Below are positions 1-60,200 of a stretch of 60,200 nt of DNA, piece after piece (the first letter of the stretch is position 1; every line of letters begins with the position of its first letter). The translations under genes were made by a program, and so were the position numbers. Location: IMG/VR virus record IMGVR_UViG_3300027759_000054. One strand, written 5' to 3'. This DNA comes from an uncultured virus (IMG/VR IMGVR_UViG_3300027759_000054). Lineage: Duplodnaviria > Heunggongvirae > Uroviricota > Caudoviricetes. The notes under the pieces are model-generated. The model did not search any database. It was given only the letters and a program-made list of their open reading frames with translations, and was not told where the DNA came from.

Positions 1-9
1 TATGGATAC

Positions 10-444
10 ATGAAGGGATCTGCTTATGCTGATGCAGAACTGCAAAGATTTGCTGCTAAGAATGCAACATTAACTGCAGACATGGAAAAGAAAAACTCTG
101 AGATCTCCACTGAAGTAGTGACTCAGTATGTTGATAGAACAAATACGATTAAGGAAAAAGAATATGTATATCGCGACATTGTCAAAGAAAGTGTTCCTAC
201 TCAGCATGTTATGTCTAACGGTTGGGTGTTCACGCACGACATTAGTGCCACAAGCAGTGATGCCGACGCCACCCGCACTTCTGATGCGTCCCCCTCTGGA
301 ATTACAGACACTACAGCCCTCCTCGCCATCATCGGAAACTACTCCAGATGCCAGCAAAATGCAGTCCAACTCACAGAACTCCAGCGCTGGATAAATGAGA
401 ATAAAACTGCGATCGACGAATTAAATAAGAAAGCGAAAAAGTAA
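10..444 (+). CDS. Rz-like i-spanin (probably 5'-truncated by the window edge)
   Basis: Coiled-coil-like ORF containing a nested lipoprotein ORF in the +1 frame; the reading frame is open back to base 1. Confidence 0.65.
   Translation: MKGSAYADAELQRFAAKNATLTADMEKKNSEISTEVVTQYVDRTNTIKEKEYVYRDIVKESVPTQHVMSNGWVFTHDISATSSDADATRTSDASPSGITDTTALLAIIGNYSRCQQNAVQLTELQRWINENKTAIDELNKKAKK
164..394 (+). CDS. Rz1-like o-spanin lipoprotein nested in Rz
   Basis: SD AAGGA at 151-155; signal peptide with lipobox LTVG-C; Pro-rich mature part (MPTPPALLMRPP). Confidence 0.7.
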   Translation: MYIATLSKKVFLLSMLCLTVGCSRTTLVPQAVMPTPPALLMRPPLELQTLQPSSPSSETTPDASKMQSNSQNSSAG

Positions 445-2720
445 TGGCAGAAAAAAAGTATATCGGTAAACCAGGAAAACAAGACGATCCTTGCTGGAAA
501 GGATATGAGATGGTAGGCATGAAGAAGAAGGGTGGACGTCAGGTTCCTAACTGTGTGCCCGAAGCAACCGATATTATTGCCAAAGCAAAGGCAGCAGTTG
601 CAAAAAAAGCAGGTGCCAAACTAAAGATGGATCCAGATACTGGAACACCTGACCATTTCACTGCTGCTCAAAGACGCAAGAAGGGTCTTGATGAAGCAAA
701 AAAAGAACACTATCCTAGAGAAGGATTCCCAGAAGAGGGTGACTATGGTTATCACCCAAATCCTGGTCTGAAACCACAGGAGAGCGATAGTGATGAAGAT
801 ATGGATGTTGCATACAAGAAAGCAACCGAGAAAGAGGGTCGCAAACCATTGAATGCAAAGATTATTGAGGGTGTGACCAATCCAGAAATCAAGAAAGCAT
901 ATGCTGATCTTATAAAAACTCCTAGTGGTTCTTCTGAACGTAAATCTGCCATCCGTCGTTACAAGAGTCTTCGTCAGAATGCTGTCAAAGAAGAAGTCGA
1001 AGGTAAGGTCTACTCTGTTCACGTCAAGGGTGATAGTAAGGATCACAACTCATCAGAGTTTAAAAAGCACCTAAAGGGTTGGGGCGGTGAATTACACTAC
1101 GCTTCTGATAAAGGCGCAGCGTATAAATTTAAGAAAGAGTATCAAGCGACTGGATTTCATCATGGTGTTAAATCTGGATTTAAAAGTCTTGATTCGGAAC
1201 ACGATGGTCAGGTCAAAGAAGAACTCGAAGAAGCATACGGCATGTGGAAGGTAGACTTCTCTAAGCAACATGCTGGTAAGGCAGTCGCTGCTGGTTCGGT
1301 TCACGTTAAGGCGCAGAACACTGCTCATGCTCACAAGGTTGCTGCTAAGAGAGTCGGTGTTGATCATAAGATGTTCAAGTCAACGGTTACCAAGTCAAGC
1401 ATTCTTCCAGAAGAAGCAGAACAACTTGACGAACTTTCTAAGAAGACCATCGCGTCGTATTCGGACAAAGCGTTCAAGTCTGATGTGCACCTGAATCGAG
1501 CACAAGACAGAAAGACATTGAAAAAGCAAACTAAACGCGAAAAAGGTATTAAGACTGCATATAATAAGTACTATGGTCGCAACGTAAAGGTCATGGCAAC
1601 TGAAGAACTCGGTAAGGACAACGAATGGGGAACTGATGCTCTCCGTAAGAAGTATGCTGCTATGACTCCTGGTCAAGAATCAATGGCAGCAGATAAGATC
1701 CCATCATTTGATCCACGTTACGACAATGTAACTACACAGTATTGTGGTGGCATCAGAGAAGGTTACTTGGCAGAGATCTCAGCAAGAGGTGCTGAAGCAC
1801 GTGCTAAGTTCCAAGCAAAAGTCAGACAAACACTGGCAGATCCTGCTAATATTAAAAGAGCAAAGAAAACTCTTGCGAAAAGAAAAGAAGCAGAAAAAGC
1901 AAAAGAACCAGCACATCTTGTAATGCAACTACGTAAAGCAGTAAGCATTGGTTCAAAGGTTCACTTCCAAGATGGCAGTCATCATGCTATTACGGGAAAT
2001 CATGCTGACATATTCATGTCGAAGTATAACTCCGCCAAGTCTTCTATCGAAAAAGAAGCACTACAGAAGCGTGCGCATAAATCTCACTCTGAGTTTATGA
2101 GAACAATCGCTGAGGATCACTCACCATATTGCGAACCAATGGATAACATGGGTGCAAATAATGTTGATTCCTATGAAGCACACAGAGGTTCGGGTGAACA
2201 GATCTCTCCAGTAATTTCACATGATGATGAAGACATTCGCTTCCAAGATTTTGATGAGACAGCATTCGAAAAAGAACTTGAAGCAGATGTTCTTGCTCTT
2301 TCGTGGGATGATATGGTAGATCTCTATGATGAAGATGAAATTGAATACGACGATTCACCTGAAGAAGAAGGTGAAGATCTAGAAGAAGGAATTACTCCTG
2401 CAGGTCGTCTCAAGAAAAGATTTAATGCGATGCGTTCTAAGAGTCGCCGCATGATGGCAAGAAATATTGCAATTAAACGTGTTTCTTCACCAGAAAAACT
2501 TAAATCGAGATCAATTCGTGCTGCTCGTCGTATGGTATACAAGAGACTGTTGCGTAACAGAGATATTTCGACAGTATCTTCATCTGAAAAAACACGTCTC
2601 GAAGCACAGATAAAGCGTATGGCACCAATGGTTGCTCGCCTATCTGTAAGAGTCATGCCAGCAGTTCGTAAACTGGAGCAATCCAGAATCAAGAACAGCA
2701 GAATGAGAAAGAGGAAGTAA
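444..2720 (+). CDS. Large head/internal protein with many prohead-protease-type (L/I/V-x-E) sites
   Basis: Modules PCWKGY..VPNCVPE and LDELSKKT..SY separated by LDE/LEE/IIE/VKE motifs; basic C-terminus. Confidence 0.6.
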   Translation: MAEKKYIGKPGKQDDPCWKGYEMVGMKKKGGRQVPNCVPEATDIIAKAKAAVAKKAGAKLKMDPDTGTPDHFTAAQRRKKGLDEAKKEHYPREGFPEEGDYGYHPNPGLKPQESDSDEDMDVAYKKATEKEGRKPLNAKIIEGVTNPEIKKAYADLIKTPSGSSERKSAIRRYKSLRQNAVKEEVEGKVYSVHVKGDSKDHNSSEFKKHLKGWGGELHYASDKGAAYKFKKEYQATGFHHGVKSGFKSLDSEHDGQVKEELEEAYGMWKVDFSKQHAGKAVAAGSVHVKAQNTAHAHKVAAKRVGVDHKMFKSTVTKSSILPEEAEQLDELSKKTIASYSDKAFKSDVHLNRAQDRKTLKKQTKREKGIKTAYNKYYGRNVKVMATEELGKDNEWGTDALRKKYAAMTPGQESMAADKIPSFDPRYDNVTTQYCGGIREGYLAEISARGAEARAKFQAKVRQTLADPANIKRAKKTLAKRKEAEKAKEPAHLVMQLRKAVSIGSKVHFQDGSHHAITGNHADIFMSKYNSAKSSIEKEALQKRAHKSHSEFMRTIAEDHSPYCEPMDNMGANNVDSYEAHRGSGEQISPVISHDDEDIRFQDFDETAFEKELEADVLALSWDDMVDLYDEDEIEYDDSPEEEGEDLEEGITPAGRLKKRFNAMRSKSRRMMARNIAIKRVSSPEKLKSRSIRAARRMVYKRLLRNRDISTVSSSEKTRLEAQIKRMAPMVARLSVRVMPAVRKLEQSRIKNSRMRKRK

Positions 2721-2721
2721 G

Positions 2722-3006
2722 ATGCTTTCGCTGAAAGAATTTATTGCTGAAGCAGCAGTTGATGCCAAGGGTCATAAAAGTTCCACTGGTGGGCTGACGC
2801 AAAAGGGACGCGATGCGTATAATGCTAAGGGCGGTAACTTACAGGCACCTGTGACCACTCCTCCTTCAAAGTTGAAGGCAGGTAGTAAAGCAGCAGGTCG
2901 TCGCAAGTCTTTCTGTGCTCGCATGGGTGGCGTCGAAGGTCCAATGAAAGATGAAAAGGGTCGTCCGACTCGTAAGGCACTAGCACTAAGAAAATGGAAT
3001 TGTTAA
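2722..3006 (+). CDS. Small basic capsid-internal protein (DUF6321-like)
   Basis: N-terminal MLSLKEFIAE resembles the T4 internal-protein capsid-targeting sequence; GGLT..GR, RRKSFCARM and LRKWNC motifs. Confidence 0.65.
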   Translation: MLSLKEFIAEAAVDAKGHKSSTGGLTQKGRDAYNAKGGNLQAPVTTPPSKLKAGSKAAGRRKSFCARMGGVEGPMKDEKGRPTRKALALRKWNC

Positions 3007-3007
3007 C

Positions 3008-3445
3008 ATGGAAGAATTGAACACATCAATGAAGATAGTGCTCGCGAACACTTTCGCGATGTATTTCAAAGCGCATGGACATCATTGGAATGTTGAAGGT
3101 AAAGACTTCTCTCAATTACATGACTTCTTTGCTAATCTCTATCAAGAATTATTTGCTGCAGTTGATCAGATTGCTGAGCAGATTCGCGCACTAGATGATT
3201 ATGCGCCATATGGTCTAGATACCATGTCAAGTATTGCCACTATCAAAGATTCATCATTCACTGGTGACAATATTCCGTTGATGCTTCAAGATCTTATAGA
3301 AGCTAATGCATCAGTCATCGAAGCATTAAATGCTGCACATAAACTGGCAGAAGCAGAAGGTAACAGAGGACTTGTTAATCACATTGAAGGGCGTCTTGAT
3401 GTTCATGCAAAACATGCATGGATGCTTCTCGCAACCTCAAAGTAA
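3008..3445 (+). CDS. dps: Dps / ferritin-like DNA protection protein
   Basis: HWNVEG..F..LH..F, DQIAEQIR and KHAWML motifs. Confidence 0.9.
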   Translation: MEELNTSMKIVLANTFAMYFKAHGHHWNVEGKDFSQLHDFFANLYQELFAAVDQIAEQIRALDDYAPYGLDTMSSIATIKDSSFTGDNIPLMLQDLIEANASVIEALNAAHKLAEAEGNRGLVNHIEGRLDVHAKHAWMLLATSK

Positions 3446-3453
3446 TATAAATA
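3446..3453 (+). promoter_or_regulatory. T4-type late promoter
   Basis: TATAAATA upstream of the ORF at 3478. Confidence 0.75.
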
Positions 3454-3477
3454 GATAAAAGATTAGAGGAACATTTA

Positions 3478-4836
3478 ATGAGACTAGAGCAAACTATCAG
3501 GTCAACTATGACTGAAGCGATGGACATGGACGGTAGACTTGACCAGTTGGTTCGCGCTGGTCTGATGCCAACGAGTTCGTTGCCACTTCTGAAGCGTGCC
3601 ATTTCTAGAATGCATGCTGGTATGTCACTTCAGGGTGCCGAGCGTGATGTAATGAACATGTTCATCAGTTCGATGATGTTCATTGTTCTCGGTGATGATA
3701 CTGTATTCAATAAGGCACGTGCTGGTGCTAAGGGTTATGCTACTGAAGAAACTGAACTCGACGAAAATGCTCCTATCGTTGCTCACCTGACCAAACGTTA
3801 TGGTGATAACATTCGTAAGAGTCATGTTATGTCTGCTGCTAAAGATTTCGGTGTTGATCCATCGAAACTTTCAAAGGCAGTTCGTAAGAAACTCGGCAAG
3901 TCAATGCTCGATGAAGCAAAAGAAAAGACAGAGTATGACTACGAAGGTGACATGGCAATGGGTCAACTGAAGTCAATCATTGCCAACTCGCAGCGTATGC
4001 ATGACATGTTGAGCGATGATACTAATCTACCTGAATGGGTGCAGTCCAAGATTACTTTGGCAGAAGATTACATTACAACCGCAAGCAATTACATGCAAGG
4101 TGAGATGAATGAAGAAAAAATGCCATTCGAAGGTCCATATAGAAAAGTCGGTGAGCGCAAAGACAAATATGGTAACACGGTAAAGAATGTTCCTAAGTTT
4201 CTTGCTAAGAAGGCAATGAACAACCAGAAGAACGAAGAAATCGATCCGGATCTTGAAGCTGAACTGAAGGCGACTCGCGTGACAAAGAAGTCCATGGAAG
4301 ATTCTAAGAAAACCCGCGAACGTGCTAGTGGCGTGAAAGAAGAAGCTGATTATTCTGAGAAGGGTGATGCTGAACGTATACGTAAGCGTCAAGAAGGATG
4401 GCAAAAAACATTCGACGCTCAGAAAGCAATGCAAAAGAAAGCAGCTGCTATTAAGCACGCTAATGAATTTCTAAAACGGTATAATAAAGAAGAAATCGAA
4501 GGTCTTGAAGAATATGCAGTGTCGAAAACGCCACCAACCGCTAGGACACTGAAACCTGAGGTTAAACCTACGATGAATCCTGCGTTTAAACCAAAAACAC
4601 GACAAAGCAGTGTCGGCACTCTTGCACGAGTTCGTAGCGGTATGGCAAAACGTTTAAACAATGGTAATGTCAAAGAAGATATTGATGCAGTAAAGCAAAT
4701 GAACGAGTCATATAAGACTGCATTTGAAACTGCTCTAAATGAATATGGTATCAAGTCTCCCTCGGAACTTGATGAATCGAAAAGAAAAGAATTTTTCAAT
4801 CACGTAGATCTAGAATTTAAAAAGGGAGACAATTAA
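3478..4836 (+). CDS. Head/internal protein with repeated x-x-E cleavage-type sites
   Basis: EGDMA..QL...LPEWVQSKITLA module common in T4-like phages; LDE/MNE/VKE repeats; late promoter upstream. Confidence 0.55.
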   Translation: MRLEQTIRSTMTEAMDMDGRLDQLVRAGLMPTSSLPLLKRAISRMHAGMSLQGAERDVMNMFISSMMFIVLGDDTVFNKARAGAKGYATEETELDENAPIVAHLTKRYGDNIRKSHVMSAAKDFGVDPSKLSKAVRKKLGKSMLDEAKEKTEYDYEGDMAMGQLKSIIANSQRMHDMLSDDTNLPEWVQSKITLAEDYITTASNYMQGEMNEEKMPFEGPYRKVGERKDKYGNTVKNVPKFLAKKAMNNQKNEEIDPDLEAELKATRVTKKSMEDSKKTRERASGVKEEADYSEKGDAERIRKRQEGWQKTFDAQKAMQKKAAAIKHANEFLKRYNKEEIEGLEEYAVSKTPPTARTLKPEVKPTMNPAFKPKTRQSSVGTLARVRSGMAKRLNNGNVKEDIDAVKQMNESYKTAFETALNEYGIKSPSELDESKRKEFFNHVDLEFKKGDN

Positions 4837-6374
4837 TGTCCGCATGGGGTAATAAAGACGATAAAACATCGGCAGGAACGGTAACTCTTACTGCACCTGC
4901 TATCACATTCAATGGTGCAACTGGGCATTCCGCTGGCGTGTATACTTCTGCTGCACATCCATTCCAACTTGGTGATCCTGTTGCATATGCAAACGGCGGA
5001 GGAACCTCTGTTGTTGGTCTAACATCTGGCACCACTTACTTTGTAACTAACGTAACAGCAAATACTTTCAGTGTTGCAACAACAGAAGCAAATGCGCTTC
5101 ACAATGTTCCAACCATTGTCGCTTCGACTGACGGTGTTGGTGCATCGCATACCTTCACACTAAGTCTAGATTACGGTCGTGGCACTCTAACAGGTTCAAG
5201 CACAAACTTCGATCCTGCTCTTGCAGTTGGTGATGTTGTTCGTGTTGGTGATCAGGAAATGATTGCTATTGCTGTTGCCAGTGACACAGTTGCTACGGTA
5301 ATTAATGCGAATCCAGGATCAGTTCTTACTGTATTTTCTGGTGAGAATTATACAATCAGTGAAAAACCAACCTCAATCGCATCGGTTTCAACAACAGATT
5401 TCCAATCAACTCAAGTCTTTGGTGTTGACAACACTGAAATCGCTGCTGGTGGTGACAATGTTGCCTCGGTTGCACTAATTCAAGGTGGCACACGTTATCT
5501 CGAAGTTCCTGCAGTTACCTTCTCTGGTGGCGGTGGTGCTTCTGCTGCTGCAACTGCTTCCATCGCAGGTGGATTAGTAACGGCAGTCGCAGTAACGAAC
5601 ACTGGTTCGTCATATGAAACTGTGCCAACTGTTGCTATTGCGAAACCAAAGCGCACTATTCCTACATCTGGCGTTAATACTACAACAGAAGCCATCACTT
5701 ATGCCAATCACGGATTAACTGCTGGCGAAGAAATCAAGTATTATCATAATGGTGGTACTGAACTTGCTGGTCTGACAAACGGAACATCTTACTATCCAGG
5801 ACAAGTAAATTCAAGTGCTTTCATCCTGTATAACACTGCCGCTCGTGGTGCCACTGCTGTTGCTAATATGACTATTGCTACTGCTGATGTTAACACAACT
5901 ACTAATTTTATCACTTCAACTGCCCATGGACTAGTTAATGGTGCAGAACTTAACTACAACAACCAAGGTGGTACGAGTATTACTGGTTTGACTTCGGGTA
6001 ATGATTACTTTGTTGTCAATAAGACTACCAATACTTTCCAACTAGCATTGACTTCGGGCGGCGCTGCTATCGATATTAGCGGCACTGGTAACAACTCGCA
6101 GACATTCATATCGACTGGTCGACTTAATCTAACAGGCACTGGAAACAATGCTCAGTATTTCGAAATCCAAGCATCTGCTGATCAAGCAACTGCAACTGCT
6201 GCTAAGGGTACAGGTGCAACTGGTACCTCTGCTCCTCACTCTGGTTGGGTGCAGCGCACAGTTGGAACTGGTGCTAACGCTGGTCGTGTGAAGTATGAAG
6301 TTCTGGTAGCACTCTCTAAGAATGCGATTGCATCTAGCGATGCTGCTGATGATATTGAATTCCCAGACGCATAA
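4836..6374 (+). CDS. Virion structural / fibre protein with three HG(L/F)xxG-type repeats
   Basis: Ala/Gly/Thr-rich; repeats HPFQLGD, HGLTAGE, HGLVNGA; termini MSAWG and HSGWV..GRVKYEVLVA typical of T4-like structural proteins. Confidence 0.7.
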   Translation: MSAWGNKDDKTSAGTVTLTAPAITFNGATGHSAGVYTSAAHPFQLGDPVAYANGGGTSVVGLTSGTTYFVTNVTANTFSVATTEANALHNVPTIVASTDGVGASHTFTLSLDYGRGTLTGSSTNFDPALAVGDVVRVGDQEMIAIAVASDTVATVINANPGSVLTVFSGENYTISEKPTSIASVSTTDFQSTQVFGVDNTEIAAGGDNVASVALIQGGTRYLEVPAVTFSGGGGASAAATASIAGGLVTAVAVTNTGSSYETVPTVAIAKPKRTIPTSGVNTTTEAITYANHGLTAGEEIKYYHNGGTELAGLTNGTSYYPGQVNSSAFILYNTAARGATAVANMTIATADVNTTTNFITSTAHGLVNGAELNYNNQGGTSITGLTSGNDYFVVNKTTNTFQLALTSGGAAIDISGTGNNSQTFISTGRLNLTGTGNNAQYFEIQASADQATATAAKGTGATGTSAPHSGWVQRTVGTGANAGRVKYEVLVALSKNAIASSDAADDIEFPDA

Positions 6375-6385
6375 GGCATTAAACA

Positions 6386-6838
6386 ATGGCAGATAGTAAA
6401 GTAACCGCCATGACTGCAGCGACATCGGTTTTAGGAACCGATGTCCTGTATCTCGTGAAACCAGCGACAAGTCCATATGATCATAAGGTTACTGTTGCCA
6501 ATCTATTTGGTGGCATTGCAGTTCCAGTAGTTTTGCAAGATGATTTGATTCTTGGTGGCACCGTGCAGACATTAACTTCTGCTGGTGCCATCAGCATTGC
6601 AACTCTAGTAACAAAGATTACTTCACCAAGTGGTGCAGGAACTTTAACTATTGCTGATGGTGTAGATGGACAAATTAAAGTTATCATAATGGTAAGCAAT
6701 AATGCTAATCATGCATTGACAATCAATTCTAATATTGGTCATACTTCTATTGTTTTTAATTCAATCGGTGATACTGCCAATTTAATTTTCTTATCAGGAA
6801 ATTGGTATTTCCTCGGGGGAACGGCGACAGTTACATAA
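6386..6838 (+). CDS. Virion structural protein
   Basis: MADSKVTAMTAAT fibre-type N-terminus; beta-rich composition. Confidence 0.55.
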   Translation: MADSKVTAMTAATSVLGTDVLYLVKPATSPYDHKVTVANLFGGIAVPVVLQDDLILGGTVQTLTSAGAISIATLVTKITSPSGAGTLTIADGVDGQIKVIIMVSNNANHALTINSNIGHTSIVFNSIGDTANLIFLSGNWYFLGGTATVT

Positions 6839-6839
6839 C

Positions 6840-7202
6840 ATGGTTGAACTAAATAATGATACCTTCTTGATTTATGCTATTAAAAATTATGACAATCCCA
6901 GTTGTAATGGGATGCCTGATTTGGAAGAAGATTTAAAAAGATTTAAATACATAAAACGGTTGTTTAAACGGTATGAAAATACTGATGTTTTAAATGAACG
7001 ATTGATACTAAATCATATAATTGTTTTATATAATGTGTTTGGTAATGCGACAACTAACATGCTGTTCTACAAAATAGAAGAGAGATATTGGCACTACTTG
7101 AAAACATTCCTCGTGTTTCTTAACAGAATGACGAGCAGTTCTATGGTTGAAGTCAATTTAGACCAGAATATAGTAACAAGGTTAAGAGAACTTAATGTCT
7201 AG
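6840..7202 (+). CDS. Conserved T4-like phage hypothetical protein
   Basis: YAIKNYDNP..EDLKRFKYIKRL..ERLILNH motif recurrent in aquatic T4-like phages. Confidence 0.6.
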   Translation: MVELNNDTFLIYAIKNYDNPSCNGMPDLEEDLKRFKYIKRLFKRYENTDVLNERLILNHIIVLYNVFGNATTNMLFYKIEERYWHYLKTFLVFLNRMTSSSMVEVNLDQNIVTRLRELNV

Positions 7203-7743
7203 ATTTGTAGATGCACTGATAACATATCGTATTCTAAGGTTGTTGACTACACCTTTCGATCAACAGGATGCATTTCGTCTAGGATTGATCGATAAGCATG
7301 GTAATCGATTGAAGAAAGAGAATGAACTAAATACTACTGAAGAACAAGAGGCATATAGTCTGCTTCACAGAATGGTATTTAGATTAAAAAGAATCATCGA
7401 GAAGGTTCCTATGGACAATAAGAACTTCCTTTCGTTTGCAACTGCAGTTGCTCTGGTGCGTGAAGGTATCGAATATGATGATGAAATATTAGAGGAAGTT
7501 TTTTATATGACACAAGAACGCCAAGATGTTAAAGATCTCGCTGAAGAACTCGAGTCAGGAAAGATTCAGTCATTCAAACAGTTCGTTGAAGAGATGGGCG
7601 TTGCTGGTGGTGGAATTGCTGGGATTGGTATTCCGAATCCAACAAAAGCAAACCAAGCAGAACCTGGACTTACTAAGAGTCAACAGAAAAAATATAAAAA
7701 GAAGAACACAACAAGTTCTCCTATATTGATTAGAAGGAAGTAA
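7195..7743 (+). CDS. Conserved T4-like phage hypothetical protein
   Basis: YRILRLLTTPF..AFRLGLID motif; internal SFKQFVEE. Confidence 0.55.
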   Translation: MSRFVDALITYRILRLLTTPFDQQDAFRLGLIDKHGNRLKKENELNTTEEQEAYSLLHRMVFRLKRIIEKVPMDNKNFLSFATAVALVREGIEYDDEILEEVFYMTQERQDVKDLAEELESGKIQSFKQFVEEMGVAGGGIAGIGIPNPTKANQAEPGLTKSQQKKYKKKNTTSSPILIRRK

Positions 7744-7744
7744 C

Positions 7745-8200
7745 ATGAAGGGCATATTGGATTTCGTAAAGGTATCGAACAGTATCGACTCTCTAGAAAA
7801 ACTAGAGATCGAAAAGGGCAAAGTCCAGATCATGATCATGAAGATGGCAGCAATTACGCTGGGATCCATCATGCTTTCAGTTGTGATCATGATGTTGATC
7901 GGATTGTTTATGCCAAATGCAATGATCGATAACAATGAGATCTTTAAGATTATTGGTCCAGCATTCTCGATGATTGTTGGTGCGTTCGTTGGTGCATTTG
8001 CTACGATGATGAACATGAAAGTTTCTGAGTTCGATCCTAATGTCAAGGTCCAAGAAATGGGCAAGACTGACTATAAGCACATCGCCGAAGCACATACTGA
8101 ACATGCTAAGGCAGAGTCGATCGAGGCAGACACTGAAATCAAACTAATGGCAGCGGTCGATAAGTATAAAGACAGCGACGACGACTTCGGTCCATTCTAA
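7745..8200 (+). CDS. Two-TM membrane protein, holin candidate
   Basis: Two hydrophobic helices; immediately upstream of the endolysin. Confidence 0.45.
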   Translation: MKGILDFVKVSNSIDSLEKLEIEKGKVQIMIMKMAAITLGSIMLSVVIMMLIGLFMPNAMIDNNEIFKIIGPAFSMIVGAFVGAFATMMNMKVSEFDPNVKVQEMGKTDYKHIAEAHTEHAKAESIEADTEIKLMAAVDKYKDSDDDFGPF

Positions 8201-8210
8201 GGAGTAGATA

Positions 8211-9386
8211 ATGACACAACTAACTGAACATTTTACTCTCGCTGAAATGATTGTATCGCCAACCGCAAAGCGTCTTGGTATTCCTAACACACCAACTCCT
8301 GCTCACATTGAGAACATGCGTTACTGCTGTGAAAAGATTCTCGAACCTGTTCGTGCTAAGTTTGGTCCAGTAACAATCAACTCTTCGTATCGTGCACCAC
8401 TTGTCAATAAGGCAGTTGGTGGATCTGCTACTTCCCAACACGTTAATGGTCAAGCAATTGACTTTGAAGTAAAGGGTGTAGACAATAAGAAGGTTGCTGA
8501 CTGGGTTGCTGACAATCTAGAATTTGACCAAGTCATTCTAGAATTCTATTCTTCAGGCGACAAGAACTCAGGTTGGGTTCATGCTTCAATTAAGAAGGAA
8601 GGCGGCAATCGTAAGATGCGTATGGTCGCCACCAAGTCTAAGGCAGGTGGAACAAAGTATACACAAGTCAAAGACTTCGATCCAAGCACAACCAAAGAAG
8701 CAGGTGCACCTGTTGTAGAAGCAGTCGCGCAGGTTGCTAAGGCAGCAGTCCAAGCACCAACTGTTGCTGGTCTCGGACCAATGCAATCACTGCAAGCAAA
8801 ATGTGGTGTCTCTGCTGACGGTAAGTGGGGTCCAGGAACATTCAAGGCAGCGAGAGATTACTTCAAACTATCGACTGCACAAGCAGCACACTTCTTCGGA
8901 CAGTGCGCTCACGAGTCAGGTGGATTTAAGGTGTTCTCTGAGAACCTAAACTACAGTGACAAGGGTCTGAATGGTATCTTCAAGAAGTATTTCCCAACAA
9001 TCGCATCGACTGCAGGGTATGCTCGCAAACCAGAGAAGATTGCTAACAAGGTTTACGCAAATCGTATGGGTAATGGACCAGAGTCATCGGGCGATGGGTA
9101 TAAGTTCCGTGGTCGTGGACCAATCCAGTTAACTGGCAAGAGCAACTACACTCAATTCGCTCAAGACATCGGTCGTCCTGATGTTTTAACAAATCCTGAC
9201 ATCGTTGCAACCGAACTCGCATTCGAGTCAGCACTATGGTTCTTTAACAAGAACGGTCTGTTCGCAATCGCTGCTAAGGGTGTATCTGATGCAGTTATTG
9301 GTCAGATTACTCGTCGTGTAAATGGTGGAACGCATGGTCTAGATGATCGCATCAAGAAAACTAAACAATTCGCAGCATGGGGATAA
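8211..9386 (+). CDS. Endolysin: peptidase M15 + PG-binding linker + GH19 muramidase
   Basis: SSYR..N..VGG...SQH..GQAID..WVH (M15); ADGKWGPGT; QCAHES..ENLNYS..FRGRGPIQLTG..NY..INGG-like (GH19). Confidence 0.88.
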   Translation: MTQLTEHFTLAEMIVSPTAKRLGIPNTPTPAHIENMRYCCEKILEPVRAKFGPVTINSSYRAPLVNKAVGGSATSQHVNGQAIDFEVKGVDNKKVADWVADNLEFDQVILEFYSSGDKNSGWVHASIKKEGGNRKMRMVATKSKAGGTKYTQVKDFDPSTTKEAGAPVVEAVAQVAKAAVQAPTVAGLGPMQSLQAKCGVSADGKWGPGTFKAARDYFKLSTAQAAHFFGQCAHESGGFKVFSENLNYSDKGLNGIFKKYFPTIASTAGYARKPEKIANKVYANRMGNGPESSGDGYKFRGRGPIQLTGKSNYTQFAQDIGRPDVLTNPDIVATELAFESALWFFNKNGLFAIAAKGVSDAVIGQITRRVNGGTHGLDDRIKKTKQFAAWG

Positions 9387-9390
9387 GAAT

Positions 9391-9561
9391 ATGCTAAATC
9401 AAATTAAAGATGCACTAAAGAAACTTTTCGGTTTCGTCGACACTAACAAAGATGGCAAGGTCGATCTTGCTGAGATCACTGCTGCTGTTGACAAGGCAGA
9501 AGCAAAGGTTGAAGAAGTCAAGGCAGTTGTCAAAAAAGTACGTAAACCAAAGGCAAAGTAA
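9391..9561 (+). CDS. Small protein with an EF-hand-like motif
   Basis: DTNKDGKVDLAE; basic C-terminus. Confidence 0.55.
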   Translation: MLNQIKDALKKLFGFVDTNKDGKVDLAEITAAVDKAEAKVEEVKAVVKKVRKPKAK

Positions 9562-10029
9562 TTGGAATCTTTGGAAACAAAAGTCGCGGTAATCGAACAC
9601 GATCTGAAGCAAATTCAGGTCGTGTTCAGTCGTCTCGACCTCGCCATCGAAAAGATTGGTGATGTTTCCAACTGCATCAACAAGATGCTTGCCGTGCATG
9701 ATACTAAACTCGAGGCACAAGAAAATGTCAACGAAGATATCTATCGGAGTTTAGAAGTGCATAGACAAGAAACCAAGGAAAGTAACGCCGAGTTACACTC
9801 GCGTATCACAACAACCACACGTGAACTTGAGGCAAAAATTCAGTCTACCGAAGACAAGATGCTTGCTGCTATCAGAGAACTTAAAGGTTCAGTTGATAAA
9901 GAAGAAGAAAAACATAAAAAACGTATTGACAAATTGGAAAAAACCAAGTATATTATGATTGGTGGTGGTATCGTTATCGGTGCTATCATTACCAAGATAC
10001 TTCCAATGCTTATGAAATTTATTCAATAA
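9562..10029 (+). CDS. Coiled-coil protein with C-terminal TM helix
   Basis: Heptad pattern followed by IMIGGGIVIGAII; TTG start. Confidence 0.55.
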   Translation: MESLETKVAVIEHDLKQIQVVFSRLDLAIEKIGDVSNCINKMLAVHDTKLEAQENVNEDIYRSLEVHRQETKESNAELHSRITTTTRELEAKIQSTEDKMLAAIRELKGSVDKEEEKHKKRIDKLEKTKYIMIGGGIVIGAIITKILPMLMKFIQ

Positions 10030-10034
10030 AAGCC

Positions 10035-10063
10035 TTTACTTTTCCCTCGTTTCGAGGTATAAC
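10035..10063 (+). promoter_or_regulatory. Sigma70-type promoter (primase)
   Basis: TTTACT-17-TATAAC. Confidence 0.55.
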
Positions 10064-10069
10064 TATATT

Positions 10070-11104
10070 ATGAGTTTATATATTGACATCAAGTATCTGA
10101 ATACGATCGCGCATCGTCTGGAGAACTTCAAGAAAAAATCTCAAGATCTATTCAACTGCAGGTGTCCTCTCTGTGGTGACTCACAACGTAACAAAAAAAG
10201 ATCTCGTGGTTATTTCTATCGTGGTAAACAGGATCTGTATTACAAGTGCCATAAGTGTGGAGCGAGTCATCACTTCGGAACCTTTCTGAAGAACTTCGAT
10301 CCTAATCAATACAGTCAGTATGTCGTCGAACGATATGCTGATGGTGGACATGGACGTGCCAATGCACATAAGAATGTTGAAACGATTCTCAAGTTTGAAG
10401 AACCAAAGTTTACAAAGAAACCTGAACCAAACCTGATCGACTCGATTATGGATCGTCTCGATACACTACCAGATGACCATGAGGTAATTCAATATGTTAC
10501 TAACCGCAGGATCCCTCGCGATGCTTTTGATAGGTTGTATTTCATATCTAATGTTAAAGATGTCATACAACTTAATGACAAATACAAAGACTCGATCATT
10601 ACGTCTGAACCGCGACTCGCGATTCCTTTTCTTGATGGCAATAACAAACTCCTTGTTGTTAGCCTTCGCGGAATCAGAGGCGAGTCACTTCGTTATATTA
10701 ACATTAAGGTAGATGAAGATGCGCCATCGATTTTTGGTTTGGATAAGGTCGATCCTACACAAGAAGTATTCGTCGTCGAAGGGCCTCTTGACTCCCTTTT
10801 TCTGCATAATTCTATTGCTTGTGCTGGAACCTCATTCGGAAAGATTGATCAACTCCCGATCTCAAAAGATAAAATAACAATCATTTTCGACAACCAACCT
10901 AAGAACAGAGACGTTGGTAAGTTGATGAATAAGTATATTGATCAGGGATATAGAATCGTAATCTGGCCAGATGTTCCAGGAAAAGATATTAATGAAATGG
11001 TTGAAAATGGATTGACTTCCGACGAAATTCAAGATATTATAAATCATAATAAGTTTCAAGGACTAGCAGCAAAGGCAAAGTATGCCATGTGGAGGAAGGT
11101 ATGA
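10070..11104 (+). CDS. gp61: DNA primase (T4 gp61-like)
   Basis: Zn finger CPLCGDS..CHKC; TOPRIM VEGPLDSLF, FDN, KDINEM. Confidence 0.95.
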   Translation: MSLYIDIKYLNTIAHRLENFKKKSQDLFNCRCPLCGDSQRNKKRSRGYFYRGKQDLYYKCHKCGASHHFGTFLKNFDPNQYSQYVVERYADGGHGRANAHKNVETILKFEEPKFTKKPEPNLIDSIMDRLDTLPDDHEVIQYVTNRRIPRDAFDRLYFISNVKDVIQLNDKYKDSIITSEPRLAIPFLDGNNKLLVVSLRGIRGESLRYINIKVDEDAPSIFGLDKVDPTQEVFVVEGPLDSLFLHNSIACAGTSFGKIDQLPISKDKITIIFDNQPKNRDVGKLMNKYIDQGYRIVIWPDVPGKDINEMVENGLTSDEIQDIINHNKFQGLAAKAKYAMWRKV

Positions 11105-11367
11105 GCGAATTGGTCGCTAATGAATATGGTATTGAGTTTAACCATATTCGCATTACAAAGTTACGTATCCATCGAACAGACGGTAAGTGGTTGGTTGAGT
11201 ATCGACGCGAACCTCGTTGGTTTCTTGGCCTCGACCGCTGGTGGTGGTTCGATGATGGCACATACATTGATTATTCTGATGCTTCTGCTCGTGTAGATAC
11301 TCTATTGGGTATTGGTTTTGTCAGCAAGGCGCAGTTCCAGACAGTTAAAGAGTTTGAAGTCGAGTAA
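11101..11367 (+). CDS. Hypothetical protein
   Basis: ATG overlaps the primase stop; SD GGAGG. Confidence 0.6.
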   Translation: MSELVANEYGIEFNHIRITKLRIHRTDGKWLVEYRREPRWFLGLDRWWWFDDGTYIDYSDASARVDTLLGIGFVSKAQFQTVKEFEVE

Positions 11368-11912
11368 TGCTTTATACTGGTTCAGGTAATATTCCGAATC
11401 ACATCTACTGTTGGGTGGACTCATCGTTCATTCGCAAGGGCGTAGAACCATATACCTTTGAACCTTGTATCTGGTTTGCATTACATTCAAAACCTGGACA
11501 TTCGTGGGGTTGTCATGTGATGTTGGAATGTGGTGCTGTCTGGCGTAGTGTTCCGCCGCATGCTCTGGCATTTTCTGCAGACCCAGAACCACAGTGGGTG
11601 CTTGAAGATACACAGGTATGGGATTGCTATGGTAATCAGTTCTCAGTTGTCAGTTATGATTATCTGAATACCCAGCGAGCAGAGATCCGCAGTAGTGGAG
11701 AGTTTGGTCGTTATCTGTTTACTGCTATTCCGATGAACGATGGTTACAGTATGCATCCATCGCAGTCTAAAGAGTTTATGTTTATAGAACTAGACAATGG
11801 CAGACTGTGTATCATGCCAACAAATGAACTGCGGTTCCACGACAAGTCATTTACCGAGGGTGATTGGTCGACTAATATTAAACTGAATACAAAATCATGG
11901 AGAGTTGAATGA
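11367..11912 (+). CDS. Hypothetical phage protein
   Basis: Translationally coupled 181-aa ORF. Confidence 0.65.
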   Translation: MLYTGSGNIPNHIYCWVDSSFIRKGVEPYTFEPCIWFALHSKPGHSWGCHVMLECGAVWRSVPPHALAFSADPEPQWVLEDTQVWDCYGNQFSVVSYDYLNTQRAEIRSSGEFGRYLFTAIPMNDGYSMHPSQSKEFMFIELDNGRLCIMPTNELRFHDKSFTEGDWSTNIKLNTKSWRVE

Positions 11913-11918
11913 GTGAAA

Positions 11919-12617
11919 ATGAGTGAAGTAAACCTAGTAAGTCTTTCTAAACCGTCTGCTTACACAGAGTGTAACTCTGCCAATGAATTGGTTGCATGGG
12001 CAGCAAGAGTATCTAATCCGTCAAACCAAAACAACACCGCAACAGCACCTAAGTTGGTTCAATATTTAATAAAGAACAAACACTGGTCACCACTGGAGAT
12101 GGTCCATGTCGCAATGGAAATTAAAACAACACGAGATATTGCCCGCCAGATTCTGCGGCATAGTTCTTTCAGATTCCAAGAGTACAGTCAGCGTTACGCC
12201 GATCCAACCCAGGATCTGGGATTTGTTGTACGGGAAGCACGTCTGCAGGATGCCAAGAATCGACAGAACTCAGTAGAGGTAGACGACGCAAGGTTGGTCG
12301 AAGAGTGGAACATGATGCAGCATTATACAATTCAAACTGCTTCCGAAGCATATGAGTGGGCAGTTCGTAACGGTATCGCAAAGGAACAAGCACGTGCTGT
12401 TCTCCCAGAAGGTAACACCGAGTCGGTCATGATTATGTCTGGGTCGCTTCGTTCATGGGTTCACTATTGTCAACTTCGCATGGACAAGGCGACACAGAAA
12501 GAACATCGCATTGTGGCAGAACAGTGCTGGGAGATTATCGGTCAGCACTTCCCCGATGTCATCAAGGCACTAGATGACATGGCAGCGCAAGCAGAGTTCG
12601 AAAGAAAACTACCTTGA
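11919..12617 (+). CDS. thyX: Flavin-dependent thymidylate synthase
   Basis: HWSPLE, RQILRHSSF..QEYSQRY, KEQARAVLP, TQKEHR. Confidence 0.95.
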   Translation: MSEVNLVSLSKPSAYTECNSANELVAWAARVSNPSNQNNTATAPKLVQYLIKNKHWSPLEMVHVAMEIKTTRDIARQILRHSSFRFQEYSQRYADPTQDLGFVVREARLQDAKNRQNSVEVDDARLVEEWNMMQHYTIQTASEAYEWAVRNGIAKEQARAVLPEGNTESVMIMSGSLRSWVHYCQLRMDKATQKEHRIVAEQCWEIIGQHFPDVIKALDDMAAQAEFERKLP

Positions 12618-13240
12618 CCCAATCTGGAAAAAAGTTTCAAAATTCTCAGGGCGAGATTTTTTCGCGGCCCAATTTTGAGTCCAAAAACCCGCACGAAACC
12701 GTTGTTGTTAAAGAAAATGACGACGGTGAATTATATATAGAACTCCCGCATGATCTATTGAAGACTCTTCGCTGGGATGAAGACACAGAACTGGTATGGT
12801 CCGAAAAAAACGATGGTTCTTGGGCATTAACAAAGAAAGAAGATATTATGAATAACCAAAAAGACGTTACCGAATTTATGGCATCTGCTGATCAGTATAT
12901 CGGAACAACACCGCACTTGAACGAGAAAAATGAGCAGCAAGCACGCCTATATATTGACCTGATAGATGAAGAATTTCGTGAACTATGCGACGGATTTCTT
13001 CGTCGCCATATCGGAGACATTGCTGACGGTGGCGCCGACCTAGTTTGGGTTGTCCAAGGATTGTTCATAACTCTTGGGATTGACTTTGACAAGGTATGGA
13101 AAGAAGTTCGTGCTTCTAACATGAGCAAGGTTTCTGATAATGGCAAGATTAAAAAGCGTGAAGATGGTAAGATTTTGAAACCAGAGTCTTACTTTAAACC
13201 AGATATTGAACGAGTATTGAAGGAACAGGGACTTAAATGA
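12614..13240 (+). CDS. AbrB-like domain fused to MazG/HisE-like NTP pyrophosphohydrolase
   Basis: GELYIELP..LL..LRW.E...L.W (AbrB-like); LIDEEFREL, DGGADL.WV, SNMSK, REDGKILKP; possible internal start at 12848. Confidence 0.75.
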   Translation: MTQSGKKFQNSQGEIFSRPNFESKNPHETVVVKENDDGELYIELPHDLLKTLRWDEDTELVWSEKNDGSWALTKKEDIMNNQKDVTEFMASADQYIGTTPHLNEKNEQQARLYIDLIDEEFRELCDGFLRRHIGDIADGGADLVWVVQGLFITLGIDFDKVWKEVRASNMSKVSDNGKIKKREDGKILKPESYFKPDIERVLKEQGLK

Positions 13241-15036
13241 AAAAAGAAACCTATCTGGGTATAGAAATAGATTATTCACGCGACTCTCTATTTGATAAAC
13301 TTGGTATCCAGCGACTAGAAGAATCATACATGCGAGAGGACGAAACTTCTCCGCAGCATAGATTCGCATATGTTTCTACTACTTTCGCATCAAATCTGGA
13401 GCATGCTCAGCGTTTATATGAGTATTCATCTAAGCATTGGTTGTCATATGCGACACCAATTCTTTCCTTTGGTCGTTCTAAGCGTGGAATGCCAATCAGT
13501 TGTTTTTTAAATTTCATTGATGACACAGCAGAAGGTTTAGTTGAGAATCTCAGCGAAACCAGTTGGTTGTCGATGCTTGGGGGTGGAGTTGGAATTGGTT
13601 TTGGAATCCGTGCTGCTGACGATAAGTCTACTGGCGTTATGCCACATCTTAAAACTTATGACGCAAGTTCCATGGCGTATCGTCAGGGTCGCACTCGTCG
13701 TGGCAGTTATGCCGCTTATCTTGACATTAGTCATCCTGACGTGGGTCAATTTCTTGAGATGCGTAAACCTACTGGTGACCCCAACATACGATGCCTCAAT
13801 CTACACCACGGAATCAACATTACAGATGACTTCATGGAAATCGTCCAACGATGCATGGCAGACCAAGACGCAGATGACAGTTGGAATCTGAAAGATCCAC
13901 ATTCTGGGGTAATTCGTGATACAGTTTCAGCGAAGGAACTCTGGCAGAAGATTCTAGAACTGCGTATGATGACTGGCGAACCATACCTGCACTTCATTGA
14001 TACATCAAATCGCATGATGCCGCAGTTCCAGAAAGATCTCGGTCTGAAAATTCATCAGTCGAATCTCTGTTCAGAAATCATTCTACCAACTGACAAGAAG
14101 CGTACTGCTGTTTGTTGTTTGTCTTCGGTCAATCTAGAATATTATGATGCGTGGTCCAAGGATCCGTTGTTCCTCAAGGACATGGCAGAGATGCTTGACA
14201 ATGTTCTGCAATACTTCATTGACAATGCTCCGAACACAGTAAAACGTGCCAAGTATGCGGCAATGCGTGAACGTTCCATTGGCATTGGTGCACTAGGTTT
14301 CCATGCTTATCTTCAGCGCAAGAGTATTGCATGGGAGTCGGCAGTTGCTAAGGGGACAAACATGCGCATGTTCAAACTAATCAAGCAACGTCTTGACGTG
14401 GCAAACCTAGAACTTGGTGCTGAACGTGGTGAAGCACCTGATGCTACAGGAACTGGTCGCCGATTCTCCCACACACAGGCAATCGCACCAAATGCATCTT
14501 CTTCAATCATCATGGGCAACACCAGTCCGTCGATTGAACCATGGCGAGCAAATGCATATCGTCAGGATACATTATCGGGTTCATTTCTCAATAAGAATAA
14601 ATACCTTGACTTTATTGTTAAAATAGAAGCAGCGAATCACAAGGATGGTTGGTATGATGAGACTTGGTCTTCGATTATCGCCAATGATGGTTCGGTGCAA
14701 CACCTTACGTGGATGGATGCAATTACCAAGGAAGTGTTCAAGACTTCAATGGAAATTGACCAACGGTGGGTTATTGAGCATGCGGCAGACAGGCAGAAGT
14801 TTATTGATCAGGCACAGTCTCTCAATCTATTCTTCCGCCCCGATGCGAATATCAAATATCTTCATGCTGTCCACTTCCTCGCATGGAAGCAGGGGTTGAA
14901 GACTTTATATTATTGTCGTTCAGAAAAAATAGGAAAAGCAGACAAGGTTTCTAAGCGCATTGAGCGCGAAGCAATTAAAGAGATTGACTTCAAGGCAATG
15001 ATCGACGGTGATAACTGTGTTGCATGCGAAGGATAA
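13237..15036 (+). CDS. nrdA: Ribonucleotide reductase class Ia alpha subunit (short, no ATP cone)
   Basis: SCF, SNLCSEI, AIAPNASSS, KTLYY and C-terminal CVAC. Confidence 0.96.
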   Translation: MKKETYLGIEIDYSRDSLFDKLGIQRLEESYMREDETSPQHRFAYVSTTFASNLEHAQRLYEYSSKHWLSYATPILSFGRSKRGMPISCFLNFIDDTAEGLVENLSETSWLSMLGGGVGIGFGIRAADDKSTGVMPHLKTYDASSMAYRQGRTRRGSYAAYLDISHPDVGQFLEMRKPTGDPNIRCLNLHHGINITDDFMEIVQRCMADQDADDSWNLKDPHSGVIRDTVSAKELWQKILELRMMTGEPYLHFIDTSNRMMPQFQKDLGLKIHQSNLCSEIILPTDKKRTAVCCLSSVNLEYYDAWSKDPLFLKDMAEMLDNVLQYFIDNAPNTVKRAKYAAMRERSIGIGALGFHAYLQRKSIAWESAVAKGTNMRMFKLIKQRLDVANLELGAERGEAPDATGTGRRFSHTQAIAPNASSSIIMGNTSPSIEPWRANAYRQDTLSGSFLNKNKYLDFIVKIEAANHKDGWYDETWSSIIANDGSVQHLTWMDAITKEVFKTSMEIDQRWVIEHAADRQKFIDQAQSLNLFFRPDANIKYLHAVHFLAWKQGLKTLYYCRSEKIGKADKVSKRIEREAIKEIDFKAMIDGDNCVACEG

Positions 15037-15039
15037 GAA

Positions 15040-15276
15040 ATGATAAGTTATTTTGCACAAATAGTATCGAAACCTGATTGTCCATACTGCGATCTTGCCA
15101 AAGAGTTTATGCTGGGGATGGACATTCAGTATACAGAAATGGTAGTTGGTGAAGATTGTCTCTGGGAAGACATTACCGCACAATTACCTGAAGTAAAAAC
15201 AGTTCCGCAAATTTGGATCAATGGTGATCATGTTGGCGGATACGACGATCTAGTAAAATGGGCAGAAACCGCATGA
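15040..15276 (+). CDS. nrdC: Glutaredoxin
   Basis: CPYC, TVPQI, GGYDD. Confidence 0.92.
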   Translation: MISYFAQIVSKPDCPYCDLAKEFMLGMDIQYTEMVVGEDCLWEDITAQLPEVKTVPQIWINGDHVGGYDDLVKWAETA

Positions 15277-16247
15277 CTTTAATGACAGAACGAGCATATT
15301 TTAAACCATTCAACTACCCATGGGCATATGACGCATGGTTGAAACACGAGCAGTCGCATTGGTTGCACACTGAAGTCCCGATGTCGGAAGATGTCAATGA
15401 CTGGAAGAAGCGTCTCAATGATGGTGAAAAGCATTTCCTAACCAACATTTTCCGCTTCTTCACACAGGGTGACATCGATGTTGCTGGTGGTTATGTGAAG
15501 AATTATCTTCCGTATTTCCCACAACCTGAAGTCCGTATGATGTTGATGGGATTTGCGGCAAGGGAGGCACTTCATGTTGCAGCGTATTCTCACCTCATTG
15601 AAACACTGGGTATGCCAGAAACAACGTATCAGGAATTCCTCGAATACGACTCAATGCGAGCAAAGCACGACTACTTTACAGATTTGTCGAATGCAAATGG
15701 AACACCTGAATCGGTCGCGACCAATATCGCTGCATTTAGTGCATTCACTGAGGGTATGCAACTGTTCTCATCCTTTATCATGCTCCTCAACTTCCCTCGT
15801 CACGGAAAGATGAAGGGAATGGGACAGATCGTTACTTGGTCGATTGTTGATGAAACTCAACACGCTGAAGGTATGATTAAACTGTTCCGTTCATATGTTG
15901 AAGAGAATCGTGAATTGTGGAATGACGATCTAAAGTCACAGATCTATACCATCGCAGAAAAGATGGTTGAACTCGAAGACAAGTTTATCGAACTGTCATT
16001 CTCGATGGGTGAAATGGAAAATCTTACTGAAGAAGATGTTAAGAAGTATATCCGCTATATCTGCGACCGTCGACTGATTAGTCTTGGTCTCAAGGGTATC
16101 TTCAAGGTTAAGAAAAATCCTCTGCCATGGGTCGAGGAAATGATCAATGCTCCTACGCATACCAACTTCTTTGAAAATCGTGCTACCGACTATGCTAAGG
16201 GCGCACTATCAGGTAAATGGGATGATGTCTGGGGCGTAGCAGCATAA
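15273..16247 (+). CDS. nrdB: Ribonucleotide reductase beta subunit
   Basis: EALH..AY, EGMQLFSSF, DETQH, NFFE....Y. Confidence 0.96.
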   Translation: MTLMTERAYFKPFNYPWAYDAWLKHEQSHWLHTEVPMSEDVNDWKKRLNDGEKHFLTNIFRFFTQGDIDVAGGYVKNYLPYFPQPEVRMMLMGFAAREALHVAAYSHLIETLGMPETTYQEFLEYDSMRAKHDYFTDLSNANGTPESVATNIAAFSAFTEGMQLFSSFIMLLNFPRHGKMKGMGQIVTWSIVDETQHAEGMIKLFRSYVEENRELWNDDLKSQIYTIAEKMVELEDKFIELSFSMGEMENLTEEDVKKYIRYICDRRLISLGLKGIFKVKKNPLPWVEEMINAPTHTNFFENRATDYAKGALSGKWDDVWGVAA

Positions 16248-16270
16248 AATTAAACGAGAAAGGAACTAAC

Positions 16271-16567
16271 ATGGCGAAGAAACTTACTATTACGAATACG
16301 AGACCCTCATATCAAACTTTGTGGTATTTTCAAACCAATCCACCACAAAATACTGTTTTAGACGAATGGTTGCAAACCAACAGTGATAAAGTAACATTTC
16401 ATTTCGACATCTCAAATGGTGGTAATACTCAGACGTTGGAATATACGTTTGCAGATGATGCAGCTGCTGAAGAGTTTTCAAATTTATTTTCAAGCAATAT
16501 ACAATTAGTTGAAGATTATCATGCTTCTGTGGGGATTACATCAACTCAAACCATTACTGATGTTTAA
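16271..16567 (+). CDS. Hypothetical protein
   Basis: SD AAGGA; 98-aa ORF. Confidence 0.6.
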   Translation: MAKKLTITNTRPSYQTLWYFQTNPPQNTVLDEWLQTNSDKVTFHFDISNGGNTQTLEYTFADDAAAEEFSNLFSSNIQLVEDYHASVGITSTQTITDV

Positions 16568-16572
16568 TTTAC

Positions 16573-16737
16573 ATGTTTGACGAAGAGCATGAATGTAATA
16601 ATTGTGATGCAGTCTTCAAAGTCGATCATGACTTAGACGACGATTATTACAAAGTCAAACATTGTCCCTTCTGCGGGACAAAAGTTACCGAAGACGAAGA
16701 AGATTTGTCTTGGGATGGTTGGGAAGAGGACGAATAA
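16573..16737 (+). CDS. Small zinc-ribbon protein (54 aa, not in the ORF track)
   Basis: MFDEEHECNNC...HCPFCG with acidic tail. Confidence 0.7.
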   Translation: MFDEEHECNNCDAVFKVDHDLDDDYYKVKHCPFCGTKVTEDEEDLSWDGWEEDE

Positions 16738-16762
16738 ATAATCTACTTACGGAGTAGATTAT
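16733..16762 (+). promoter_or_regulatory. Late promoter overlapping an RBS-sequestering hairpin
   Basis: AATAAATA 16733-16740; stem ATAATCTACT/AGTAGATTAT covers the SD and start codon. Confidence 0.7.
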
Positions 16763-17117
16763 GATTGTTAAGAAAAAACGTAAGCCGTTGCCGAAGAAGG
16801 TACACCGAGTATATTGCACTTACTTCGACGACGGCAAATTTTATATTGGGTATTCATGTAAGACAGAGAAACTTTTCGAAGCATACTTTGGAAGTTCCTC
16901 TTATGTGACTAATTATACTGGCGAGATGCGCAAAGAAGTTGTCGCTGAATATGACAGCAAATCGCATGCCAAAGCAGTCGAGCATATCCTGCAATGGGAG
17001 CATAGACTCAACGATAATTGCATCAATCAAATGTGGAATGTGCGTCTGAGACTTGATCACTTGAAAGAATTAAAATTGCCTGATTGGAGACCTGGATGTT
17101 TTTCGCAGCACTCTTGA
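16761..17117 (+). CDS. Stand-alone GIY-YIG (Seg-like) nuclease domain
   Basis: VY...KFYIG, YFGSS, conserved E and N; no DNA-binding tail. Confidence 0.7.
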   Translation: MIVKKKRKPLPKKVHRVYCTYFDDGKFYIGYSCKTEKLFEAYFGSSSYVTNYTGEMRKEVVAEYDSKSHAKAVEHILQWEHRLNDNCINQMWNVRLRLDHLKELKLPDWRPGCFSQHS

Positions 17118-18064
17118 TGCTAACTGCACTTGCGATTACTGGTGTCGCTGGGTATTTTTCAATACTTGGGTTGATGGCAATTTTCCCAGCATCCCCGATC
17201 GCTGTTGCAGTGATGGGTGGTGTGCTTGAAGTCGCCAAACTCATTACTGCCAGTTGGGTATATCGTAACTGGAAAAGTGCCAACAAACTGTTGAAGACTT
17301 ACTTCACTATTGCAGTGTGTGTACTGTCATTTATTACAAGTATGGGCGTGTTCGGTTATCTCAGTCGATCGCACATTGAACACACTACTGTTGGTGGTTC
17401 AGCAGTATTTAAAATAGAACAACTCGAAAGCAAGAAGACATCTGCCGAAAGGAGACTCAAAAATGCACAAACATCGTTGGATACTCTGGACAGACTCACT
17501 ACTGCAGAGGATGTGCTCGATGCTAATTTCATTAGAAACCGACAGAAAAGAGAACGTGCGTCCCTTGATAATGAAATTAAGAGTGCGACTGCAGACATTG
17601 AGACTATTGAGACTGATCTCATACCGCTCAAAACAGAAAATCTCAAACTCGAAGCAGAAGTAGGTCCGATAAAATACATCGCAGAACTGTTTTATGGTAG
17701 TGGTGATACTGCTACTATCGATAAAGCAGTGCGTCTGATGATTATCATGCTTATATTCGTGTTCGACCCACTAGCAATTTTATTAATTATTGCTGCCAAT
17801 ATGACACTTTTAAGCTTGACAAAGAAGGAAGAATCAGGTATAGTAGACTATGTCGTTGTTGATGAGAGTAAACCAAAGAAGGTTGTTCAGACTACTAAGA
17901 ACTCTAAGAAGAAACCTGTTGTTGAAACACCAGACTTCTTTGCGTTCGAGAAACATGAGAATAAATCTCTTTCAACGCATGACATACCAGCGCCAGATCC
18001 TCCGAGGAGATCCTGGAGAGATGGTAAAATTATTATTGATGAAAACAATATAAGGAAAATGTGA
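17096..18064 (+). CDS. Membrane-anchored coiled-coil protein
   Basis: Three N-terminal TMs, coiled coil, EVGPIKYIAE and FVFDPLA motifs. Confidence 0.7.
   Translation: MFFAALLMLTALAITGVAGYFSILGLMAIFPASPIAVAVMGGVLEVAKLITASWVYRNWKSANKLLKTYFTIAVCVLSFITSMGVFGYLSRSHIEHTTVGGSAVFKIEQLESKKTSAERRLKNAQTSLDTLDRLTTAEDVLDANFIRNRQKRERASLDNEIKSATADIETIETDLIPLKTENLKLEAEVGPIKYIAELFYGSGDTATIDKAVRLMIIMLIFVFDPLAILLIIAANMTLLSLTKKEESGIVDYVVVDESKPKKVVQTTKNSKKKPVVETPDFFAFEKHENKSLSTHDIPAPDPPRRSWRDGKIIIDENNIRKM
17816..17844 (+). promoter_or_regulatory. Intragenic sigma70-type promoter
   Basis: GC-TTGACA-17-TATAGT. Confidence 0.55.
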
Positions 18065-18321
18065 TGGATATTATGAATCAAGAATGGCGCGACGGTCTAA
18101 AGGTAACTCTTGCTCAGGGTGAAGCGACTGTCAGTTTTACGAAACTGAATGGTCAAGAACGTGTGATGCGCTGTACTCTACAAGAGAGTGTTGTTCCCGC
18201 ATACAGTGAAAAGGGAACAAAGACAAAACCACCCAGCGGTGAAACCCTCGCAGTTTGGGATCTAGAAAAAGGTGAATGGCGAGCATTTCGTTATGACCGA
18301 ATCACCTCTGTTAAATTTTAG
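18061..18321 (+). CDS. WYL_2 / Sm-like SH3 beta-barrel protein
   Basis: VSFTK.NG.ERVMRCT and VWDLEK..WRAFR. Confidence 0.75.
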   Translation: MMDIMNQEWRDGLKVTLAQGEATVSFTKLNGQERVMRCTLQESVVPAYSEKGTKTKPPSGETLAVWDLEKGEWRAFRYDRITSVKF

Positions 18322-18324
18322 GGC

Positions 18325-18353
18325 TTGTCTTTTCCCACAAATTATAGTATAGT
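18325..18353 (+). promoter_or_regulatory. Early promoter cassette
   Basis: TTTAGGGC-TTGTCT-17-TATAGT. Confidence 0.6.
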
Positions 18354-18380
18354 GGATATATTATGAAGAAAGGTGAATCT

Positions 18381-19505
18381 ATGTATAAGTTGAAAGTTCC
18401 TGTTGCTGATTCTAAGGTCATGGGCGTAGAACCAATCTGGGTTGAAGACTATGCACCCGCAGATTACCAGTCAGAATATGGCAAGGCATTAAATTGGTAT
18501 AACTTCATCGTTGACCAGAAAGATTGCCGTGCGTTTCTTGTTGACTGGTTCAAGGGTGATGCTACCAAACTGAAAGCAGTCAGTCAGTTATCCGACAAGA
18601 TGCTCCCTCGGACATATGCTAACAGTGCACGTATCGCTATGCGTGGATTTCCACTCACCGATGAGAATAAGGCACGCATCTGGGAAAAGGTGGAAGAACG
18701 TGTTAATAAGAAAACTGTTCTGATTGAAGATGACGCCACTGTGCCCGATCCTGTTATTAAAGCAGTGAAGAAACCGCTGGTTGCGTCTGCTTTCATTGTA
18801 TCCGAAGTCAATGATGAGATTGAGAATTTGATCGCTGGCGAAGATACTCGTAACATCGCACAGATTTTAATGCCTTATCGTTTGTCGGATAAGAACTATC
18901 TTGACTGTGTAGAAAAGATTCAACCAATTCTTGCTGAGTTTGCTGAACTTGTAGAAGTTCGTCGACTCCCCAAGAGTCAAATGAACGATTCACAGGAACA
19001 ACTGCTCGAGAGTTATGCGCATCTGACAAGCATGAAGTCTGTTAAAGATATTGTTAAACTGCTCGAAACATATATCAGTGATCTCAAGAAGTCATATGTC
19101 AGCAAGCAGGTTGCCAAGGTTCGTAAGAAGAAACCAAAGGATAAGACCAAATTGGTCCAGAACCTAAAGTTCCTCGTGGAAGATACTGCACTTGGTGTCA
19201 CCAGCGTCGAACCTATCAATCTACTAAACTGTAGTGAAGTGTGGACATTCGATACCAAGACTCGGAAGATCTCTAAATTCTTCAGCCCAGTCAGCGGAAG
19301 CATTACTGTAAAGGGTGCAAGTCTTGTAGGATTTGATGCGAACTTCTCTAACTCACGACTTCTTCGTAAACCAGAGACTCAAGTAAAAGAATTTTCTGAA
19401 CTAGCGAAAAAAGACTTGACTAAATGGTACTCAGCCGTTAAAAGTAAGAGTGGACCTGTGCGTGCACGACTGACTCCGACTACATTAATTTTGAAAGTGT
19501 TTTGA
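18381..19505 (+). CDS. Conserved T4-like hypothetical protein
   Basis: ALNWYN, FDTKTRK..VKG...GFD..S..LRKP pattern. Confidence 0.65.
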   Translation: MYKLKVPVADSKVMGVEPIWVEDYAPADYQSEYGKALNWYNFIVDQKDCRAFLVDWFKGDATKLKAVSQLSDKMLPRTYANSARIAMRGFPLTDENKARIWEKVEERVNKKTVLIEDDATVPDPVIKAVKKPLVASAFIVSEVNDEIENLIAGEDTRNIAQILMPYRLSDKNYLDCVEKIQPILAEFAELVEVRRLPKSQMNDSQEQLLESYAHLTSMKSVKDIVKLLETYISDLKKSYVSKQVAKVRKKKPKDKTKLVQNLKFLVEDTALGVTSVEPINLLNCSEVWTFDTKTRKISKFFSPVSGSITVKGASLVGFDANFSNSRLLRKPETQVKEFSELAKKDLTKWYSAVKSKSGPVRARLTPTTLILKVF

Positions 19506-19837
19506 TGACCGATAAGAGTGACAATATTACTTACCTAAAGACAAATACGGTTAAGGAGATCGACAAAGAATCTCTGAGTTATTTCCTGCAAGGTGCCACA
19601 GAATATGCAGCATACCAGGATGCAGAAACATTCGCGCAGGCCTGTCTGCGAGGTATTCTTTTGGCGACGGAAAAAAAGATTGGTCTAACCAATGAGAACT
19701 TTCATTCTGATGCTGCTGTAATCGCTGTTATGATCACTGGTTTATACATGCGTCAGGCAGGAGTTGACTGTCCTGAGATTAACATGCTTAATGATGTTCG
19801 TGAGGCATTAACTATTACGAAAGAAGATACAGAATGA
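19502..19837 (+). CDS. Hypothetical protein
   Basis: Coupled ORF between its neighbours. Confidence 0.55.
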   Translation: MMTDKSDNITYLKTNTVKEIDKESLSYFLQGATEYAAYQDAETFAQACLRGILLATEKKIGLTNENFHSDAAVIAVMITGLYMRQAGVDCPEINMLNDVREALTITKEDTE

Positions 19838-20715
19838 TTGTTGTTGATTTTAACCAGACTGCTATCAGCAGTATGATGGCAGAACTAGGTGGTCGTCGTG
19901 ATGTGGAGGTAAATCTTCCGCTGATTCGGCACATGATCATCAATTCCATTCGTTCATATAAGCGGAAGTTTGGTGCTGAGTTCGGCAGCATTGTGATTGC
20001 TTGTGACAATCGTCACTACTGGCGTCGTCAGTATTTTCCTAACTATAAGGCGAATCGTAAGAAAGCACGGCAGGAGTCTGGGTTTGATTGGTCTGCTATC
20101 TTTGAAGCACTACACCAAATTCGTAGCGAGTTACAGGAACACTTCCCGTATCCTGTAATCGACGTTGATGGTGCAGAGGCAGATGATGTTATCGCAGTGC
20201 TCGCCGAGTATAGTCAGACCATGAACACTGATGGTCTCATGCCTAGCGCCGAACCATTCCTTGTTTTGTCTGGTGACCATGACTTCCAGCAACTGCAGAA
20301 GTGGGACAATGTTAAACAGTATGCTCCTGTTCAAAAGAAGTTCTGTAAGTTGAAGGAATCTCCTCAAGCAGTTCTCATGGAACATATTATCATGGGCGAT
20401 AAGGGTGACGGTGTTCCCAATATCATGTCTGATGATGATACGTTTATCAATGGTCAACGTCAGCGTCCTATTCGCAAAGAAGCACTTGCATTGTGGAAGT
20501 ACCAGAAACCTGAAGACTTCATCACCAATGATGAAATGTGGCGCAATTTCCAGCGCAACCGCGAACTGGTTGACCTATCGCGCATTCCTGAGGACATCAA
20601 AGTAGCGATTATAGATAGTTATGAGAAACAACTTGGCGGAGATCGCTCGGGTCTGTTGAATTATTTTATTGCAAACCGTATGAAACAAATGATTGAGTTA
20701 GTTGATGAGTTCTGA
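19834..20715 (+). CDS. rnh: T4 RNase H (5'-3' flap exonuclease)
   Basis: VDFNQ, WRR..FP.YKANR, EADDVI, SGDHDF.QL, GDKGDGVPN. Confidence 0.95.
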   Translation: MIVVDFNQTAISSMMAELGGRRDVEVNLPLIRHMIINSIRSYKRKFGAEFGSIVIACDNRHYWRRQYFPNYKANRKKARQESGFDWSAIFEALHQIRSELQEHFPYPVIDVDGAEADDVIAVLAEYSQTMNTDGLMPSAEPFLVLSGDHDFQQLQKWDNVKQYAPVQKKFCKLKESPQAVLMEHIIMGDKGDGVPNIMSDDDTFINGQRQRPIRKEALALWKYQKPEDFITNDEMWRNFQRNRELVDLSRIPEDIKVAIIDSYEKQLGGDRSGLLNYFIANRMKQMIELVDEF

Positions 20716-21133
20716 TAGAGTTGGTATTACCGCTAGTTGTTTTGACCTGTTCCATGCAGGACATGTTCTCATGTTGCAAGAAGCAAGAGAACAGTGTGAC
20801 CGTCTGGTCGTAGCACTGCAAACTGATCCCACAATCGACCGACCAGAGAAGAACAAACCTGTTCAATCAGTGTTCGAGCGTTGGGTCCAACTGGAAGGTT
20901 GTAAGTATGTTGATACGATTATTCCATACACAACCGAAGAAGATCTTCTCAACATTCTAAAGTCATACGACTGGGATGTTCGCATCATCGGTAGCGAATA
21001 TTACGGCAAAGAATTTACGGGGCACGATCTCGATATTGAGATCTACTACAACTCTCGCCGACACGATTTTAGCACCACAAATCTACGAAAGAAAATTGAA
21101 AATGGCACAAAGACTACCACCAAAAAAGTTTAA
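20705..21133 (+). CDS. Cytidylyltransferase (TagD-like, HxGH)
   Basis: FDLFHAGH, KNKPVQ..ER, FSTT.LR. Confidence 0.88.
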   Translation: MSSDRVGITASCFDLFHAGHVLMLQEAREQCDRLVVALQTDPTIDRPEKNKPVQSVFERWVQLEGCKYVDTIIPYTTEEDLLNILKSYDWDVRIIGSEYYGKEFTGHDLDIEIYYNSRRHDFSTTNLRKKIENGTKTTTKKV

Positions 21134-21608
21134 GCAGATAGATGAGGCACTTGATTGGGCATGTGCGGCAGAAACAACGGACGAGTTGCGCGAACGTGTG
21201 AGAGCAATTTCTCTCGGCAATTCTATCCTCATGCGATTTGTTGCATGGGGTGTTGGATATGAGCAAGGTCCAATTAATCTTCCCGACGGTCCAACTCCAT
21301 ATAAGGATGAGGGACTACCTGCTAACATGGCAGATACAACCATCACCCAAGAGTTCCGTCGAATTTTGACTCTCTTACCAGAAGGCAGCGCCAGTAAAGT
21401 ACCGCAATTCCGTCGCGAGGAAATTTGGATGCAGACATGTCAGGGATTGCAAATTAAAGAAGCGAAATTGCTTGATCACATTAAGGATCAAACATTGCTA
21501 GAAGCATACCCTCGTCTTGCAGAAGTTCTTGAAAGTTTCCTGATAGGTTGGAAAGCACCAGAGGTTAAGAAGAAGAAATCGCCAAAAAAATCCTTGGCAA
21601 CCTTATAA
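21102..21608 (+). CDS. Conserved T4-like hypothetical protein
   Basis: LPDGPTPY and RREEIW...EAKLL..IKD motif. Confidence 0.6.
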   Translation: MAQRLPPKKFKQIDEALDWACAAETTDELRERVRAISLGNSILMRFVAWGVGYEQGPINLPDGPTPYKDEGLPANMADTTITQEFRRILTLLPEGSASKVPQFRREEIWMQTCQGLQIKEAKLLDHIKDQTLLEAYPRLAEVLESFLIGWKAPEVKKKKSPKKSLATL

Positions 21609-21642
21609 ATAAATTCTTTCCAGCAGAAGTCAAGGAACAGAA
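21604..21642 (+). promoter_or_regulatory. Late promoter with RBS-pairing hairpin
   Basis: TATAAATA 21604-21611; TTCTTTCC can pair with GGAACAGAA. Confidence 0.6.
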
Positions 21643-22053
21643 ATGGGGCAAATCCTAGAGCACAAGCATCTCATTGTGCGAGCAGAACTGAACAATCCGC
21701 CACAATGCGCAGAGGTAATCCAGGATTGGATGAAGACTCTGGTTGACAAAATTGGTATGAAGATACTAATGGGTCCATATGCTGTTTACAGTGACATGGT
21801 TGGTAATCGTGGATTGACCGCAGTTACCATTATCGAAACATCGCATATTGCTATGCATGTTTGGGATGAGGTTTCTCCTGCTCTCATGCAACTGGATGTG
21901 TATACCTGCAGCGCTCTTAATACTGCTGATGTTTTTGCTGCTCTGGAGGAATTTGATCCACGCCATGTTGAATTTACATATATTGATAGAGAGCATAATC
22001 TGACACTCTTGGATAAGGGAACGGTGAATGAGGTTCTTTCTATTTCAACATAA
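21643..22053 (+). CDS. speD: S-adenosylmethionine decarboxylase proenzyme
   Basis: ETSHIAMHVW self-cleavage region; LDVYTC. Confidence 0.88.
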   Translation: MGQILEHKHLIVRAELNNPPQCAEVIQDWMKTLVDKIGMKILMGPYAVYSDMVGNRGLTAVTIIETSHIAMHVWDEVSPALMQLDVYTCSALNTADVFAALEEFDPRHVEFTYIDREHNLTLLDKGTVNEVLSIST

Positions 22054-22531
22054 GAAAGAACTGTGGATTGTCAACGATCCAAACAAGGTTCCGAAACCAA
22101 GAGAACTCTTGCTACAAAACAGTAAGATAGAAATCCTCCGAGATAAAGCAGAAGTTCTCGGAAAGGGGTTGACGCTTGTCGATAAAGTTACCAGGAAGAA
22201 CTCTGCAGGTCATACTCCTGAGACTCGTAAAAAAATTTCAGAAGCATTAACTGGTGAAAAGAATCCAAACTGGGGCGGACTATCACCAGAGCATAAAGCA
22301 TCGATAAGTCGAACCATGCGTGGAACTAGGCGAAGGGATGGCAATCCGATGTATGCTAGAAGACATACTTGGGAAACTCGCCGACTCATGGCAATCAAGG
22401 CAAGTATGAGACGTCGCAAGTGGTGTGTCGAACCGAATGGTAAATGTCACCTTGTTGACCCTCTGACTTTCATATTACCAGGAGGTTGGTTGTGGGGTAT
22501 GAAATATGACCCATATCGTCCGCGAGATTAA
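22028..22531 (+). CDS. NUMOD3-repeat protein without a recognisable nuclease domain
   Basis: HTPETRKKISEA..GEKNP, NPMYARRHT.ET, PGGW.WG. Confidence 0.65.
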   Translation: MRFFLFQHKKELWIVNDPNKVPKPRELLLQNSKIEILRDKAEVLGKGLTLVDKVTRKNSAGHTPETRKKISEALTGEKNPNWGGLSPEHKASISRTMRGTRRRDGNPMYARRHTWETRRLMAIKASMRRRKWCVEPNGKCHLVDPLTFILPGGWLWGMKYDPYRPRD

Positions 22532-22556
22532 TTTAAAAAAAAAATAATTTAGGGGC

Positions 22557-22604
22557 TTGACATTTTCGCATTTTCGAGGTATAGTGGTATTATAGTTTGA
22601 AAGG
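22557..22604 (+). promoter_or_regulatory. Early promoter cassette with conserved leader
   Basis: TTTAGGGGC-TTGACA-17-TATAGT, then TATAGTTTGAAAGG. Confidence 0.85.
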
Positions 22605-22613
22605 AAATTGATT

Positions 22614-23009
22614 ATGTTGACTCTTCGCGATATTAATACCGCTACCAACTCTAAGGATGGTAACATCTTTTCAGACCTACACAAAGATGTGTATGGTTTC
22701 CGCCCTCGTGATGTTACCTTCTCTTCAATTGAAGAGTTTGATGCTGAATACGAGCGTCTCGTCGGAAAACTATCTGTGCAGATCGACGAAGAAAAGATTC
22801 GTCAGGATCGTAACTTCGCTGAGTTCGTTTGTCGTGTAGACGGCATCATGGGTTTGGTAAAGAACTGCTTTGATAATGCGGCAGCAGTCGCTATTATCTG
22901 TGAAGCAGAAGGCATTGATGATGAAGAAATGCGCTTCTATGGTTGGGAATCTCTTGAGTATCGTCTCGATCTCAAGTTTGGTTCAATCAAAAAGTGGTTA
23001 GAAAAATAA
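22614..23009 (+). CDS. Hypothetical early protein
   Basis: SD AAGGA; FSDLHKDVYGFRPR motif. Confidence 0.7.
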   Translation: MLTLRDINTATNSKDGNIFSDLHKDVYGFRPRDVTFSSIEEFDAEYERLVGKLSVQIDEEKIRQDRNFAEFVCRVDGIMGLVKNCFDNAAAVAIICEAEGIDDEEMRFYGWESLEYRLDLKFGSIKKWLEK

Positions 23010-23022
23010 TTTAAAAAAACAC

Positions 23023-23060
23023 TTGACTTTCTCTAAGAAGTATAGTATATTGTATAAATA
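23023..23060 (+). promoter_or_regulatory. Tandem early and late promoters of the tRNA operon
   Basis: TTGACT-17-TATATT followed by TATAAATA at 23053-23060. Confidence 0.75.
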
Positions 23061-23068
23061 AAGTTTCG

Positions 23069-23080
23069 GTTCTTTGACAT
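23069..23080 (+). promoter_or_regulatory. rrn-type boxA antitermination element
   Basis: GTTCTTTGACAT right after the promoters; matches boxA consensus GYTCTTTRANA. Confidence 0.65.
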
Positions 23081-23105
23081 TGTTAGAATAAAATAAGTCT
23101 TTCGA

Positions 23106-23196
23106 GACTTATTTGATGAGCGCATCAAACCCACTGGGTGGCAGGTCGACTTAATGCTGCGATAGCGGTCACTGGTGTGTTCTTCAAATAAGTTTT
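23106..23196 (+). ncRNA. Long-stem hairpin element A upstream of tRNA-Thr
   Basis: ACTTATTTGA..GCGCATCA pairs with TGGTGTGT..TCAAATAAGT. Confidence 0.55.
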
Positions 23197-23272
<76 letters not shown>

Positions 23273-23280
23273 GTTTTTAT

Positions 23281-23355
23281 TCCCTAATGGCGCAGCGGTA
23301 GCGCAGTTGACTGTTAATCAATTGGTCGGTGGTTCGAATCCATCTTAGGGAGCCA
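23281..23355 (+). tRNA. tRNA-Asn(GTT)
   Basis: Cloverleaf, loop CTGTTAA, CCA. Confidence 0.95.
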
Positions 23356-23361
23356 GTTTAT

Positions 23362-23440
23362 CGCGGAGTAGAGGAGTCTGGTCGTCCTCGCTGGTCTCAT
23401 AAGCCGGAAATCGTTGGTTCAAATCCAACCTCTGCAACCA
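23362..23440 (+). tRNA. tRNA-fMet(CAT), initiator type
   Basis: C1xA72 mismatch, A11-U24, loop CTCATAA. Confidence 0.85.
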
Positions 23441-23444
23441 AATA

Positions 23445-23615
23445 TCGCTGGCGACGGTCGGCGTAAGAAGTGTGACTGAATAATCCCCTCGTCAGTGGGG
23501 ATAATGTAGACTCGGGGAGTGGTACTCCTCTTAACCAGTAACGAGTCGTTGACCGAGATTACAGATAGTAATTGACTGGGTCATGGAGGTACAACTGAAT
23601 CCTCCCACTTCGCTT
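23445..23615 (+). ncRNA. Unassigned multi-stem RNA with a tRNA-like closing domain
   Basis: GAAGTG/CACTTC closing stem, GGAGG/CCTCC arm, internal stems ATCCCC/GGGGAT, GACTCG/CGAGTC, TGACC/GGTCA. Confidence 0.6.
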
Positions 23616-23620
23616 TTATT

Positions 23621-23711
23621 AAAACTTATTAGATGAGTGTCGAACACCGAGACTGTGAGTCGTCAACCACGAAGGCATTAATGCTGGTTCGACACTCATC
23701 TAATAAGTTTT
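23621..23711 (+). ncRNA. Long-stem hairpin element B upstream of tRNA-Ala
   Basis: Perfect 25-bp inverted repeat 23621-23645 / 23687-23711. Confidence 0.65.
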
Positions 23712-23712
23712 C

Positions 23713-23788
23713 GGGGAATTAGCTCATTCGGTAGAGCGTCTGCCTTGCACGCAGAAGGTGAACGGTTCGATCCCGTTATTCTCCACCA
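23713..23788 (+). tRNA. tRNA-Ala(TGC)
   Basis: G3.U70, loop CTTGCAC, CCA. Confidence 0.95.
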
Positions 23789-23793
23789 AGTTA

Positions 23794-23921
23794 GACCACC
23801 TCTGCTGAACCCCACCGAAAGGTAAGAGAAAAGGGTAGCACTTGCTGTTGCAACAGTAAAGACTATCTGGGAAGATCGAAGCGTCCGGACGTAATTCGAT
23901 CAAGGCACACTGCAGGTGGTC
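23794..23921 (+). ncRNA. Unassigned multibranched RNA
   Basis: GACCACCT/AGGTGGTC closing stem; ACC-GAAA-GGT; TTGCTGTT/AACAGTAA; GATCGAA/TTCGATC; followed by a T run. Confidence 0.55.
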
Positions 23922-23934
23922 GCTCTTTTTTTAT

Positions 23935-24011
23935 GCCCGTGTAGTCCAATTGGCAGAGGCGTCTGGTTTAGGTCCAGAATGTTGGGAGTTCGAGTCTCTC
24001 CACGGGTACCA
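23935..24011 (+). tRNA. tRNA-Leu(TAG), short variable loop
   Basis: Loop TTTAGGT, A73, CCA. Confidence 0.88.
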
Positions 24012-24018
24012 TTATATT

Positions 24019-24094
24019 GCTCCTGTAGCTCAGTTGGTAGAGCAGTGGTTTGAAGAACCACGTGTCAGCGGTTCGAATCCGTTCGGGAGCACCA
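24019..24094 (+). tRNA. tRNA-Phe(GAA)
   Basis: Loop TTGAAGA, CCA. Confidence 0.93.
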
Positions 24095-24139
24095 ACTAAT
24101 TCCCAATACTTTTACTTTTCAGAAGTAACGGGAATTTTC

Positions 24140-24224
24140 GGGAAGGTAAAGTCAGTGGCTCTGGCAGTGAGACTGTAAATCTCATCCGTTTTCGGGGGAG
24201 GATCGATACCTCACCTTCCCACCA
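24140..24224 (+). tRNA. tRNA-Tyr(GTA), atypical D and T arms
   Basis: Loop CTGTAAA, long variable arm, T-loop ATCGATA, CCA. Confidence 0.8.
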
Positions 24225-24230
24225 GTTTAA

Positions 24231-24305
24231 GGCCTTGTAGCTCAGAGGAAGAGCGTCGCACTGTCACTGCGAAGGTCGGGGTATCATAATCCCTCAAGGT
24301 CGCCA
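24231..24305 (+). tRNA. tRNA-Asp(GTC)
   Basis: Loop CTGTCAC, G73, atypical T-loop, CCA. Confidence 0.88.
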
Positions 24306-24309
24306 ATAT

Positions 24310-24420
24310 ACTGCGGTTTGTTTGCATAGAATAGAGGCAGGGTCGACCCTGTGAAACCCCATTGAGCAAACAGTAATACAGAGCAGCGGGGACTGTTCCG
24401 TCAACAGATAAATAAGTTTA
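24310..24420 (+). ncRNA. Possible structured RNA between tRNA-Asp and tRNA-Gly
   Basis: CAGGG/CCCTG, TGTTTGC/GCAAACA, AACAGT/ACTGTT and CCCC/GGGG pairings. Confidence 0.4.
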
Positions 24421-24422
24421 AT

Positions 24423-24496
24423 GCGGGTATGGTATAGAGATTGTGCCTTAGCCTTCCAAGCTAAAGAGGTGAGTTTGAGTCTCACTATCCGCTCCA
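24423..24496 (+). tRNA. tRNA-Gly(TCC)
   Basis: Loop CTTCCAA, U73, CCA. Confidence 0.88.
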
Positions 24497-24498
24497 AT

Positions 24499-24580
24499 GC
24501 CTCAGTATCCCCCTTCGCTACGAACGAAGATAAAGGTAACTGGAAAGAAAATACAGGTTCGAATCCTGTCTGGGGCTCCA
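24499..24580 (+). tRNA. D-armless tRNA-like RNA with Arg(ACG) anticodon arm
   Basis: Acceptor GCCTCAG/CTGGGGC + TCCA; CTTCG-CTACGAA-CGAAG; T-arm ACAGG-TTCGAAT-CCTGT. Confidence 0.65.
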
Positions 24581-24603
24581 TTTTAACAACCAAGGAATTA
24601 ATT

Positions 24604-24783
24604 ATGAATATCAAGACTTTTATGGCAGCAGCAGTTATTGCACTTACAGCAGCATGTACTCCTAGCGAGGAAGCACCATCTGTATCAGAAGCCGCTGGTC
24701 CAGCAGCAGATGAAGCACTTGCTGCCGCGAATGCAACAGAAACTGTAGAAGTCGAAGCGACTCCTGGAGTAGATTCGAAGTAA
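24604..24783 (+). CDS. Small acidic lipoprotein
   Basis: SD AAGGA; lipobox LTAA-C; Ala/Glu-rich tail. Confidence 0.75.
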   Translation: MNIKTFMAAAVIALTAACTPSEEAPSVSEAAGPAADEALAAANATETVEVEATPGVDSK

Positions 24784-24792
24784 TTAAATAGT

Positions 24793-24869
<77 letters not shown>

Positions 24870-24876
24870 GTTTTTT

Positions 24877-24951
24877 GTCGGCGAGGGAAAACGGTAATCC
24901 GCAGGTCTCCAAAACCTTGAGAAGTAGGTTCAATTCCTACCGCCTTCGCCA
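24877..24951 (+). tRNA. tRNA-Trp(CCA), two acceptor-stem mismatches
   Basis: Loop CTCCAAA, G73, CCA. Confidence 0.78.
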
Positions 24952-24969
24952 TTTATAAGCAGGTGACGC

Positions 24970-25410
24970 ATGTATGATGAAGCACGAGAAGCAATTTTAA
25001 ATTCAAGTGAAACGTCATCTGTTTATATCGGTGCCGATTCAATAAGATTCAAGAAGCGTAGTGGTGAGTGGTATGCTAAGTATTCCACTGTTATTATTCT
25101 TCACAGGGATTCTAAGCATGGTGGTCAATTATTCTCTAGGAACGTAGAGATGCGTGACTTCGGTAACTTACGGCAACGTCTGATCACCGAAGCAGGATTT
25201 GCCATCGAAGCAGCAACTGCAATTGTTGATGTAATTGGTGATCGACATCTAGAAATCCACCTTGATATCAATCCAGACCCTAAGCATAAATCTAACATTG
25301 CTGTTAAAGAAGCATTGGGGTACGTGAAGGGAACTACTGGTCTTGATGCGGTAATCAAACCGAACTCGTTTGCAGCAACACATGCTGCTGATCACGTGGT
25401 AAGACATTAA
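24970..25410 (+). CDS. RNase H-like YkuK/DUF458 protein
   Basis: VYIGADS, RLITEA, EIHLDINP.P.HKSN, KPNSFAATHAAD. Confidence 0.85.
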   Translation: MYDEAREAILNSSETSSVYIGADSIRFKKRSGEWYAKYSTVIILHRDSKHGGQLFSRNVEMRDFGNLRQRLITEAGFAIEAATAIVDVIGDRHLEIHLDINPDPKHKSNIAVKEALGYVKGTTGLDAVIKPNSFAATHAADHVVRH

Positions 25411-25413
25411 TTT

Positions 25414-25488
25414 GCAGGATTAGCTCAGCGGTAGAGCATCTCGTTTACACCGAGGCGGTCGGCGGTTCAATCCCGTCATCCTGTACCA
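25414..25488 (+). tRNA. tRNA-Val(TAC)
   Basis: Loop TTTACAC, CCA. Confidence 0.95.
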
Positions 25489-25489
25489 G

Positions 25490-25564
25490 TGCCCTATGGT
25501 GCAATTGGCAGCACGTCTGATTTTGATTCAGAAGGTTCCACGTTCGAGTCGTGGTAGGGCATCA
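25490..25564 (+). tRNA. tRNA-Gln(TTG), CCA not fully encoded
   Basis: U1-A72, loop TTTTGAT; ends TCAT. Confidence 0.85.
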
Positions 25565-25569
25565 TAGAA

Positions 25570-25620
25570 CCCAGAAATTATAAATAGAGCATAAAGTAAG
25601 ACTCTTTTATAATTTCTGGG
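25570..25620 (+). promoter_or_regulatory. Late promoter inside a 15-bp hairpin occluding the endonuclease RBS region
   Basis: CCCAGAAATTATAAA/TTTATAATTTCTGGG; TATAAATA at 25579-25586. Confidence 0.75.
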
Positions 25621-25628
25621 ATTAATGT

Positions 25629-26345
25629 ATGTTTTATACTGTCTATCAAGTAGTTAACAAAATAAATGGAAAGATCTATATTGGAAAACACCAAACAAAA
25701 GATCTTGAAGATGGTTACATGGGTTCTGGTAAAATTTTGCGCAGAGCACAAGAAAAGTATGGCGTAAAAAATTTTGAAAAGCAAATTCTTCATGTGTTTG
25801 AAACTGAAGAAGAAATGAATCTTAAAGAAAAAGAACTTGTTACTGAAGAATTCTGTTTATTGGAATCTACATATAATTTGTGCGAAGGCGGTAAAGGCGG
25901 ATTTGGTTATATAAACTCTTCTGGAATTCGTAATGGTTTCGAGTCAAGGACAGATGATTCTAAAACTAGAACTGCGATACTAGAATCTTCTGTGCGAGGT
26001 AGGCAAACGCAAAAAAAACTTTGGTTAGAACGTGGTGAATGGTATGATAAAAATGCCAAGATGCGGTCTGACAGTGTTAGAAAATTTATTGAAGAAAATG
26101 GTCATTGGTGGGCGGGTAAAACTCATACTAAAGAATCTAAACAAAAAATTGGTCTAACAAATTCTATATTGCAATCTGGTTCTCGTAATTCTCAGTTTGG
26201 TTCTATGTGGATAACTAATGGAACTGAAAATAAAAAGATAAAATCTATTGACATTATACCTGATGGATGGTATAAAGGTAGAGTAGTGATTAGGAAGGTC
26301 AAGCAGATTGGTGACTGCAGCGGTCTTGAAAACCGTCGAGCGTGA
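25629..26345 (+). mobile_element. Free-standing GIY-YIG homing endonuclease (SegB-like) in the tRNA cluster
   Basis: VY..VNKINGKIYIG.H...YMGSG..E..YN...GG; NUMOD3 GKTHTKESKQKI; WITNG..PDGWYKGR. Confidence 0.9.
26248..26276 (+). promoter_or_regulatory. Sigma70 promoter inside the endonuclease 3' end
   Basis: TTGACA-17-TATAAA, 16 nt upstream of tRNA-Ser. Confidence 0.6.
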
Positions 26346-26383
26346 TGAGCGCCTTTAGGGTTCGACTCCCTAACCTTCCGCCA
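26293..26383 (+). tRNA. tRNA-Ser(TGA)
   Basis: Loop CTTGAAA, long variable arm, G73, CCA. Confidence 0.9.
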
Positions 26384-26388
26384 TAATA

Positions 26389-26424
26389 AAAAGTGCCAAG
26401 GAAAAAAAACTTGGCACTTTTTTT
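26389..26424 (+). terminator. Rho-independent terminator
   Basis: AAAAGTGCCAAG/CTTGGCACTTTT plus T run. Confidence 0.8.
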
Positions 26425-26434
26425 ATTTTAGGGC

Positions 26435-26463
26435 TTGACAATTTCTTCGTTTCGCGGTATAGT
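26435..26463 (+). promoter_or_regulatory. Early promoter cassette
   Basis: TTTAGGGC-TTGACA-17-TATAGT. Confidence 0.85.
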
Positions 26464-26490
26464 GAGAATATTGATTGAAAGGAAATCGTT

Positions 26491-26691
26491 ATGGAAGTTT
26501 TTGCTTTGATGGGTGAATGGGATTGTGAAGGTTCTGCGATCTTGGGTGTGTACGCTTCTGAAGAAGAAGCACGGAACGCCCATGGTGTATATACTCGCGA
26601 CCGTCATCGGTTCATTGATCGTTACTATATTGTTCGTCAAGTGCTAGGTGCACATGTGGATGATATCGATTACGAACGGATGTATTGTTAA
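26491..26691 (+). CDS. Hypothetical protein
   Basis: SD AAGGA; ILGVYASEEEA motif. Confidence 0.65.
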   Translation: MEVFALMGEWDCEGSAILGVYASEEEARNAHGVYTRDRHRFIDRYYIVRQVLGAHVDDIDYERMYC

Positions 26692-26696
26692 AGTTT

Positions 26697-26772
26697 AGAC
26701 GAGTAGCTCAATGGTTAGAGCCGACCGCTCATAACGGTTTGGTTGGGGGTTCAAGTCCCTCCTCGTCTACCA
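26697..26772 (+). tRNA. tRNA-Ile2(CAT), lysidine type (elongator Met not excluded)
   Basis: GCCGACCG-CTCATAA-CGGTTTGG resembles alphaproteobacterial Ile2. Confidence 0.75.
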
Positions 26773-26844
26773 GTTTTTTTGTTTTGGAGAATATATTATG
26801 TTTGAGAAAGTTCCTTACGGTGTAAACAATACTGGAGGTGATGA

Positions 26845-27009
26845 ATGGGTGATGATTATCGTAATGCACTGATAGAGAAAATCCATACATGGACGTATGA
26901 TGTACTAAATGACGATGCTAAACTTGCTGCGTGGAAAGCATATGGAACTATACGCCATCTAGATGAGAAAGAAATCGCACTGGATGAACTGTTCGGTGGA
27001 ACCAAGTGA
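26845..27009 (+). CDS. Small hypothetical protein (54 aa)
   Basis: SD GGAGGT; MGDDYRNALIEK... Confidence 0.5.
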   Translation: MGDDYRNALIEKIHTWTYDVLNDDAKLAAWKAYGTIRHLDEKEIALDELFGGTK

Positions 27010-27107
27010 ATGATAATGAATGGATTGAGCATTTTAAACGCGAAAAAGAAGAAAAGAAGGTTGCAAAAGCACAACGCAAGGTTGTTTGGAAGCATCCATA
27101 ATTTTAT

Positions 27108-27183
27108 GGACCCTTAGTTCAGTCGGTAGAGCATCGGACTCTTAATCCGCAGGTCGTTGGTTCGAATCCAACAGGGTCTACCA
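27108..27183 (+). tRNA. tRNA-Lys(CTT)
   Basis: Loop CTCTTAA, CCA. Confidence 0.93.
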
Positions 27184-27188
27184 GTTTC

Positions 27189-27264
27189 GGACATTTAGCT
27201 CAGTAGGTAGAGCAACGGGCTTTTAACCTGTAGGTCCTGGGTTCGAACCCCAGAGTGTCCACCA
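27189..27264 (+). tRNA. tRNA-Lys(TTT)
   Basis: Loop CTTTTAA, CCA. Confidence 0.95.
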
Positions 27265-27271
27265 AATTATA

Positions 27272-27360
<89 letters not shown>

Positions 27361-27436
27361 GGTGACCGTGGTGTAACGGTAACATTTCTGGAGTGTGAAT
27401 CCGGAGTCGCGAGTTCGAATCTCGTCGGTCACCCCA
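27361..27436 (+). tRNA. tRNA-His(GTG) with G-1/C73
   Basis: Loop GTGTGAA; 8-bp acceptor GGTGACCG/CGGTCACC. Confidence 0.88.
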
Positions 27437-27437
27437 T

Positions 27438-27513
27438 GGGGATGTAGTCCAAAGGCAGAGACAGAGGACTTAAAATCCTTCCAGTGCGGGTTCGAGTCCC
27501 ACCATCCCTACCA
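27438..27513 (+). tRNA. tRNA-Leu(TAA), short variable loop
   Basis: Loop CTTAAAA, A73, CCA. Confidence 0.9.
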
Positions 27514-27517
27514 TTTC

Positions 27518-27593
27518 GCGTCTGTAGCTCAGTTGGTAGAGCACACCCCTGATAAGGGTGAGGTCGCAGGATCGAGGCCTGCCAGACGCACCA
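27518..27593 (+). tRNA. tRNA-Ile(GAT)
   Basis: Loop CTGATAA, CCA. Confidence 0.93.
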
Positions 27594-27595
27594 AT

Positions 27596-27667
27596 GCCAG
27601 CAGTGTAAGTGCACGACCGACTCTCATAAGGTTGGTTTGGTAGGAGCGTTACCTACTGCTGGTACCA
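27596..27667 (+). tRNA. Atypical tRNA-Met(CAT)
   Basis: 72 nt, shortened D-arm, T-loop AGCGTTA, loop CTCATAA, CCA. Confidence 0.7.
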
Positions 27668-27668
27668 T

Positions 27669-27746
27669 GTCACGATGGCAGAGTGGTCCAATGCACAGGT
27701 CTGCAAAACCTGAAAACCGTGGGTTCAAATCCCACTCGTGACTCCA
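27669..27746 (+). tRNA. tRNA-Cys(GCA)
   Basis: Loop CTGCAAA, U73, CCA. Confidence 0.92.
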
Positions 27747-27748
27747 AT

Positions 27749-27823
27749 GCGGGTGTAGCTCAGTGGTAGAGCATCTCGTTGCCAACGAGACGGTCGGCGG
27801 TTCGAATCCGCTCTCCCGCTCCA
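27749..27823 (+). tRNA. tRNA-Gly(GCC)
   Basis: Loop TTGCCAA, U73, CCA. Confidence 0.93.
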
Positions 27824-27886
27824 TTTTTAAAGGAAGTATATTATGATTCTTGAGACCTATCGCGCTGCTATTGGTCTATAATTTAT

Positions 27887-27961
27887 GGCCCCGTCGTCTA
27901 CTGGCTAGGACACCGCCCTTTCACGGCGGAGAAGGGAGATCGATACTCCTCGGGGCTACCA
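27887..27961 (+). tRNA. tRNA-Glu(TTC)
   Basis: Loop CTTTCAC, CCA. Confidence 0.9.
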
Positions 27962-27998
27962 GTTATAAGTATAAGAATAACAACGAAAAGGTTGACCA

Positions 27999-28316
27999 AT
28001 GCCAGTATATGATTTTATAAACACAGAAACAGGTGAAGAGTGGGAAGAAAAGATGTCATATGATGACATGAAAGAACTCACGAATGATGGAACTGTCAAG
28101 ATTCTCTACAAGAAGATTAACTTCTTACATGCTCCTGGTTCTGACGGTGGCGGTAAGGTTCCTGATCACTTCAAGGAAGTCATGTCTCGCGTCGCTGATG
28201 CCAATCCTAATTCTCCTCTCGCAAATGAGTATGGTTCTAAGTCCACCAAGGATGTCAAGACTCGTGATGCTGTAGATAAAATCAAGAAAAAGGCAGGAGG
28301 TTCATTGATCGGATGA
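27999..28316 (+). CDS. FmdB-like protein lacking the Zn cysteines
   Basis: MPVYDF.N..TGE.WE..MS and PD.FKEV...V...P motifs. Confidence 0.65.
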   Translation: MPVYDFINTETGEEWEEKMSYDDMKELTNDGTVKILYKKINFLHAPGSDGGGKVPDHFKEVMSRVADANPNSPLANEYGSKSTKDVKTRDAVDKIKKKAGGSLIG

Positions 28317-29071
28317 ACATGTTGGTTGCGCTCCTTACTTCAAGGGATGTTGAGAAATTAAAACGTTGTATCGAGAGTGTTCTGCCTCAAACCAGTGATG
28401 TGGTTGTGGTATGCAACACTCTCGATTTTTCATTTGTAGAGCAAGCAAGGATTGTTGCAGAGGAATACAATCTGGAGTTTCTGGTAACTGAATCTAATGG
28501 GACACCAGCGAAAGGAAAGAATTCTGTTCTAGAGATTTTCCGATCTCGTTCACATGACTATTACATGCAAGTCGATGCAGATGATTATCTCACTCCTGAT
28601 GCATTATCTAAGATTGCTACGATTGTTCAACAAAATCCAACTGTTGATGTTATTGGACTAACAAATAATTTTATGACATATAATGGAGGAGTGACAACTG
28701 CCACCGATCTGATGAAAAGTACAGATATTTACAAATTTGCACAGATTACAGGTGTGCATGGATTGCGCCTAATCGAACTCGGCAAATTCTTAGCAGCAAA
28801 TCTACAATACAATAGAATGATACTCTATTCTAAAAAGACCGTCGATAATTTTAATTTCGATGAAACTTTTATTGGTTCAGAAGACGTAGTTGCATCATAT
28901 AAATTATATTATAATCCAGATATAAACTATGTTCTTACCGATGAGCATTTGCATTTATATGTCTATGACTTGGAAGATACTGGTAATTTTCATTCATTTT
29001 TAAGCAATTTAAATGAAATAAAAAAAGTTCTCCGCGAATTGAAGGTTGTTGTGAATGAAACTAGTATATAA
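28313..29071 (+). CDS. Glycosyltransferase family 2 (GT-A)
   Basis: LKRCIESV, VDADD (DxD), SED. Confidence 0.85.
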   Translation: MNMLVALLTSRDVEKLKRCIESVLPQTSDVVVVCNTLDFSFVEQARIVAEEYNLEFLVTESNGTPAKGKNSVLEIFRSRSHDYYMQVDADDYLTPDALSKIATIVQQNPTVDVIGLTNNFMTYNGGVTTATDLMKSTDIYKFAQITGVHGLRLIELGKFLAANLQYNRMILYSKKTVDNFNFDETFIGSEDVVASYKLYYNPDINYVLTDEHLHLYVYDLEDTGNFHSFLSNLNEIKKVLRELKVVVNETSI

Positions 29072-29702
29072 AATTGACTATTTTCGTGCATATAAAGCAT
29101 TTAAGAAATTGCGCAAAAACGTATCAAATACGATCTTCATATTTGAGATTCTGCATGCATTAAATCCTCCATCATTGCGTTGGAGTTTGAATAAGATATT
29201 GGAAACTGAATCAGGTGGTGAAGTAGCATATAACTCGGAAGAGGTTTCAGATTACTTCTCGACACTTTCTGAAAGACCAGAAGGTTCTGTCGGTAAAGAA
29301 TGCCATAAGTTATTTCCAAACCAGCAAATCCTACTAAAAATCAGTAAAAGAAAATCTAGCAACAATAAATGGATCCAGGCGAAACATCCGTATAATTGGA
29401 TGGCACGCAGATACCGCGACACACACGATACTTGGCACACGTTGACAGGTTATCCTACAACTGAGATTGGTGAAATGTGTCTTGCAGCATTTTCGTTTGC
29501 GCAAACGAAATCTCTTGGTTGGATGATGATATGTTTGCTTGTTATGATCAAGTATGGCATTTACAAACCTGAAATTATCTCTATGGTTAGACGTGCATAT
29601 TTACAAGGTAAAAATGCTAAGTTCTTATTGGCAGAGAATTATAATGACCTGTTCAGCGAAGATCTAGAAACCGCAAAAAAGCGTCTGAATATATTGCCAT
29701 GA
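29055..29702 (+). CDS. Coq4-like metal-binding protein
   Basis: PEGSVG, RYRDTHDTWHTLTGY....GE (HDxxH-x11-E). Confidence 0.85.
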   Translation: MKLVYKIDYFRAYKAFKKLRKNVSNTIFIFEILHALNPPSLRWSLNKILETESGGEVAYNSEEVSDYFSTLSERPEGSVGKECHKLFPNQQILLKISKRKSSNNKWIQAKHPYNWMARRYRDTHDTWHTLTGYPTTEIGEMCLAAFSFAQTKSLGWMMICLLVMIKYGIYKPEIISMVRRAYLQGKNAKFLLAENYNDLFSEDLETAKKRLNILP

Positions 29703-30346
29703 TTGAGTTAGAGAAAATTGATAGCACCTATCCAATAGAAAAGATTCTTCCATTTTGTGAAGCATCTATAGGGGATCCGCGTCCAGGAGCACAAAACATG
29801 AGTCCTGATGGATGGGAGGAAAACCCTGCATCATTTTTGTATTTGCTATATAAAGAAAAGCGGTATGATGGCAAGGGTAATGGATACGTAATATTTAAGA
29901 AAGACGATAAGATTGTAATTGGCAATGGTTTCTCTGTTTCTGATATAGATGAAAAAATGACTCAAGCAAATTCTCGAATGTATACAATACCTGGAATTCC
30001 TTTTCCCCGAGAACAAGGTGCTATTTTCGATTTCGCCGTAGATACTAGTATGGAAAATGGTAGGTTTGGTATATTCTCTTCGGTAAACGAATACAATTCT
30101 AGATATCACTTGGGATATGTTGCAATAAATGAACCTATAAATAATCCTGGATATTTTATGGAAAATGGTAAACATTTTGCCAAACCAGGAAGAAGAATAC
30201 ATCCAGGACTACAATCTGCTGGACCGTTTTGCATTCGCGGCGTAAAACAGTGGATTTGTTATATGATTTGGAATGAAGCACACCGAGAGTCGTTTTTACA
30301 AACTCTCGATTCTATTAGATGGGATAAAACAGATGCTGGGATTTAA
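29699..30346 (+). CDS. Hypothetical protein (possibly GNAT-like)
   Basis: Coupled ORF within the cluster; fold only guessed. Confidence 0.45.
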   Translation: MIELEKIDSTYPIEKILPFCEASIGDPRPGAQNMSPDGWEENPASFLYLLYKEKRYDGKGNGYVIFKKDDKIVIGNGFSVSDIDEKMTQANSRMYTIPGIPFPREQGAIFDFAVDTSMENGRFGIFSSVNEYNSRYHLGYVAINEPINNPGYFMENGKHFAKPGRRIHPGLQSAGPFCIRGVKQWICYMIWNEAHRESFLQTLDSIRWDKTDAGI

Positions 30347-31082
30347 TCAAGAATCCAAAATTCATGCAGGAATGAATCACTGGATCAATATCATTGCGAT
30401 GATATCCATTCCAGTGTTTATCTGGCAATTCACTATATTCCAACTGATTATGTGTGCAGTTGGGTATTTTCTTTGGCATAATATTGGTGTTATTGCAGGG
30501 TATCATAAACTGGCATCTCATCGTCAATATTCTCCACCAAAATGGTTTAAATATTTTTCTATTACTTGTGGGACCATGAGCGCACAAAGTCCAGCAATTA
30601 GTTGGGCGTCACAACACACAGCGCACCATGCATATTCCGATACCGAAAACGATCCGCATTCTCCAGTCCACAAAGGAGTTTGGAATGCATTCTTAAATAT
30701 TCATTATCTGACAAAGGAAATAAAACCAATACATAGTAGGCGTGTAATTAAAGATGATGTATATATGTGGCAATATAATAACTACTGGTTGATTATATTT
30801 TCAATTATTCTTGCTCTTGCTTTCATTGATCCATTTTCTGTTATATATTTTTGGTTAGTTCCTTGTGGATTGGCGCGATTAACAGAATCATATATTATTG
30901 CGATTAATCATCGCGAAGGTGGACCAGTAAACAACTATTTTGTTGGAGTTGTGTCTGGTGGTGAAGGGTGGCATAGGAATCATCATGATAATGCAAACAG
31001 ATTAGTTCTTCATCCGCATGACTGGTTCGGAAAAACACTACAGTGGGTATTTAACCAAAAGAAACTCAAACATGTCGAATAA
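30333..31082 (+). CDS. Membrane fatty-acid desaturase (delta-9 type)
   Basis: His boxes HKLASH, HTAHH, HRNHH; SDT..DPHSP; GEGWH. Confidence 0.92.
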   Translation: MLGFNQESKIHAGMNHWINIIAMISIPVFIWQFTIFQLIMCAVGYFLWHNIGVIAGYHKLASHRQYSPPKWFKYFSITCGTMSAQSPAISWASQHTAHHAYSDTENDPHSPVHKGVWNAFLNIHYLTKEIKPIHSRRVIKDDVYMWQYNNYWLIIFSIILALAFIDPFSVIYFWLVPCGLARLTESYIIAINHREGGPVNNYFVGVVSGGEGWHRNHHDNANRLVLHPHDWFGKTLQWVFNQKKLKHVE

Positions 31083-32310
31083 TACGATCTGCTCTTACCC
31101 GTTCACACATAGTTACATTGGTCCAAAGTATGTCAGAAAGTTATGTTGTGTGTCTGCGGATATTCCTAACTCTGAAAAGGTATCTACCAAGGATTGGTGG
31201 AACAGCGAGCAGATGCAAGAAATACGGCACAAGATGCTCATCGGAGAAAAGGTTGAACACTGTGCTATCTGCTATCTAAACGAAGACGCTGGAATTCGGT
31301 CTTGGCGGCAAGATTCTTTTGATCTAATGTCGGAAGAGACTGTAGGAACATTCTCTCCCGTGGTCAATGAAGATCCAATCTATTTTGATTATAGAACCAT
31401 TCATTGTAATTTACAATGCATGAGTTGCATGCCTGATTATAGTTCGCAGCACATTGCTCTTGCTAAAGAGTTACACGGGAAGACAGACCCATTTAGGGTT
31501 GATCCTGCATACGAAGAAACAATGAAGAATGAGATTCTAGATTCATTGCGTAATCGAACGTGTAAGAAAATATATTGGGCAGGTGGCGAACCGATGATGT
31601 CATCTGTGCATTGGACAGTTGTTGAAGAAATGAGCAAGATTCAACAGGTAGATCCCGATTATATCAAGTCAATCGACGTTCACTACAATACCAATCTCAC
31701 TAGGGTTCATTGGAAGAACCAAGATATTCCGTCAATGCTAGAGTTCTATCAACCAAAAATCTTCGCTAGTATGGATGGAACACACGAGACGTATGAATTC
31801 TTGCGAGACGGAGCCAAATGGAATTCGGTGTCTGACAATTGGAAACGGTACCACGATAAACTGAATGCAAACAACCAGTTTGGTATGTCTACTGTATTGA
31901 CTGCTCCTGTTATCTTTGACATCGATAGATGGTTTGATTTCTATGAACCTTATGATCCTGAGTTGTTCAACTATCGTTTCTTGACAAACAAGATGGATGT
32001 GTTCCAGTACGATCATGGGTTCTTAGATATCAGATTGTTTCCTAAAGAAATCTTTGTTAAAACGATTTCCCATGCTATAATGCGGTTCGAGAAATCAAAT
32101 TTAAGAAACAAAGAAAATACCATTGCTATTTTGAAAACTTACATTGATCAACGTAACGAGTTTCAGTCAATGTTTGATGACACTGCTCGAATGTCAGCAC
32201 TAAAGAAAAGCGTCGAAAAGAGAGATAAGTTCCTAGTGAGTGGCAGGTCGTTTGAAGAACTATTGAGTATCATAAACGTTGATGCGTACATCTGGTATAA
32301 AGGACTATGA
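31072..32310 (+). CDS. Radical SAM protein with N-terminal twitch/SPASM-like Cys cluster
   Basis: CNLQCMSC, AGGEP, YNTN, SMDG...YEFLR; N-terminal C..CC..C..C. Confidence 0.9.
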   Translation: MSNNTICSYPFTHSYIGPKYVRKLCCVSADIPNSEKVSTKDWWNSEQMQEIRHKMLIGEKVEHCAICYLNEDAGIRSWRQDSFDLMSEETVGTFSPVVNEDPIYFDYRTIHCNLQCMSCMPDYSSQHIALAKELHGKTDPFRVDPAYEETMKNEILDSLRNRTCKKIYWAGGEPMMSSVHWTVVEEMSKIQQVDPDYIKSIDVHYNTNLTRVHWKNQDIPSMLEFYQPKIFASMDGTHETYEFLRDGAKWNSVSDNWKRYHDKLNANNQFGMSTVLTAPVIFDIDRWFDFYEPYDPELFNYRFLTNKMDVFQYDHGFLDIRLFPKEIFVKTISHAIMRFEKSNLRNKENTIAILKTYIDQRNEFQSMFDDTARMSALKKSVEKRDKFLVSGRSFEELLSIINVDAYIWYKGL

Positions 32311-33662
32311 TTAATCGACATATAATTAATCCTGAGATAAACTACGATGGAGCGAATAGAGATGATATATTTCGCCTTATCAATCGTTGGAAAAGGTTGC
32401 TCATATACAAGCAAATTAGTCGTGGTGATGTAATGGCTCTTGGTATTTTCGATGTATCACTGAACCATGTGGCATGTTTATTTGCCGCCGCTGAACTGGG
32501 CATGAAAATTTTTATCATCACCAAACCCCTCGCAAAAGAAACAATACATGCAACAAAAATGGGAATCCATGGACCAGTTGATATAACTATATCCCAGAGA
32601 ATAGAGATAGATAATTTGCATGTTGAAATGTTCGAGCGATATAGCAAGCAGATTTGTTATGAGGATGAGATTGACCAGATAACAGATGACACAGATGTAA
32701 GTATATCTGTGTCATCTAATGATCCACTTATATTTGCGTCGACTAGCGGTACCACAGGTACATCTAAACCCATCTTATTCACTCATGATGAAGTATACAA
32801 GATTTCTCAGAGAAATATATCTGTCTTTGGTTACACTAAAGAAAGCGTGGTGCAACAGACAGTAAACATGCACCATGCCTCTGCCATGCTGACTTATCTG
32901 TTTCCAACTCTAATGACATGCGATACACACTATGTTGGTGGTATTGCTTTTACACCTAAGCATATTCAAAAGAGAGTGTGGTATCCAACACAATTTGTCG
33001 AAACTTGCCTGACTGATAGAAAGGTAGATAATATAATATGCGCTAATAGATTTATGCTATATGAAATTCAACGGGGCATGACAGAAGCAAATAGATTGCC
33101 TGAGCATAGAATTACAATCAATATGTCTGGATTTCCAGCAGGACCAGAAATATATGATATGGCAAAACAATATCCAATAGACTTCATATCGCACTATGGT
33201 TCTATAGATACTGGTATTCCGTTATTAGTAAATAAGATAACACAAGACTCAGTATACGAATCAGGATATGTAGGCAAATTAGTAGACGATTTTTATAAAA
33301 TAGTAGGTAATATGGTTTGTTCTGATCTATGGTCTGATCCAAGACCAGTACCAGATACTCTATTAGTTGAAGAAGATCAGTTTTATTATAGTGGTAGAAA
33401 AGAAGAACACCCGCTATATACGGGCGAATTTAAACAGATGATGCTAGAACAACTCGGCGACCATGATTTCGTTGTTGCCAACAACGGAAAACTTTTTATA
33501 GTTATATGGAACAAACAAGATCGATACGATATAGAAAATGGTAAAACCTCTATCGATGAAGTAATCACATTTGTATACCTGAATAAAGAAGACTTTATGG
33601 TGGATACCAAAGTCAGTATGGAACAACTACGGGCGTATCTGGAGTATCACTATGTACTGTAG
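32307..33662 (+). CDS. AMP-binding (ANL adenylation) enzyme
   Basis: STSGTTGTSK P-loop, HYGSIDTG, Y.GR. Confidence 0.85.
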   Translation: MINRHIINPEINYDGANRDDIFRLINRWKRLLIYKQISRGDVMALGIFDVSLNHVACLFAAAELGMKIFIITKPLAKETIHATKMGIHGPVDITISQRIEIDNLHVEMFERYSKQICYEDEIDQITDDTDVSISVSSNDPLIFASTSGTTGTSKPILFTHDEVYKISQRNISVFGYTKESVVQQTVNMHHASAMLTYLFPTLMTCDTHYVGGIAFTPKHIQKRVWYPTQFVETCLTDRKVDNIICANRFMLYEIQRGMTEANRLPEHRITINMSGFPAGPEIYDMAKQYPIDFISHYGSIDTGIPLLVNKITQDSVYESGYVGKLVDDFYKIVGNMVCSDLWSDPRPVPDTLLVEEDQFYYSGRKEEHPLYTGEFKQMMLEQLGDHDFVVANNGKLFIVIWNKQDRYDIENGKTSIDEVITFVYLNKEDFMVDTKVSMEQLRAYLEYHYVL

Positions 33663-33725
33663 AATAAAGGACTATGACTTAAACCTTCAAAATTATAAAG
33701 AACAAAAACTTAATTGGAGCATTAC

Positions 33726-34397
33726 ATGATCATTACCTGCGGACCAGATAATAATCTAGATTCGTTTGAATTAAAGATCCCCGAGAACAAAAGCATTGGC
33801 ATAATGCTGAGCAGTGGTGCCGACAGTGCAATATTGCTGTATCTGATGTGTCTTGAGTTGATGCAAACTGGAAGATCTACAGACGAGATTAAATATGTTT
33901 TTACTGTCCCGAAAACAGATGGTGCAGAACTACACAGTGCAGGTATCGTAAATTGGATAAATGAGAAACTGGACATTAATCTACCACAACCAATAATCTT
34001 CGGCGCAGAAAATGTGCAAGATTTACACCACTCTAAGCAAATTAGTGAAAGCGTTCGAGCAGTTTTCGTCAAATACGATCCTACGCTCAAAGACCTACAT
34101 GTTTTCCTAGCGGACCAGAGAGCAGTACCACAACCTTGGCCGTTTGAAATGGATTATGCAGCCAATCCATTTCGGGTAGCAGAAAATCCATATCCAGAGA
34201 TTATAAGTTTGCCATTTAACGATCTGTATAAATCTCACACAATAGATTTACATTTTATGTTTAACACAGAACGACTGTTGGAGTTATCGCACACCTGCAC
34301 ACAATTAAATGCAGGTCGATGCAATAAGTGCTATCATTGTCATGAACGACAATGGGCATTTGACCAACTTGGTAAAATTGATCCAGGAACCAATTGA
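33726..34397 (+). CDS. QueC-like PP-loop ATPase
   Basis: LSSGADS; HTC...GRCNKCYHC.ER Zn motif. Confidence 0.75.
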   Translation: MIITCGPDNNLDSFELKIPENKSIGIMLSSGADSAILLYLMCLELMQTGRSTDEIKYVFTVPKTDGAELHSAGIVNWINEKLDINLPQPIIFGAENVQDLHHSKQISESVRAVFVKYDPTLKDLHVFLADQRAVPQPWPFEMDYAANPFRVAENPYPEIISLPFNDLYKSHTIDLHFMFNTERLLELSHTCTQLNAGRCNKCYHCHERQWAFDQLGKIDPGTN

Positions 34398-35047
34398 TGG
34401 AAAATATAACCTTTAATCCGCTCACTGAATTTGTCGTCTCATATGGGGATCTGATGGAACTAGAGTTTACACGGTTCAATGTGGATGCATACAAAGATCT
34501 TATTCTCAACCATCCAGGGTGGAGGCAGTATAATTCGTATAAAGATGGATATAATCGATATGGATTATCCATGACCAGTTTGGATGGTGGATACTCTGGT
34601 GTTCCTGATTTAGAAAGTCTGATAGAACACTACAAGGAAACAAAAGAACGCTATCGTGATAAGGATTTTAAAGTCAGAACTCCACTTTCATATGAAATAC
34701 CAGAAGTCTCAGAACTCTTTGATTTCTTTGGTGACGATCTTGCACGATCGCATTTCCTAAGATTAGACAAAGGTGGATTCTTTCCACCACACAGAGATCA
34801 CGAATTCAGTTTACCCAATAATATGCTTAGGATCATCGTGCCGTTCTATAATTTTCACTCATCAAGTATGTCTTGGATTTATGATGGTAAGGTTGTGCAA
34901 CTAAGAGAAGGTATCGTATATTTCATGAATACGACCAAGGCACACTCGCTATTTTCATATGTTGATGGATGCACCATGCTGGTGTTAAATGTATGCGCAA
35001 CCAAAAATACAATGAACCAACTAATTAGAAAAATGAGAGTTTACTAA
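34397..35047 (+). CDS. 2OG-Fe(II) oxygenase (Asp/Asn beta-hydroxylase-like)
   Basis: GGFFPPHRD...YFMNTTKAHS. Confidence 0.8.
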   Translation: MENITFNPLTEFVVSYGDLMELEFTRFNVDAYKDLILNHPGWRQYNSYKDGYNRYGLSMTSLDGGYSGVPDLESLIEHYKETKERYRDKDFKVRTPLSYEIPEVSELFDFFGDDLARSHFLRLDKGGFFPPHRDHEFSLPNNMLRIIVPFYNFHSSSMSWIYDGKVVQLREGIVYFMNTTKAHSLFSYVDGCTMLVLNVCATKNTMNQLIRKMRVY

Positions 35048-35049
35048 TC

Positions 35050-35823
35050 ATGATACAAGAATCTTTACCATGGAATCTAACACACAATAGATATGCCATT
35101 CTAGGTGTTCCCAGATCTGGAACTCAATTGACTGAATCTTTTGTCAATTATTCTCTAAGCAAAAAGTTTGATGATGTTGTTTCATTACAAGAGATACTTT
35201 CAGTGCACACAGCATTGTTCAATACGCTCACATTAAAAGACAATAAACTCTATCTTGAACCTACTGGTGTAATCACTCACCGAGAATTATATTCTAAAAA
35301 TAACGAAAGATTTGAGTTGGTTTCCAAGGCAGGACAAGAGCAAGCATTGACCTGCCGCATTTTCCTGGATGATACTCTTTCTTTCAAAGGATTTCAAGAG
35401 GGATTGAATTATCTAAAAGACATTGGATTCCACTTTATCTACGTAAATCGTGGTTTCGAACAAAAGATGCTGAGTTTTATGTTTGCAAATAAGAGTTTTA
35501 TATTCAATTGCGAAAAGAATACAATGATGTTGCATATTGATATCGAAGAACTCAAGTTGCAAATAATCTCGCGCTACCTGCTGGAAGAACAAAACAAAAA
35601 AGTTATGAACAAACTTGTTTCCTATGACACTGTTGAGTACGATTCTCTTGTTTCCATGGCGGAACACCTCTCTGACTCTGAGAAGGAGTTGGCGTTTGGT
35701 ATATTCAAAGAGAAGCAGTTGCCCCTCGACCCGTATGAGCAAATCGTAAATGCCGACGAGGTAAGGGAAGTTTTTACAATTTTCTATCCAAAATTGATCA
35801 AACTTGCAGGCGAGTTAATTTGA
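35050..35823 (+). CDS. Sulfotransferase-like (Stf0-type P-loop) protein
   Basis: GVPRSGT 5'-PSB-like loop; R....LS; KQ...Y...I.N..EV tail. Confidence 0.65.
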   Translation: MIQESLPWNLTHNRYAILGVPRSGTQLTESFVNYSLSKKFDDVVSLQEILSVHTALFNTLTLKDNKLYLEPTGVITHRELYSKNNERFELVSKAGQEQALTCRIFLDDTLSFKGFQEGLNYLKDIGFHFIYVNRGFEQKMLSFMFANKSFIFNCEKNTMMLHIDIEELKLQIISRYLLEEQNKKVMNKLVSYDTVEYDSLVSMAEHLSDSEKELAFGIFKEKQLPLDPYEQIVNADEVREVFTIFYPKLIKLAGELI

Positions 35824-35856
35824 GCAAAAATAATTCAATTATTTTAATTTAGGGGC

Positions 35857-35885
35857 TTGACATTTTCTCATTTTTAGGGTAGAAT
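35857..35885 (+). promoter_or_regulatory. Early promoter cassette
   Basis: AATTTAGGGGC-TTGACA-17-TAGAAT. Confidence 0.85.
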
Positions 35886-35916
35886 GAAATATAAGATGAG
35901 AAAAGGAAATGTGAAA

Positions 35917-36231
35917 ATGATTAAAGTTTACCAAATCCAACTGACTGACGCTGAAATCGCTGCCGTAAACAACGGCGAAACTAGCGATCGCATCAAAGCA
36001 TACTTCGGTCGGTCGTTTGAAGGCACCTTCAAAGCAGAGAACTTCCAATACTACACTCACGTTGCTAACGTCGATACCAATGACATGGAAGAAGCATTCG
36101 CTGCCATGAATCTTTGGGAAGGTGCTACGGTTGAGAAACTCGGTCCCTGCTCCTCGATGTCGGTTGGTGACATTCTTGAGGTTGACGGTAAACTGTTCCG
36201 TTGCGCTTCGTGTGGTTTTGATGCAATTTAA
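35917..36231 (+). CDS. YodL-like protein
   Basis: KVYQI...EEAF...N...SMSVGDI...G..F.C...GF. Confidence 0.6.
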   Translation: MIKVYQIQLTDAEIAAVNNGETSDRIKAYFGRSFEGTFKAENFQYYTHVANVDTNDMEEAFAAMNLWEGATVEKLGPCSSMSVGDILEVDGKLFRCASCGFDAI

Positions 36232-36242
36232 GGATATTTGAT

Positions 36243-36476
36243 ATGACTGAAGTTGTGAAAAAGAACATGTTCCTCGAAACTATGAAGTGGTTTGGCACCG
36301 CATGTGTCATCGTCGCTGCGACATGTCGTGCTTTCGAGTTTCACACGGTAGATCTGATTCTGTCGATCATCGGTGCTGCTATCTGGGGATATGCTGCCTA
36401 TGAGATGAAAGATAAACCTCTGATTGTGGTTAATGGTTTCATCACTAGTATTCTTATTGTGGGAGTTTTCGTATGA
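36243..36476 (+). CDS. Small multi-TM membrane protein
   Basis: Three hydrophobic segments; KWFGT and D.PLIVVN. Confidence 0.65.
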   Translation: MTEVVKKNMFLETMKWFGTACVIVAATCRAFEFHTVDLILSIIGAAIWGYAAYEMKDKPLIVVNGFITSILIVGVFV

Positions 36477-36685
36477 GTTATTGGTTGATCGTTTTCTTAT
36501 TCACCGCTGAAGGTGAATTCGTAGCGAAGGATGTCTATGAGACTGCCAGCAAAGAGCAGTGTGTTCAGTTTGCAGGTGATGTCGCTCGCACTATTATCAA
36601 CAGTCAGATTCAGGCACAGTTTCATTGCGTAAGCGATGATCATTACATGGGTCGTAAGCAGGACGAGGGCGTAGACTATGACTGA
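36473..36685 (+). CDS. Hypothetical protein
   Basis: Coupled ORF with a Cys pair. Confidence 0.55.
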   Translation: MSYWLIVFLFTAEGEFVAKDVYETASKEQCVQFAGDVARTIINSQIQAQFHCVSDDHYMGRKQDEGVDYD

Positions 36686-36706
36686 ACTCGTGGAACTGCA
36701 ACTGGT

Positions 36707-37267
36707 ATGAAGTTTGATATATTACAGAATGCCATTGTGTTTCGTAATGCATTTGAAGATCTCTCAGGATTCATTGAAGAACAGAAACAAAAACCACTAC
36801 AAGACAGTGGATTAAGTTCTGCGAACATTGATAGGTATGATACAGATATTCGCGAGTCTAAACAAGTCAGCATCAATCACAACAATCCTGTGGTTGAAAA
36901 AGTTCGTGAAATATCTAAATTCGCCAATGAGAACTATTTTAAGATTAACATCTCTCAATACGCCAAAGAAAATCACTTCATTCAATATGACAATGGTGGT
37001 AAATTTGAAAAACATACTGACACCATATGGAATGCAGATGTAAAAGATTTAGACAAAAAACCTGTTCGCAAACTATCATGCATAACACTGCTCAATGATG
37101 ACTTCACTGGTGGTAAACTTGCATTATGGTATACGGGTAACAGATACAGTTTTCTATTTAATGCAGGTGATGTTATTTTCTTCCCTTCTTATGTTCATCA
37201 CAAAGTTGACCCAGTCAAGTCGGGTGTTCGCTATAGTTTAGTTTCTTGGTCTCATGGAGAATTCTAA
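36707..37267 (+). CDS. 2OG-Fe(II) oxygenase (prolyl-4-hydroxylase/PKHD type)
   Basis: HTD..RKLS..LLNDDFTGG..FPS..HKV.PV..G.RYSLVSW. Confidence 0.9.
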   Translation: MKFDILQNAIVFRNAFEDLSGFIEEQKQKPLQDSGLSSANIDRYDTDIRESKQVSINHNNPVVEKVREISKFANENYFKINISQYAKENHFIQYDNGGKFEKHTDTIWNADVKDLDKKPVRKLSCITLLNDDFTGGKLALWYTGNRYSFLFNAGDVIFFPSYVHHKVDPVKSGVRYSLVSWSHGEF

Positions 37268-37297
37268 TGATTAATTATGCAAAGATGTTTAAATCTA

Positions 37298-37326
37298 TTG
37301 ACAAATGTCGACAAATAGCGTATAAT
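37298..37326 (+). promoter_or_regulatory. Sigma70 promoter
   Basis: TTGACA-17-TATAAT, perfect consensus. Confidence 0.75.
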
Positions 37327-37436
37327 GCTAATAATGAATGGTTCAAAGATTATTGGCACAAGGTTGCTGATGACCTCGAAGCGAAGTATGTTGTTGGGCA
37401 ACCATGGTTGCGAACTTATGATGGAAAGTTGAATTA

Positions 37437-37718
37437 ATGCCAAAGTATCTTGTTGAAACTGTCAGTGTATTCCGCATGCGGTATGTTGTAGAGGCAAAGA
37501 ATGCATCCGACGCGAAGGATGAAGTGACCATGAGCATGGGTGATGATTTTAAAGAGTTCTCACAACTCCATCTCGACGAAATGATTTCATCCACTCGTGA
37601 GATTACTAACGCAGAATATCTTCGTATGTTTGATGAGGATAATGTTTATCTTAAAGATTGGGATGAAGACCAGAAACTGGATTTCGTGAATGTTCTGAAC
37701 TATGGGGATGCAGAATGA
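37437..37718 (+). CDS. Hypothetical protein
   Basis: YLVETVS.FRMRYVVEA motif. Confidence 0.65.
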   Translation: MPKYLVETVSVFRMRYVVEAKNASDAKDEVTMSMGDDFKEFSQLHLDEMISSTREITNAEYLRMFDEDNVYLKDWDEDQKLDFVNVLNYGDAE

Positions 37719-38110
37719 TCGTTGAGAATGCAGCACTATGTTTGAGTTGCGGAGATAAGATTGTCTCCAAGCATCGACATGACTTTGTTAATTGCACATG
37801 TGGTGCAGTTGCAGTTGATGGTGGGCAAGAATATTTGCGTCGTGTGGGCGATTTTAGCAATGCGATGGATATCTCATGGTCTCTGCCCGATGAAGTTTAC
37901 AATGAATGTGCAGAGGCAGCACAAAATGCTATGGACACTGGTCGCAACAAGTTTGGCATTGCCAATGCTGTGATGCGAACTCTGCGCGAGTATGAATATA
38001 TCGTAGCAGAAGGCGAGCAGCGTGTGATGGCGCATAATCTCGGTGAGATTATGGTCGTCGAGGCAGATGGTACGTATAATCGATATAAGAAGGTAAATGA
38101 AGATGCATAA
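37715..38110 (+). CDS. Zinc-ribbon protein
   Basis: CLSCGD.I.S.HRHDF..CTCG..AVDGG..YLRR. Confidence 0.75.
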   Translation: MIVENAALCLSCGDKIVSKHRHDFVNCTCGAVAVDGGQEYLRRVGDFSNAMDISWSLPDEVYNECAEAAQNAMDTGRNKFGIANAVMRTLREYEYIVAEGEQRVMAHNLGEIMVVEADGTYNRYKKVNEDA

Positions 38111-38372
38111 AGTAGAAGTAACACTTACCACTGATCAATTTGACACAATGGTCGTAGAAGAATTGATCAGAACTCGCCAGACATTTCTGAATGATCTCGG
38201 TGCAAACAATCATGTGTTTGTCTGGGGGGACCAAGAAGCAGATGATATCGAGATTCAAAAACACATCGATTCTCTTGATACACTGATCAACTGGTTTGCC
38301 ACACCAGAGCAGTTGGAAGAATGCGGGTTGTCCCGTATTAGTGACATATTTCCAGGAATTGATTTGAAATGA
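38103..38372 (+). CDS. Hypothetical protein
   Basis: Coupled ORF. Confidence 0.55.
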   Translation: MHKVEVTLTTDQFDTMVVEELIRTRQTFLNDLGANNHVFVWGDQEADDIEIQKHIDSLDTLINWFATPEQLEECGLSRISDIFPGIDLK

Positions 38373-38430
38373 AGACTGATGCTGCTGCTCGTGCAGAGTT
38401 TCTTAGCATTGCACGAATGGGTAAGTGCTG

Positions 38431-38772
38431 ATGAGAAATGCCAACTACAATAAATTCATTTCCGATGAATATGAAAAATTCTATATTTCATCAGAATTGG
38501 GAGATATTGAACAAAGTTGGATTTATCTTCAAAGAATTCATATCGTGTCGCAATCAATACTCGTTGATCATTTAAAGTCGCATTTGAATATGCTTTTTTA
38601 CGCTGTTAAAACAGGTGATATTAAGGAAATCTTTGGACAAGTACTGCGCTTAATGCTTGCCCCAATTGGAAACTTTTTGAGAAGGATACCTGCAGGCAAC
38701 AGAGGAACCTCTGATGTAAGTCCTTTTCTAAGAGAGACTATACCAAACGATTTAAAGGAATTCATTAAATGA
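38431..38772 (+). CDS. DUF3703-like protein
   Basis: W..L.R.HI.SQ...H..SH..ML...E..GQ..RL...P.GN.G. Confidence 0.7.
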   Translation: MRNANYNKFISDEYEKFYISSELGDIEQSWIYLQRIHIVSQSILVDHLKSHLNMLFYAVKTGDIKEIFGQVLRLMLAPIGNFLRRIPAGNRGTSDVSPFLRETIPNDLKEFIK

Positions 38773-38961
38773 TATTCAACAAGATTAAAGACCTCAAAGA
38801 AAAAGGCAAGATGATTGAGGCGATCCCATATGTAGCAGTGTTCGGCATTGCCGCACTCGCAGTATATGGTATCACCAAGATGGTGCAATCACTCGATGGT
38901 ATGGACATTCCACTTGATTGGGGACAAGATCCATATTTGACCGAACTTTCGAAGAAGTATC

Positions 38962-39600
38962 ATGAAGATTAACATTGGACCATATAGAAATCGCTGGACA
39001 ACGCTGCGATTCGAGGAATGGTATATCCGTATCAAGTATGGCAACAAACAAGTTCCTTACTGGAATGGTGTCGATCTTGTCGGCATTCAGGATGTAGGTG
39101 ACTTAGAAAGTGGTGACTGGTTGGATCGCAGCGTTCAGAAGATCTCTGATATCTGGCAGGATTTGCTTAATCTTACAGTAAACAAGATTATTGATGGAAT
39201 GGATCGAAAGGTAAAAGTGCGCATCGATCCATATGACACATGGAACATGGATGATACTCTCGCTCTAATCATTCTTCCCATGCTAAAGCAACTACGAAAA
39301 TCAACACATAGTTCTTGTCAAGTCGATGATGCTGATGTTCCAGAAGAACTTCGCTCTACTGCTGTTCCTGTTGTCGTGGATCATAATATCGACGATAACT
39401 ACCATAAGCGGTGGGAGTGGGTGATGGATGAGATGATCTGGGCATTTGAACAGATCGTTGATGAAGATCATGAATCTCAGTTTTTTGATCACTCTGTAAA
39501 ACCATATGTTCATGACAGAGAAGGTCATGTCAAACACTCAGAACGCATTCAACGTGGAACAATATTGTTCGGTAAATATTATCAAGGACTATGGGACTAA
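38962..39600 (+). CDS. Conserved phage hypothetical protein
   Basis: IDPYDTW.MD.TLA.IILPML.QL..WEWVMDEMIWAF..LFGKYY. Confidence 0.7.
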   Translation: MKINIGPYRNRWTTLRFEEWYIRIKYGNKQVPYWNGVDLVGIQDVGDLESGDWLDRSVQKISDIWQDLLNLTVNKIIDGMDRKVKVRIDPYDTWNMDDTLALIILPMLKQLRKSTHSSCQVDDADVPEELRSTAVPVVVDHNIDDNYHKRWEWVMDEMIWAFEQIVDEDHESQFFDHSVKPYVHDREGHVKHSERIQRGTILFGKYYQGLWD

Positions 39601-39775
39601 TGGTTAAAGAAGTAAAAGGTGGGACGTTTGCTCCTACAGACATTCCTGTAATTCGTCGTGCATTGCACGCATATCTGATCGACATGCAACGCATGGAGGG
39701 ATTTAGTGATCGAGATCCGCATCCAGATCTTAATGCAGTTGCTAGTCTACTACACAGATTGGGTCGCATCCAATC

Positions 39776-40084
39776 ATGATAAATAAGTTTATGATTGAAC
39801 CTGTTAAAGAACCCAAGTTAAGACTTACCTTCCAAGAGAGGCAGCGGAAACGCATGCATCTGATGGAAGATGTTAGTGACTACATCAAAGAAACAATTCT
39901 ATATTGTGATGACGAAGAAGAAATGATTGCACTCGGATCTGTACTACAGATTCTGTCAAAAGACATTCTCACGACAGTCATGCCAAAAGATGATTGGAGA
40001 AATGCAATCACAACCTTTGCTACTGATGTGGAAAAAGAAACAGATTATGCAAGCATTCGTAAACAATATAGAGATTTCATGTAA
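39776..40084 (+). CDS. Hypothetical protein
   Basis: Coupled ORF. Confidence 0.55.
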   Translation: MINKFMIEPVKEPKLRLTFQERQRKRMHLMEDVSDYIKETILYCDDEEEMIALGSVLQILSKDILTTVMPKDDWRNAITTFATDVEKETDYASIRKQYRDFM

Positions 40085-40701
40085 TGGCATTTAGAATACC
40101 GAGTGAAGCATTTGATCCTATCAATGAATTTCCACTATGGAACCACAAATGGGGTGGTGGTCTATACAAAGGCATCTTTACCCAACAAAATAAGAACTTT
40201 TACCCTGTTTTCGAAAAACTCTTTGCACAGGAGAATATTGTTCGTGTGCTAGAGATAGGTACCGCAACTGGTGGTTTTACTCGTGCAGTGAGAGATTTAA
40301 CAAATGCAGAGATTATTACGTACGATGTAATAGAAACTAAGCATAAAGCGACTCTGGAAGAGAATAATATTACCGTAAACATCAAAAGTGTATTCGATGA
40401 TTATGAAGTCGTAGAAGATTATATCTCTGAAAAAGGACAGGTTCTTGTCCTTTGCGACGGGGGAAACAAAATCAAAGAATTTGATGTTTTCTCTAAATTG
40501 TTGAAGTCTGGTGACATTATCATGGCACATGATTATTCCTATGATGAGGCAATGTACCGTGCATACATACGCGAGAATGTATGGCGCTGGTGCGAACTCC
40601 AGTATAAAGACATCGCCTTTGCCGTAGAAACTCAAAATCTTGAACCAGTTCTAACTGAAGAATTTCAAGAAGCAGTATGGACTTGTTGGAAAAAGGCTTG
40701 A
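40084..40701 (+). CDS. Class I SAM-dependent methyltransferase (CmcI/Methyltransf_24-like)
   Basis: VLEIGTATGG, CDGG, L..GD.I.AHDY. Confidence 0.8.
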   Translation: MAFRIPSEAFDPINEFPLWNHKWGGGLYKGIFTQQNKNFYPVFEKLFAQENIVRVLEIGTATGGFTRAVRDLTNAEIITYDVIETKHKATLEENNITVNIKSVFDDYEVVEDYISEKGQVLVLCDGGNKIKEFDVFSKLLKSGDIIMAHDYSYDEAMYRAYIRENVWRWCELQYKDIAFAVETQNLEPVLTEEFQEAVWTCWKKA

Positions 40702-40726
40702 CGTTTATCCCATAATATAGTATTAT
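40698..40726 (+). promoter_or_regulatory. Early promoter
   Basis: GGC-TTGACG-17-TATTAT. Confidence 0.65.
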
Positions 40727-40732
40727 GGTAAC

Positions 40733-41002
40733 ATGACTGATAGAAGAAACCCAACCGTTCGCCGTTCCAAGTGGGACAAAGTCCTGAAGATTCCAGGATA
40801 CAATTACAAAAAATCATTCTACACAGGTTTTGTGTGGACATACACCAACTGTAATGGTAAGGATTATCACAGTGAACTCACTGATCGTGGGTGGAAGTGT
40901 GACTGTCCTGGATTCTCATTTCATGGTAGGTGTAAGCATGTCCACAAATTCCATAATCAACTGACAGGTGACAGTTATGAACCAAAGTACGCAACATGCT
41001 GA
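40733..41002 (+). CDS. SWIM zinc-finger protein
   Basis: WKCDCPGFSFHGRCKH. Confidence 0.8.
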   Translation: MTDRRNPTVRRSKWDKVLKIPGYNYKKSFYTGFVWTYTNCNGKDYHSELTDRGWKCDCPGFSFHGRCKHVHKFHNQLTGDSYEPKYATC

Positions 41003-41409
41003 TTGCTAAATTTCTAGTAGAGAATGCGATACGAGGATTCCTATTCGCACTGATGTATGCTGCTGCCAAGTTTTTCATTACAGGCGAGCACATCGGCGAG
41101 ATGGTGTTTCTCGTGTGGTTCGTTGCTGGCACCATGTTGTCGATAACAGTCAAACTTATTGATGCAATTGAAATAGTAAAAAAACTGAAGGAACTGAATA
41201 ATGATAATTAATACACAAATTCTGACCAATGAAATGGTCGACGATAGGGAAGAAGAAGCAGGTGAGATGGGACTGACTGGTAACATCTATGTTGATGCTC
41301 GTGGTGCTTCACCCAAGGAACGCGATGAAGTCCGTCGCATTCTTGCTGAACATTATGATGCATTGCGCACTGCATTGAAAACTGTAGGATCTCACTGGGG
41401 GTAAACTAA

Positions 41410-41970
41410 ATGTTTGATGATGATGAACGCACTAACATCATGCTGATCAGGGACGTGGTAAAGAGTAAGTTTCGCGAACTCTTATCTTATCTGCCTGTCG
41501 ACACCTATCCATATTTCAAGGATTCCATTCTAACTGGTGGGTGCTTTGCATCATTGTTCCAAGGTGGAATTGTAAACGACTGGGATGTGTATCTCAAGGA
41601 TGTTGATACTGCTGATCGGTTCGAATCGTTTATCATGAGCGACACTCCGACTCTGAATGAAGTCAAAGATGCGACTCCTGGGTACATGGCAGAAGTAAAG
41701 GTGCAAGGCAAGTTGGTTACTGCCAATGCAATAACGTTCAAGAATAAACTGCAGGTTATCACTCGCACATGCAAGGCACATCGCGAGACGTTCGACTTCA
41801 TCCATTGCATGCCATACTTTGACATGGCAACACAGCAGTTGTTTATCTCCCGTGCGCAGTATGACAGCATTAAGCAGAAGAAACTCGTGAAGAATCCTGC
41901 ACACAATCAAGAATTATCATCGCGCAGAATAGATAAATTTTTAGATCGTGGATGGTATATTGGGGCTTGA
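41410..41970 (+). CDS. Nucleotidyltransferase-superfamily protein
   Basis: LTGG..SL....VNDWDVY (hG-x-DxD), FDF.HC, R..KF..RG. Confidence 0.7.
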   Translation: MFDDDERTNIMLIRDVVKSKFRELLSYLPVDTYPYFKDSILTGGCFASLFQGGIVNDWDVYLKDVDTADRFESFIMSDTPTLNEVKDATPGYMAEVKVQGKLVTANAITFKNKLQVITRTCKAHRETFDFIHCMPYFDMATQQLFISRAQYDSIKQKKLVKNPAHNQELSSRRIDKFLDRGWYIGA

Positions 41971-42014
41971 CTTTTGTTGCGTTTTAGGGTATAATGATAT
42001 TATAGTTTGAAAGG
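41967..42014 (+). promoter_or_regulatory. Early promoter cassette with conserved leader
   Basis: GGGGC-TTGACT-17-TATAAT, then TATAGTTTGAAAGG. Confidence 0.85.
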
Positions 42015-42021
42015 AATTGAA

Positions 42022-42174
42022 ATGCCATATTTTTTGATTTTCGCTGGTTTGCTTACGATGTGTGTTCCTGAAGATGCAGGATTTCTTCGGTTCGCTTTAC
42101 AGGGTGCCGCTGGTCTTACTCTGTTTCTGATTGGCACTATCAATCTAATCAATGAACCATCTTCTACTCGTTAA
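42022..42174 (+). CDS. Small membrane peptide (50 aa, not in the ORF track)
   Basis: First ORF after the promoter; SD AAGGA; two hydrophobic stretches. Confidence 0.55.
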   Translation: MPYFLIFAGLLTMCVPEDAGFLRFALQGAAGLTLFLIGTINLINEPSSTR

Positions 42175-42189
42175 TAAAGGAATTATATT

Positions 42190-42750
42190 ATGGCAAATCA
42201 TGTTACATCGCGTGTTGACATTCAGTGTAATGAAGCAGCACAAGTCCTCGTAGAAAAGTGGATGTCTGCCATTGATGCAATGGACAGCGTAACGCTGAAT
42301 GGCGATGGGTGCAAATATGTGTGGAATCTGATGGAAGATGTTCCTGCTGAAGTAACCCATGAGTGGACTGCTGACAACATCGGCACCAAGTGGTGCTACT
42401 TCGAAGACATGTATGACAATACATTTGTCATGACATCTGCGTGGGATTGGCCAATTAAATTCATAGATTGGATGTCGACGCAAATTCTAGCAATCGATGA
42501 AGATGCAACTATCACAGTCACCTATGAAGATGAAGGTGCAAACTTTGCTGGATACCACATCTATACCAGTCTTGGTGAACGAGGTGATGCCATTGATTGG
42601 GATGACCTCGTGAAGATGGTAACTGAAGCAATTCCAGAGATAACTGAACTTGAAGAAAGCAGTGATGAGTATTTTGACATGCTGTATGACAACATCTGGG
42701 ATGCTGTTTACAAATGGCAAGACGAGCAAATCGAACAAAAAGGAAACTGA
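42190..42750 (+). CDS. YubB/DUF1281-like ferredoxin-fold protein
   Basis: MANHV, W...N.GTKW, SAW..P, YEDEG..F.G. Confidence 0.65.
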   Translation: MANHVTSRVDIQCNEAAQVLVEKWMSAIDAMDSVTLNGDGCKYVWNLMEDVPAEVTHEWTADNIGTKWCYFEDMYDNTFVMTSAWDWPIKFIDWMSTQILAIDEDATITVTYEDEGANFAGYHIYTSLGERGDAIDWDDLVKMVTEAIPEITELEESSDEYFDMLYDNIWDAVYKWQDEQIEQKGN

Positions 42751-42751
42751 T

Positions 42752-42955
42752 ATGATTCATAGTGTATTCGACGTTGTACCTCGTAATGTAGCAATTGCTC
42801 TGGTTTGTGGTGATGCTGACATTTTTAATGTTGGGTATTATGATAAGTTATATGCATACTATGCATCTGACATGCCATATGGTGTTGCCAAGGCAAGGAC
42901 AGGTGATCCTGATGAGTGGATTCTGAATCGACTAGAAGAAGATCTCGGTGTATGA
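42752..42955 (+). CDS. Hypothetical protein
   Basis: SD AAGGA; MPYGVAKARTGDPDEWI motif. Confidence 0.6.
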   Translation: MIHSVFDVVPRNVAIALVCGDADIFNVGYYDKLYAYYASDMPYGVAKARTGDPDEWILNRLEEDLGV

Positions 42956-43510
42956 GGTACGAACTCCGCCGTTGGATTGACTCCTCGCATACTGAGTATG
43001 TTGTCAGGCACATGTCTGTTGATTACAGCGCAATTAACCAGCAGTTTAATCGTGCGTTTTTTGCATCATCAGAACCAAATTTGTTACACATTGTAGATAC
43101 GGAGGCAGAACATGCGATGCAAAATTAATAGTGATAATTGGGAAGATGTAGGTAAAGTATATTTTGTGCACGCATTGAACAATCGGGCAAACTCTACCGC
43201 AGTGACACTTGTTCTGGAGGATGATGGTGGTGTCATCCACAAACGAGTCGTAGCATCGCATCAGATTGAATGGGTTGACGATGGCAATTTATAATGGACC
43301 ATGTTTCTGCCTGAGAAGATGGAACTGCGTGTGGTAGAGTATACCAAGACAGATAGCAGTGGAATTGAGCGCATTGTCAAGGTAGAACTGCAATATTGCA
43401 TGCACAATTTTGACCAATATGGTAACAGAACACACTCAACTCCATGGGAGTCAGTCGAGCGTGTGAAGATTAACATGGATGCATAACTTAAAATAGTAAA
43501 GGAAATTAAC

Positions 43511-44056
43511 ATGGAAAATTGGAAAGTACACCCTGACATTGTTCCCAATGTCGTATTTAAGACTCGCGTTCGCGATGACTCCATTGAGGGTCCAAATCCC
43601 TATCGTTGGGAAGAAAAGACATCATTCGACTACTTTGCAAATAAGCGAGTAATTCTGTTCTCGCTTCCTGGTGCATTCACACCCACCTGTTCCACCTACC
43701 AACTGCCCGACTTCGAGAAACTGCATTCAGAGTTCGTTGATCAGGGTATTGATGAGATCTACTGCATGTCAGTGAATGATGCCTTCGTAATGAACTGCTG
43801 GGCAAAGGATCAGAATCTAGAGAAAGTCAAGGTTATCCCTGATGGTTCTGAAGTATTCACTACAGATATGAACATGCTTGTTCGGAAGGACAATCTCGGT
43901 TTCGGCAATCGTTCATGGCGGTATGCAGTCATTGTTGACAATGGTCGCATTGAACAGTGGTTCATTGAACCAGGAATGACTGATGAAGCAGAGGATGATC
44001 CATATGGTGAAACATCACCACAGAACATTCTAGAATGGTTGAAGAATAAGTCTTGA
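43511..44056 (+). CDS. Peroxiredoxin (Prx5/redoxin type)
   Basis: LPGAFTPTCS, SVNDAFVM, GFG.RSWRYA. Confidence 0.95.
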   Translation: MENWKVHPDIVPNVVFKTRVRDDSIEGPNPYRWEEKTSFDYFANKRVILFSLPGAFTPTCSTYQLPDFEKLHSEFVDQGIDEIYCMSVNDAFVMNCWAKDQNLEKVKVIPDGSEVFTTDMNMLVRKDNLGFGNRSWRYAVIVDNGRIEQWFIEPGMTDEAEDDPYGETSPQNILEWLKNKS

Positions 44057-44371
44057 CAAACTGTTCGGAGTAAAATAATGACTGAACAAGAATGGAAAAA
44101 ACTACCACTACCAACTGAATCGCCGCTGGTTCCGTATAAGCGATATCGAGGCAGTAAGGTAACATGGTCTAGTGGCAAAACTGCCTACTACTGGGTGGAG
44201 TATCACTTTTGATTGACATGAATGAGACACAGGCAAGAGAACTGACCGAACGTCTGAATAGACTGCAGGTCTACGAGGATGCGCTGAGAAAGATCGAAAG
44301 GTTCGGGCACTCGCATGGTCATGGACATGGATACACCTGTGCCAACATTGCTGAGAAGGCACTGAAGTCTG

Positions 44372-44398
44372 AATAAATAGTCCCAAACAAAGGGACTG
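44372..44398 (+). promoter_or_regulatory. Late promoter overlapping an RBS hairpin
   Basis: AATAAATA 44372-44379; TAGTCCC/GGGACTG stem over the SD. Confidence 0.6.
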
Positions 44399-44400
44399 GC

Positions 44401-45672
44401 ATGGGTACTACAGGTAAAGCAGCATGGGAAAAGTATTTCAAGGGCAATGGTGATGTTGACACCTTTGTCAAGGATGCTGCTGACACCTATGACCTGATCA
44501 GTCAAACCAAGGTAACTGGTAATCTACCAAAAGGTCAAAAGATTACATGTCTATCTACTGATGCATATGATTCCAAACCTGTCATAGATTATGAGGTGGC
44601 AGGTAAGAAATACAAGGCACGCATCAAGTTTGACATGATGCAGAAACCAGGAATCAGAAGCACAACTGATCCCACCAATGTCAAAACAATTGCCAACAAG
44701 TCACTATCCCCTGATGGACTGGGTCTTGGAGGTAAAACTATAACCAAGCGAGACTACATCAAGACAGCAAATGCTGCCATTGATGCTTGCACATTGGTCG
44801 CTCCACACATCAAAGAATTCCTCAAGGTATTTCTTGAGAAGAGCAAGACGACCAACTCGGTACTCAATACTGCCACCAAGGATATATCGGCGAAAGATCT
44901 CGCTATCATTGCCAAGGACTTCGGTGAGGTATCAGGTGGATGGTGGTTCCTGAACAACTATGACAGCGATGTGACATCAATTGAGTTCCCAGCACGCAGT
45001 AATGAACCACTGGTTGATTATTATGGTGTGTATGGCAATAAACTGAAGATCGGTGTTTCTGCAAAGTCAGGTAGTGGTGCTGCACCATCAATTTCATCTG
45101 TATGGAACATGATAGGCAGCAGAACATTTACTGACGTGAATGACAAGAAGGTACATGACTTTATTGGTGCAGTTGTCAACAACTCTGGTACTGAGGGCAT
45201 TGTCAAGGCAGCAAAGGCAATGAACTCACCACTGTATACGATGGTTGGCAAACTCATCGGTAAACCACTGATGTATACTGCGGATGATATCGAGAAATGG
45301 TTGAAACAATACAAGGATCCAAAGGAAGCACATACACTGTTGAACAAGGAATTCTATGAAAAGATCGGTCGCTCCGCACCACTGACATCATTCGAAAAGA
45401 TATGGAAAATTCCGACCAGCAAGAGAAATGGCACCATCCTATCTCCCATGGCATATGCATTGGTTACTGAGGTGAATGCTACCAAGAAGAATACTGACTT
45501 CCTGACTGACATCGTGCGTGCCAACAACATCGAGCAGTTGTATGTCAATCTGTCAGCAACTACGCTGAAGTATGAACTAAAGGGATTCAAGAACAGCAAT
45601 TTCATCTTTGAGTATCACTCCAATGCTGCCAATCCTGGTGGAAATAAAATTGGATTCATTCTCAAAAAATAA
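44401..45672 (+). CDS. Late protein, possible PD-(D/E)xK nuclease fold
   Basis: KDFGE...FP...NEPLVD...VSAK pattern. Confidence 0.5.
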   Translation: MGTTGKAAWEKYFKGNGDVDTFVKDAADTYDLISQTKVTGNLPKGQKITCLSTDAYDSKPVIDYEVAGKKYKARIKFDMMQKPGIRSTTDPTNVKTIANKSLSPDGLGLGGKTITKRDYIKTANAAIDACTLVAPHIKEFLKVFLEKSKTTNSVLNTATKDISAKDLAIIAKDFGEVSGGWWFLNNYDSDVTSIEFPARSNEPLVDYYGVYGNKLKIGVSAKSGSGAAPSISSVWNMIGSRTFTDVNDKKVHDFIGAVVNNSGTEGIVKAAKAMNSPLYTMVGKLIGKPLMYTADDIEKWLKQYKDPKEAHTLLNKEFYEKIGRSAPLTSFEKIWKIPTSKRNGTILSPMAYALVTEVNATKKNTDFLTDIVRANNIEQLYVNLSATTLKYELKGFKNSNFIFEYHSNAANPGGNKIGFILKK

Positions 45673-45720
45673 TTGACTTTTATATAATTTTATAGTATAT
45701 TAGTACTATAGTTTGAAAGG
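45673..45720 (+). promoter_or_regulatory. Early promoter with conserved leader
   Basis: TTGACT-17-TATATT; TATAGTTTGAAAGG at 45707. Confidence 0.75.
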
Positions 45721-45729
45721 AAATATATC

Positions 45730-46227
45730 ATGGCAACTACCGATGCGACTGTAGTTTTTGATGTTGCGTTCATCAATGAACTGGTCCAACATCTCCCAGC
45801 ACATCTAATCTCAGATCCCAAGCAGGTGGATACCATCAAGTATCTCGCCAAGCATGGACTGCTGCAACGTGATCGTTTCTATGAGTTCGCTCTTGCGGGG
45901 AACTCCAAGGGCAAATATGCAATGTGCTCAGAGGATGCTCGTGACTTCACGGATGATTCTGATGCGAAGTCTGTCACTGTGAACTACCGTGAATCGAATG
46001 GTAGTGGTGGCAAGGTGCTGGTCACTGGCATTGGTAATAAGGTCGGTGCGCTGCGTGTAATGGCATATGACCCTGCTGCGGAGAACTTCCACTATTATTT
46101 TATCTTTGACTATGAATCAGTCCGTGACTATGGTCGGATTGAATTCCCAGTCGGTGGTAATAGCAAGTATAACAATGGTGAATGTGGGTTCGAACTGAAC
46201 ACATTCAATGAACTGGCGGAGATGTAA
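45730..46227 (+). CDS. Hypothetical protein (possible D-x-D-x-K nuclease motif)
   Basis: E...DFTDDSDAK. Confidence 0.5.
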   Translation: MATTDATVVFDVAFINELVQHLPAHLISDPKQVDTIKYLAKHGLLQRDRFYEFALAGNSKGKYAMCSEDARDFTDDSDAKSVTVNYRESNGSGGKVLVTGIGNKVGALRVMAYDPAAENFHYYFIFDYESVRDYGRIEFPVGGNSKYNNGECGFELNTFNELAEM

Positions 46228-46441
46228 ATGAGTGATGCACCCTATCTCGGTCGAACACTTGAGGATGCACTGAACCGTGCTGATCAAGACAAGATCGATC
46301 TACCACATCTTCACTTTGAAGAGACTATCTATCCATCTGACTATGATCGAGTCATCCTTGCTGAGTATATACGTATCCTTGAGAAACTCTGCGCACCATA
46401 TCTAAAACTTGGCAATGCTGGGTATCCTGTAGGAGAAGATA

Positions 46442-46972
46442 ATGTATGACATGACAATCAAGGGGCACATGAATGAGATCGAACTCCAGCGCATCGAGGT
46501 ATGGGCGAGTGCAGTCCCAGAGAATGGTGCCATTGTAGAGGTAGGCAGTCTATTCGGTCGCAGTGCAGTCGCATGGGCAAAGTCCTGTGATCCATCTGTG
46601 AAAGTATACTGTGTTGATACATATTATGATCCAACAACAGACACAGATTTCTATGATGAGTTCCATGAGAATACCAAGGATATATCAAATATCCATCCAA
46701 TCGTAGCAGTCTGCCCATACTTCAAGTATTCCAGATATGTAGACAAACCTGCAGATATATTCTTCATTGATGCTGCACACAGTAATCCAAATGACTGGCA
46801 CATTATTCTATATGGTCTGCGTCATCTAAAGAGCGGTGGTCTGCTGTGTGGTCATGACTATCTGAGTGTGTTCCCCGATGTAAAAGAGAATGTAAAGCGT
46901 CTAGAGGAACAGTTGGGCAAACCTGCTACATTTCATTCTGGAACCTCTCTCTGGTCATTTGTAGTAGACTGA
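46442..46972 (+). CDS. Class I SAM-dependent methyltransferase (Methyltransf_24-like)
   Basis: VEVGSLFGRS, VYCVD, FIDAAH, GGLLCGHDY. Confidence 0.88.
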   Translation: MYDMTIKGHMNEIELQRIEVWASAVPENGAIVEVGSLFGRSAVAWAKSCDPSVKVYCVDTYYDPTTDTDFYDEFHENTKDISNIHPIVAVCPYFKYSRYVDKPADIFFIDAAHSNPNDWHIILYGLRHLKSGGLLCGHDYLSVFPDVKENVKRLEEQLGKPATFHSGTSLWSFVVD

Positions 46973-46973
46973 C

Positions 46974-47474
46974 ATGTTCCTGCTCTGCGCTGATAAGTTT
47001 GCTGTCATGGCAGAAACTCGCTGCGGACACACCAACATGTATCACTACTTCGGAATTGCTCCATATACTTTAACTGGATATACCATGGAGAACTGGAAAG
47101 AACATCATAATCCCATGGTAGTTCTTCGCAATCCTCTAGATCGATTAACATCATCTCTCCCTCTCTCCAAATCCTTCCCGAACACCATCTATATCCTACA
47201 CTCACGTCCATACATGCATACTCTATTGTACTGTAACTTCAGAATCATGGACTTCTACGATCTCGAACAGTATATTCCGAGAAGTAAACTAAACCAGTCC
47301 CCTCGCACCAACTCTCGTGCAGATGATTCCACCGTAGCAGAGGATGTGCATGTGCCAAATGATGTATATTCATTAGAAGATCTGCGAGAAGAACTAAAAA
47401 TCTATAAAGATCTCATGAGAACAAAAGAGAGAGTATCGGTGAAAGAATGGAAAGAACTAACAAAGGAATATTGA
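46974..47474 (+). CDS. Sulfotransferase-like protein, paralog 1
   Basis: TRCGHTNM, VVLRNPLDR..S. Confidence 0.55.
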   Translation: MFLLCADKFAVMAETRCGHTNMYHYFGIAPYTLTGYTMENWKEHHNPMVVLRNPLDRLTSSLPLSKSFPNTIYILHSRPYMHTLLYCNFRIMDFYDLEQYIPRSKLNQSPRTNSRADDSTVAEDVHVPNDVYSLEDLREELKIYKDLMRTKERVSVKEWKELTKEY

Positions 47475-47796
47475 CATGATAAAACACATAATAGAAAACA
47501 TTAAAAGATATGGTCCAATTGAATGGAGTATAGTAGCAGCAATCCTTGTTGTATTGGTAACACTACTGAATGCATTCGCTGCTGGGTGTGTATTTACTAC
47601 TCTATTGTATGCACTGTAATGGATAAGTTAGTACTTTTCACTAACATTTAGTACTTTAAACGGACTTAGACTGTTCTTGAATTAGGTTATTGTGTGGAGA
47701 CCTGTAGGGGACTGTGGATACTGGTATTAATGCGCGAGCAAAGAAATCCCACTCAGTCGCGCCACACTGATTTAAAAAATCAATCACACATTTCTA

Positions 47797-47825
47797 TTGA
47801 CTTCCCGCCATATATAAGGTATAAT
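47797..47825 (+). promoter_or_regulatory. Sigma70 promoter
   Basis: TTGACT-17-TATAAT. Confidence 0.75.
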
Positions 47826-47849
47826 GGTTACTTAGATTGGAGAACTGCT

Positions 47850-48020
47850 ATGCGTGACTACACAATTACTAAGATTCGTCCTGGTACCTACGAACTGGAT
47901 CTATATGTGAATGGTTCATGGGTGGATACCAAGCGTGGATCGAAGGGTGAGGTAGAGAAGTTTGCCTCTAACTACATCAACAAGCGTATGGCACGTCCAT
48001 TCCGCGCAATCATGTCCTAG
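47850..48020 (+). CDS. Small hypothetical protein
   Basis: SD GGAG after the promoter; monocistronic with its own terminator. Confidence 0.6.
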   Translation: MRDYTITKIRPGTYELDLYVNGSWVDTKRGSKGEVEKFASNYINKRMARPFRAIMS

Positions 48021-48048
48021 CGTTATTCCTTTTCCACTAGGGCAAAGA

Positions 48049-48081
48049 AGCACCCTCGAAGTAATTCGGGGGTGTTTTTTT
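48049..48081 (+). terminator. Rho-independent terminator
   Basis: GCACCCTCGAA/TTCGGGGGTGT plus T run. Confidence 0.85.
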
Positions 48082-48093
48082 ATGAAAAAAGGC

Positions 48094-48122
48094 TTGACAA
48101 TTGTTCTGTTTCGAGGTATAAT
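48094..48122 (+). promoter_or_regulatory. Early promoter
   Basis: GGC-TTGACA-17-TATAAT. Confidence 0.85.
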
Positions 48123-48154
48123 GACTATGTCGTCTATGAAAAGGAATGAAAATT

Positions 48155-48322
48155 ATGACTATTGCTGAATCGAATTATGTTTATACCCTTGATGATCTCT
48201 ATAAGATCTTTCAGCAGGAAGAATGGTTTGATGTAAAGGTACAACTTCTCCGCGAGTGGCAGGCAATGAATCTCCCCTACCGCATCAACTGGGATAAATT
48301 AATTTCAAAATATGTAATTTAG
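48155..48322 (+). CDS. Small early protein (55 aa, not in the ORF track)
   Basis: SD AAGGA; stop TAG lies within the next promoter cassette. Confidence 0.6.
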   Translation: MTIAESNYVYTLDDLYKIFQQEEWFDVKVQLLREWQAMNLPYRINWDKLISKYVI

Positions 48323-48326
48323 GGGC

Positions 48327-48355
48327 TTGCTATTTGTGACGTTTTAGGGTATATT
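48327..48355 (+). promoter_or_regulatory. Early promoter cassette
   Basis: AATTTAGGGGC-TTGCTA-17-TATATT. Confidence 0.7.
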
Positions 48356-48380
48356 GGTATAATAGAAAAAGGAAATGATT

Positions 48381-48659
48381 ATGACTAATTTTACAAAAAC
48401 CAATTTGATCTCTAGCGGTGATTCGGTGTTCTACCGTGCTCCTAATGATGAATCTGCTCCTAAGTTCGTCGCTCGGTTTAAACATCGTGGTCCTGTGACT
48501 AAGGCGAAGTTCCTGAAAACTCTCCGTAAGAACTATACCGTTGAGTCCTACTTCGCCAAAATGACCGCTGGTGTTCCGCCGCTGCGTGTGCTGATGAATG
48601 ATGGTTTGCTGGTGTTCGGTGATGATGGTAAGTTCGTTCTTGATGGGAAGGTAATATAA
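48381..48659 (+). CDS. Hypothetical early protein
   Basis: KFVARFKH..F.K.L.KNYTVE.YF motif. Confidence 0.65.
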   Translation: MTNFTKTNLISSGDSVFYRAPNDESAPKFVARFKHRGPVTKAKFLKTLRKNYTVESYFAKMTAGVPPLRVLMNDGLLVFGDDGKFVLDGKVI

Positions 48660-48871
48660 TGATGAATGTTGAACAACAAGTCCTTGATGGTCTCGCGAAG
48701 GCACCTGATGCCTTTGACTACATCTATGATTGTATCTCTGCAACCCATGGGTGGGTGATCCATGATTATGTATCGGCGCTCTATAATGAAGCAGCGCATG
48801 ACCATGGGTTCGCTCCTGATGATGACTTCGAAGAAATAATTAATCGCATCCTTGATGATTTAGGGGCTTGA
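48659..48871 (+). CDS. Hypothetical early protein
   Basis: Acidic coupled ORF. Confidence 0.6.
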   Translation: MMNVEQQVLDGLAKAPDAFDYIYDCISATHGWVIHDYVSALYNEAAHDHGFAPDDDFEEIINRILDDLGA

Positions 48872-48896
48872 CATTATTGTAAAAATAGGGTATAGT
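48868..48896 (+). promoter_or_regulatory. Early promoter cassette
   Basis: TTTAGGGGC-TTGACA-17-TATAGT. Confidence 0.85.
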
Positions 48897-48926
48897 GGAG
48901 TTATAATGATGAGAAAAGGAAATATT

Positions 48927-49175
48927 ATGAAAACATTCACTACTCCTCAGTTGGTTGATCAACTGATGTCTAATCTCCGCATCCTTGCTGGTAGTGCTGA
49001 CAAGAATTCCTACATTACTGGGTATATCTCGGCATGTCTCGCTGACATCGCTGAGAAGGGTGTTGATGAGTTGACTGCGATTGTTGACTACACCAACCAG
49101 CGCATTGAAGCTGATGAATACAACAAACGTGCTGATGCTCGTCGTCAGGCATGGGTTGATAAGGAGTTTGCATAA
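48927..49175 (+). CDS. Hypothetical early protein
   Basis: SD AAGGA. Confidence 0.6.
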   Translation: MKTFTTPQLVDQLMSNLRILAGSADKNSYITGYISACLADIAEKGVDELTAIVDYTNQRIEADEYNKRADARRQAWVDKEFA

Positions 49176-49950
49176 TATGGACATGATCGGTTTTGATAAT
49201 GAATTCATGAGTGATCCATGCACTCACTCGAAGATCCTCCTCCCAATCCCTGAGAATGTTCGTGATGTTCCCTGTGGTGGATGTGCTCGTGAGAATGAAT
49301 GTGCTGCTCGTATGACTGAGTGTGTCGCCTTTCGGGTATGGTCTGCCACTGGTGACTTCCTTGATGAGGATGTCTCTCGATTGATGCGTGTCCCTCGATG
49401 GGTTTGATTGCCGTGTAGGGAGTAGTTGTACCTCTGTAGCATCTGAGCTATGGTTTTGTAAAAAAGGTACCCCTCCCCCATCTCGGGTTTAACGCTGACT
49501 TGCTTTAACATCGTGCGACATACCTTTACACATACCCCTACACAGGGAAAGGATTCCAAACATGCCAAGAAAAAAAATCGGGGCCGGAAAAAATGGATCT
49601 CCAGGGGTCGCAGAGCAATTGGTCGCACAGGATGTGGCAACCTACTATGAGTATACTGCACCTGATGCTACAGTTGTGCTGCTCAATCGTTATGAGTGGA
49701 CACGAGGTCTTGGCATCACTGATAAGAATGTAAAGAAAGCACAAGCAGCGAGGCATCGTGAGGTTGCCAAGGGGTTTGCCACCGTGGAGCAAGCATGATG
49801 AAAGTAAAGAAGATAATACGGAAACTGTATCAAGCAATCATTAACCATGATGAAAAGAAAGAAAAAAAGTTATGGTTAAAGGCATTGAAAAAGTCATTGA
49901 AACACAAACACACTCAGGTGATTAAATAATAGGGTTGTTAAATTAGGGGC

Positions 49951-49979
49951 TTGACTTTTATCTCATTTTAGGGTATACT
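49951..49979 (+). promoter_or_regulatory. Early promoter cassette
   Basis: TTAGGGGC-TTGACT-17-TATACT. Confidence 0.85.
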
Positions 49980-50009
49980 GTGTATATAATGATGAAAAGG
50001 AACTTGATT

Positions 50010-50234
50010 ATGTTTACTGTTGAAAAAATGAATGGCGTCTACATGGTAATGAAGAATAATGTTGAGATGATCAATGCGCATCGTCTGAAGCGTGATGCTC
50101 TTGCTGAGGCATTTTATCTGGGTCAGACCACCATGAAGACTGTTACTGTCATGGGTACTGATACGCAGATTCAGATCCCTGTCAATACTCCTATTCACTG
50201 CGATCCTTCCTCTGAAACATACTGGAGCATGTGA
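50010..50234 (+). CDS. Hypothetical early protein
   Basis: C-terminal NTP..CDPSSETYWSM motif. Confidence 0.65.
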   Translation: MFTVEKMNGVYMVMKNNVEMINAHRLKRDALAEAFYLGQTTMKTVTVMGTDTQIQIPVNTPIHCDPSSETYWSM

Positions 50235-50405
50235 TGGGTATTTTCTCTGCCATACTACTACTCATAGTAGCATACATCATATTTGCAGTGATTATCTTTC
50301 CACTGCTCATAATGACGATATTTGCTTTTGGTTCACTGTTCCCCTATATCATCGGAGCAGTAGTTCTTTATATCATCTGGAAGTTGTGGAAGAAGCGGAA
50401 GTAGT

Positions 50406-51755
50406 ATGAAGAAACTTTCACCCATTTTAGTATTACTGTTGCTCACTGCCTGTGGGGGTAGTAGCAGCACTGCACCTACGGTAATAACAGTACCACCATT
50501 CGCGCCTACACCTACTACACCTCCAGTGGTAACTCCACCACTGGTTACACCAGTTGGTAATACATTATTCTCAGCACCGAAAAAGATTGAAGGTATTCAG
50601 ATCGCTATACCATATACTGAGGCGGACTATAAGTGGACTCTGGAGTTTACCATTGAGTCTTTTTATGTTGTCGATAATCGTATATCATTTCTGAGAACAT
50701 TCCTTCCGCAGAATGTGACGAAACCTGATGTTTATGGTGATGAGTTTGCTTATACTCTTACGAACAACAGTTCTACAGTATACGCTACGAAGGCAAACAG
50801 TATAGTTTCTACATCCCATCCAGCAGACATGATTGAAATCGCAGACTTTAATCGTGATGGATATAAGGATGTATTCATTGGTGATTCTGGATATGATGAG
50901 GGAACACCACGAGTTGGTGGGCAGAACAAACTGCTCTTTGGTAGTGCGAATGGGTTGATAGACAAGAGCGAAAATATTCCTGCTCTTAAAGACTTTACGC
51001 ATTCCACGGCGATAAGTGACATTGACAATGATGGCGATATTGACATCTATGTTGGCAACACCACTTCATTCCCTTCGCCGTATTTTCTGGTAAACGATGG
51101 TAGTGGTAAGTTCACGAGACGTGACCTCTTCGCCGCTGGGTTCAATGCATCAGTATATACCGCATCAGAGTTCGCCGACCTTGACGGTGACGGAGTATCC
51201 GAATTAGTTCTCGGTGGAGATTCAGCGCTGGGCGGTGCCAACAGCATTATCCTTCGGTATGTTGGTGGGAAGTATGCGATCTCTAAGACGCTGGACACAG
51301 CAGGACGTATCGTAACCGATATCTCGATCGCCGACCTAAACGGTGATGGTAAGAAGGAAATCGTTATGTCCTCTGCTCCCGTCGAACCTTTCTATAAAGG
51401 TACTACGATTTTTGTCTATGGACAGACTAATGGGGAATATAGTAGGACTGAGAGTTTTGTTGTGAGTGATCAACGATGGAACAGCAAACTTCACGTGACC
51501 GATGTAAACGGAGATGGTTTGCTCGATATTGTCTCGACTGGATTAAGCACACCAGATACAAAGATTCTCATAAATAATGGTAAGACTTTTACGTTTGATC
51601 AAAGTTTCAAAGCACCATGGGATCATGTGGGAACAGGTGTTGAAATGTGGGACGTAAACAATGATGGCAAATTGGACTTCATCTTTACCAAGCAAGAACA
51701 ACAGATAACTTCAAAAACATTAAATGTAGGTGTCTATGTGATGTTTGGTGGGTAG
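50406..51755 (+). CDS. Lipoprotein with FG-GAP/VCBS beta-propeller repeats
   Basis: Lipobox LTA-C-GG, Pro/Thr linker, six D(F/I/L/V)(N/D)xDGxxD/E repeats. Confidence 0.88.
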   Translation: MKKLSPILVLLLLTACGGSSSTAPTVITVPPFAPTPTTPPVVTPPLVTPVGNTLFSAPKKIEGIQIAIPYTEADYKWTLEFTIESFYVVDNRISFLRTFLPQNVTKPDVYGDEFAYTLTNNSSTVYATKANSIVSTSHPADMIEIADFNRDGYKDVFIGDSGYDEGTPRVGGQNKLLFGSANGLIDKSENIPALKDFTHSTAISDIDNDGDIDIYVGNTTSFPSPYFLVNDGSGKFTRRDLFAAGFNASVYTASEFADLDGDGVSELVLGGDSALGGANSIILRYVGGKYAISKTLDTAGRIVTDISIADLNGDGKKEIVMSSAPVEPFYKGTTIFVYGQTNGEYSRTESFVVSDQRWNSKLHVTDVNGDGLLDIVSTGLSTPDTKILINNGKTFTFDQSFKAPWDHVGTGVEMWDVNNDGKLDFIFTKQEQQITSKTLNVGVYVMFGG

Positions 51756-51766
51756 AAAAAAACTGA

Positions 51767-52297
51767 ATGTTTCTTTACTGCACTCCTGGGTTTTCTATCA
51801 TGTCCGCGACTCGCTGCGGACACACCAACATGTATAACTACTTTGGTATAGAACCATATACTGTCATGGGGTTTCCTTTTCGGAGTTGGAAGTTACATTA
51901 CAATCCTATTATAGTTCTTCGCAATCCGCTAGACCGTGTGGCTTCTGCAGCATCTATGACTTGGGTAAAAATGCCGCTGATAACACACACAGAGGATGCT
52001 GGTGCAGTATTTGTTCGTCACTCTCTTCCTTATATGAAACTGATAGGAGATAGAATTCGCATCATAGATTTTTATGACCTTGAGCAGTATATTCCTAGAA
52101 CTGGGTTTCAGTCGTGGCGTGCCAATTCTCGTGTCGATGATACTGCGAAGGTGGAGGATGTTTATGTAGAGAATGATGCCTATACTCTACAGGATTTGAA
52201 ACAAGAGGTTAGCATATATAATAAATTAATGACAACCCAAGAAAGAGTATCAGTCGAAGAATGGAAAGAATTGACGCATGCATGGTCTAAACAATAG
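51767..52297 (+). CDS. Sulfotransferase-like protein, paralog 2
   Basis: TRCGHTNM, IVLRNPLDR..S; clearly homologous to 46974..47474. Confidence 0.55.
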   Translation: MFLYCTPGFSIMSATRCGHTNMYNYFGIEPYTVMGFPFRSWKLHYNPIIVLRNPLDRVASAASMTWVKMPLITHTEDAGAVFVRHSLPYMKLIGDRIRIIDFYDLEQYIPRTGFQSWRANSRVDDTAKVEDVYVENDAYTLQDLKQEVSIYNKLMTTQERVSVEEWKELTHAWSKQ

Positions 52298-53048
52298 TTA
52301 CGGTCGGAGTTGGTATAGCATCCATGGATTGGTTGACAAAACGGTAACATGGACTCCCTCTGACTCCGAAGACCGTTTCGAAGAGAACATGGCAGATCCT
52401 GAGAAACGAGCGGAACTGGAGAAGTATGGATGGACTCGCGATAATGTTTCCTATACATTCAACCAATATGGATTTCGCGCTGACCAGTTTACTCGTGGAT
52501 CAAGTGACTCTGTTGTATTTCTCGGATGTTCTCTTACTGTGGGTATCGGCGTAGATCTGGAAAGTACTTGGGCATATAAAGTAGCGAGCAGTCTTGGACT
52601 TCGTCGATATAATCTTGGCGTAGGTGCAAGTAGTGCAGATACATGTTTCCGATTGGCACATCACTGGATTCCGCGACTGCAACCGAAGTATGTTATCATG
52701 CTTACGCCCAGCGATACGCGAATTGAAATGGTATTAGAAAAGTATCTTGTGAATTTCATGCCTACCATGTCTACATATATTGAGAAGGAATATGCAGGAA
52801 TACTCGAAGCATTTTACAATGGTTGGTTATCACATCCTGCTAATCGCGAAATGAATCGGTTAAAGAACGTGATGGGAGTGCGAACGATCTGTAATAGTAT
52901 TGGCGTTCCGCTATTGGAGATACCAGTAGAAAAAAATTGGAATGGAAAAGAAAGGAAGTTTGGACGAGATTTAATGCATCCAGGGACAGAGTGGCACGAA
53001 ACAGTCGCCAAAACTTTTATGGAAAAACATTCCGAATTGCCGACATAG
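52278..53048 (+). CDS. SGNH/GDSL-like hydrolase-fold protein
   Basis: FLGCSLTVG, NLGVG.SS, DLMHPG. Confidence 0.65.
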   Translation: MHGLNNSYGRSWYSIHGLVDKTVTWTPSDSEDRFEENMADPEKRAELEKYGWTRDNVSYTFNQYGFRADQFTRGSSDSVVFLGCSLTVGIGVDLESTWAYKVASSLGLRRYNLGVGASSADTCFRLAHHWIPRLQPKYVIMLTPSDTRIEMVLEKYLVNFMPTMSTYIEKEYAGILEAFYNGWLSHPANREMNRLKNVMGVRTICNSIGVPLLEIPVEKNWNGKERKFGRDLMHPGTEWHETVAKTFMEKHSELPT

Positions 53049-53052
53049 GGGC

Positions 53053-53100
53053 TTGACTTTTGTTCGTTTTTAGGGTATAGTGGTACTATAGTTTGAAAGG
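53053..53100 (+). promoter_or_regulatory. Early promoter cassette with conserved leader
   Basis: TAGGGGC-TTGACT-17-TATAGT; TATAGTTTGAAAGG at 53087. Confidence 0.85.
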
Positions 53101-53107
53101 TTTTATT

Positions 53108-53575
53108 ATGGATATCACAGTTACAGGTTTGATCGGTCGTCGTAGCGATAAAAAGAAATTGATCGAGGCAGCAGAATTTTTTGCCGCCCAGTTGATGGAC
53201 CCTCGTATGGTTCGCAACCTCACGTTAGATATCGAAGTCTGGAAGGATCTAGATTTAGAAGGTGAGTGCGTCGACGAGAATGGCACGAAGAACCCTCGCT
53301 GGTTTACCATCGGTCTCAAAAACCAAGACATCGAAGAAATGATCAAGGTACTTGGTCACGAGATGGTTCATGTCAAGCAACATGCCAAGAACGAACTCGC
53401 GACTGGTCATGCGGTCGCCGCTCGTGGTGGTCTCAAAATCTACAGCAAGTGGATGGGTCAGATCTGGAAACCCAAAGGCAAGGAAGATGCCTATTTCGAT
53501 GCTCCTTGGGAGATCGAAGCATATGGTCGCGAAGTCGGTCTTTATCACAAGTGGTGCGCGGCAAAAAACTCTTGA
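53108..53575 (+). CDS. Zincin-like metallopeptidase
   Basis: HEMVHVKQ (HExxH), PWEIEAY. Confidence 0.75.
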   Translation: MDITVTGLIGRRSDKKKLIEAAEFFAAQLMDPRMVRNLTLDIEVWKDLDLEGECVDENGTKNPRWFTIGLKNQDIEEMIKVLGHEMVHVKQHAKNELATGHAVAARGGLKIYSKWMGQIWKPKGKEDAYFDAPWEIEAYGREVGLYHKWCAAKNS

Positions 53576-53600
53576 CATCTTGTGGAAAATCGAGTATACT
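53572..53600 (+). promoter_or_regulatory. Sigma70 promoter of the TET/JBP operon
   Basis: C-TTGACA-17-TATACT. Confidence 0.75.
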
Positions 53601-53652
53601 GGTATATTGAAGACGCCTACATAATAGGGTAAGAAAAAACTTTGGAGATATT

Positions 53653-54993
53653 ATGGTTAAAATTATTGTTGCAGATTCTAAATTACAGTGCGAGCATCTG
53701 TTAGGACAGTATCTAGATGAGAGTCATTATGATACTCTTATTGAGGAAGACACTGACTGCTACATGGAATCATTATTCGGCACTGAGAGTCGTGGTAATG
53801 AAGATCGCATTGCGTTTAAGTTTCGCAAGAACTGGTTCTCTAAAGAAGAACAAGATCAGGCATATGTCGGATTGCGGGAAGCAGCAACAGAATCGCAGAA
53901 TCGTGGACAGGCAGCAGGTCCACGTGGCGAGATGCTTGGCGTAGAGGGTCGAGGTGGACGTGATTGGGTAACTGATTATGAATTAGAAGTTCTCGACTTC
54001 CTCATGGATACTAGCGGTAAACTGATAGATGATGTCACCATTGCTAGTATCCGCGCCAAGTATGCGGGTGCACCTCGTTCGAGTTCAGATGAGACTCGTG
54101 GTTCAGTCTGGTTGCGCAGTAAGGTATGTGAGCAATATCCAGAGTATTTCGGTTGGTTCGATAAGTGGGTCGATAGTCTAGACGGTAAGTCAGAGGAAGA
54201 AATCGTAAATGCAGCAAAAACTGTCGCGACTAAGTGGGTATCGTCGACCAACTATGCGAAGTCGGTTTTCTCAGGTGTTGCTGGATGGTATGACCGTTAT
54301 CCTAGGATTCCTTTTGGTCGTGCTACTACCTATACTCGCGATAACTTTGATAAGTTTAAGTTGTCCTTTCCTTTTCTACAGTCTTTGGACCGTGGTTTCA
54401 AAGAACTACTACCCGCACGGTGGTCAAACCAAAAGAAGGCAGCAGGAAAAATCGACCCGAAGTTCGTTGTTCCCGATACCGTATTCACCACCATCACTGT
54501 CAACAAGTCCTTCCGAACAGCAGCGCATCGCGACGCTGGTGATTTTGCTGATGGTCTCAGCAATCTTCTGGTCGTTGGTAGCGGTGACTATACTGGCGGT
54601 TATCTAGTATTCCCCGAGTATCGTATCGCAGTGAATGTGCGTCCAGGTGACTTGTTGCTTGTGAGCAATCATGAGATTATTCATGGCAACACTGAGATTA
54701 AACTGACTCGTCCAGATGCTGAACGTATTTCGTTGGTTTGTTATCTTCGCGAGAACATGCTAGATCTTGGTTCATTTGATTATGAAACAACTCGTGAGCA
54801 GTATGTGATTGACCGCAGAATGAACAAAGAACATAAGCATCATCGTCCACTTTGGAATGGCGTATCGCCAGGAATGTGGGATGAGCAAGAATGGTATGAC
54901 TACCTTGAAACTAAACTCGGACGAGATACAGTTGCCAAGTATCATCCCAAAGCATGCGCAGAGAGTTCGTCGCTGGAGGATTTGTTCGGATGA
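53653..54993 (+). CDS. TET/JBP-family 2OG-Fe(II) nucleic-acid base dioxygenase
   Basis: FTTITVNKSFRTAAHRDAGD, GGYLVFPEY..AV..RPGDLLL..HE.IHGNT, RISLVCYLRE. Confidence 0.85.
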   Translation: MVKIIVADSKLQCEHLLGQYLDESHYDTLIEEDTDCYMESLFGTESRGNEDRIAFKFRKNWFSKEEQDQAYVGLREAATESQNRGQAAGPRGEMLGVEGRGGRDWVTDYELEVLDFLMDTSGKLIDDVTIASIRAKYAGAPRSSSDETRGSVWLRSKVCEQYPEYFGWFDKWVDSLDGKSEEEIVNAAKTVATKWVSSTNYAKSVFSGVAGWYDRYPRIPFGRATTYTRDNFDKFKLSFPFLQSLDRGFKELLPARWSNQKKAAGKIDPKFVVPDTVFTTITVNKSFRTAAHRDAGDFADGLSNLLVVGSGDYTGGYLVFPEYRIAVNVRPGDLLLVSNHEIIHGNTEIKLTRPDAERISLVCYLRENMLDLGSFDYETTREQYVIDRRMNKEHKHHRPLWNGVSPGMWDEQEWYDYLETKLGRDTVAKYHPKACAESSSLEDLFG

Positions 54994-55883
54994 AGGTTTT
55001 AGTTACTGGCGCGACAGGATATATCGGGTCGCATGTTGTTCGTATTTTAAAAGACCGTGGATATATCGTCCACGGTCTAGATGCGCATAATGTTCATGAC
55101 GAACTTAATGCAGATATTATGGATGTGTGTGATAAGTTCTTTGAGATTGATGTGTTAGATACTACCGCAATTACTACCGAAGTTACTGGTGTATATGATG
55201 CAGTAGTCCATCTCGCAGGTTTGTCTACTGTTGAGAAGTCTATGAAGATTCCATATGAGTATTTCAATGTCAATGTCACAGGAACTAAAAACATTCTTGA
55301 CTTCGTTGACGCCAAACATGTAATCTTCGCTGGTTCTAGTTCTTCGTTTGAGAATGCTTCTCCGTATGCAGTTTCCAAAACTGCTGCTGAACAAGTCATT
55401 CGTGCACAGGAAAAGATGGGGTGGACAATCTTCCGTTTCTTTAATGTCTCAGGGTCAGATGGTGCTCATCGTCAACTTGGTGCAGCGACACACTTGATTC
55501 GTGTTATTGCAGAAGTTGCAACAGGTAAGCGAGATATCTTAAAAGTATTCGGTAATGATTACGAGACTCGTGATGGAACTTGTATTCGTGATTACATTCA
55601 TGTCGTGGATCTGGCAGAAGCAATCGTTAATGCTGCTGAACAAGGTCCACTAAATACTGAGTACGAAGAACTTGGTTCCTGTCATGGGTGGACAGTTCTC
55701 GAGGTGATTGCTGCATTCGAAGAAGCAACATCAAAAACAATCAATTATGAAATTGCTGCACGTAGACCTGGAGATGCAGTAGCATGTAAGGTTGAAACTC
55801 CATCTCAACGACTTACGCTTAATAAAACAATTTATGATATGTGCTTAGACCAATATAATCTTGAACGTGGGAGAAACAAATAA
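54990..55883 (+). CDS. galE: UDP-glucose 4-epimerase
   Basis: TGATGYIGSH, YAVSK, RFFNV, THLI, T.DGTCIRDYIHV.DLA, RRPGD. Confidence 0.9.
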   Translation: MKVLVTGATGYIGSHVVRILKDRGYIVHGLDAHNVHDELNADIMDVCDKFFEIDVLDTTAITTEVTGVYDAVVHLAGLSTVEKSMKIPYEYFNVNVTGTKNILDFVDAKHVIFAGSSSSFENASPYAVSKTAAEQVIRAQEKMGWTIFRFFNVSGSDGAHRQLGAATHLIRVIAEVATGKRDILKVFGNDYETRDGTCIRDYIHVVDLAEAIVNAAEQGPLNTEYEELGSCHGWTVLEVIAAFEEATSKTINYEIAARRPGDAVACKVETPSQRLTLNKTIYDMCLDQYNLERGRNK

Positions 55884-55884
55884 T

Positions 55885-56910
55885 ATGAAGAAAATACTAG
55901 TAACTGGTTTTACTCGAGCAGCATGCACTGATAACTTCCATCAAAAATCTCAAATTAGTCTTTGCACTGCACACTATAGTTTTGTAGAATCTCTGCGCGA
56001 CATGGGATGGCAGGTTGAGCAACGTCCTGTAACAGCAGGTGAAGATTTATCTGGGTATGATAAAGTTGTTGTGTTTATCATGCACATCTCTCCATTCAAT
56101 ACTTACATGTATGGTGCACTGTGGGCAATCAGTCAACGACCTGATGCGTATCTAGCGATCGAAGATTGGCAGTCTCCCAAGAACATTAATACTTGGGGAA
56201 AAGATATTGACAAGATTGTAGATTCAGTAACTAATGATTACTACATCAATAATGTCGTAGCAGAAAAAGAACTTCGTCCTGAGTGGAAGTCTGCGTTCAA
56301 GGATGCCTTCTCAATTATTGCTGCTGGTGATAGACCAATTACGTTACCTGCGCATCTAGGTGGTGACTATAAGATGCTCTTTCCTAATTGGAAAGAAGAC
56401 AAAGTGCATTCTTGGTTTGCTCCAGCATATACTCTCCATCGTTATCCGAATGTTTTGTTCCCAGAACCGAAAAAGCGTATTTTCAACTTTGCTGGTTTGA
56501 TCCAGAGCGAAACTGAAAATTGGTTTAACAAGGTGACTAAGGATGCTACTTGGCAGATTATGCAGTATGGTTCTAAGAGCAAGAAGCAGATTCGTTTGAC
56601 AGAAGAAGAAATGGTTACTGTATTCAATGAGCAGTGGGGTATTCTGATGGCAGGATATTGGCATGCTGGATCTGGTTGGTGGCGCGCACGTCCGCAGCAG
56701 GTTGCTGATGTTGGATCTATTCTTATCTGCGAAGACAAAGAAGGCGCAGTATTTGGCGAACCTTATGTTGGTCTGTCATGTGCAAAACTTGAAGGTATGA
56801 CCGAAGAGCAACTCGAACGTCTTGCTGCCGATCAGAAGGAAGCATATTATACTTCACAACCAATGGACAAGAGTATAACACGTCGTCAAATTGAGGAATA
56901 CTTGGCATGA
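55885..56910 (+). CDS. GT-B glycosyltransferase resembling T4 DNA beta-glucosyltransferase
   Basis: RDMGWQVE and DLSGYDKVVV echo T4 BGT SEMGLNVD and DVNDYDRLIVV (from memory); C-terminal WWRAR.QQ...GSILI matches the GT-B donor-binding region. Confidence 0.6.
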   Translation: MKKILVTGFTRAACTDNFHQKSQISLCTAHYSFVESLRDMGWQVEQRPVTAGEDLSGYDKVVVFIMHISPFNTYMYGALWAISQRPDAYLAIEDWQSPKNINTWGKDIDKIVDSVTNDYYINNVVAEKELRPEWKSAFKDAFSIIAAGDRPITLPAHLGGDYKMLFPNWKEDKVHSWFAPAYTLHRYPNVLFPEPKKRIFNFAGLIQSETENWFNKVTKDATWQIMQYGSKSKKQIRLTEEEMVTVFNEQWGILMAGYWHAGSGWWRARPQQVADVGSILICEDKEGAVFGEPYVGLSCAKLEGMTEEQLERLAADQKEAYYTSQPMDKSITRRQIEEYLA

Positions 56911-57911
56911 AGTTTTTAATAGTTGGCGCAGGGTTCGCGGGTGGAGTATACGCTCGCGAACTTGCTGAAGCAGGACATACTGTTGATGTCATTGACTCCC
57001 GTGATCACATAGCAGGCAATGCATATGATTATGTGAACGAAGATGGTATCCGAGTCCACAAGTATGGACCACATATTTTTCATACCTCAAACACGAAGGT
57101 AGTTGATTGGTTAAGTAAATTTACCGATTGGGTAGAGCACGAGCATAAGGTTCTTGCCAAGCATACCGATGGTGACTTCTACGTTCTTCCGCCGAATCGA
57201 GATACAGTTGCGCGCATCGGTAAAGAAAATATTATTGATGTATTCTTTCGACCGTATACAAAGAAGATGTGGGAAAAAGAAATCGAAGAACTTAATCCCA
57301 AGATTCTTGAACGAGTTCCCATTCGCGACGACGATAATGAATTGTATTTCCCGAATGATGATTTCCAGAAAATGCCAGTAGATGGTTATACTGCTTTATT
57401 CGAGAGTATTTTTGACCATGAAAACATTACTGTGAAACTTGATTGCTTATTTGATAAGTCTATGGAGAATGAATATGATCATGTCTTCAATAGTATGCCT
57501 ATCGATCAGTATTATGATTATGAATTTGGTGAATTGCCATATCGCAGTATCAAGTTTAAAACTGTTACGCTACCCGAACGGCAGATGTATAAAGCAGCAA
57601 CAACGAACTTCACGACATATGATGGTCCGACGCGAGTAACTGAGTGGAAAAACTTTCCTAACCATGGTGTTAATCATCTTGCGACAACTCTGACTTATGA
57701 GTATCCTTGTGATTATAAAGATAACAACATGGAACGGTATTATCCAGTCAAGGATATCGAGGGTGTCAATGCGGATATCTATGAGAAGTATCTAACAAAG
57801 GATAATTCCAAAGTATCATTCATTGGGCGTTGTGGTACGTATCAATATCTAGACATGCATCAGGTTATTAATCAATCCCTAATTTCAGTGAAAAAATTTC
57901 TAGATAATTAA
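56907..57911 (+). CDS. glf: UDP-galactopyranose mutase
   Basis: VGAGFAG, HIAGNAYD, HKYGPHIFHT, YTKKMW, LPYRS, YYPV, GR.GTY.YLDMHQ. Confidence 0.95.
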   Translation: MKFLIVGAGFAGGVYARELAEAGHTVDVIDSRDHIAGNAYDYVNEDGIRVHKYGPHIFHTSNTKVVDWLSKFTDWVEHEHKVLAKHTDGDFYVLPPNRDTVARIGKENIIDVFFRPYTKKMWEKEIEELNPKILERVPIRDDDNELYFPNDDFQKMPVDGYTALFESIFDHENITVKLDCLFDKSMENEYDHVFNSMPIDQYYDYEFGELPYRSIKFKTVTLPERQMYKAATTNFTTYDGPTRVTEWKNFPNHGVNHLATTLTYEYPCDYKDNNMERYYPVKDIEGVNADIYEKYLTKDNSKVSFIGRCGTYQYLDMHQVINQSLISVKKFLDN

Positions 57912-57918
57912 AAATCTA

Positions 57919-57947
57919 TTTACTTTTCCGTCAAATTATAGTATAAG
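57919..57947 (+). promoter_or_regulatory. Sigma70-type promoter
   Basis: TTTACT-17-TATAAG. Confidence 0.45.
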
Positions 57948-58003
57948 AGTAATTGTAGTTGAGAACTACGCTAATCTTAAAAAATCCTGAACGGAGAAAC
58001 ATT

Positions 58004-59287
58004 ATGAAGAATACAATAGTAAATATGTCGCGTCGAAATATCATTCGCTTGATGCGGCATGGAAAACTTAATCCAAATCCAATCGGACAACGTCCGCCAA
58101 TTCCTTCTAAAAAGAAACCAGTCGAAATTATCAACTCAATGATTGATGGTTTCTTTACTGGCGCAATTATATTGCGCGATATCCGCAACGACCCAGAAGG
58201 ACAAGCAACATATCCAGGGCAAGAATATCTTGTGATCGATGGTGGTAATCGAACACGTGCAATGCGTGCTTTCGAGGAAAGCACCTTGATGTCAAAATAT
58301 GGAACTATTGCGGAAATTAATTCGGATGAATTCCTTGATCGAGAAGAAACTGTTGTTCTTTATGAATGTACTGCTGCTGAAGCGACACAAATTTTCCGCA
58401 CCGTTAACACTGTAACTGAAGTAAACGAGATCGAAATGATCATGGCGAATGAAGATTCTCGTGTCGCTAAGTTTATTCGGACGATGACACAGATGTATCC
58501 TGAATATAAGAACACCGTTCACGATCTATTCCAGTGGCGGATAAAGCAAGGTACTACGGATCTGCGGGTCGCTACTTATTTTTCCTCGCAGCACGTTAAT
58601 CCTCGCCGCGAATGGGACGAACTTGTTGGTGTCGTTTTGACTAAGTGCCTCAATGGTATGAAGAACGTCGATGCAGGTTATCCTGTAATTGGTAAACTCG
58701 TCGATGAAGATCTTCCCCTGAGCGACACTGTGAAGAGCAAGGTAAAGGCAACTTTGGACGCAGCGTTAAAGACTTTGAAATTTGCCAAGAGCAAGAAGTT
58801 CTCTAAGGTTACGTTTGGTGTATTTCAAATGGTTTACTTCGAACTGATGGGGCAGGGTGCTCGAATCATTGACTTTGATGAATTTTCTCGTCGCTTGTGG
58901 GCGGCGAATGCTAAGTTAGACAATAAGTATGCTAATGACGACAATAGCATTATGTCTGTGAAGAAGGCATTCGGTAAGGGGAATGTTCAGAGCGCACTCG
59001 CTAAGGAATACATCGAGGAAATGGGCGATCTTACCAGCGTAGTTAATTTCTCTGCCCGTTCTGCGACACTTAATCAGAAGTATACCGATCTTGCCTTAAA
59101 GGATTTTCTGAGTGCTGATGGTGATATCCTGGAATATGATGATGCTGAATGGTCGCACATTACACCACATGCTGAGGGCGGTACCGAAGCAACGATGGAA
59201 CGTAAAGAAATTAATCATTTGAATCTGACAATGGAAGAGCAAATGTTGATTCTTCAAATGCGCAATAAACAGGTAACTGCTGCATAA
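58004..59287 (+). CDS. DUF262/ParB-Srx-like protein with a degenerate C-terminal HNH-like motif (GmrSD-like architecture)
   Basis: P.GQR, II.SM..G, VIDGGNR, IF..VN; HITPHAEGGT. Confidence 0.7.
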   Translation: MKNTIVNMSRRNIIRLMRHGKLNPNPIGQRPPIPSKKKPVEIINSMIDGFFTGAIILRDIRNDPEGQATYPGQEYLVIDGGNRTRAMRAFEESTLMSKYGTIAEINSDEFLDREETVVLYECTAAEATQIFRTVNTVTEVNEIEMIMANEDSRVAKFIRTMTQMYPEYKNTVHDLFQWRIKQGTTDLRVATYFSSQHVNPRREWDELVGVVLTKCLNGMKNVDAGYPVIGKLVDEDLPLSDTVKSKVKATLDAALKTLKFAKSKKFSKVTFGVFQMVYFELMGQGARIIDFDEFSRRLWAANAKLDNKYANDDNSIMSVKKAFGKGNVQSALAKEYIEEMGDLTSVVNFSARSATLNQKYTDLALKDFLSADGDILEYDDAEWSHITPHAEGGTEATMERKEINHLNLTMEEQMLILQMRNKQVTAA

Positions 59288-59288
59288 T

Positions 59289-60200
59289 ATGATACTAGAA
59301 AAAACAGATGCTGAATACATTGGTCGTCGATTTATAGATTATATGTCAAATTATAATCGTATCGACGACCACATGCGCATGAAAAAACTTGAGAGACTGA
59401 AAACTCTTCCCACCACACTTCCAGGTTATGAACCAGAGAATATGTTGTTCTCTGATTTTAGCATGCACCCAGAAGATATGGAACTTGAGATCTTTGAACC
59501 AACTGCTAGTGAGTTCTCAACTATGGTGGAGATTACTTCTTCATTCTGTAACGAAAACTCTTTCGGTAAAGAAATTAAGTTTATCGTTCGTGAAAAGAAC
59601 AGTGGTAAGTATGTTGGTTTCTGTCGCGTCGCAAGTCCATTCATTAATTCTAGACCAAGGAATGAATGGTTCGGGCAAGTCCCCGATCTAAAGAGATTTA
59701 ACAAACATGCAGTTATGGGATTCATTATTGTTCCTACACAACCATTCGGGTTCAATTATCTCGGCGGTAAACTGCTTGCGCTTCTTTGTGCATCTCATGA
59801 ATTTCGTGAAATGTTCAATAAGAAGTATGATATGGAAACTTGTCTCTTTGAAACGACATCATTATACGGAAATATCAAGCAAACATCGCAGTATGATGGT
59901 CTGAAACCATTTTTGCGGTACACTGGTGACACTGTTAGCAATTTTCTTCTTTCATTCTCCGATGATTTTTGGTTTGAGACCCTAAATTGGTTTGCAAGCA
60001 AAAATAATGGCGAACCTTTGTTCGGCAGAGAAGGTATTGCGTCGTATAAGATGAAAATGCAAAATAAAATGATGTCAATTATCAAAAATTCGCTAAAATT
60101 TCACAATTCTAGCGAACTTTTGGCATTTTCAACCGCAATTCAGGCGAACAAAGACGTTACAACGCAAAAAAGATTTTATATTTCGACTTATGGGTACGAA
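59289..60200 (+). CDS. DUF4338/DruA-like protein (3'-truncated; not in the ORF track)
   Basis: Open frame from ATG 59289: IVPTQPFGFNYLGGKLLA, ETTSLYG, SQYDG. Confidence 0.75.
   Translation, partial: MILEKTDAEYIGRRFIDYMSNYNRIDDHMRMKKLERLKTLPTTLPGYEPENMLFSDFSMHPEDMELEIFEPTASEFSTMVEITSSFCNENSFGKEIKFIVREKNSGKYVGFCRVASPFINSRPRNEWFGQVPDLKRFNKHAVMGFIIVPTQPFGFNYLGGKLLALLCASHEFREMFNKKYDMETCLFETTSLYGNIKQTSQYDGLKPFLRYTGDTVSNFLLSFSDDFWFETLNWFASKNNGEPLFGREGIASYKMKMQNKMMSIIKNSLKFHNSSELLAFSTAIQANKDVTTQKRFYISTYGYE

What the first reader, a model, noticed from the sequence alone, without database searches (positions are those of the whole stretch)
1..60200. Strong depletion of RGCY (AGCT/AGCC/GGCT/GGCC), with survivors clustered at early promoters
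Seen by eye: I found no RGCY in the 1.8-kb nrdA gene, although RGCR, YGCY and TGCA are frequent (GAAGCA is used rather than GAAGCT), and only about ten GGCC sites in the whole window. Yet 13 sigma70 promoters carry RGCY abutting the -35 (GGCTTG at 11 of them; AGCT at 17813; AGCC at 10031). Established: phage C5-MT/TET pairs with GpC-centred specificity have been reported. Inference: RGCY may be the target context of the modification system, eroded by 5mC deamination or by selection, or it may be the site of a CviJI-like host restriction enzyme. Retention at promoters could allow modification-dependent control of early transcription.
Basis: partly seen in the sequence, partly recalled or inferred. 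Interest (0 to 1): 0.72.

Follow-up and report, generated by a model that had tools for sequence, protein, structure and literature searches.

The report
Phage genome purged of RGCY sites
This uncultured T4-like phage has removed almost every copy of the four-letter DNA word RGCY (and CCGG, partly GTAC) from its genes by silent codon changes, most likely to escape DNA-cutting enzymes of its unknown host and not because of its own DNA-modification genes.

Summary
RGCY occurs 62 times in 60.2 kb against about 320 expected. In coding sequence it occurs 27 times against 424 expected from synonymous-codon shuffles. CCGG and GTAC are depleted too. Survivors sit in tRNA genes (20), directly 5' of the -35 of a repeated sigma70-type promoter cassette (13), and elsewhere (29).

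All three reading frames are purged equally, by whichever silent change is available, so this is selection against the word, not 5mC decay. A sister phage with 90.7% identical NrdA has 17 RGCY sites in nrdA; the window has none.

The link to a C5-MT/TET pair fails:
- No cytosine-5 methyltransferase is found in the window or in 10 of 10 related contigs.
- In a close relative the TET gene sits with a kinase and an amino-acid:DNA transferase, which is thymine-hypermodification machinery.
- 67 of 67 more distant TET-bearing relatives are not comparably depleted. They avoid other palindromes instead (GGCC, AGCT, CCGG, GATC).

The best reading is lineage-specific restriction-site avoidance, implying a CviJI-like RGCY specificity in an unknown host. 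The promoter sites are best explained by constraint on a conserved G-rich box. A regulatory role is untested.

The parts
1..60200 (.). Window-wide depletion of RGCY (62 sites, about 1.03 per kb), CCGG (5 sites) and GTAC (71 sites)
   Evidence: The sister genome G006, of the same G+C content, has 8.1 RGCY per kb.
13237..15036 (+). nrdA (ribonucleotide reductase large subunit) with no RGCY site
   Evidence: Pfam. No site between 12666 and 16462. The G006 orthologue, 90.7% identical in protein, has 17 sites.
23197..27961 (+). Cluster of 22 tRNA genes holding 20 of the 62 surviving RGCY sites, mostly the AGCTCAG D-arm and acceptor or T-arm positions
   Evidence: ARAGORN; site list; class count.
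10031..10063 (+). Promoter upstream of the primase gene. AGCC abuts a TTTAC -35 variant.
17813..17844 (+). Promoter inside ORF 17084-18064, AGCTTGAC...TATAGT
   Evidence: The RGCY is conserved in G001.
18322..18353 (+). Promoter cassette, GGGCTTGTC...TATAGT
   Evidence: G001 has AGCT at this position.
22554..22585 (+). Promoter cassette, GGGGCTTGAC...TATAGT
26432..26463 (+). Promoter cassette, GGGCTTGAC...TATAGT, within the tRNA region
35854..35885 (+). Promoter cassette, GGGGCTTGAC...TAGAAT
   Evidence: Conserved in G001.
40695..40726 (+). Promoter, AAAAAGGCTTGAC...TATTAT
41964..41995 (+). Promoter cassette, GGGGCTTGAC...TATAAT
48091..48122 (+). Promoter, AAAAAAGGCTTGAC...TATAAT
48324..48355 (+). 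Promoter cassette, GGGGCTTGCT...TATATT
48865..48896 (+). Promoter cassette, GGGGCTTGAC...TATAGT
49948..49979 (+). Promoter cassette, GGGGCTTGAC...TATACT
53050..53081 (+). Promoter cassette, GGGGCTTGAC...TATAGT, upstream of the 160-aa ORF and the TET gene
   Evidence: Conserved in G001.
53653..54993 (+). TET/JBP-family dioxygenase (446 aa), inferred to oxidise thymine and not 5mC
   Evidence: PF12851 at 2.9e-23. The orthologue in G001 is 76% identical and sits with GATase, ADDT and P-loop kinase. No C5-MT was found.
54954..59287 (+). Tailoring module after the TET: NAD-dependent sugar epimerase (54954-55883), unknown 349 aa (55861-56910), UDP-galactopyranose mutase (56907-57911), unknown 442 aa (57959-59287)
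   Evidence: Three of the four ORFs have no counterpart in G001 and the epimerase matches only at 28%. G001 has the kinase/transferase module here instead, yet shows the same RGCY depletion.

Best explanation
RGCY, CCGG and, more weakly, GTAC are under-represented because this phage lineage has been selected to lose recognition sites of host restriction systems. For RGCY this implies a CviJI-like degenerate specificity in the still unknown host or hosts.

Shown: the word itself is selected against at the DNA level, by silent changes in every reading frame. It is a property of one clade of uncultured T4-like (Kyanoviridae-like) phages. Close relatives avoid other short palindromes instead.

Inferred: the agent is a host endonuclease. 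Sites persist where sequence is constrained, namely tRNA genes and a conserved G-rich box (GGGGC) immediately 5' of the -35 TTGAC of a repeated sigma70-type promoter/leader cassette. A residue of about 0.5 per kb remains in genes, part conserved and part turning over.

The phage's TET cassette is a separate, thymine-directed hypermodification system and does not define the RGCY context.
For: (1) Strength and specificity. The four RGCY words, CCGG and GTAC are the six lowest of 256 tetramers. Against codon shuffles, RGCY in CDS is 27 vs 424. Per word: AGCT 0.05, GGCT 0.06, AGCC 0.12, GGCC 0.14, CCGG 0.03, GTAC 0.36, GATC 1.02.

(2) Frame-independent silent avoidance.
- O/E is 0.056, 0.052 and 0.075 in the three frames.
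- Ala GCY after an R-ending codon: 15 of 387, vs 443 of 793 after a Y-ending codon.
- Ser AGC before Y: 3 of 373, vs 102 of 662 before R.
- Gly GGC before Y: 2 of 366, vs 141 of 651 before R.
- Lys/Glu/Gln G-ending codons before a CY codon: 1 of 243, vs 1221 of 2701 otherwise.
- Leu CTN after an RG-ending codon: 1 of 67, vs 872 of 1189 otherwise.

(3) Orthologue contrast. In 24 genes at least 70% identical in protein to sister genome G006 (13.7 kb aligned), the window has 6 RGCY and G006 has 144. The 106 single-position disruptions fall on all four positions (12, 29, 29, 36).

(4) Clade-limited, mosaic pattern.
- 13 of 80 TET-bearing loci (TET identity 76-96%) have O/E 0.07-0.22. The other 67 have 0.49-0.99 and avoid GGCC+CCGG, or AGCT+GGCC with AGCC/GGCT not depleted, or GATC.
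- Among 63 primase-matched loci, 35 of 39 with at least 84% identity are depleted.
- 23 of 24 at 56-79% identity are not. The 77% sister clade avoids GATC and GTAC instead.
- L136 is RGCY-depleted without CCGG depletion, so the pressures are separable.

(5) The depletion is genome-wide in a 150-kb relative and is the same in sub-clades with different tailoring modules after the TET: sugar enzymes in the window, kinase plus amino-acid:DNA transferase in G001 and G004.

(6) RGCY is an established restriction specificity: CviJI (PMC3681635, passages). RGCY was the most frequent methylated motif in marine viral MAGs (9 V-MAGs, shared among 'Myoviridae-like' genomes; bioRxiv 10.1101/2021.05.08.442635, passages). 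This shows that aquatic myoviruses meet pressure on this word.
Against: - The host is unknown, and no RGCY-specific bacterial enzyme was identified here. As far as I recall, CviJI-type enzymes are known only from chlorella viruses; REBASE was not available.
- About one site per kb remains, so a frequent cutter would still find many targets.
- In the nearest contrast the depleted clade has the TET and the non-depleted sister G006 (171.6 kb, rated 100% complete) lacks it. A link to the TET cassette is therefore not excluded by that pair alone.
- I could not find a depleted relative that demonstrably lacks the TET. Contigs without it do not cover the locus.
- The clade that purges RGCY is the one whose promoters carry GGCTTGAC: RGC before the -35 in 13 of 17 aligned promoters (11 of 22 regex hits) in the window and in 13 of 42 regex hits in G001, against 2 of 23 in G006. 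This is odd for a harmful word.
- GGCC is somewhat less depleted than AGCT (0.14 vs 0.05 in the window; 0.21 vs 0.08 in G001).
Confidence: 0.68

Rival explanations
1. Avoidance of methylation-dependent (Type IV, McrBC-like) restriction. A host RGCY cytosine methyltransferase marks phage DNA, and the marked G-mC sites are then attacked in other hosts, so losing the word removes the mark.
For: This gives the same sequence signature as classical avoidance. RGCY methylation is common in aquatic viral genomes. From recall, McrBC recognises R-mC, which G-mC in RGCY satisfies.
Against: No host methylome or Type IV system could be examined. The co-depleted CCGG and GTAC are ordinary Type II sites. This is a variant of the host-driven reading, not an alternative to it.
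Confidence: 0.1
2. A phage-borne activity recognises RGCY. It could be a nuclease used against host DNA, or a step of the TET-dependent hypermodification. The genome would then be purged of the word except at promoter cassettes, where the site has a regulatory role.
For: In the one nearest contrast, depletion co-occurs with the TET cassette. RGC before the -35 is enriched in the depleted clade. 36 of 157 G001 ORFs, many of unknown function, have no counterpart in the sister genome.
Against: - 67 of 67 TET-bearing loci outside the clade are not comparably depleted.
- GGCC contains no thymine, yet is depleted.
- The recognisable nucleases of G001 (TnsA-like, PD-(D/E)XK, SNase) are shared with the non-depleted sister.
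- The genes after the TET differ between depleted sub-clades.
- Promoters of the same family lack RGCY in 4 of 17 cases in the window and in 29 of 42 regex hits in G001.
- About 130-150 residual sites per genome would be self-targets.
Confidence: 0.1
3. One reading: RGCY is the context of a phage C5-methyltransferase/TET pair and was eroded by 5mC deamination.
For: Phage C5-MTs partnered with TETs favour GpC[C/T] (PMC8256090, passages). RGCY is that context on both strands. G>A and C>T make up 46 of 106 single-position disruptions.
Against: - No PF00145 in the window's ORFs or in 10 of 10 contigs of the clade. No N6/N4 methyltransferase in G001.
- The TET context is thymine-type. Only about 6% of phage 5mYOX pathways co-occur with a C5-MT (PMC13229309, section 12).
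- YGCY, also a GCY context, is raised, not depleted.
- The Ala-GCY frame is purged as strongly as the others, by Y-to-R transversions.
- Phage Melnitz, which has an annotated C5-MT next to a TET-like ORF, shows only mild values (0.61, 0.59, 1.31).
Confidence: 0.03
4. Compositional or codon-usage artefact, or neutral mutation bias.
For: None beyond the general fact that tetramer O/E values depend on the null model.
Against: Two nulls agree (Markov-2, codon shuffle). A sister genome of identical G+C (0.42), with 85-93% identical orthologues among the five genes tabulated, carries 8 times more sites. The strong context-dependent codon choice cannot come from codon bias.
Confidence: 0.01

Closest known systems
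Restriction-site (short palindrome) avoidance in bacteriophage genomes (recalled literature: Sharp 1986; Rocha et al. 2001; Rusinov et al. 2018; recalled examples are GATC-free staphylococcal phages and GGCC-poor Bacillus phages)
   Same: Strong under-representation of 4-bp Type II-like sites, achieved by synonymous changes. It is lineage-specific and differs between related phages.
   Different: The avoided word is the degenerate RGCY, including the non-palindromic pair AGCC/GGCT, together with CCGG and GTAC. I found no report of RGCY avoidance in the listings (listings only). The cognate host system is unknown.
R.CviJI / M.CviJI of chlorella virus IL-3A (recognition RGCY; PMC3681635, passages)
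   Same: The same four-word specificity as the purged set.
   Different: CviJI is virus-encoded in a eukaryotic alga. Here the enzyme is only inferred, would be bacterial, and no homologue was sought because no reference sequence was available to me.
Phage C5-MT/TET (5mC dioxygenase) hypermodification cassettes (Burke et al. 2021, PMC8256090)
   Same: A TET/JBP-family gene followed by tailoring enzymes. The GpC[C/T] preference of those methyltransferases overlaps RGCY.
   Different: No C5-MT here. The TET's relatives sit with thymine-hypermodification genes. Depletion does not follow the TET.
Phage thymine dioxygenase (5mYOX) pathways with kinase, GATase and amino-acid:DNA transferase or glycosyltransferases (O'Toole et al. 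2026, PMC13229309, abstract and sections 5, 8, 12)
   Same: TET without a neighbouring C5-MT. GATase, ADDT and P-loop kinase lie next to the orthologue in G001. Sugar enzymes lie next to it in the window.
   Different: No ParB-like partner was detected by Pfam, NCBIfam or PDB sequence search of the upstream 160-aa ORF. Activity and sequence preference are untested. This concerns the neighbouring cassette, not the depletion.
Repeated early-promoter cassettes of T4-type phages (PeSL elements; recalled, Arbiol et al. 2010)
   Same: Many copies of a promoter plus leader about 60-70 nt long, conserved well beyond the -35 and -10, in the region of small ORFs.
   Different: The cassette here has a GGGGC box 5' of TTGAC. 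No stem-loop was examined, and a mobile or recombinational role was not tested.

Membership tests
Restriction-site avoidance | Site count far below a composition- and codon-corrected expectation | tested here: met
   RGCY 27 vs 424 in CDS; CCGG 1 vs 64; GTAC 51 vs 145.
Restriction-site avoidance | Avoidance acts on the DNA word irrespective of reading frame, through synonymous choices | tested here: met
   O/E 0.052-0.075 in all three frames; context-dependent codon use; disruptions at all four positions.
Restriction-site avoidance | The pattern is lineage- or host-specific and differs among related phages | tested here: met
   the sister clade avoids GATC and GTAC; others avoid GGCC+CCGG or AGCT+GGCC; Melnitz avoids CGCG, GATC and CCGG.
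Restriction-site avoidance | The host carries a restriction system of that specificity | not testable with these tools
   Host unknown. No whole genome is held for the window. The closest cultured relatives are only 67-70% identical in the major capsid protein.
Phage C5-MT/TET pair (Burke 2021) | TET/JBP dioxygenase gene | tested here: met
   PF12851 at 2.9e-23, residues 240-367 of ORF 53653-54993.
Phage C5-MT/TET pair (Burke 2021) | Functionally associated cytosine-5 DNA methyltransferase in the same genome, usually adjacent | tested here: not met
   No PF00145 among the window's scanned ORFs. 0 of 10 TET-bearing contigs of the clade have it; the same search rang in 9 of 14 control genomes. 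The window covers only part of its genome.
Phage C5-MT/TET pair (Burke 2021) | 5mC/5hmC-derived bases in a GpC context in virion DNA | not testable with these tools
   Needs LC-MS or modification-aware sequencing.
Phage thymine-dioxygenase hypermodification pathway (O'Toole 2026) | 5mYOX without a neighbouring C5-MT, linked to a P-loop kinase, GATase and amino-acid:DNA transferase, or to glycosyltransferases | tested here: met
   G001: TET next to GATase_6, ADDT (PF18724) and Ploopntkinase3 (PF18751). ADDT is also in G004. The window has an epimerase and a UDP-galactopyranose mutase after the TET.
Phage thymine-dioxygenase hypermodification pathway (O'Toole 2026) | Oxidation of T to 5hmU on DNA | not testable with these tools
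   Enzymatic assay or nucleoside analysis is required.
CviJI-type R-M system | An endonuclease or methyltransferase gene with RGCY specificity | not tested
   No reference sequence or family model was available, and the host genome is unknown.

The most novel reading that the evidence does not exclude
RGCY may be a word that the phage itself reads. A clade-specific activity, either tied to the thymine-hypermodification cassette or an unrecognised nuclease or DNA-binding factor, would act at RGCY. The genome would then have been cleared of the word everywhere except tRNAs and the GGGGCTTGAC early-promoter cassettes, where the site serves as a switch for early transcription or host-versus-self discrimination. 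The less radical novel reading is that an uncultured aquatic bacterium carries the first bacterial CviJI-type (RGCY) restriction system.
Probability: 0.1. Interest if true: 0.8.

Novelty: new member of a known kind. Interest (0 to 1): 0.38.

Why it matters
The purge is unusually clean: 16-fold in genes, with codon choice dictated by the neighbouring codon. It comes with a natural control, a sister genome with near-identical proteins and normal RGCY content.

This makes it a sharp genomic footprint of a restriction specificity (RGCY) that, as far as I recall, has been characterised only in chlorella viruses. It predicts what to look for in the unknown host.

It also shows that a thymine-hypermodifying phage still has to shed cytosine-centred sites, and that related phages solve different restriction repertoires with different avoided words.

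For annotation practice, it warns against reading a TET gene as evidence for a C5-MT/5mC system.

Tried and rejected
- Near-identity search of 20 kb against cultured phages found no match.
- The PF12851 family search over five records rang nowhere, not even in the controls, so it was uninformative. I replaced it with a protein query using G001 as a positive control.
- I looked for a depleted relative lacking the TET. G010 does not cover the locus and G016 ends 958 nt past the neighbouring gene.
- I looked for a ParB-like partner or any assignment for the 160-aa ORF upstream of the TET. Pfam, NCBIfam and PDB sequence search gave nothing.
- Flanking bases of surviving sites show no extended motif.
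- Local RGCY density in L128, L111, L091 and L136 shows no clear recently imported island.
- Two literature searches on CviJI were swamped by surname matches.
- C-to-T decay was rejected as the cause.
- Structure prediction, complex prediction, read mapping, the large protein databases and the genome-contig scan were not used. None would have identified the host enzyme.

Full report
**What the window is.** The window is 60.2 kb with 41.7% G+C, and almost all long ORFs lie on the + strand. It encodes:
- T4-type replication and nucleotide-metabolism proteins: gp61-like primase, NrdA/NrdB, ThyX, a MazG-like pyrophosphatase, RNase H;
- an endolysin and tail-related proteins;
- 22 tRNA genes at 23197-27961;
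- a TET/JBP dioxygenase at 53653-54993.

The TET is followed by a sugar epimerase, an unknown ORF, a UDP-galactopyranose mutase and another unknown ORF. No cultured phage is close at the DNA level. The primase is at most 39% identical to cultured phages. The major capsid protein of a close relative is 69.7% identical to Methylophilales phage Melnitz and 67-68% to Pelagibacter myophages. This is an uncultured aquatic T4-like (Kyanoviridae-like) phage.

**The observation.** By a Markov order-2 expectation, the six most under-represented of all 256 tetramers are:
- CCGG: 5/49, O/E 0.10
- AGCT: 18/124, O/E 0.14
- GGCT: 19/93, O/E 0.20
- AGCC: 14/58, O/E 0.24
- GGCC: 11/43, O/E 0.25
- GTAC: 71/175, O/E 0.41

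The next lowest is TGCA at 0.66, and RGCR and YGCY words are raised. I also shuffled synonymous codons across 83 + strand ORFs (50.9 kb, 300 shuffles). Against that null, RGCY is 27 observed vs 424 +/- 15 (z = -27), CCGG 1 vs 64, GTAC 51 vs 145, and GATC 247 vs 233.

No site lies between 12666 and 16462, so none in nrdA or nrdB. There are 11 GGCC sites. GGCTTG stands at 11 promoters, plus AGCT at 17813 and AGCC at 10031. Of the 62 sites, 20 lie in tRNA genes, 13 abut a -35 and 29 lie elsewhere.

**Selection, not decay.** The three reading frames are purged alike, with O/E of 0.056, 0.052 and 0.075. Codon choice depends on the neighbouring codon:
- Ala GCT/GCC after a purine-ending codon: 15 of 387, vs 443 of 793 after a pyrimidine-ending one.
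- Ser AGC before a pyrimidine: 3 of 373, vs 102 of 662 before a purine.
- Gly GGC before a pyrimidine: 2 of 366, vs 141 of 651 before a purine.
- Lys/Glu/Gln G-ending codons before a CY codon: 1 of 243, vs 1221 of 2701 otherwise.
- Leu CTN after an RG-ending codon: 1 of 67, vs 872 of 1189 otherwise.

A natural control exists. Sister genome G006 (171.6 kb, rated 100% complete, G+C 0.42) has 8.1 RGCY per kb, against 1.03 in the window and 0.91 in relative G001. In 24 orthologous genes at least 70% identical in protein (13.7 kb aligned), the window has 6 sites and G006 has 144. For nrdA the counts are 0 vs 17 at 90.7% protein identity.

Where one position breaks the word, all four positions are used (12, 29, 29 and 36 cases). 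Of these 106 cases, 48 are R/Y transversions at the outer positions, which cytosine deamination cannot make. Survivors are partly constrained and partly turning over: 15 of 25 alignable window sites are also RGCY in G001, and G001 has 18 sites at aligned positions where the window has none. Flanking bases show no longer motif.

**Who shares the depletion.** Among the 80 loci kept from 238 matches to the TET protein, 13 have RGCY O/E of 0.07-0.22, with CCGG near zero and GTAC at 0.08-0.64 (TET identity 76-96%). The other 67 (TET identity 69% or less) have 0.49-0.99 and avoid other words: GGCC+CCGG; AGCT+GGCC+CCGG with AGCC/GGCT at 1.2-1.6; or GATC in L051. Stenotrophomonas phage DLP6 lacks only GGCC (0/116).

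Among 63 primase-matched loci, 35 of 39 with at least 84% identity are depleted. The exceptions are three GATC-avoiding loci that hold only the end of the primase gene, and one 4.5-kb locus. Of 24 loci at 56-79% identity, 23 are not depleted. The 77% sister clade avoids GATC (0.17-0.48, apart from L123 at 0.78) and GTAC. L137 avoids only AGCT and L145 only GGCC. L136 is RGCY-depleted (0.21) but not CCGG-depleted (0.70).

The depletion is genome-wide in G001: CCGG 0.06, AGCT 0.16, AGCC/GGCT 0.17, GGCC 0.33, GTAC 0.45. Codon shuffles confirm it there and show its absence in G006. This shifting set of short Type II-like words among close relatives is the known signature of restriction-site avoidance. 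That literature is recalled, not read here.

**The modification system.** The premise that phage C5-MTs paired with TETs favour GpC[C/T] is right (PMC8256090, passages). This phage does not fit that system:
- No cytosine-5 methyltransferase is found in the window's ORFs.
- None is found in 10 of 10 TET-bearing contigs of the depleted clade, one of them 150 kb and rated 92% complete. The same search rang in 9 of 14 control genomes.
- G001 has no N6/N4 methyltransferase either (150 of its 157 ORFs of at least 90 aa were scanned, and 7 that cross fetch boundaries were not).
- In G001 the 76%-identical TET is followed by a glutamine amidotransferase, unknown ORFs, an amino-acid:DNA transferase (PF18724), a P-loop nucleotide kinase (PF18751) and a DruA-like ORF.

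O'Toole et al. link this machinery to thymine dioxygenases. They also report that only about 6% of phage 5mYOX pathways co-occur with a C5-MT (PMC13229309, abstract and sections 5, 8, 12).

The window's own module after the TET is sugar-directed. Three of its four ORFs have no counterpart in G001, and the epimerase matches only at 28%. ADDT occurs in G004 but not in four window-like contigs. Two sub-clades with different tailoring chemistry therefore share the same purge. Phage Melnitz does carry an annotated C5-MT next to a TET-like ORF. It avoids CGCG, GATC and CCGG, and its RGCY words are only 0.61, 0.59 and 1.31.

**A caveat on the TET.** The 100%-complete sister genome that is not depleted also lacks the TET. 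I could not find a depleted genome that demonstrably lacks it. In this single contrast TET and purge coincide.

**Promoters.** The 13 sites belong to a repeated cassette with the consensus tttaGGGGC-TTGAC-N18-TATAgT-ggtattatagtttgaaaggaaat.
- Four promoters of the same family lack RGCY: 23023, 37298, 45673 and 53572.
- In G001, 13 of 42 regex hits have RGC before the -35. Others have GTG or CTA there.
- In G006 only 2 of 23 do.
- More distant relatives often have YGC or other triplets.

The G-rich box is thus a preferred but dispensable promoter element, and it is peculiar to the depleted clade. Constraint, or spread of a cassette by recombination, explains its survival most simply. Why the purging clade favours it is unexplained. 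A modification-dependent switch is neither supported nor excluded.

**Mechanism proposed.** Each RGCY, CCGG or GTAC site is a chance for a host endonuclease to cut incoming DNA. Each lost site raises the chance of escape, so selection acts site by site until only constrained sequence and a mutational residue remain. The site-by-site selection on the word is shown by the data. The endonuclease is inferred.

RGCY is the CviJI specificity (PMC3681635, passages). RGCY was the most common methylated motif in marine viral MAGs, shared among myovirus-like genomes (bioRxiv 10.1101/2021.05.08.442635, passages). This suggests that other aquatic myoviruses meet the same pressure by methylation. A Type IV variant, in which the phage avoids a host-imposed G-mC mark, is not separable with these data.

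**Novelty.** This is a new, very clean instance of a known phenomenon, with an unusual degenerate target. A full-text search for 'RGCY' (34 papers, 30 listed) and one for 'restriction site avoidance' (12 listed) showed no report of RGCY avoidance in phages. I read only the listings and the passages cited above.

Noticed in passing
window 54954-59287 versus L084:8134-14534 (G001): The tailoring module after the orthologous TET gene is swapped between close relatives. The window has an epimerase, an unknown ORF, a UDP-galactopyranose mutase and another unknown ORF. G001 has a GATase, unknown ORFs, an amino-acid:DNA transferase, a P-loop kinase and a DruA-like ORF. This suggests different thymine hypermodifications, sugar versus amino-acid type, on one genomic backbone.
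   Followed up: partly
window 22537-53113 (17 sites aligned): A repeated promoter-plus-leader cassette of about 60-70 nt, conserved far beyond the -35 and -10 and including the downstream 'TATAGTTTGAAAGGAAAT' leader/RBS. It is reminiscent of the early-promoter cassettes of T4-type phages (recalled).
   Followed up: partly
L116-L131, L141, L126 and G006 (L155-L163): The sister clade (primase about 77% identical, several core proteins 85-93% identical to the window) lacks the TET. It avoids GATC (0.17-0.48 in all but L123, 0.78) and GTAC (0.19-0.43) but not AGCC/GGCT. The window clade does not avoid GATC (O/E 1.02 in CDS).
   Followed up: yes
L136 (17-kb contig, primase 71% identical): This locus is RGCY-depleted (0.21) but not CCGG-depleted (0.70), showing that the two avoidances are separable.
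   Followed up: no
L164 (Melnitz, MZ577097.1) 4010-6194: The closest cultured relative has an annotated HhaI-like C5 methyltransferase directly upstream of an ORF with weak TET similarity, placed after the DNA polymerase. Its genome piece has 0 CGCG (17 expected), 4 GATC (186 expected) and 3 CCGG (17 expected).
   Followed up: partly
window 28313-35823: A block of a GT2 glycosyltransferase, a Coq4-like ORF, a radical-SAM ORF, an AMP-binding enzyme and a QueC-like ORF. G001 carries several radical-SAM/SPASM ORFs, a carbamoyltransferase and a TauD-like dioxygenase. The role is unknown; it could be a second modification or metabolite pathway.
   Followed up: no
window 22028-22531 and 25629-26345: ORFs with NUMOD3 and GIY-YIG/NUMOD3 domains (homing-endonuclease-like) lie beside and inside the tRNA cluster. 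The second has no counterpart in G001 or G006.
   Followed up: no
window 9562-10029, 6840-7202, 27999-28316: Some ORFs are closer to the non-depleted sister G006 than to the depleted relative G001 (84 vs 70%, 70 vs 57%, 77 vs 45%). This indicates mosaic ancestry between the lineages.
   Followed up: no
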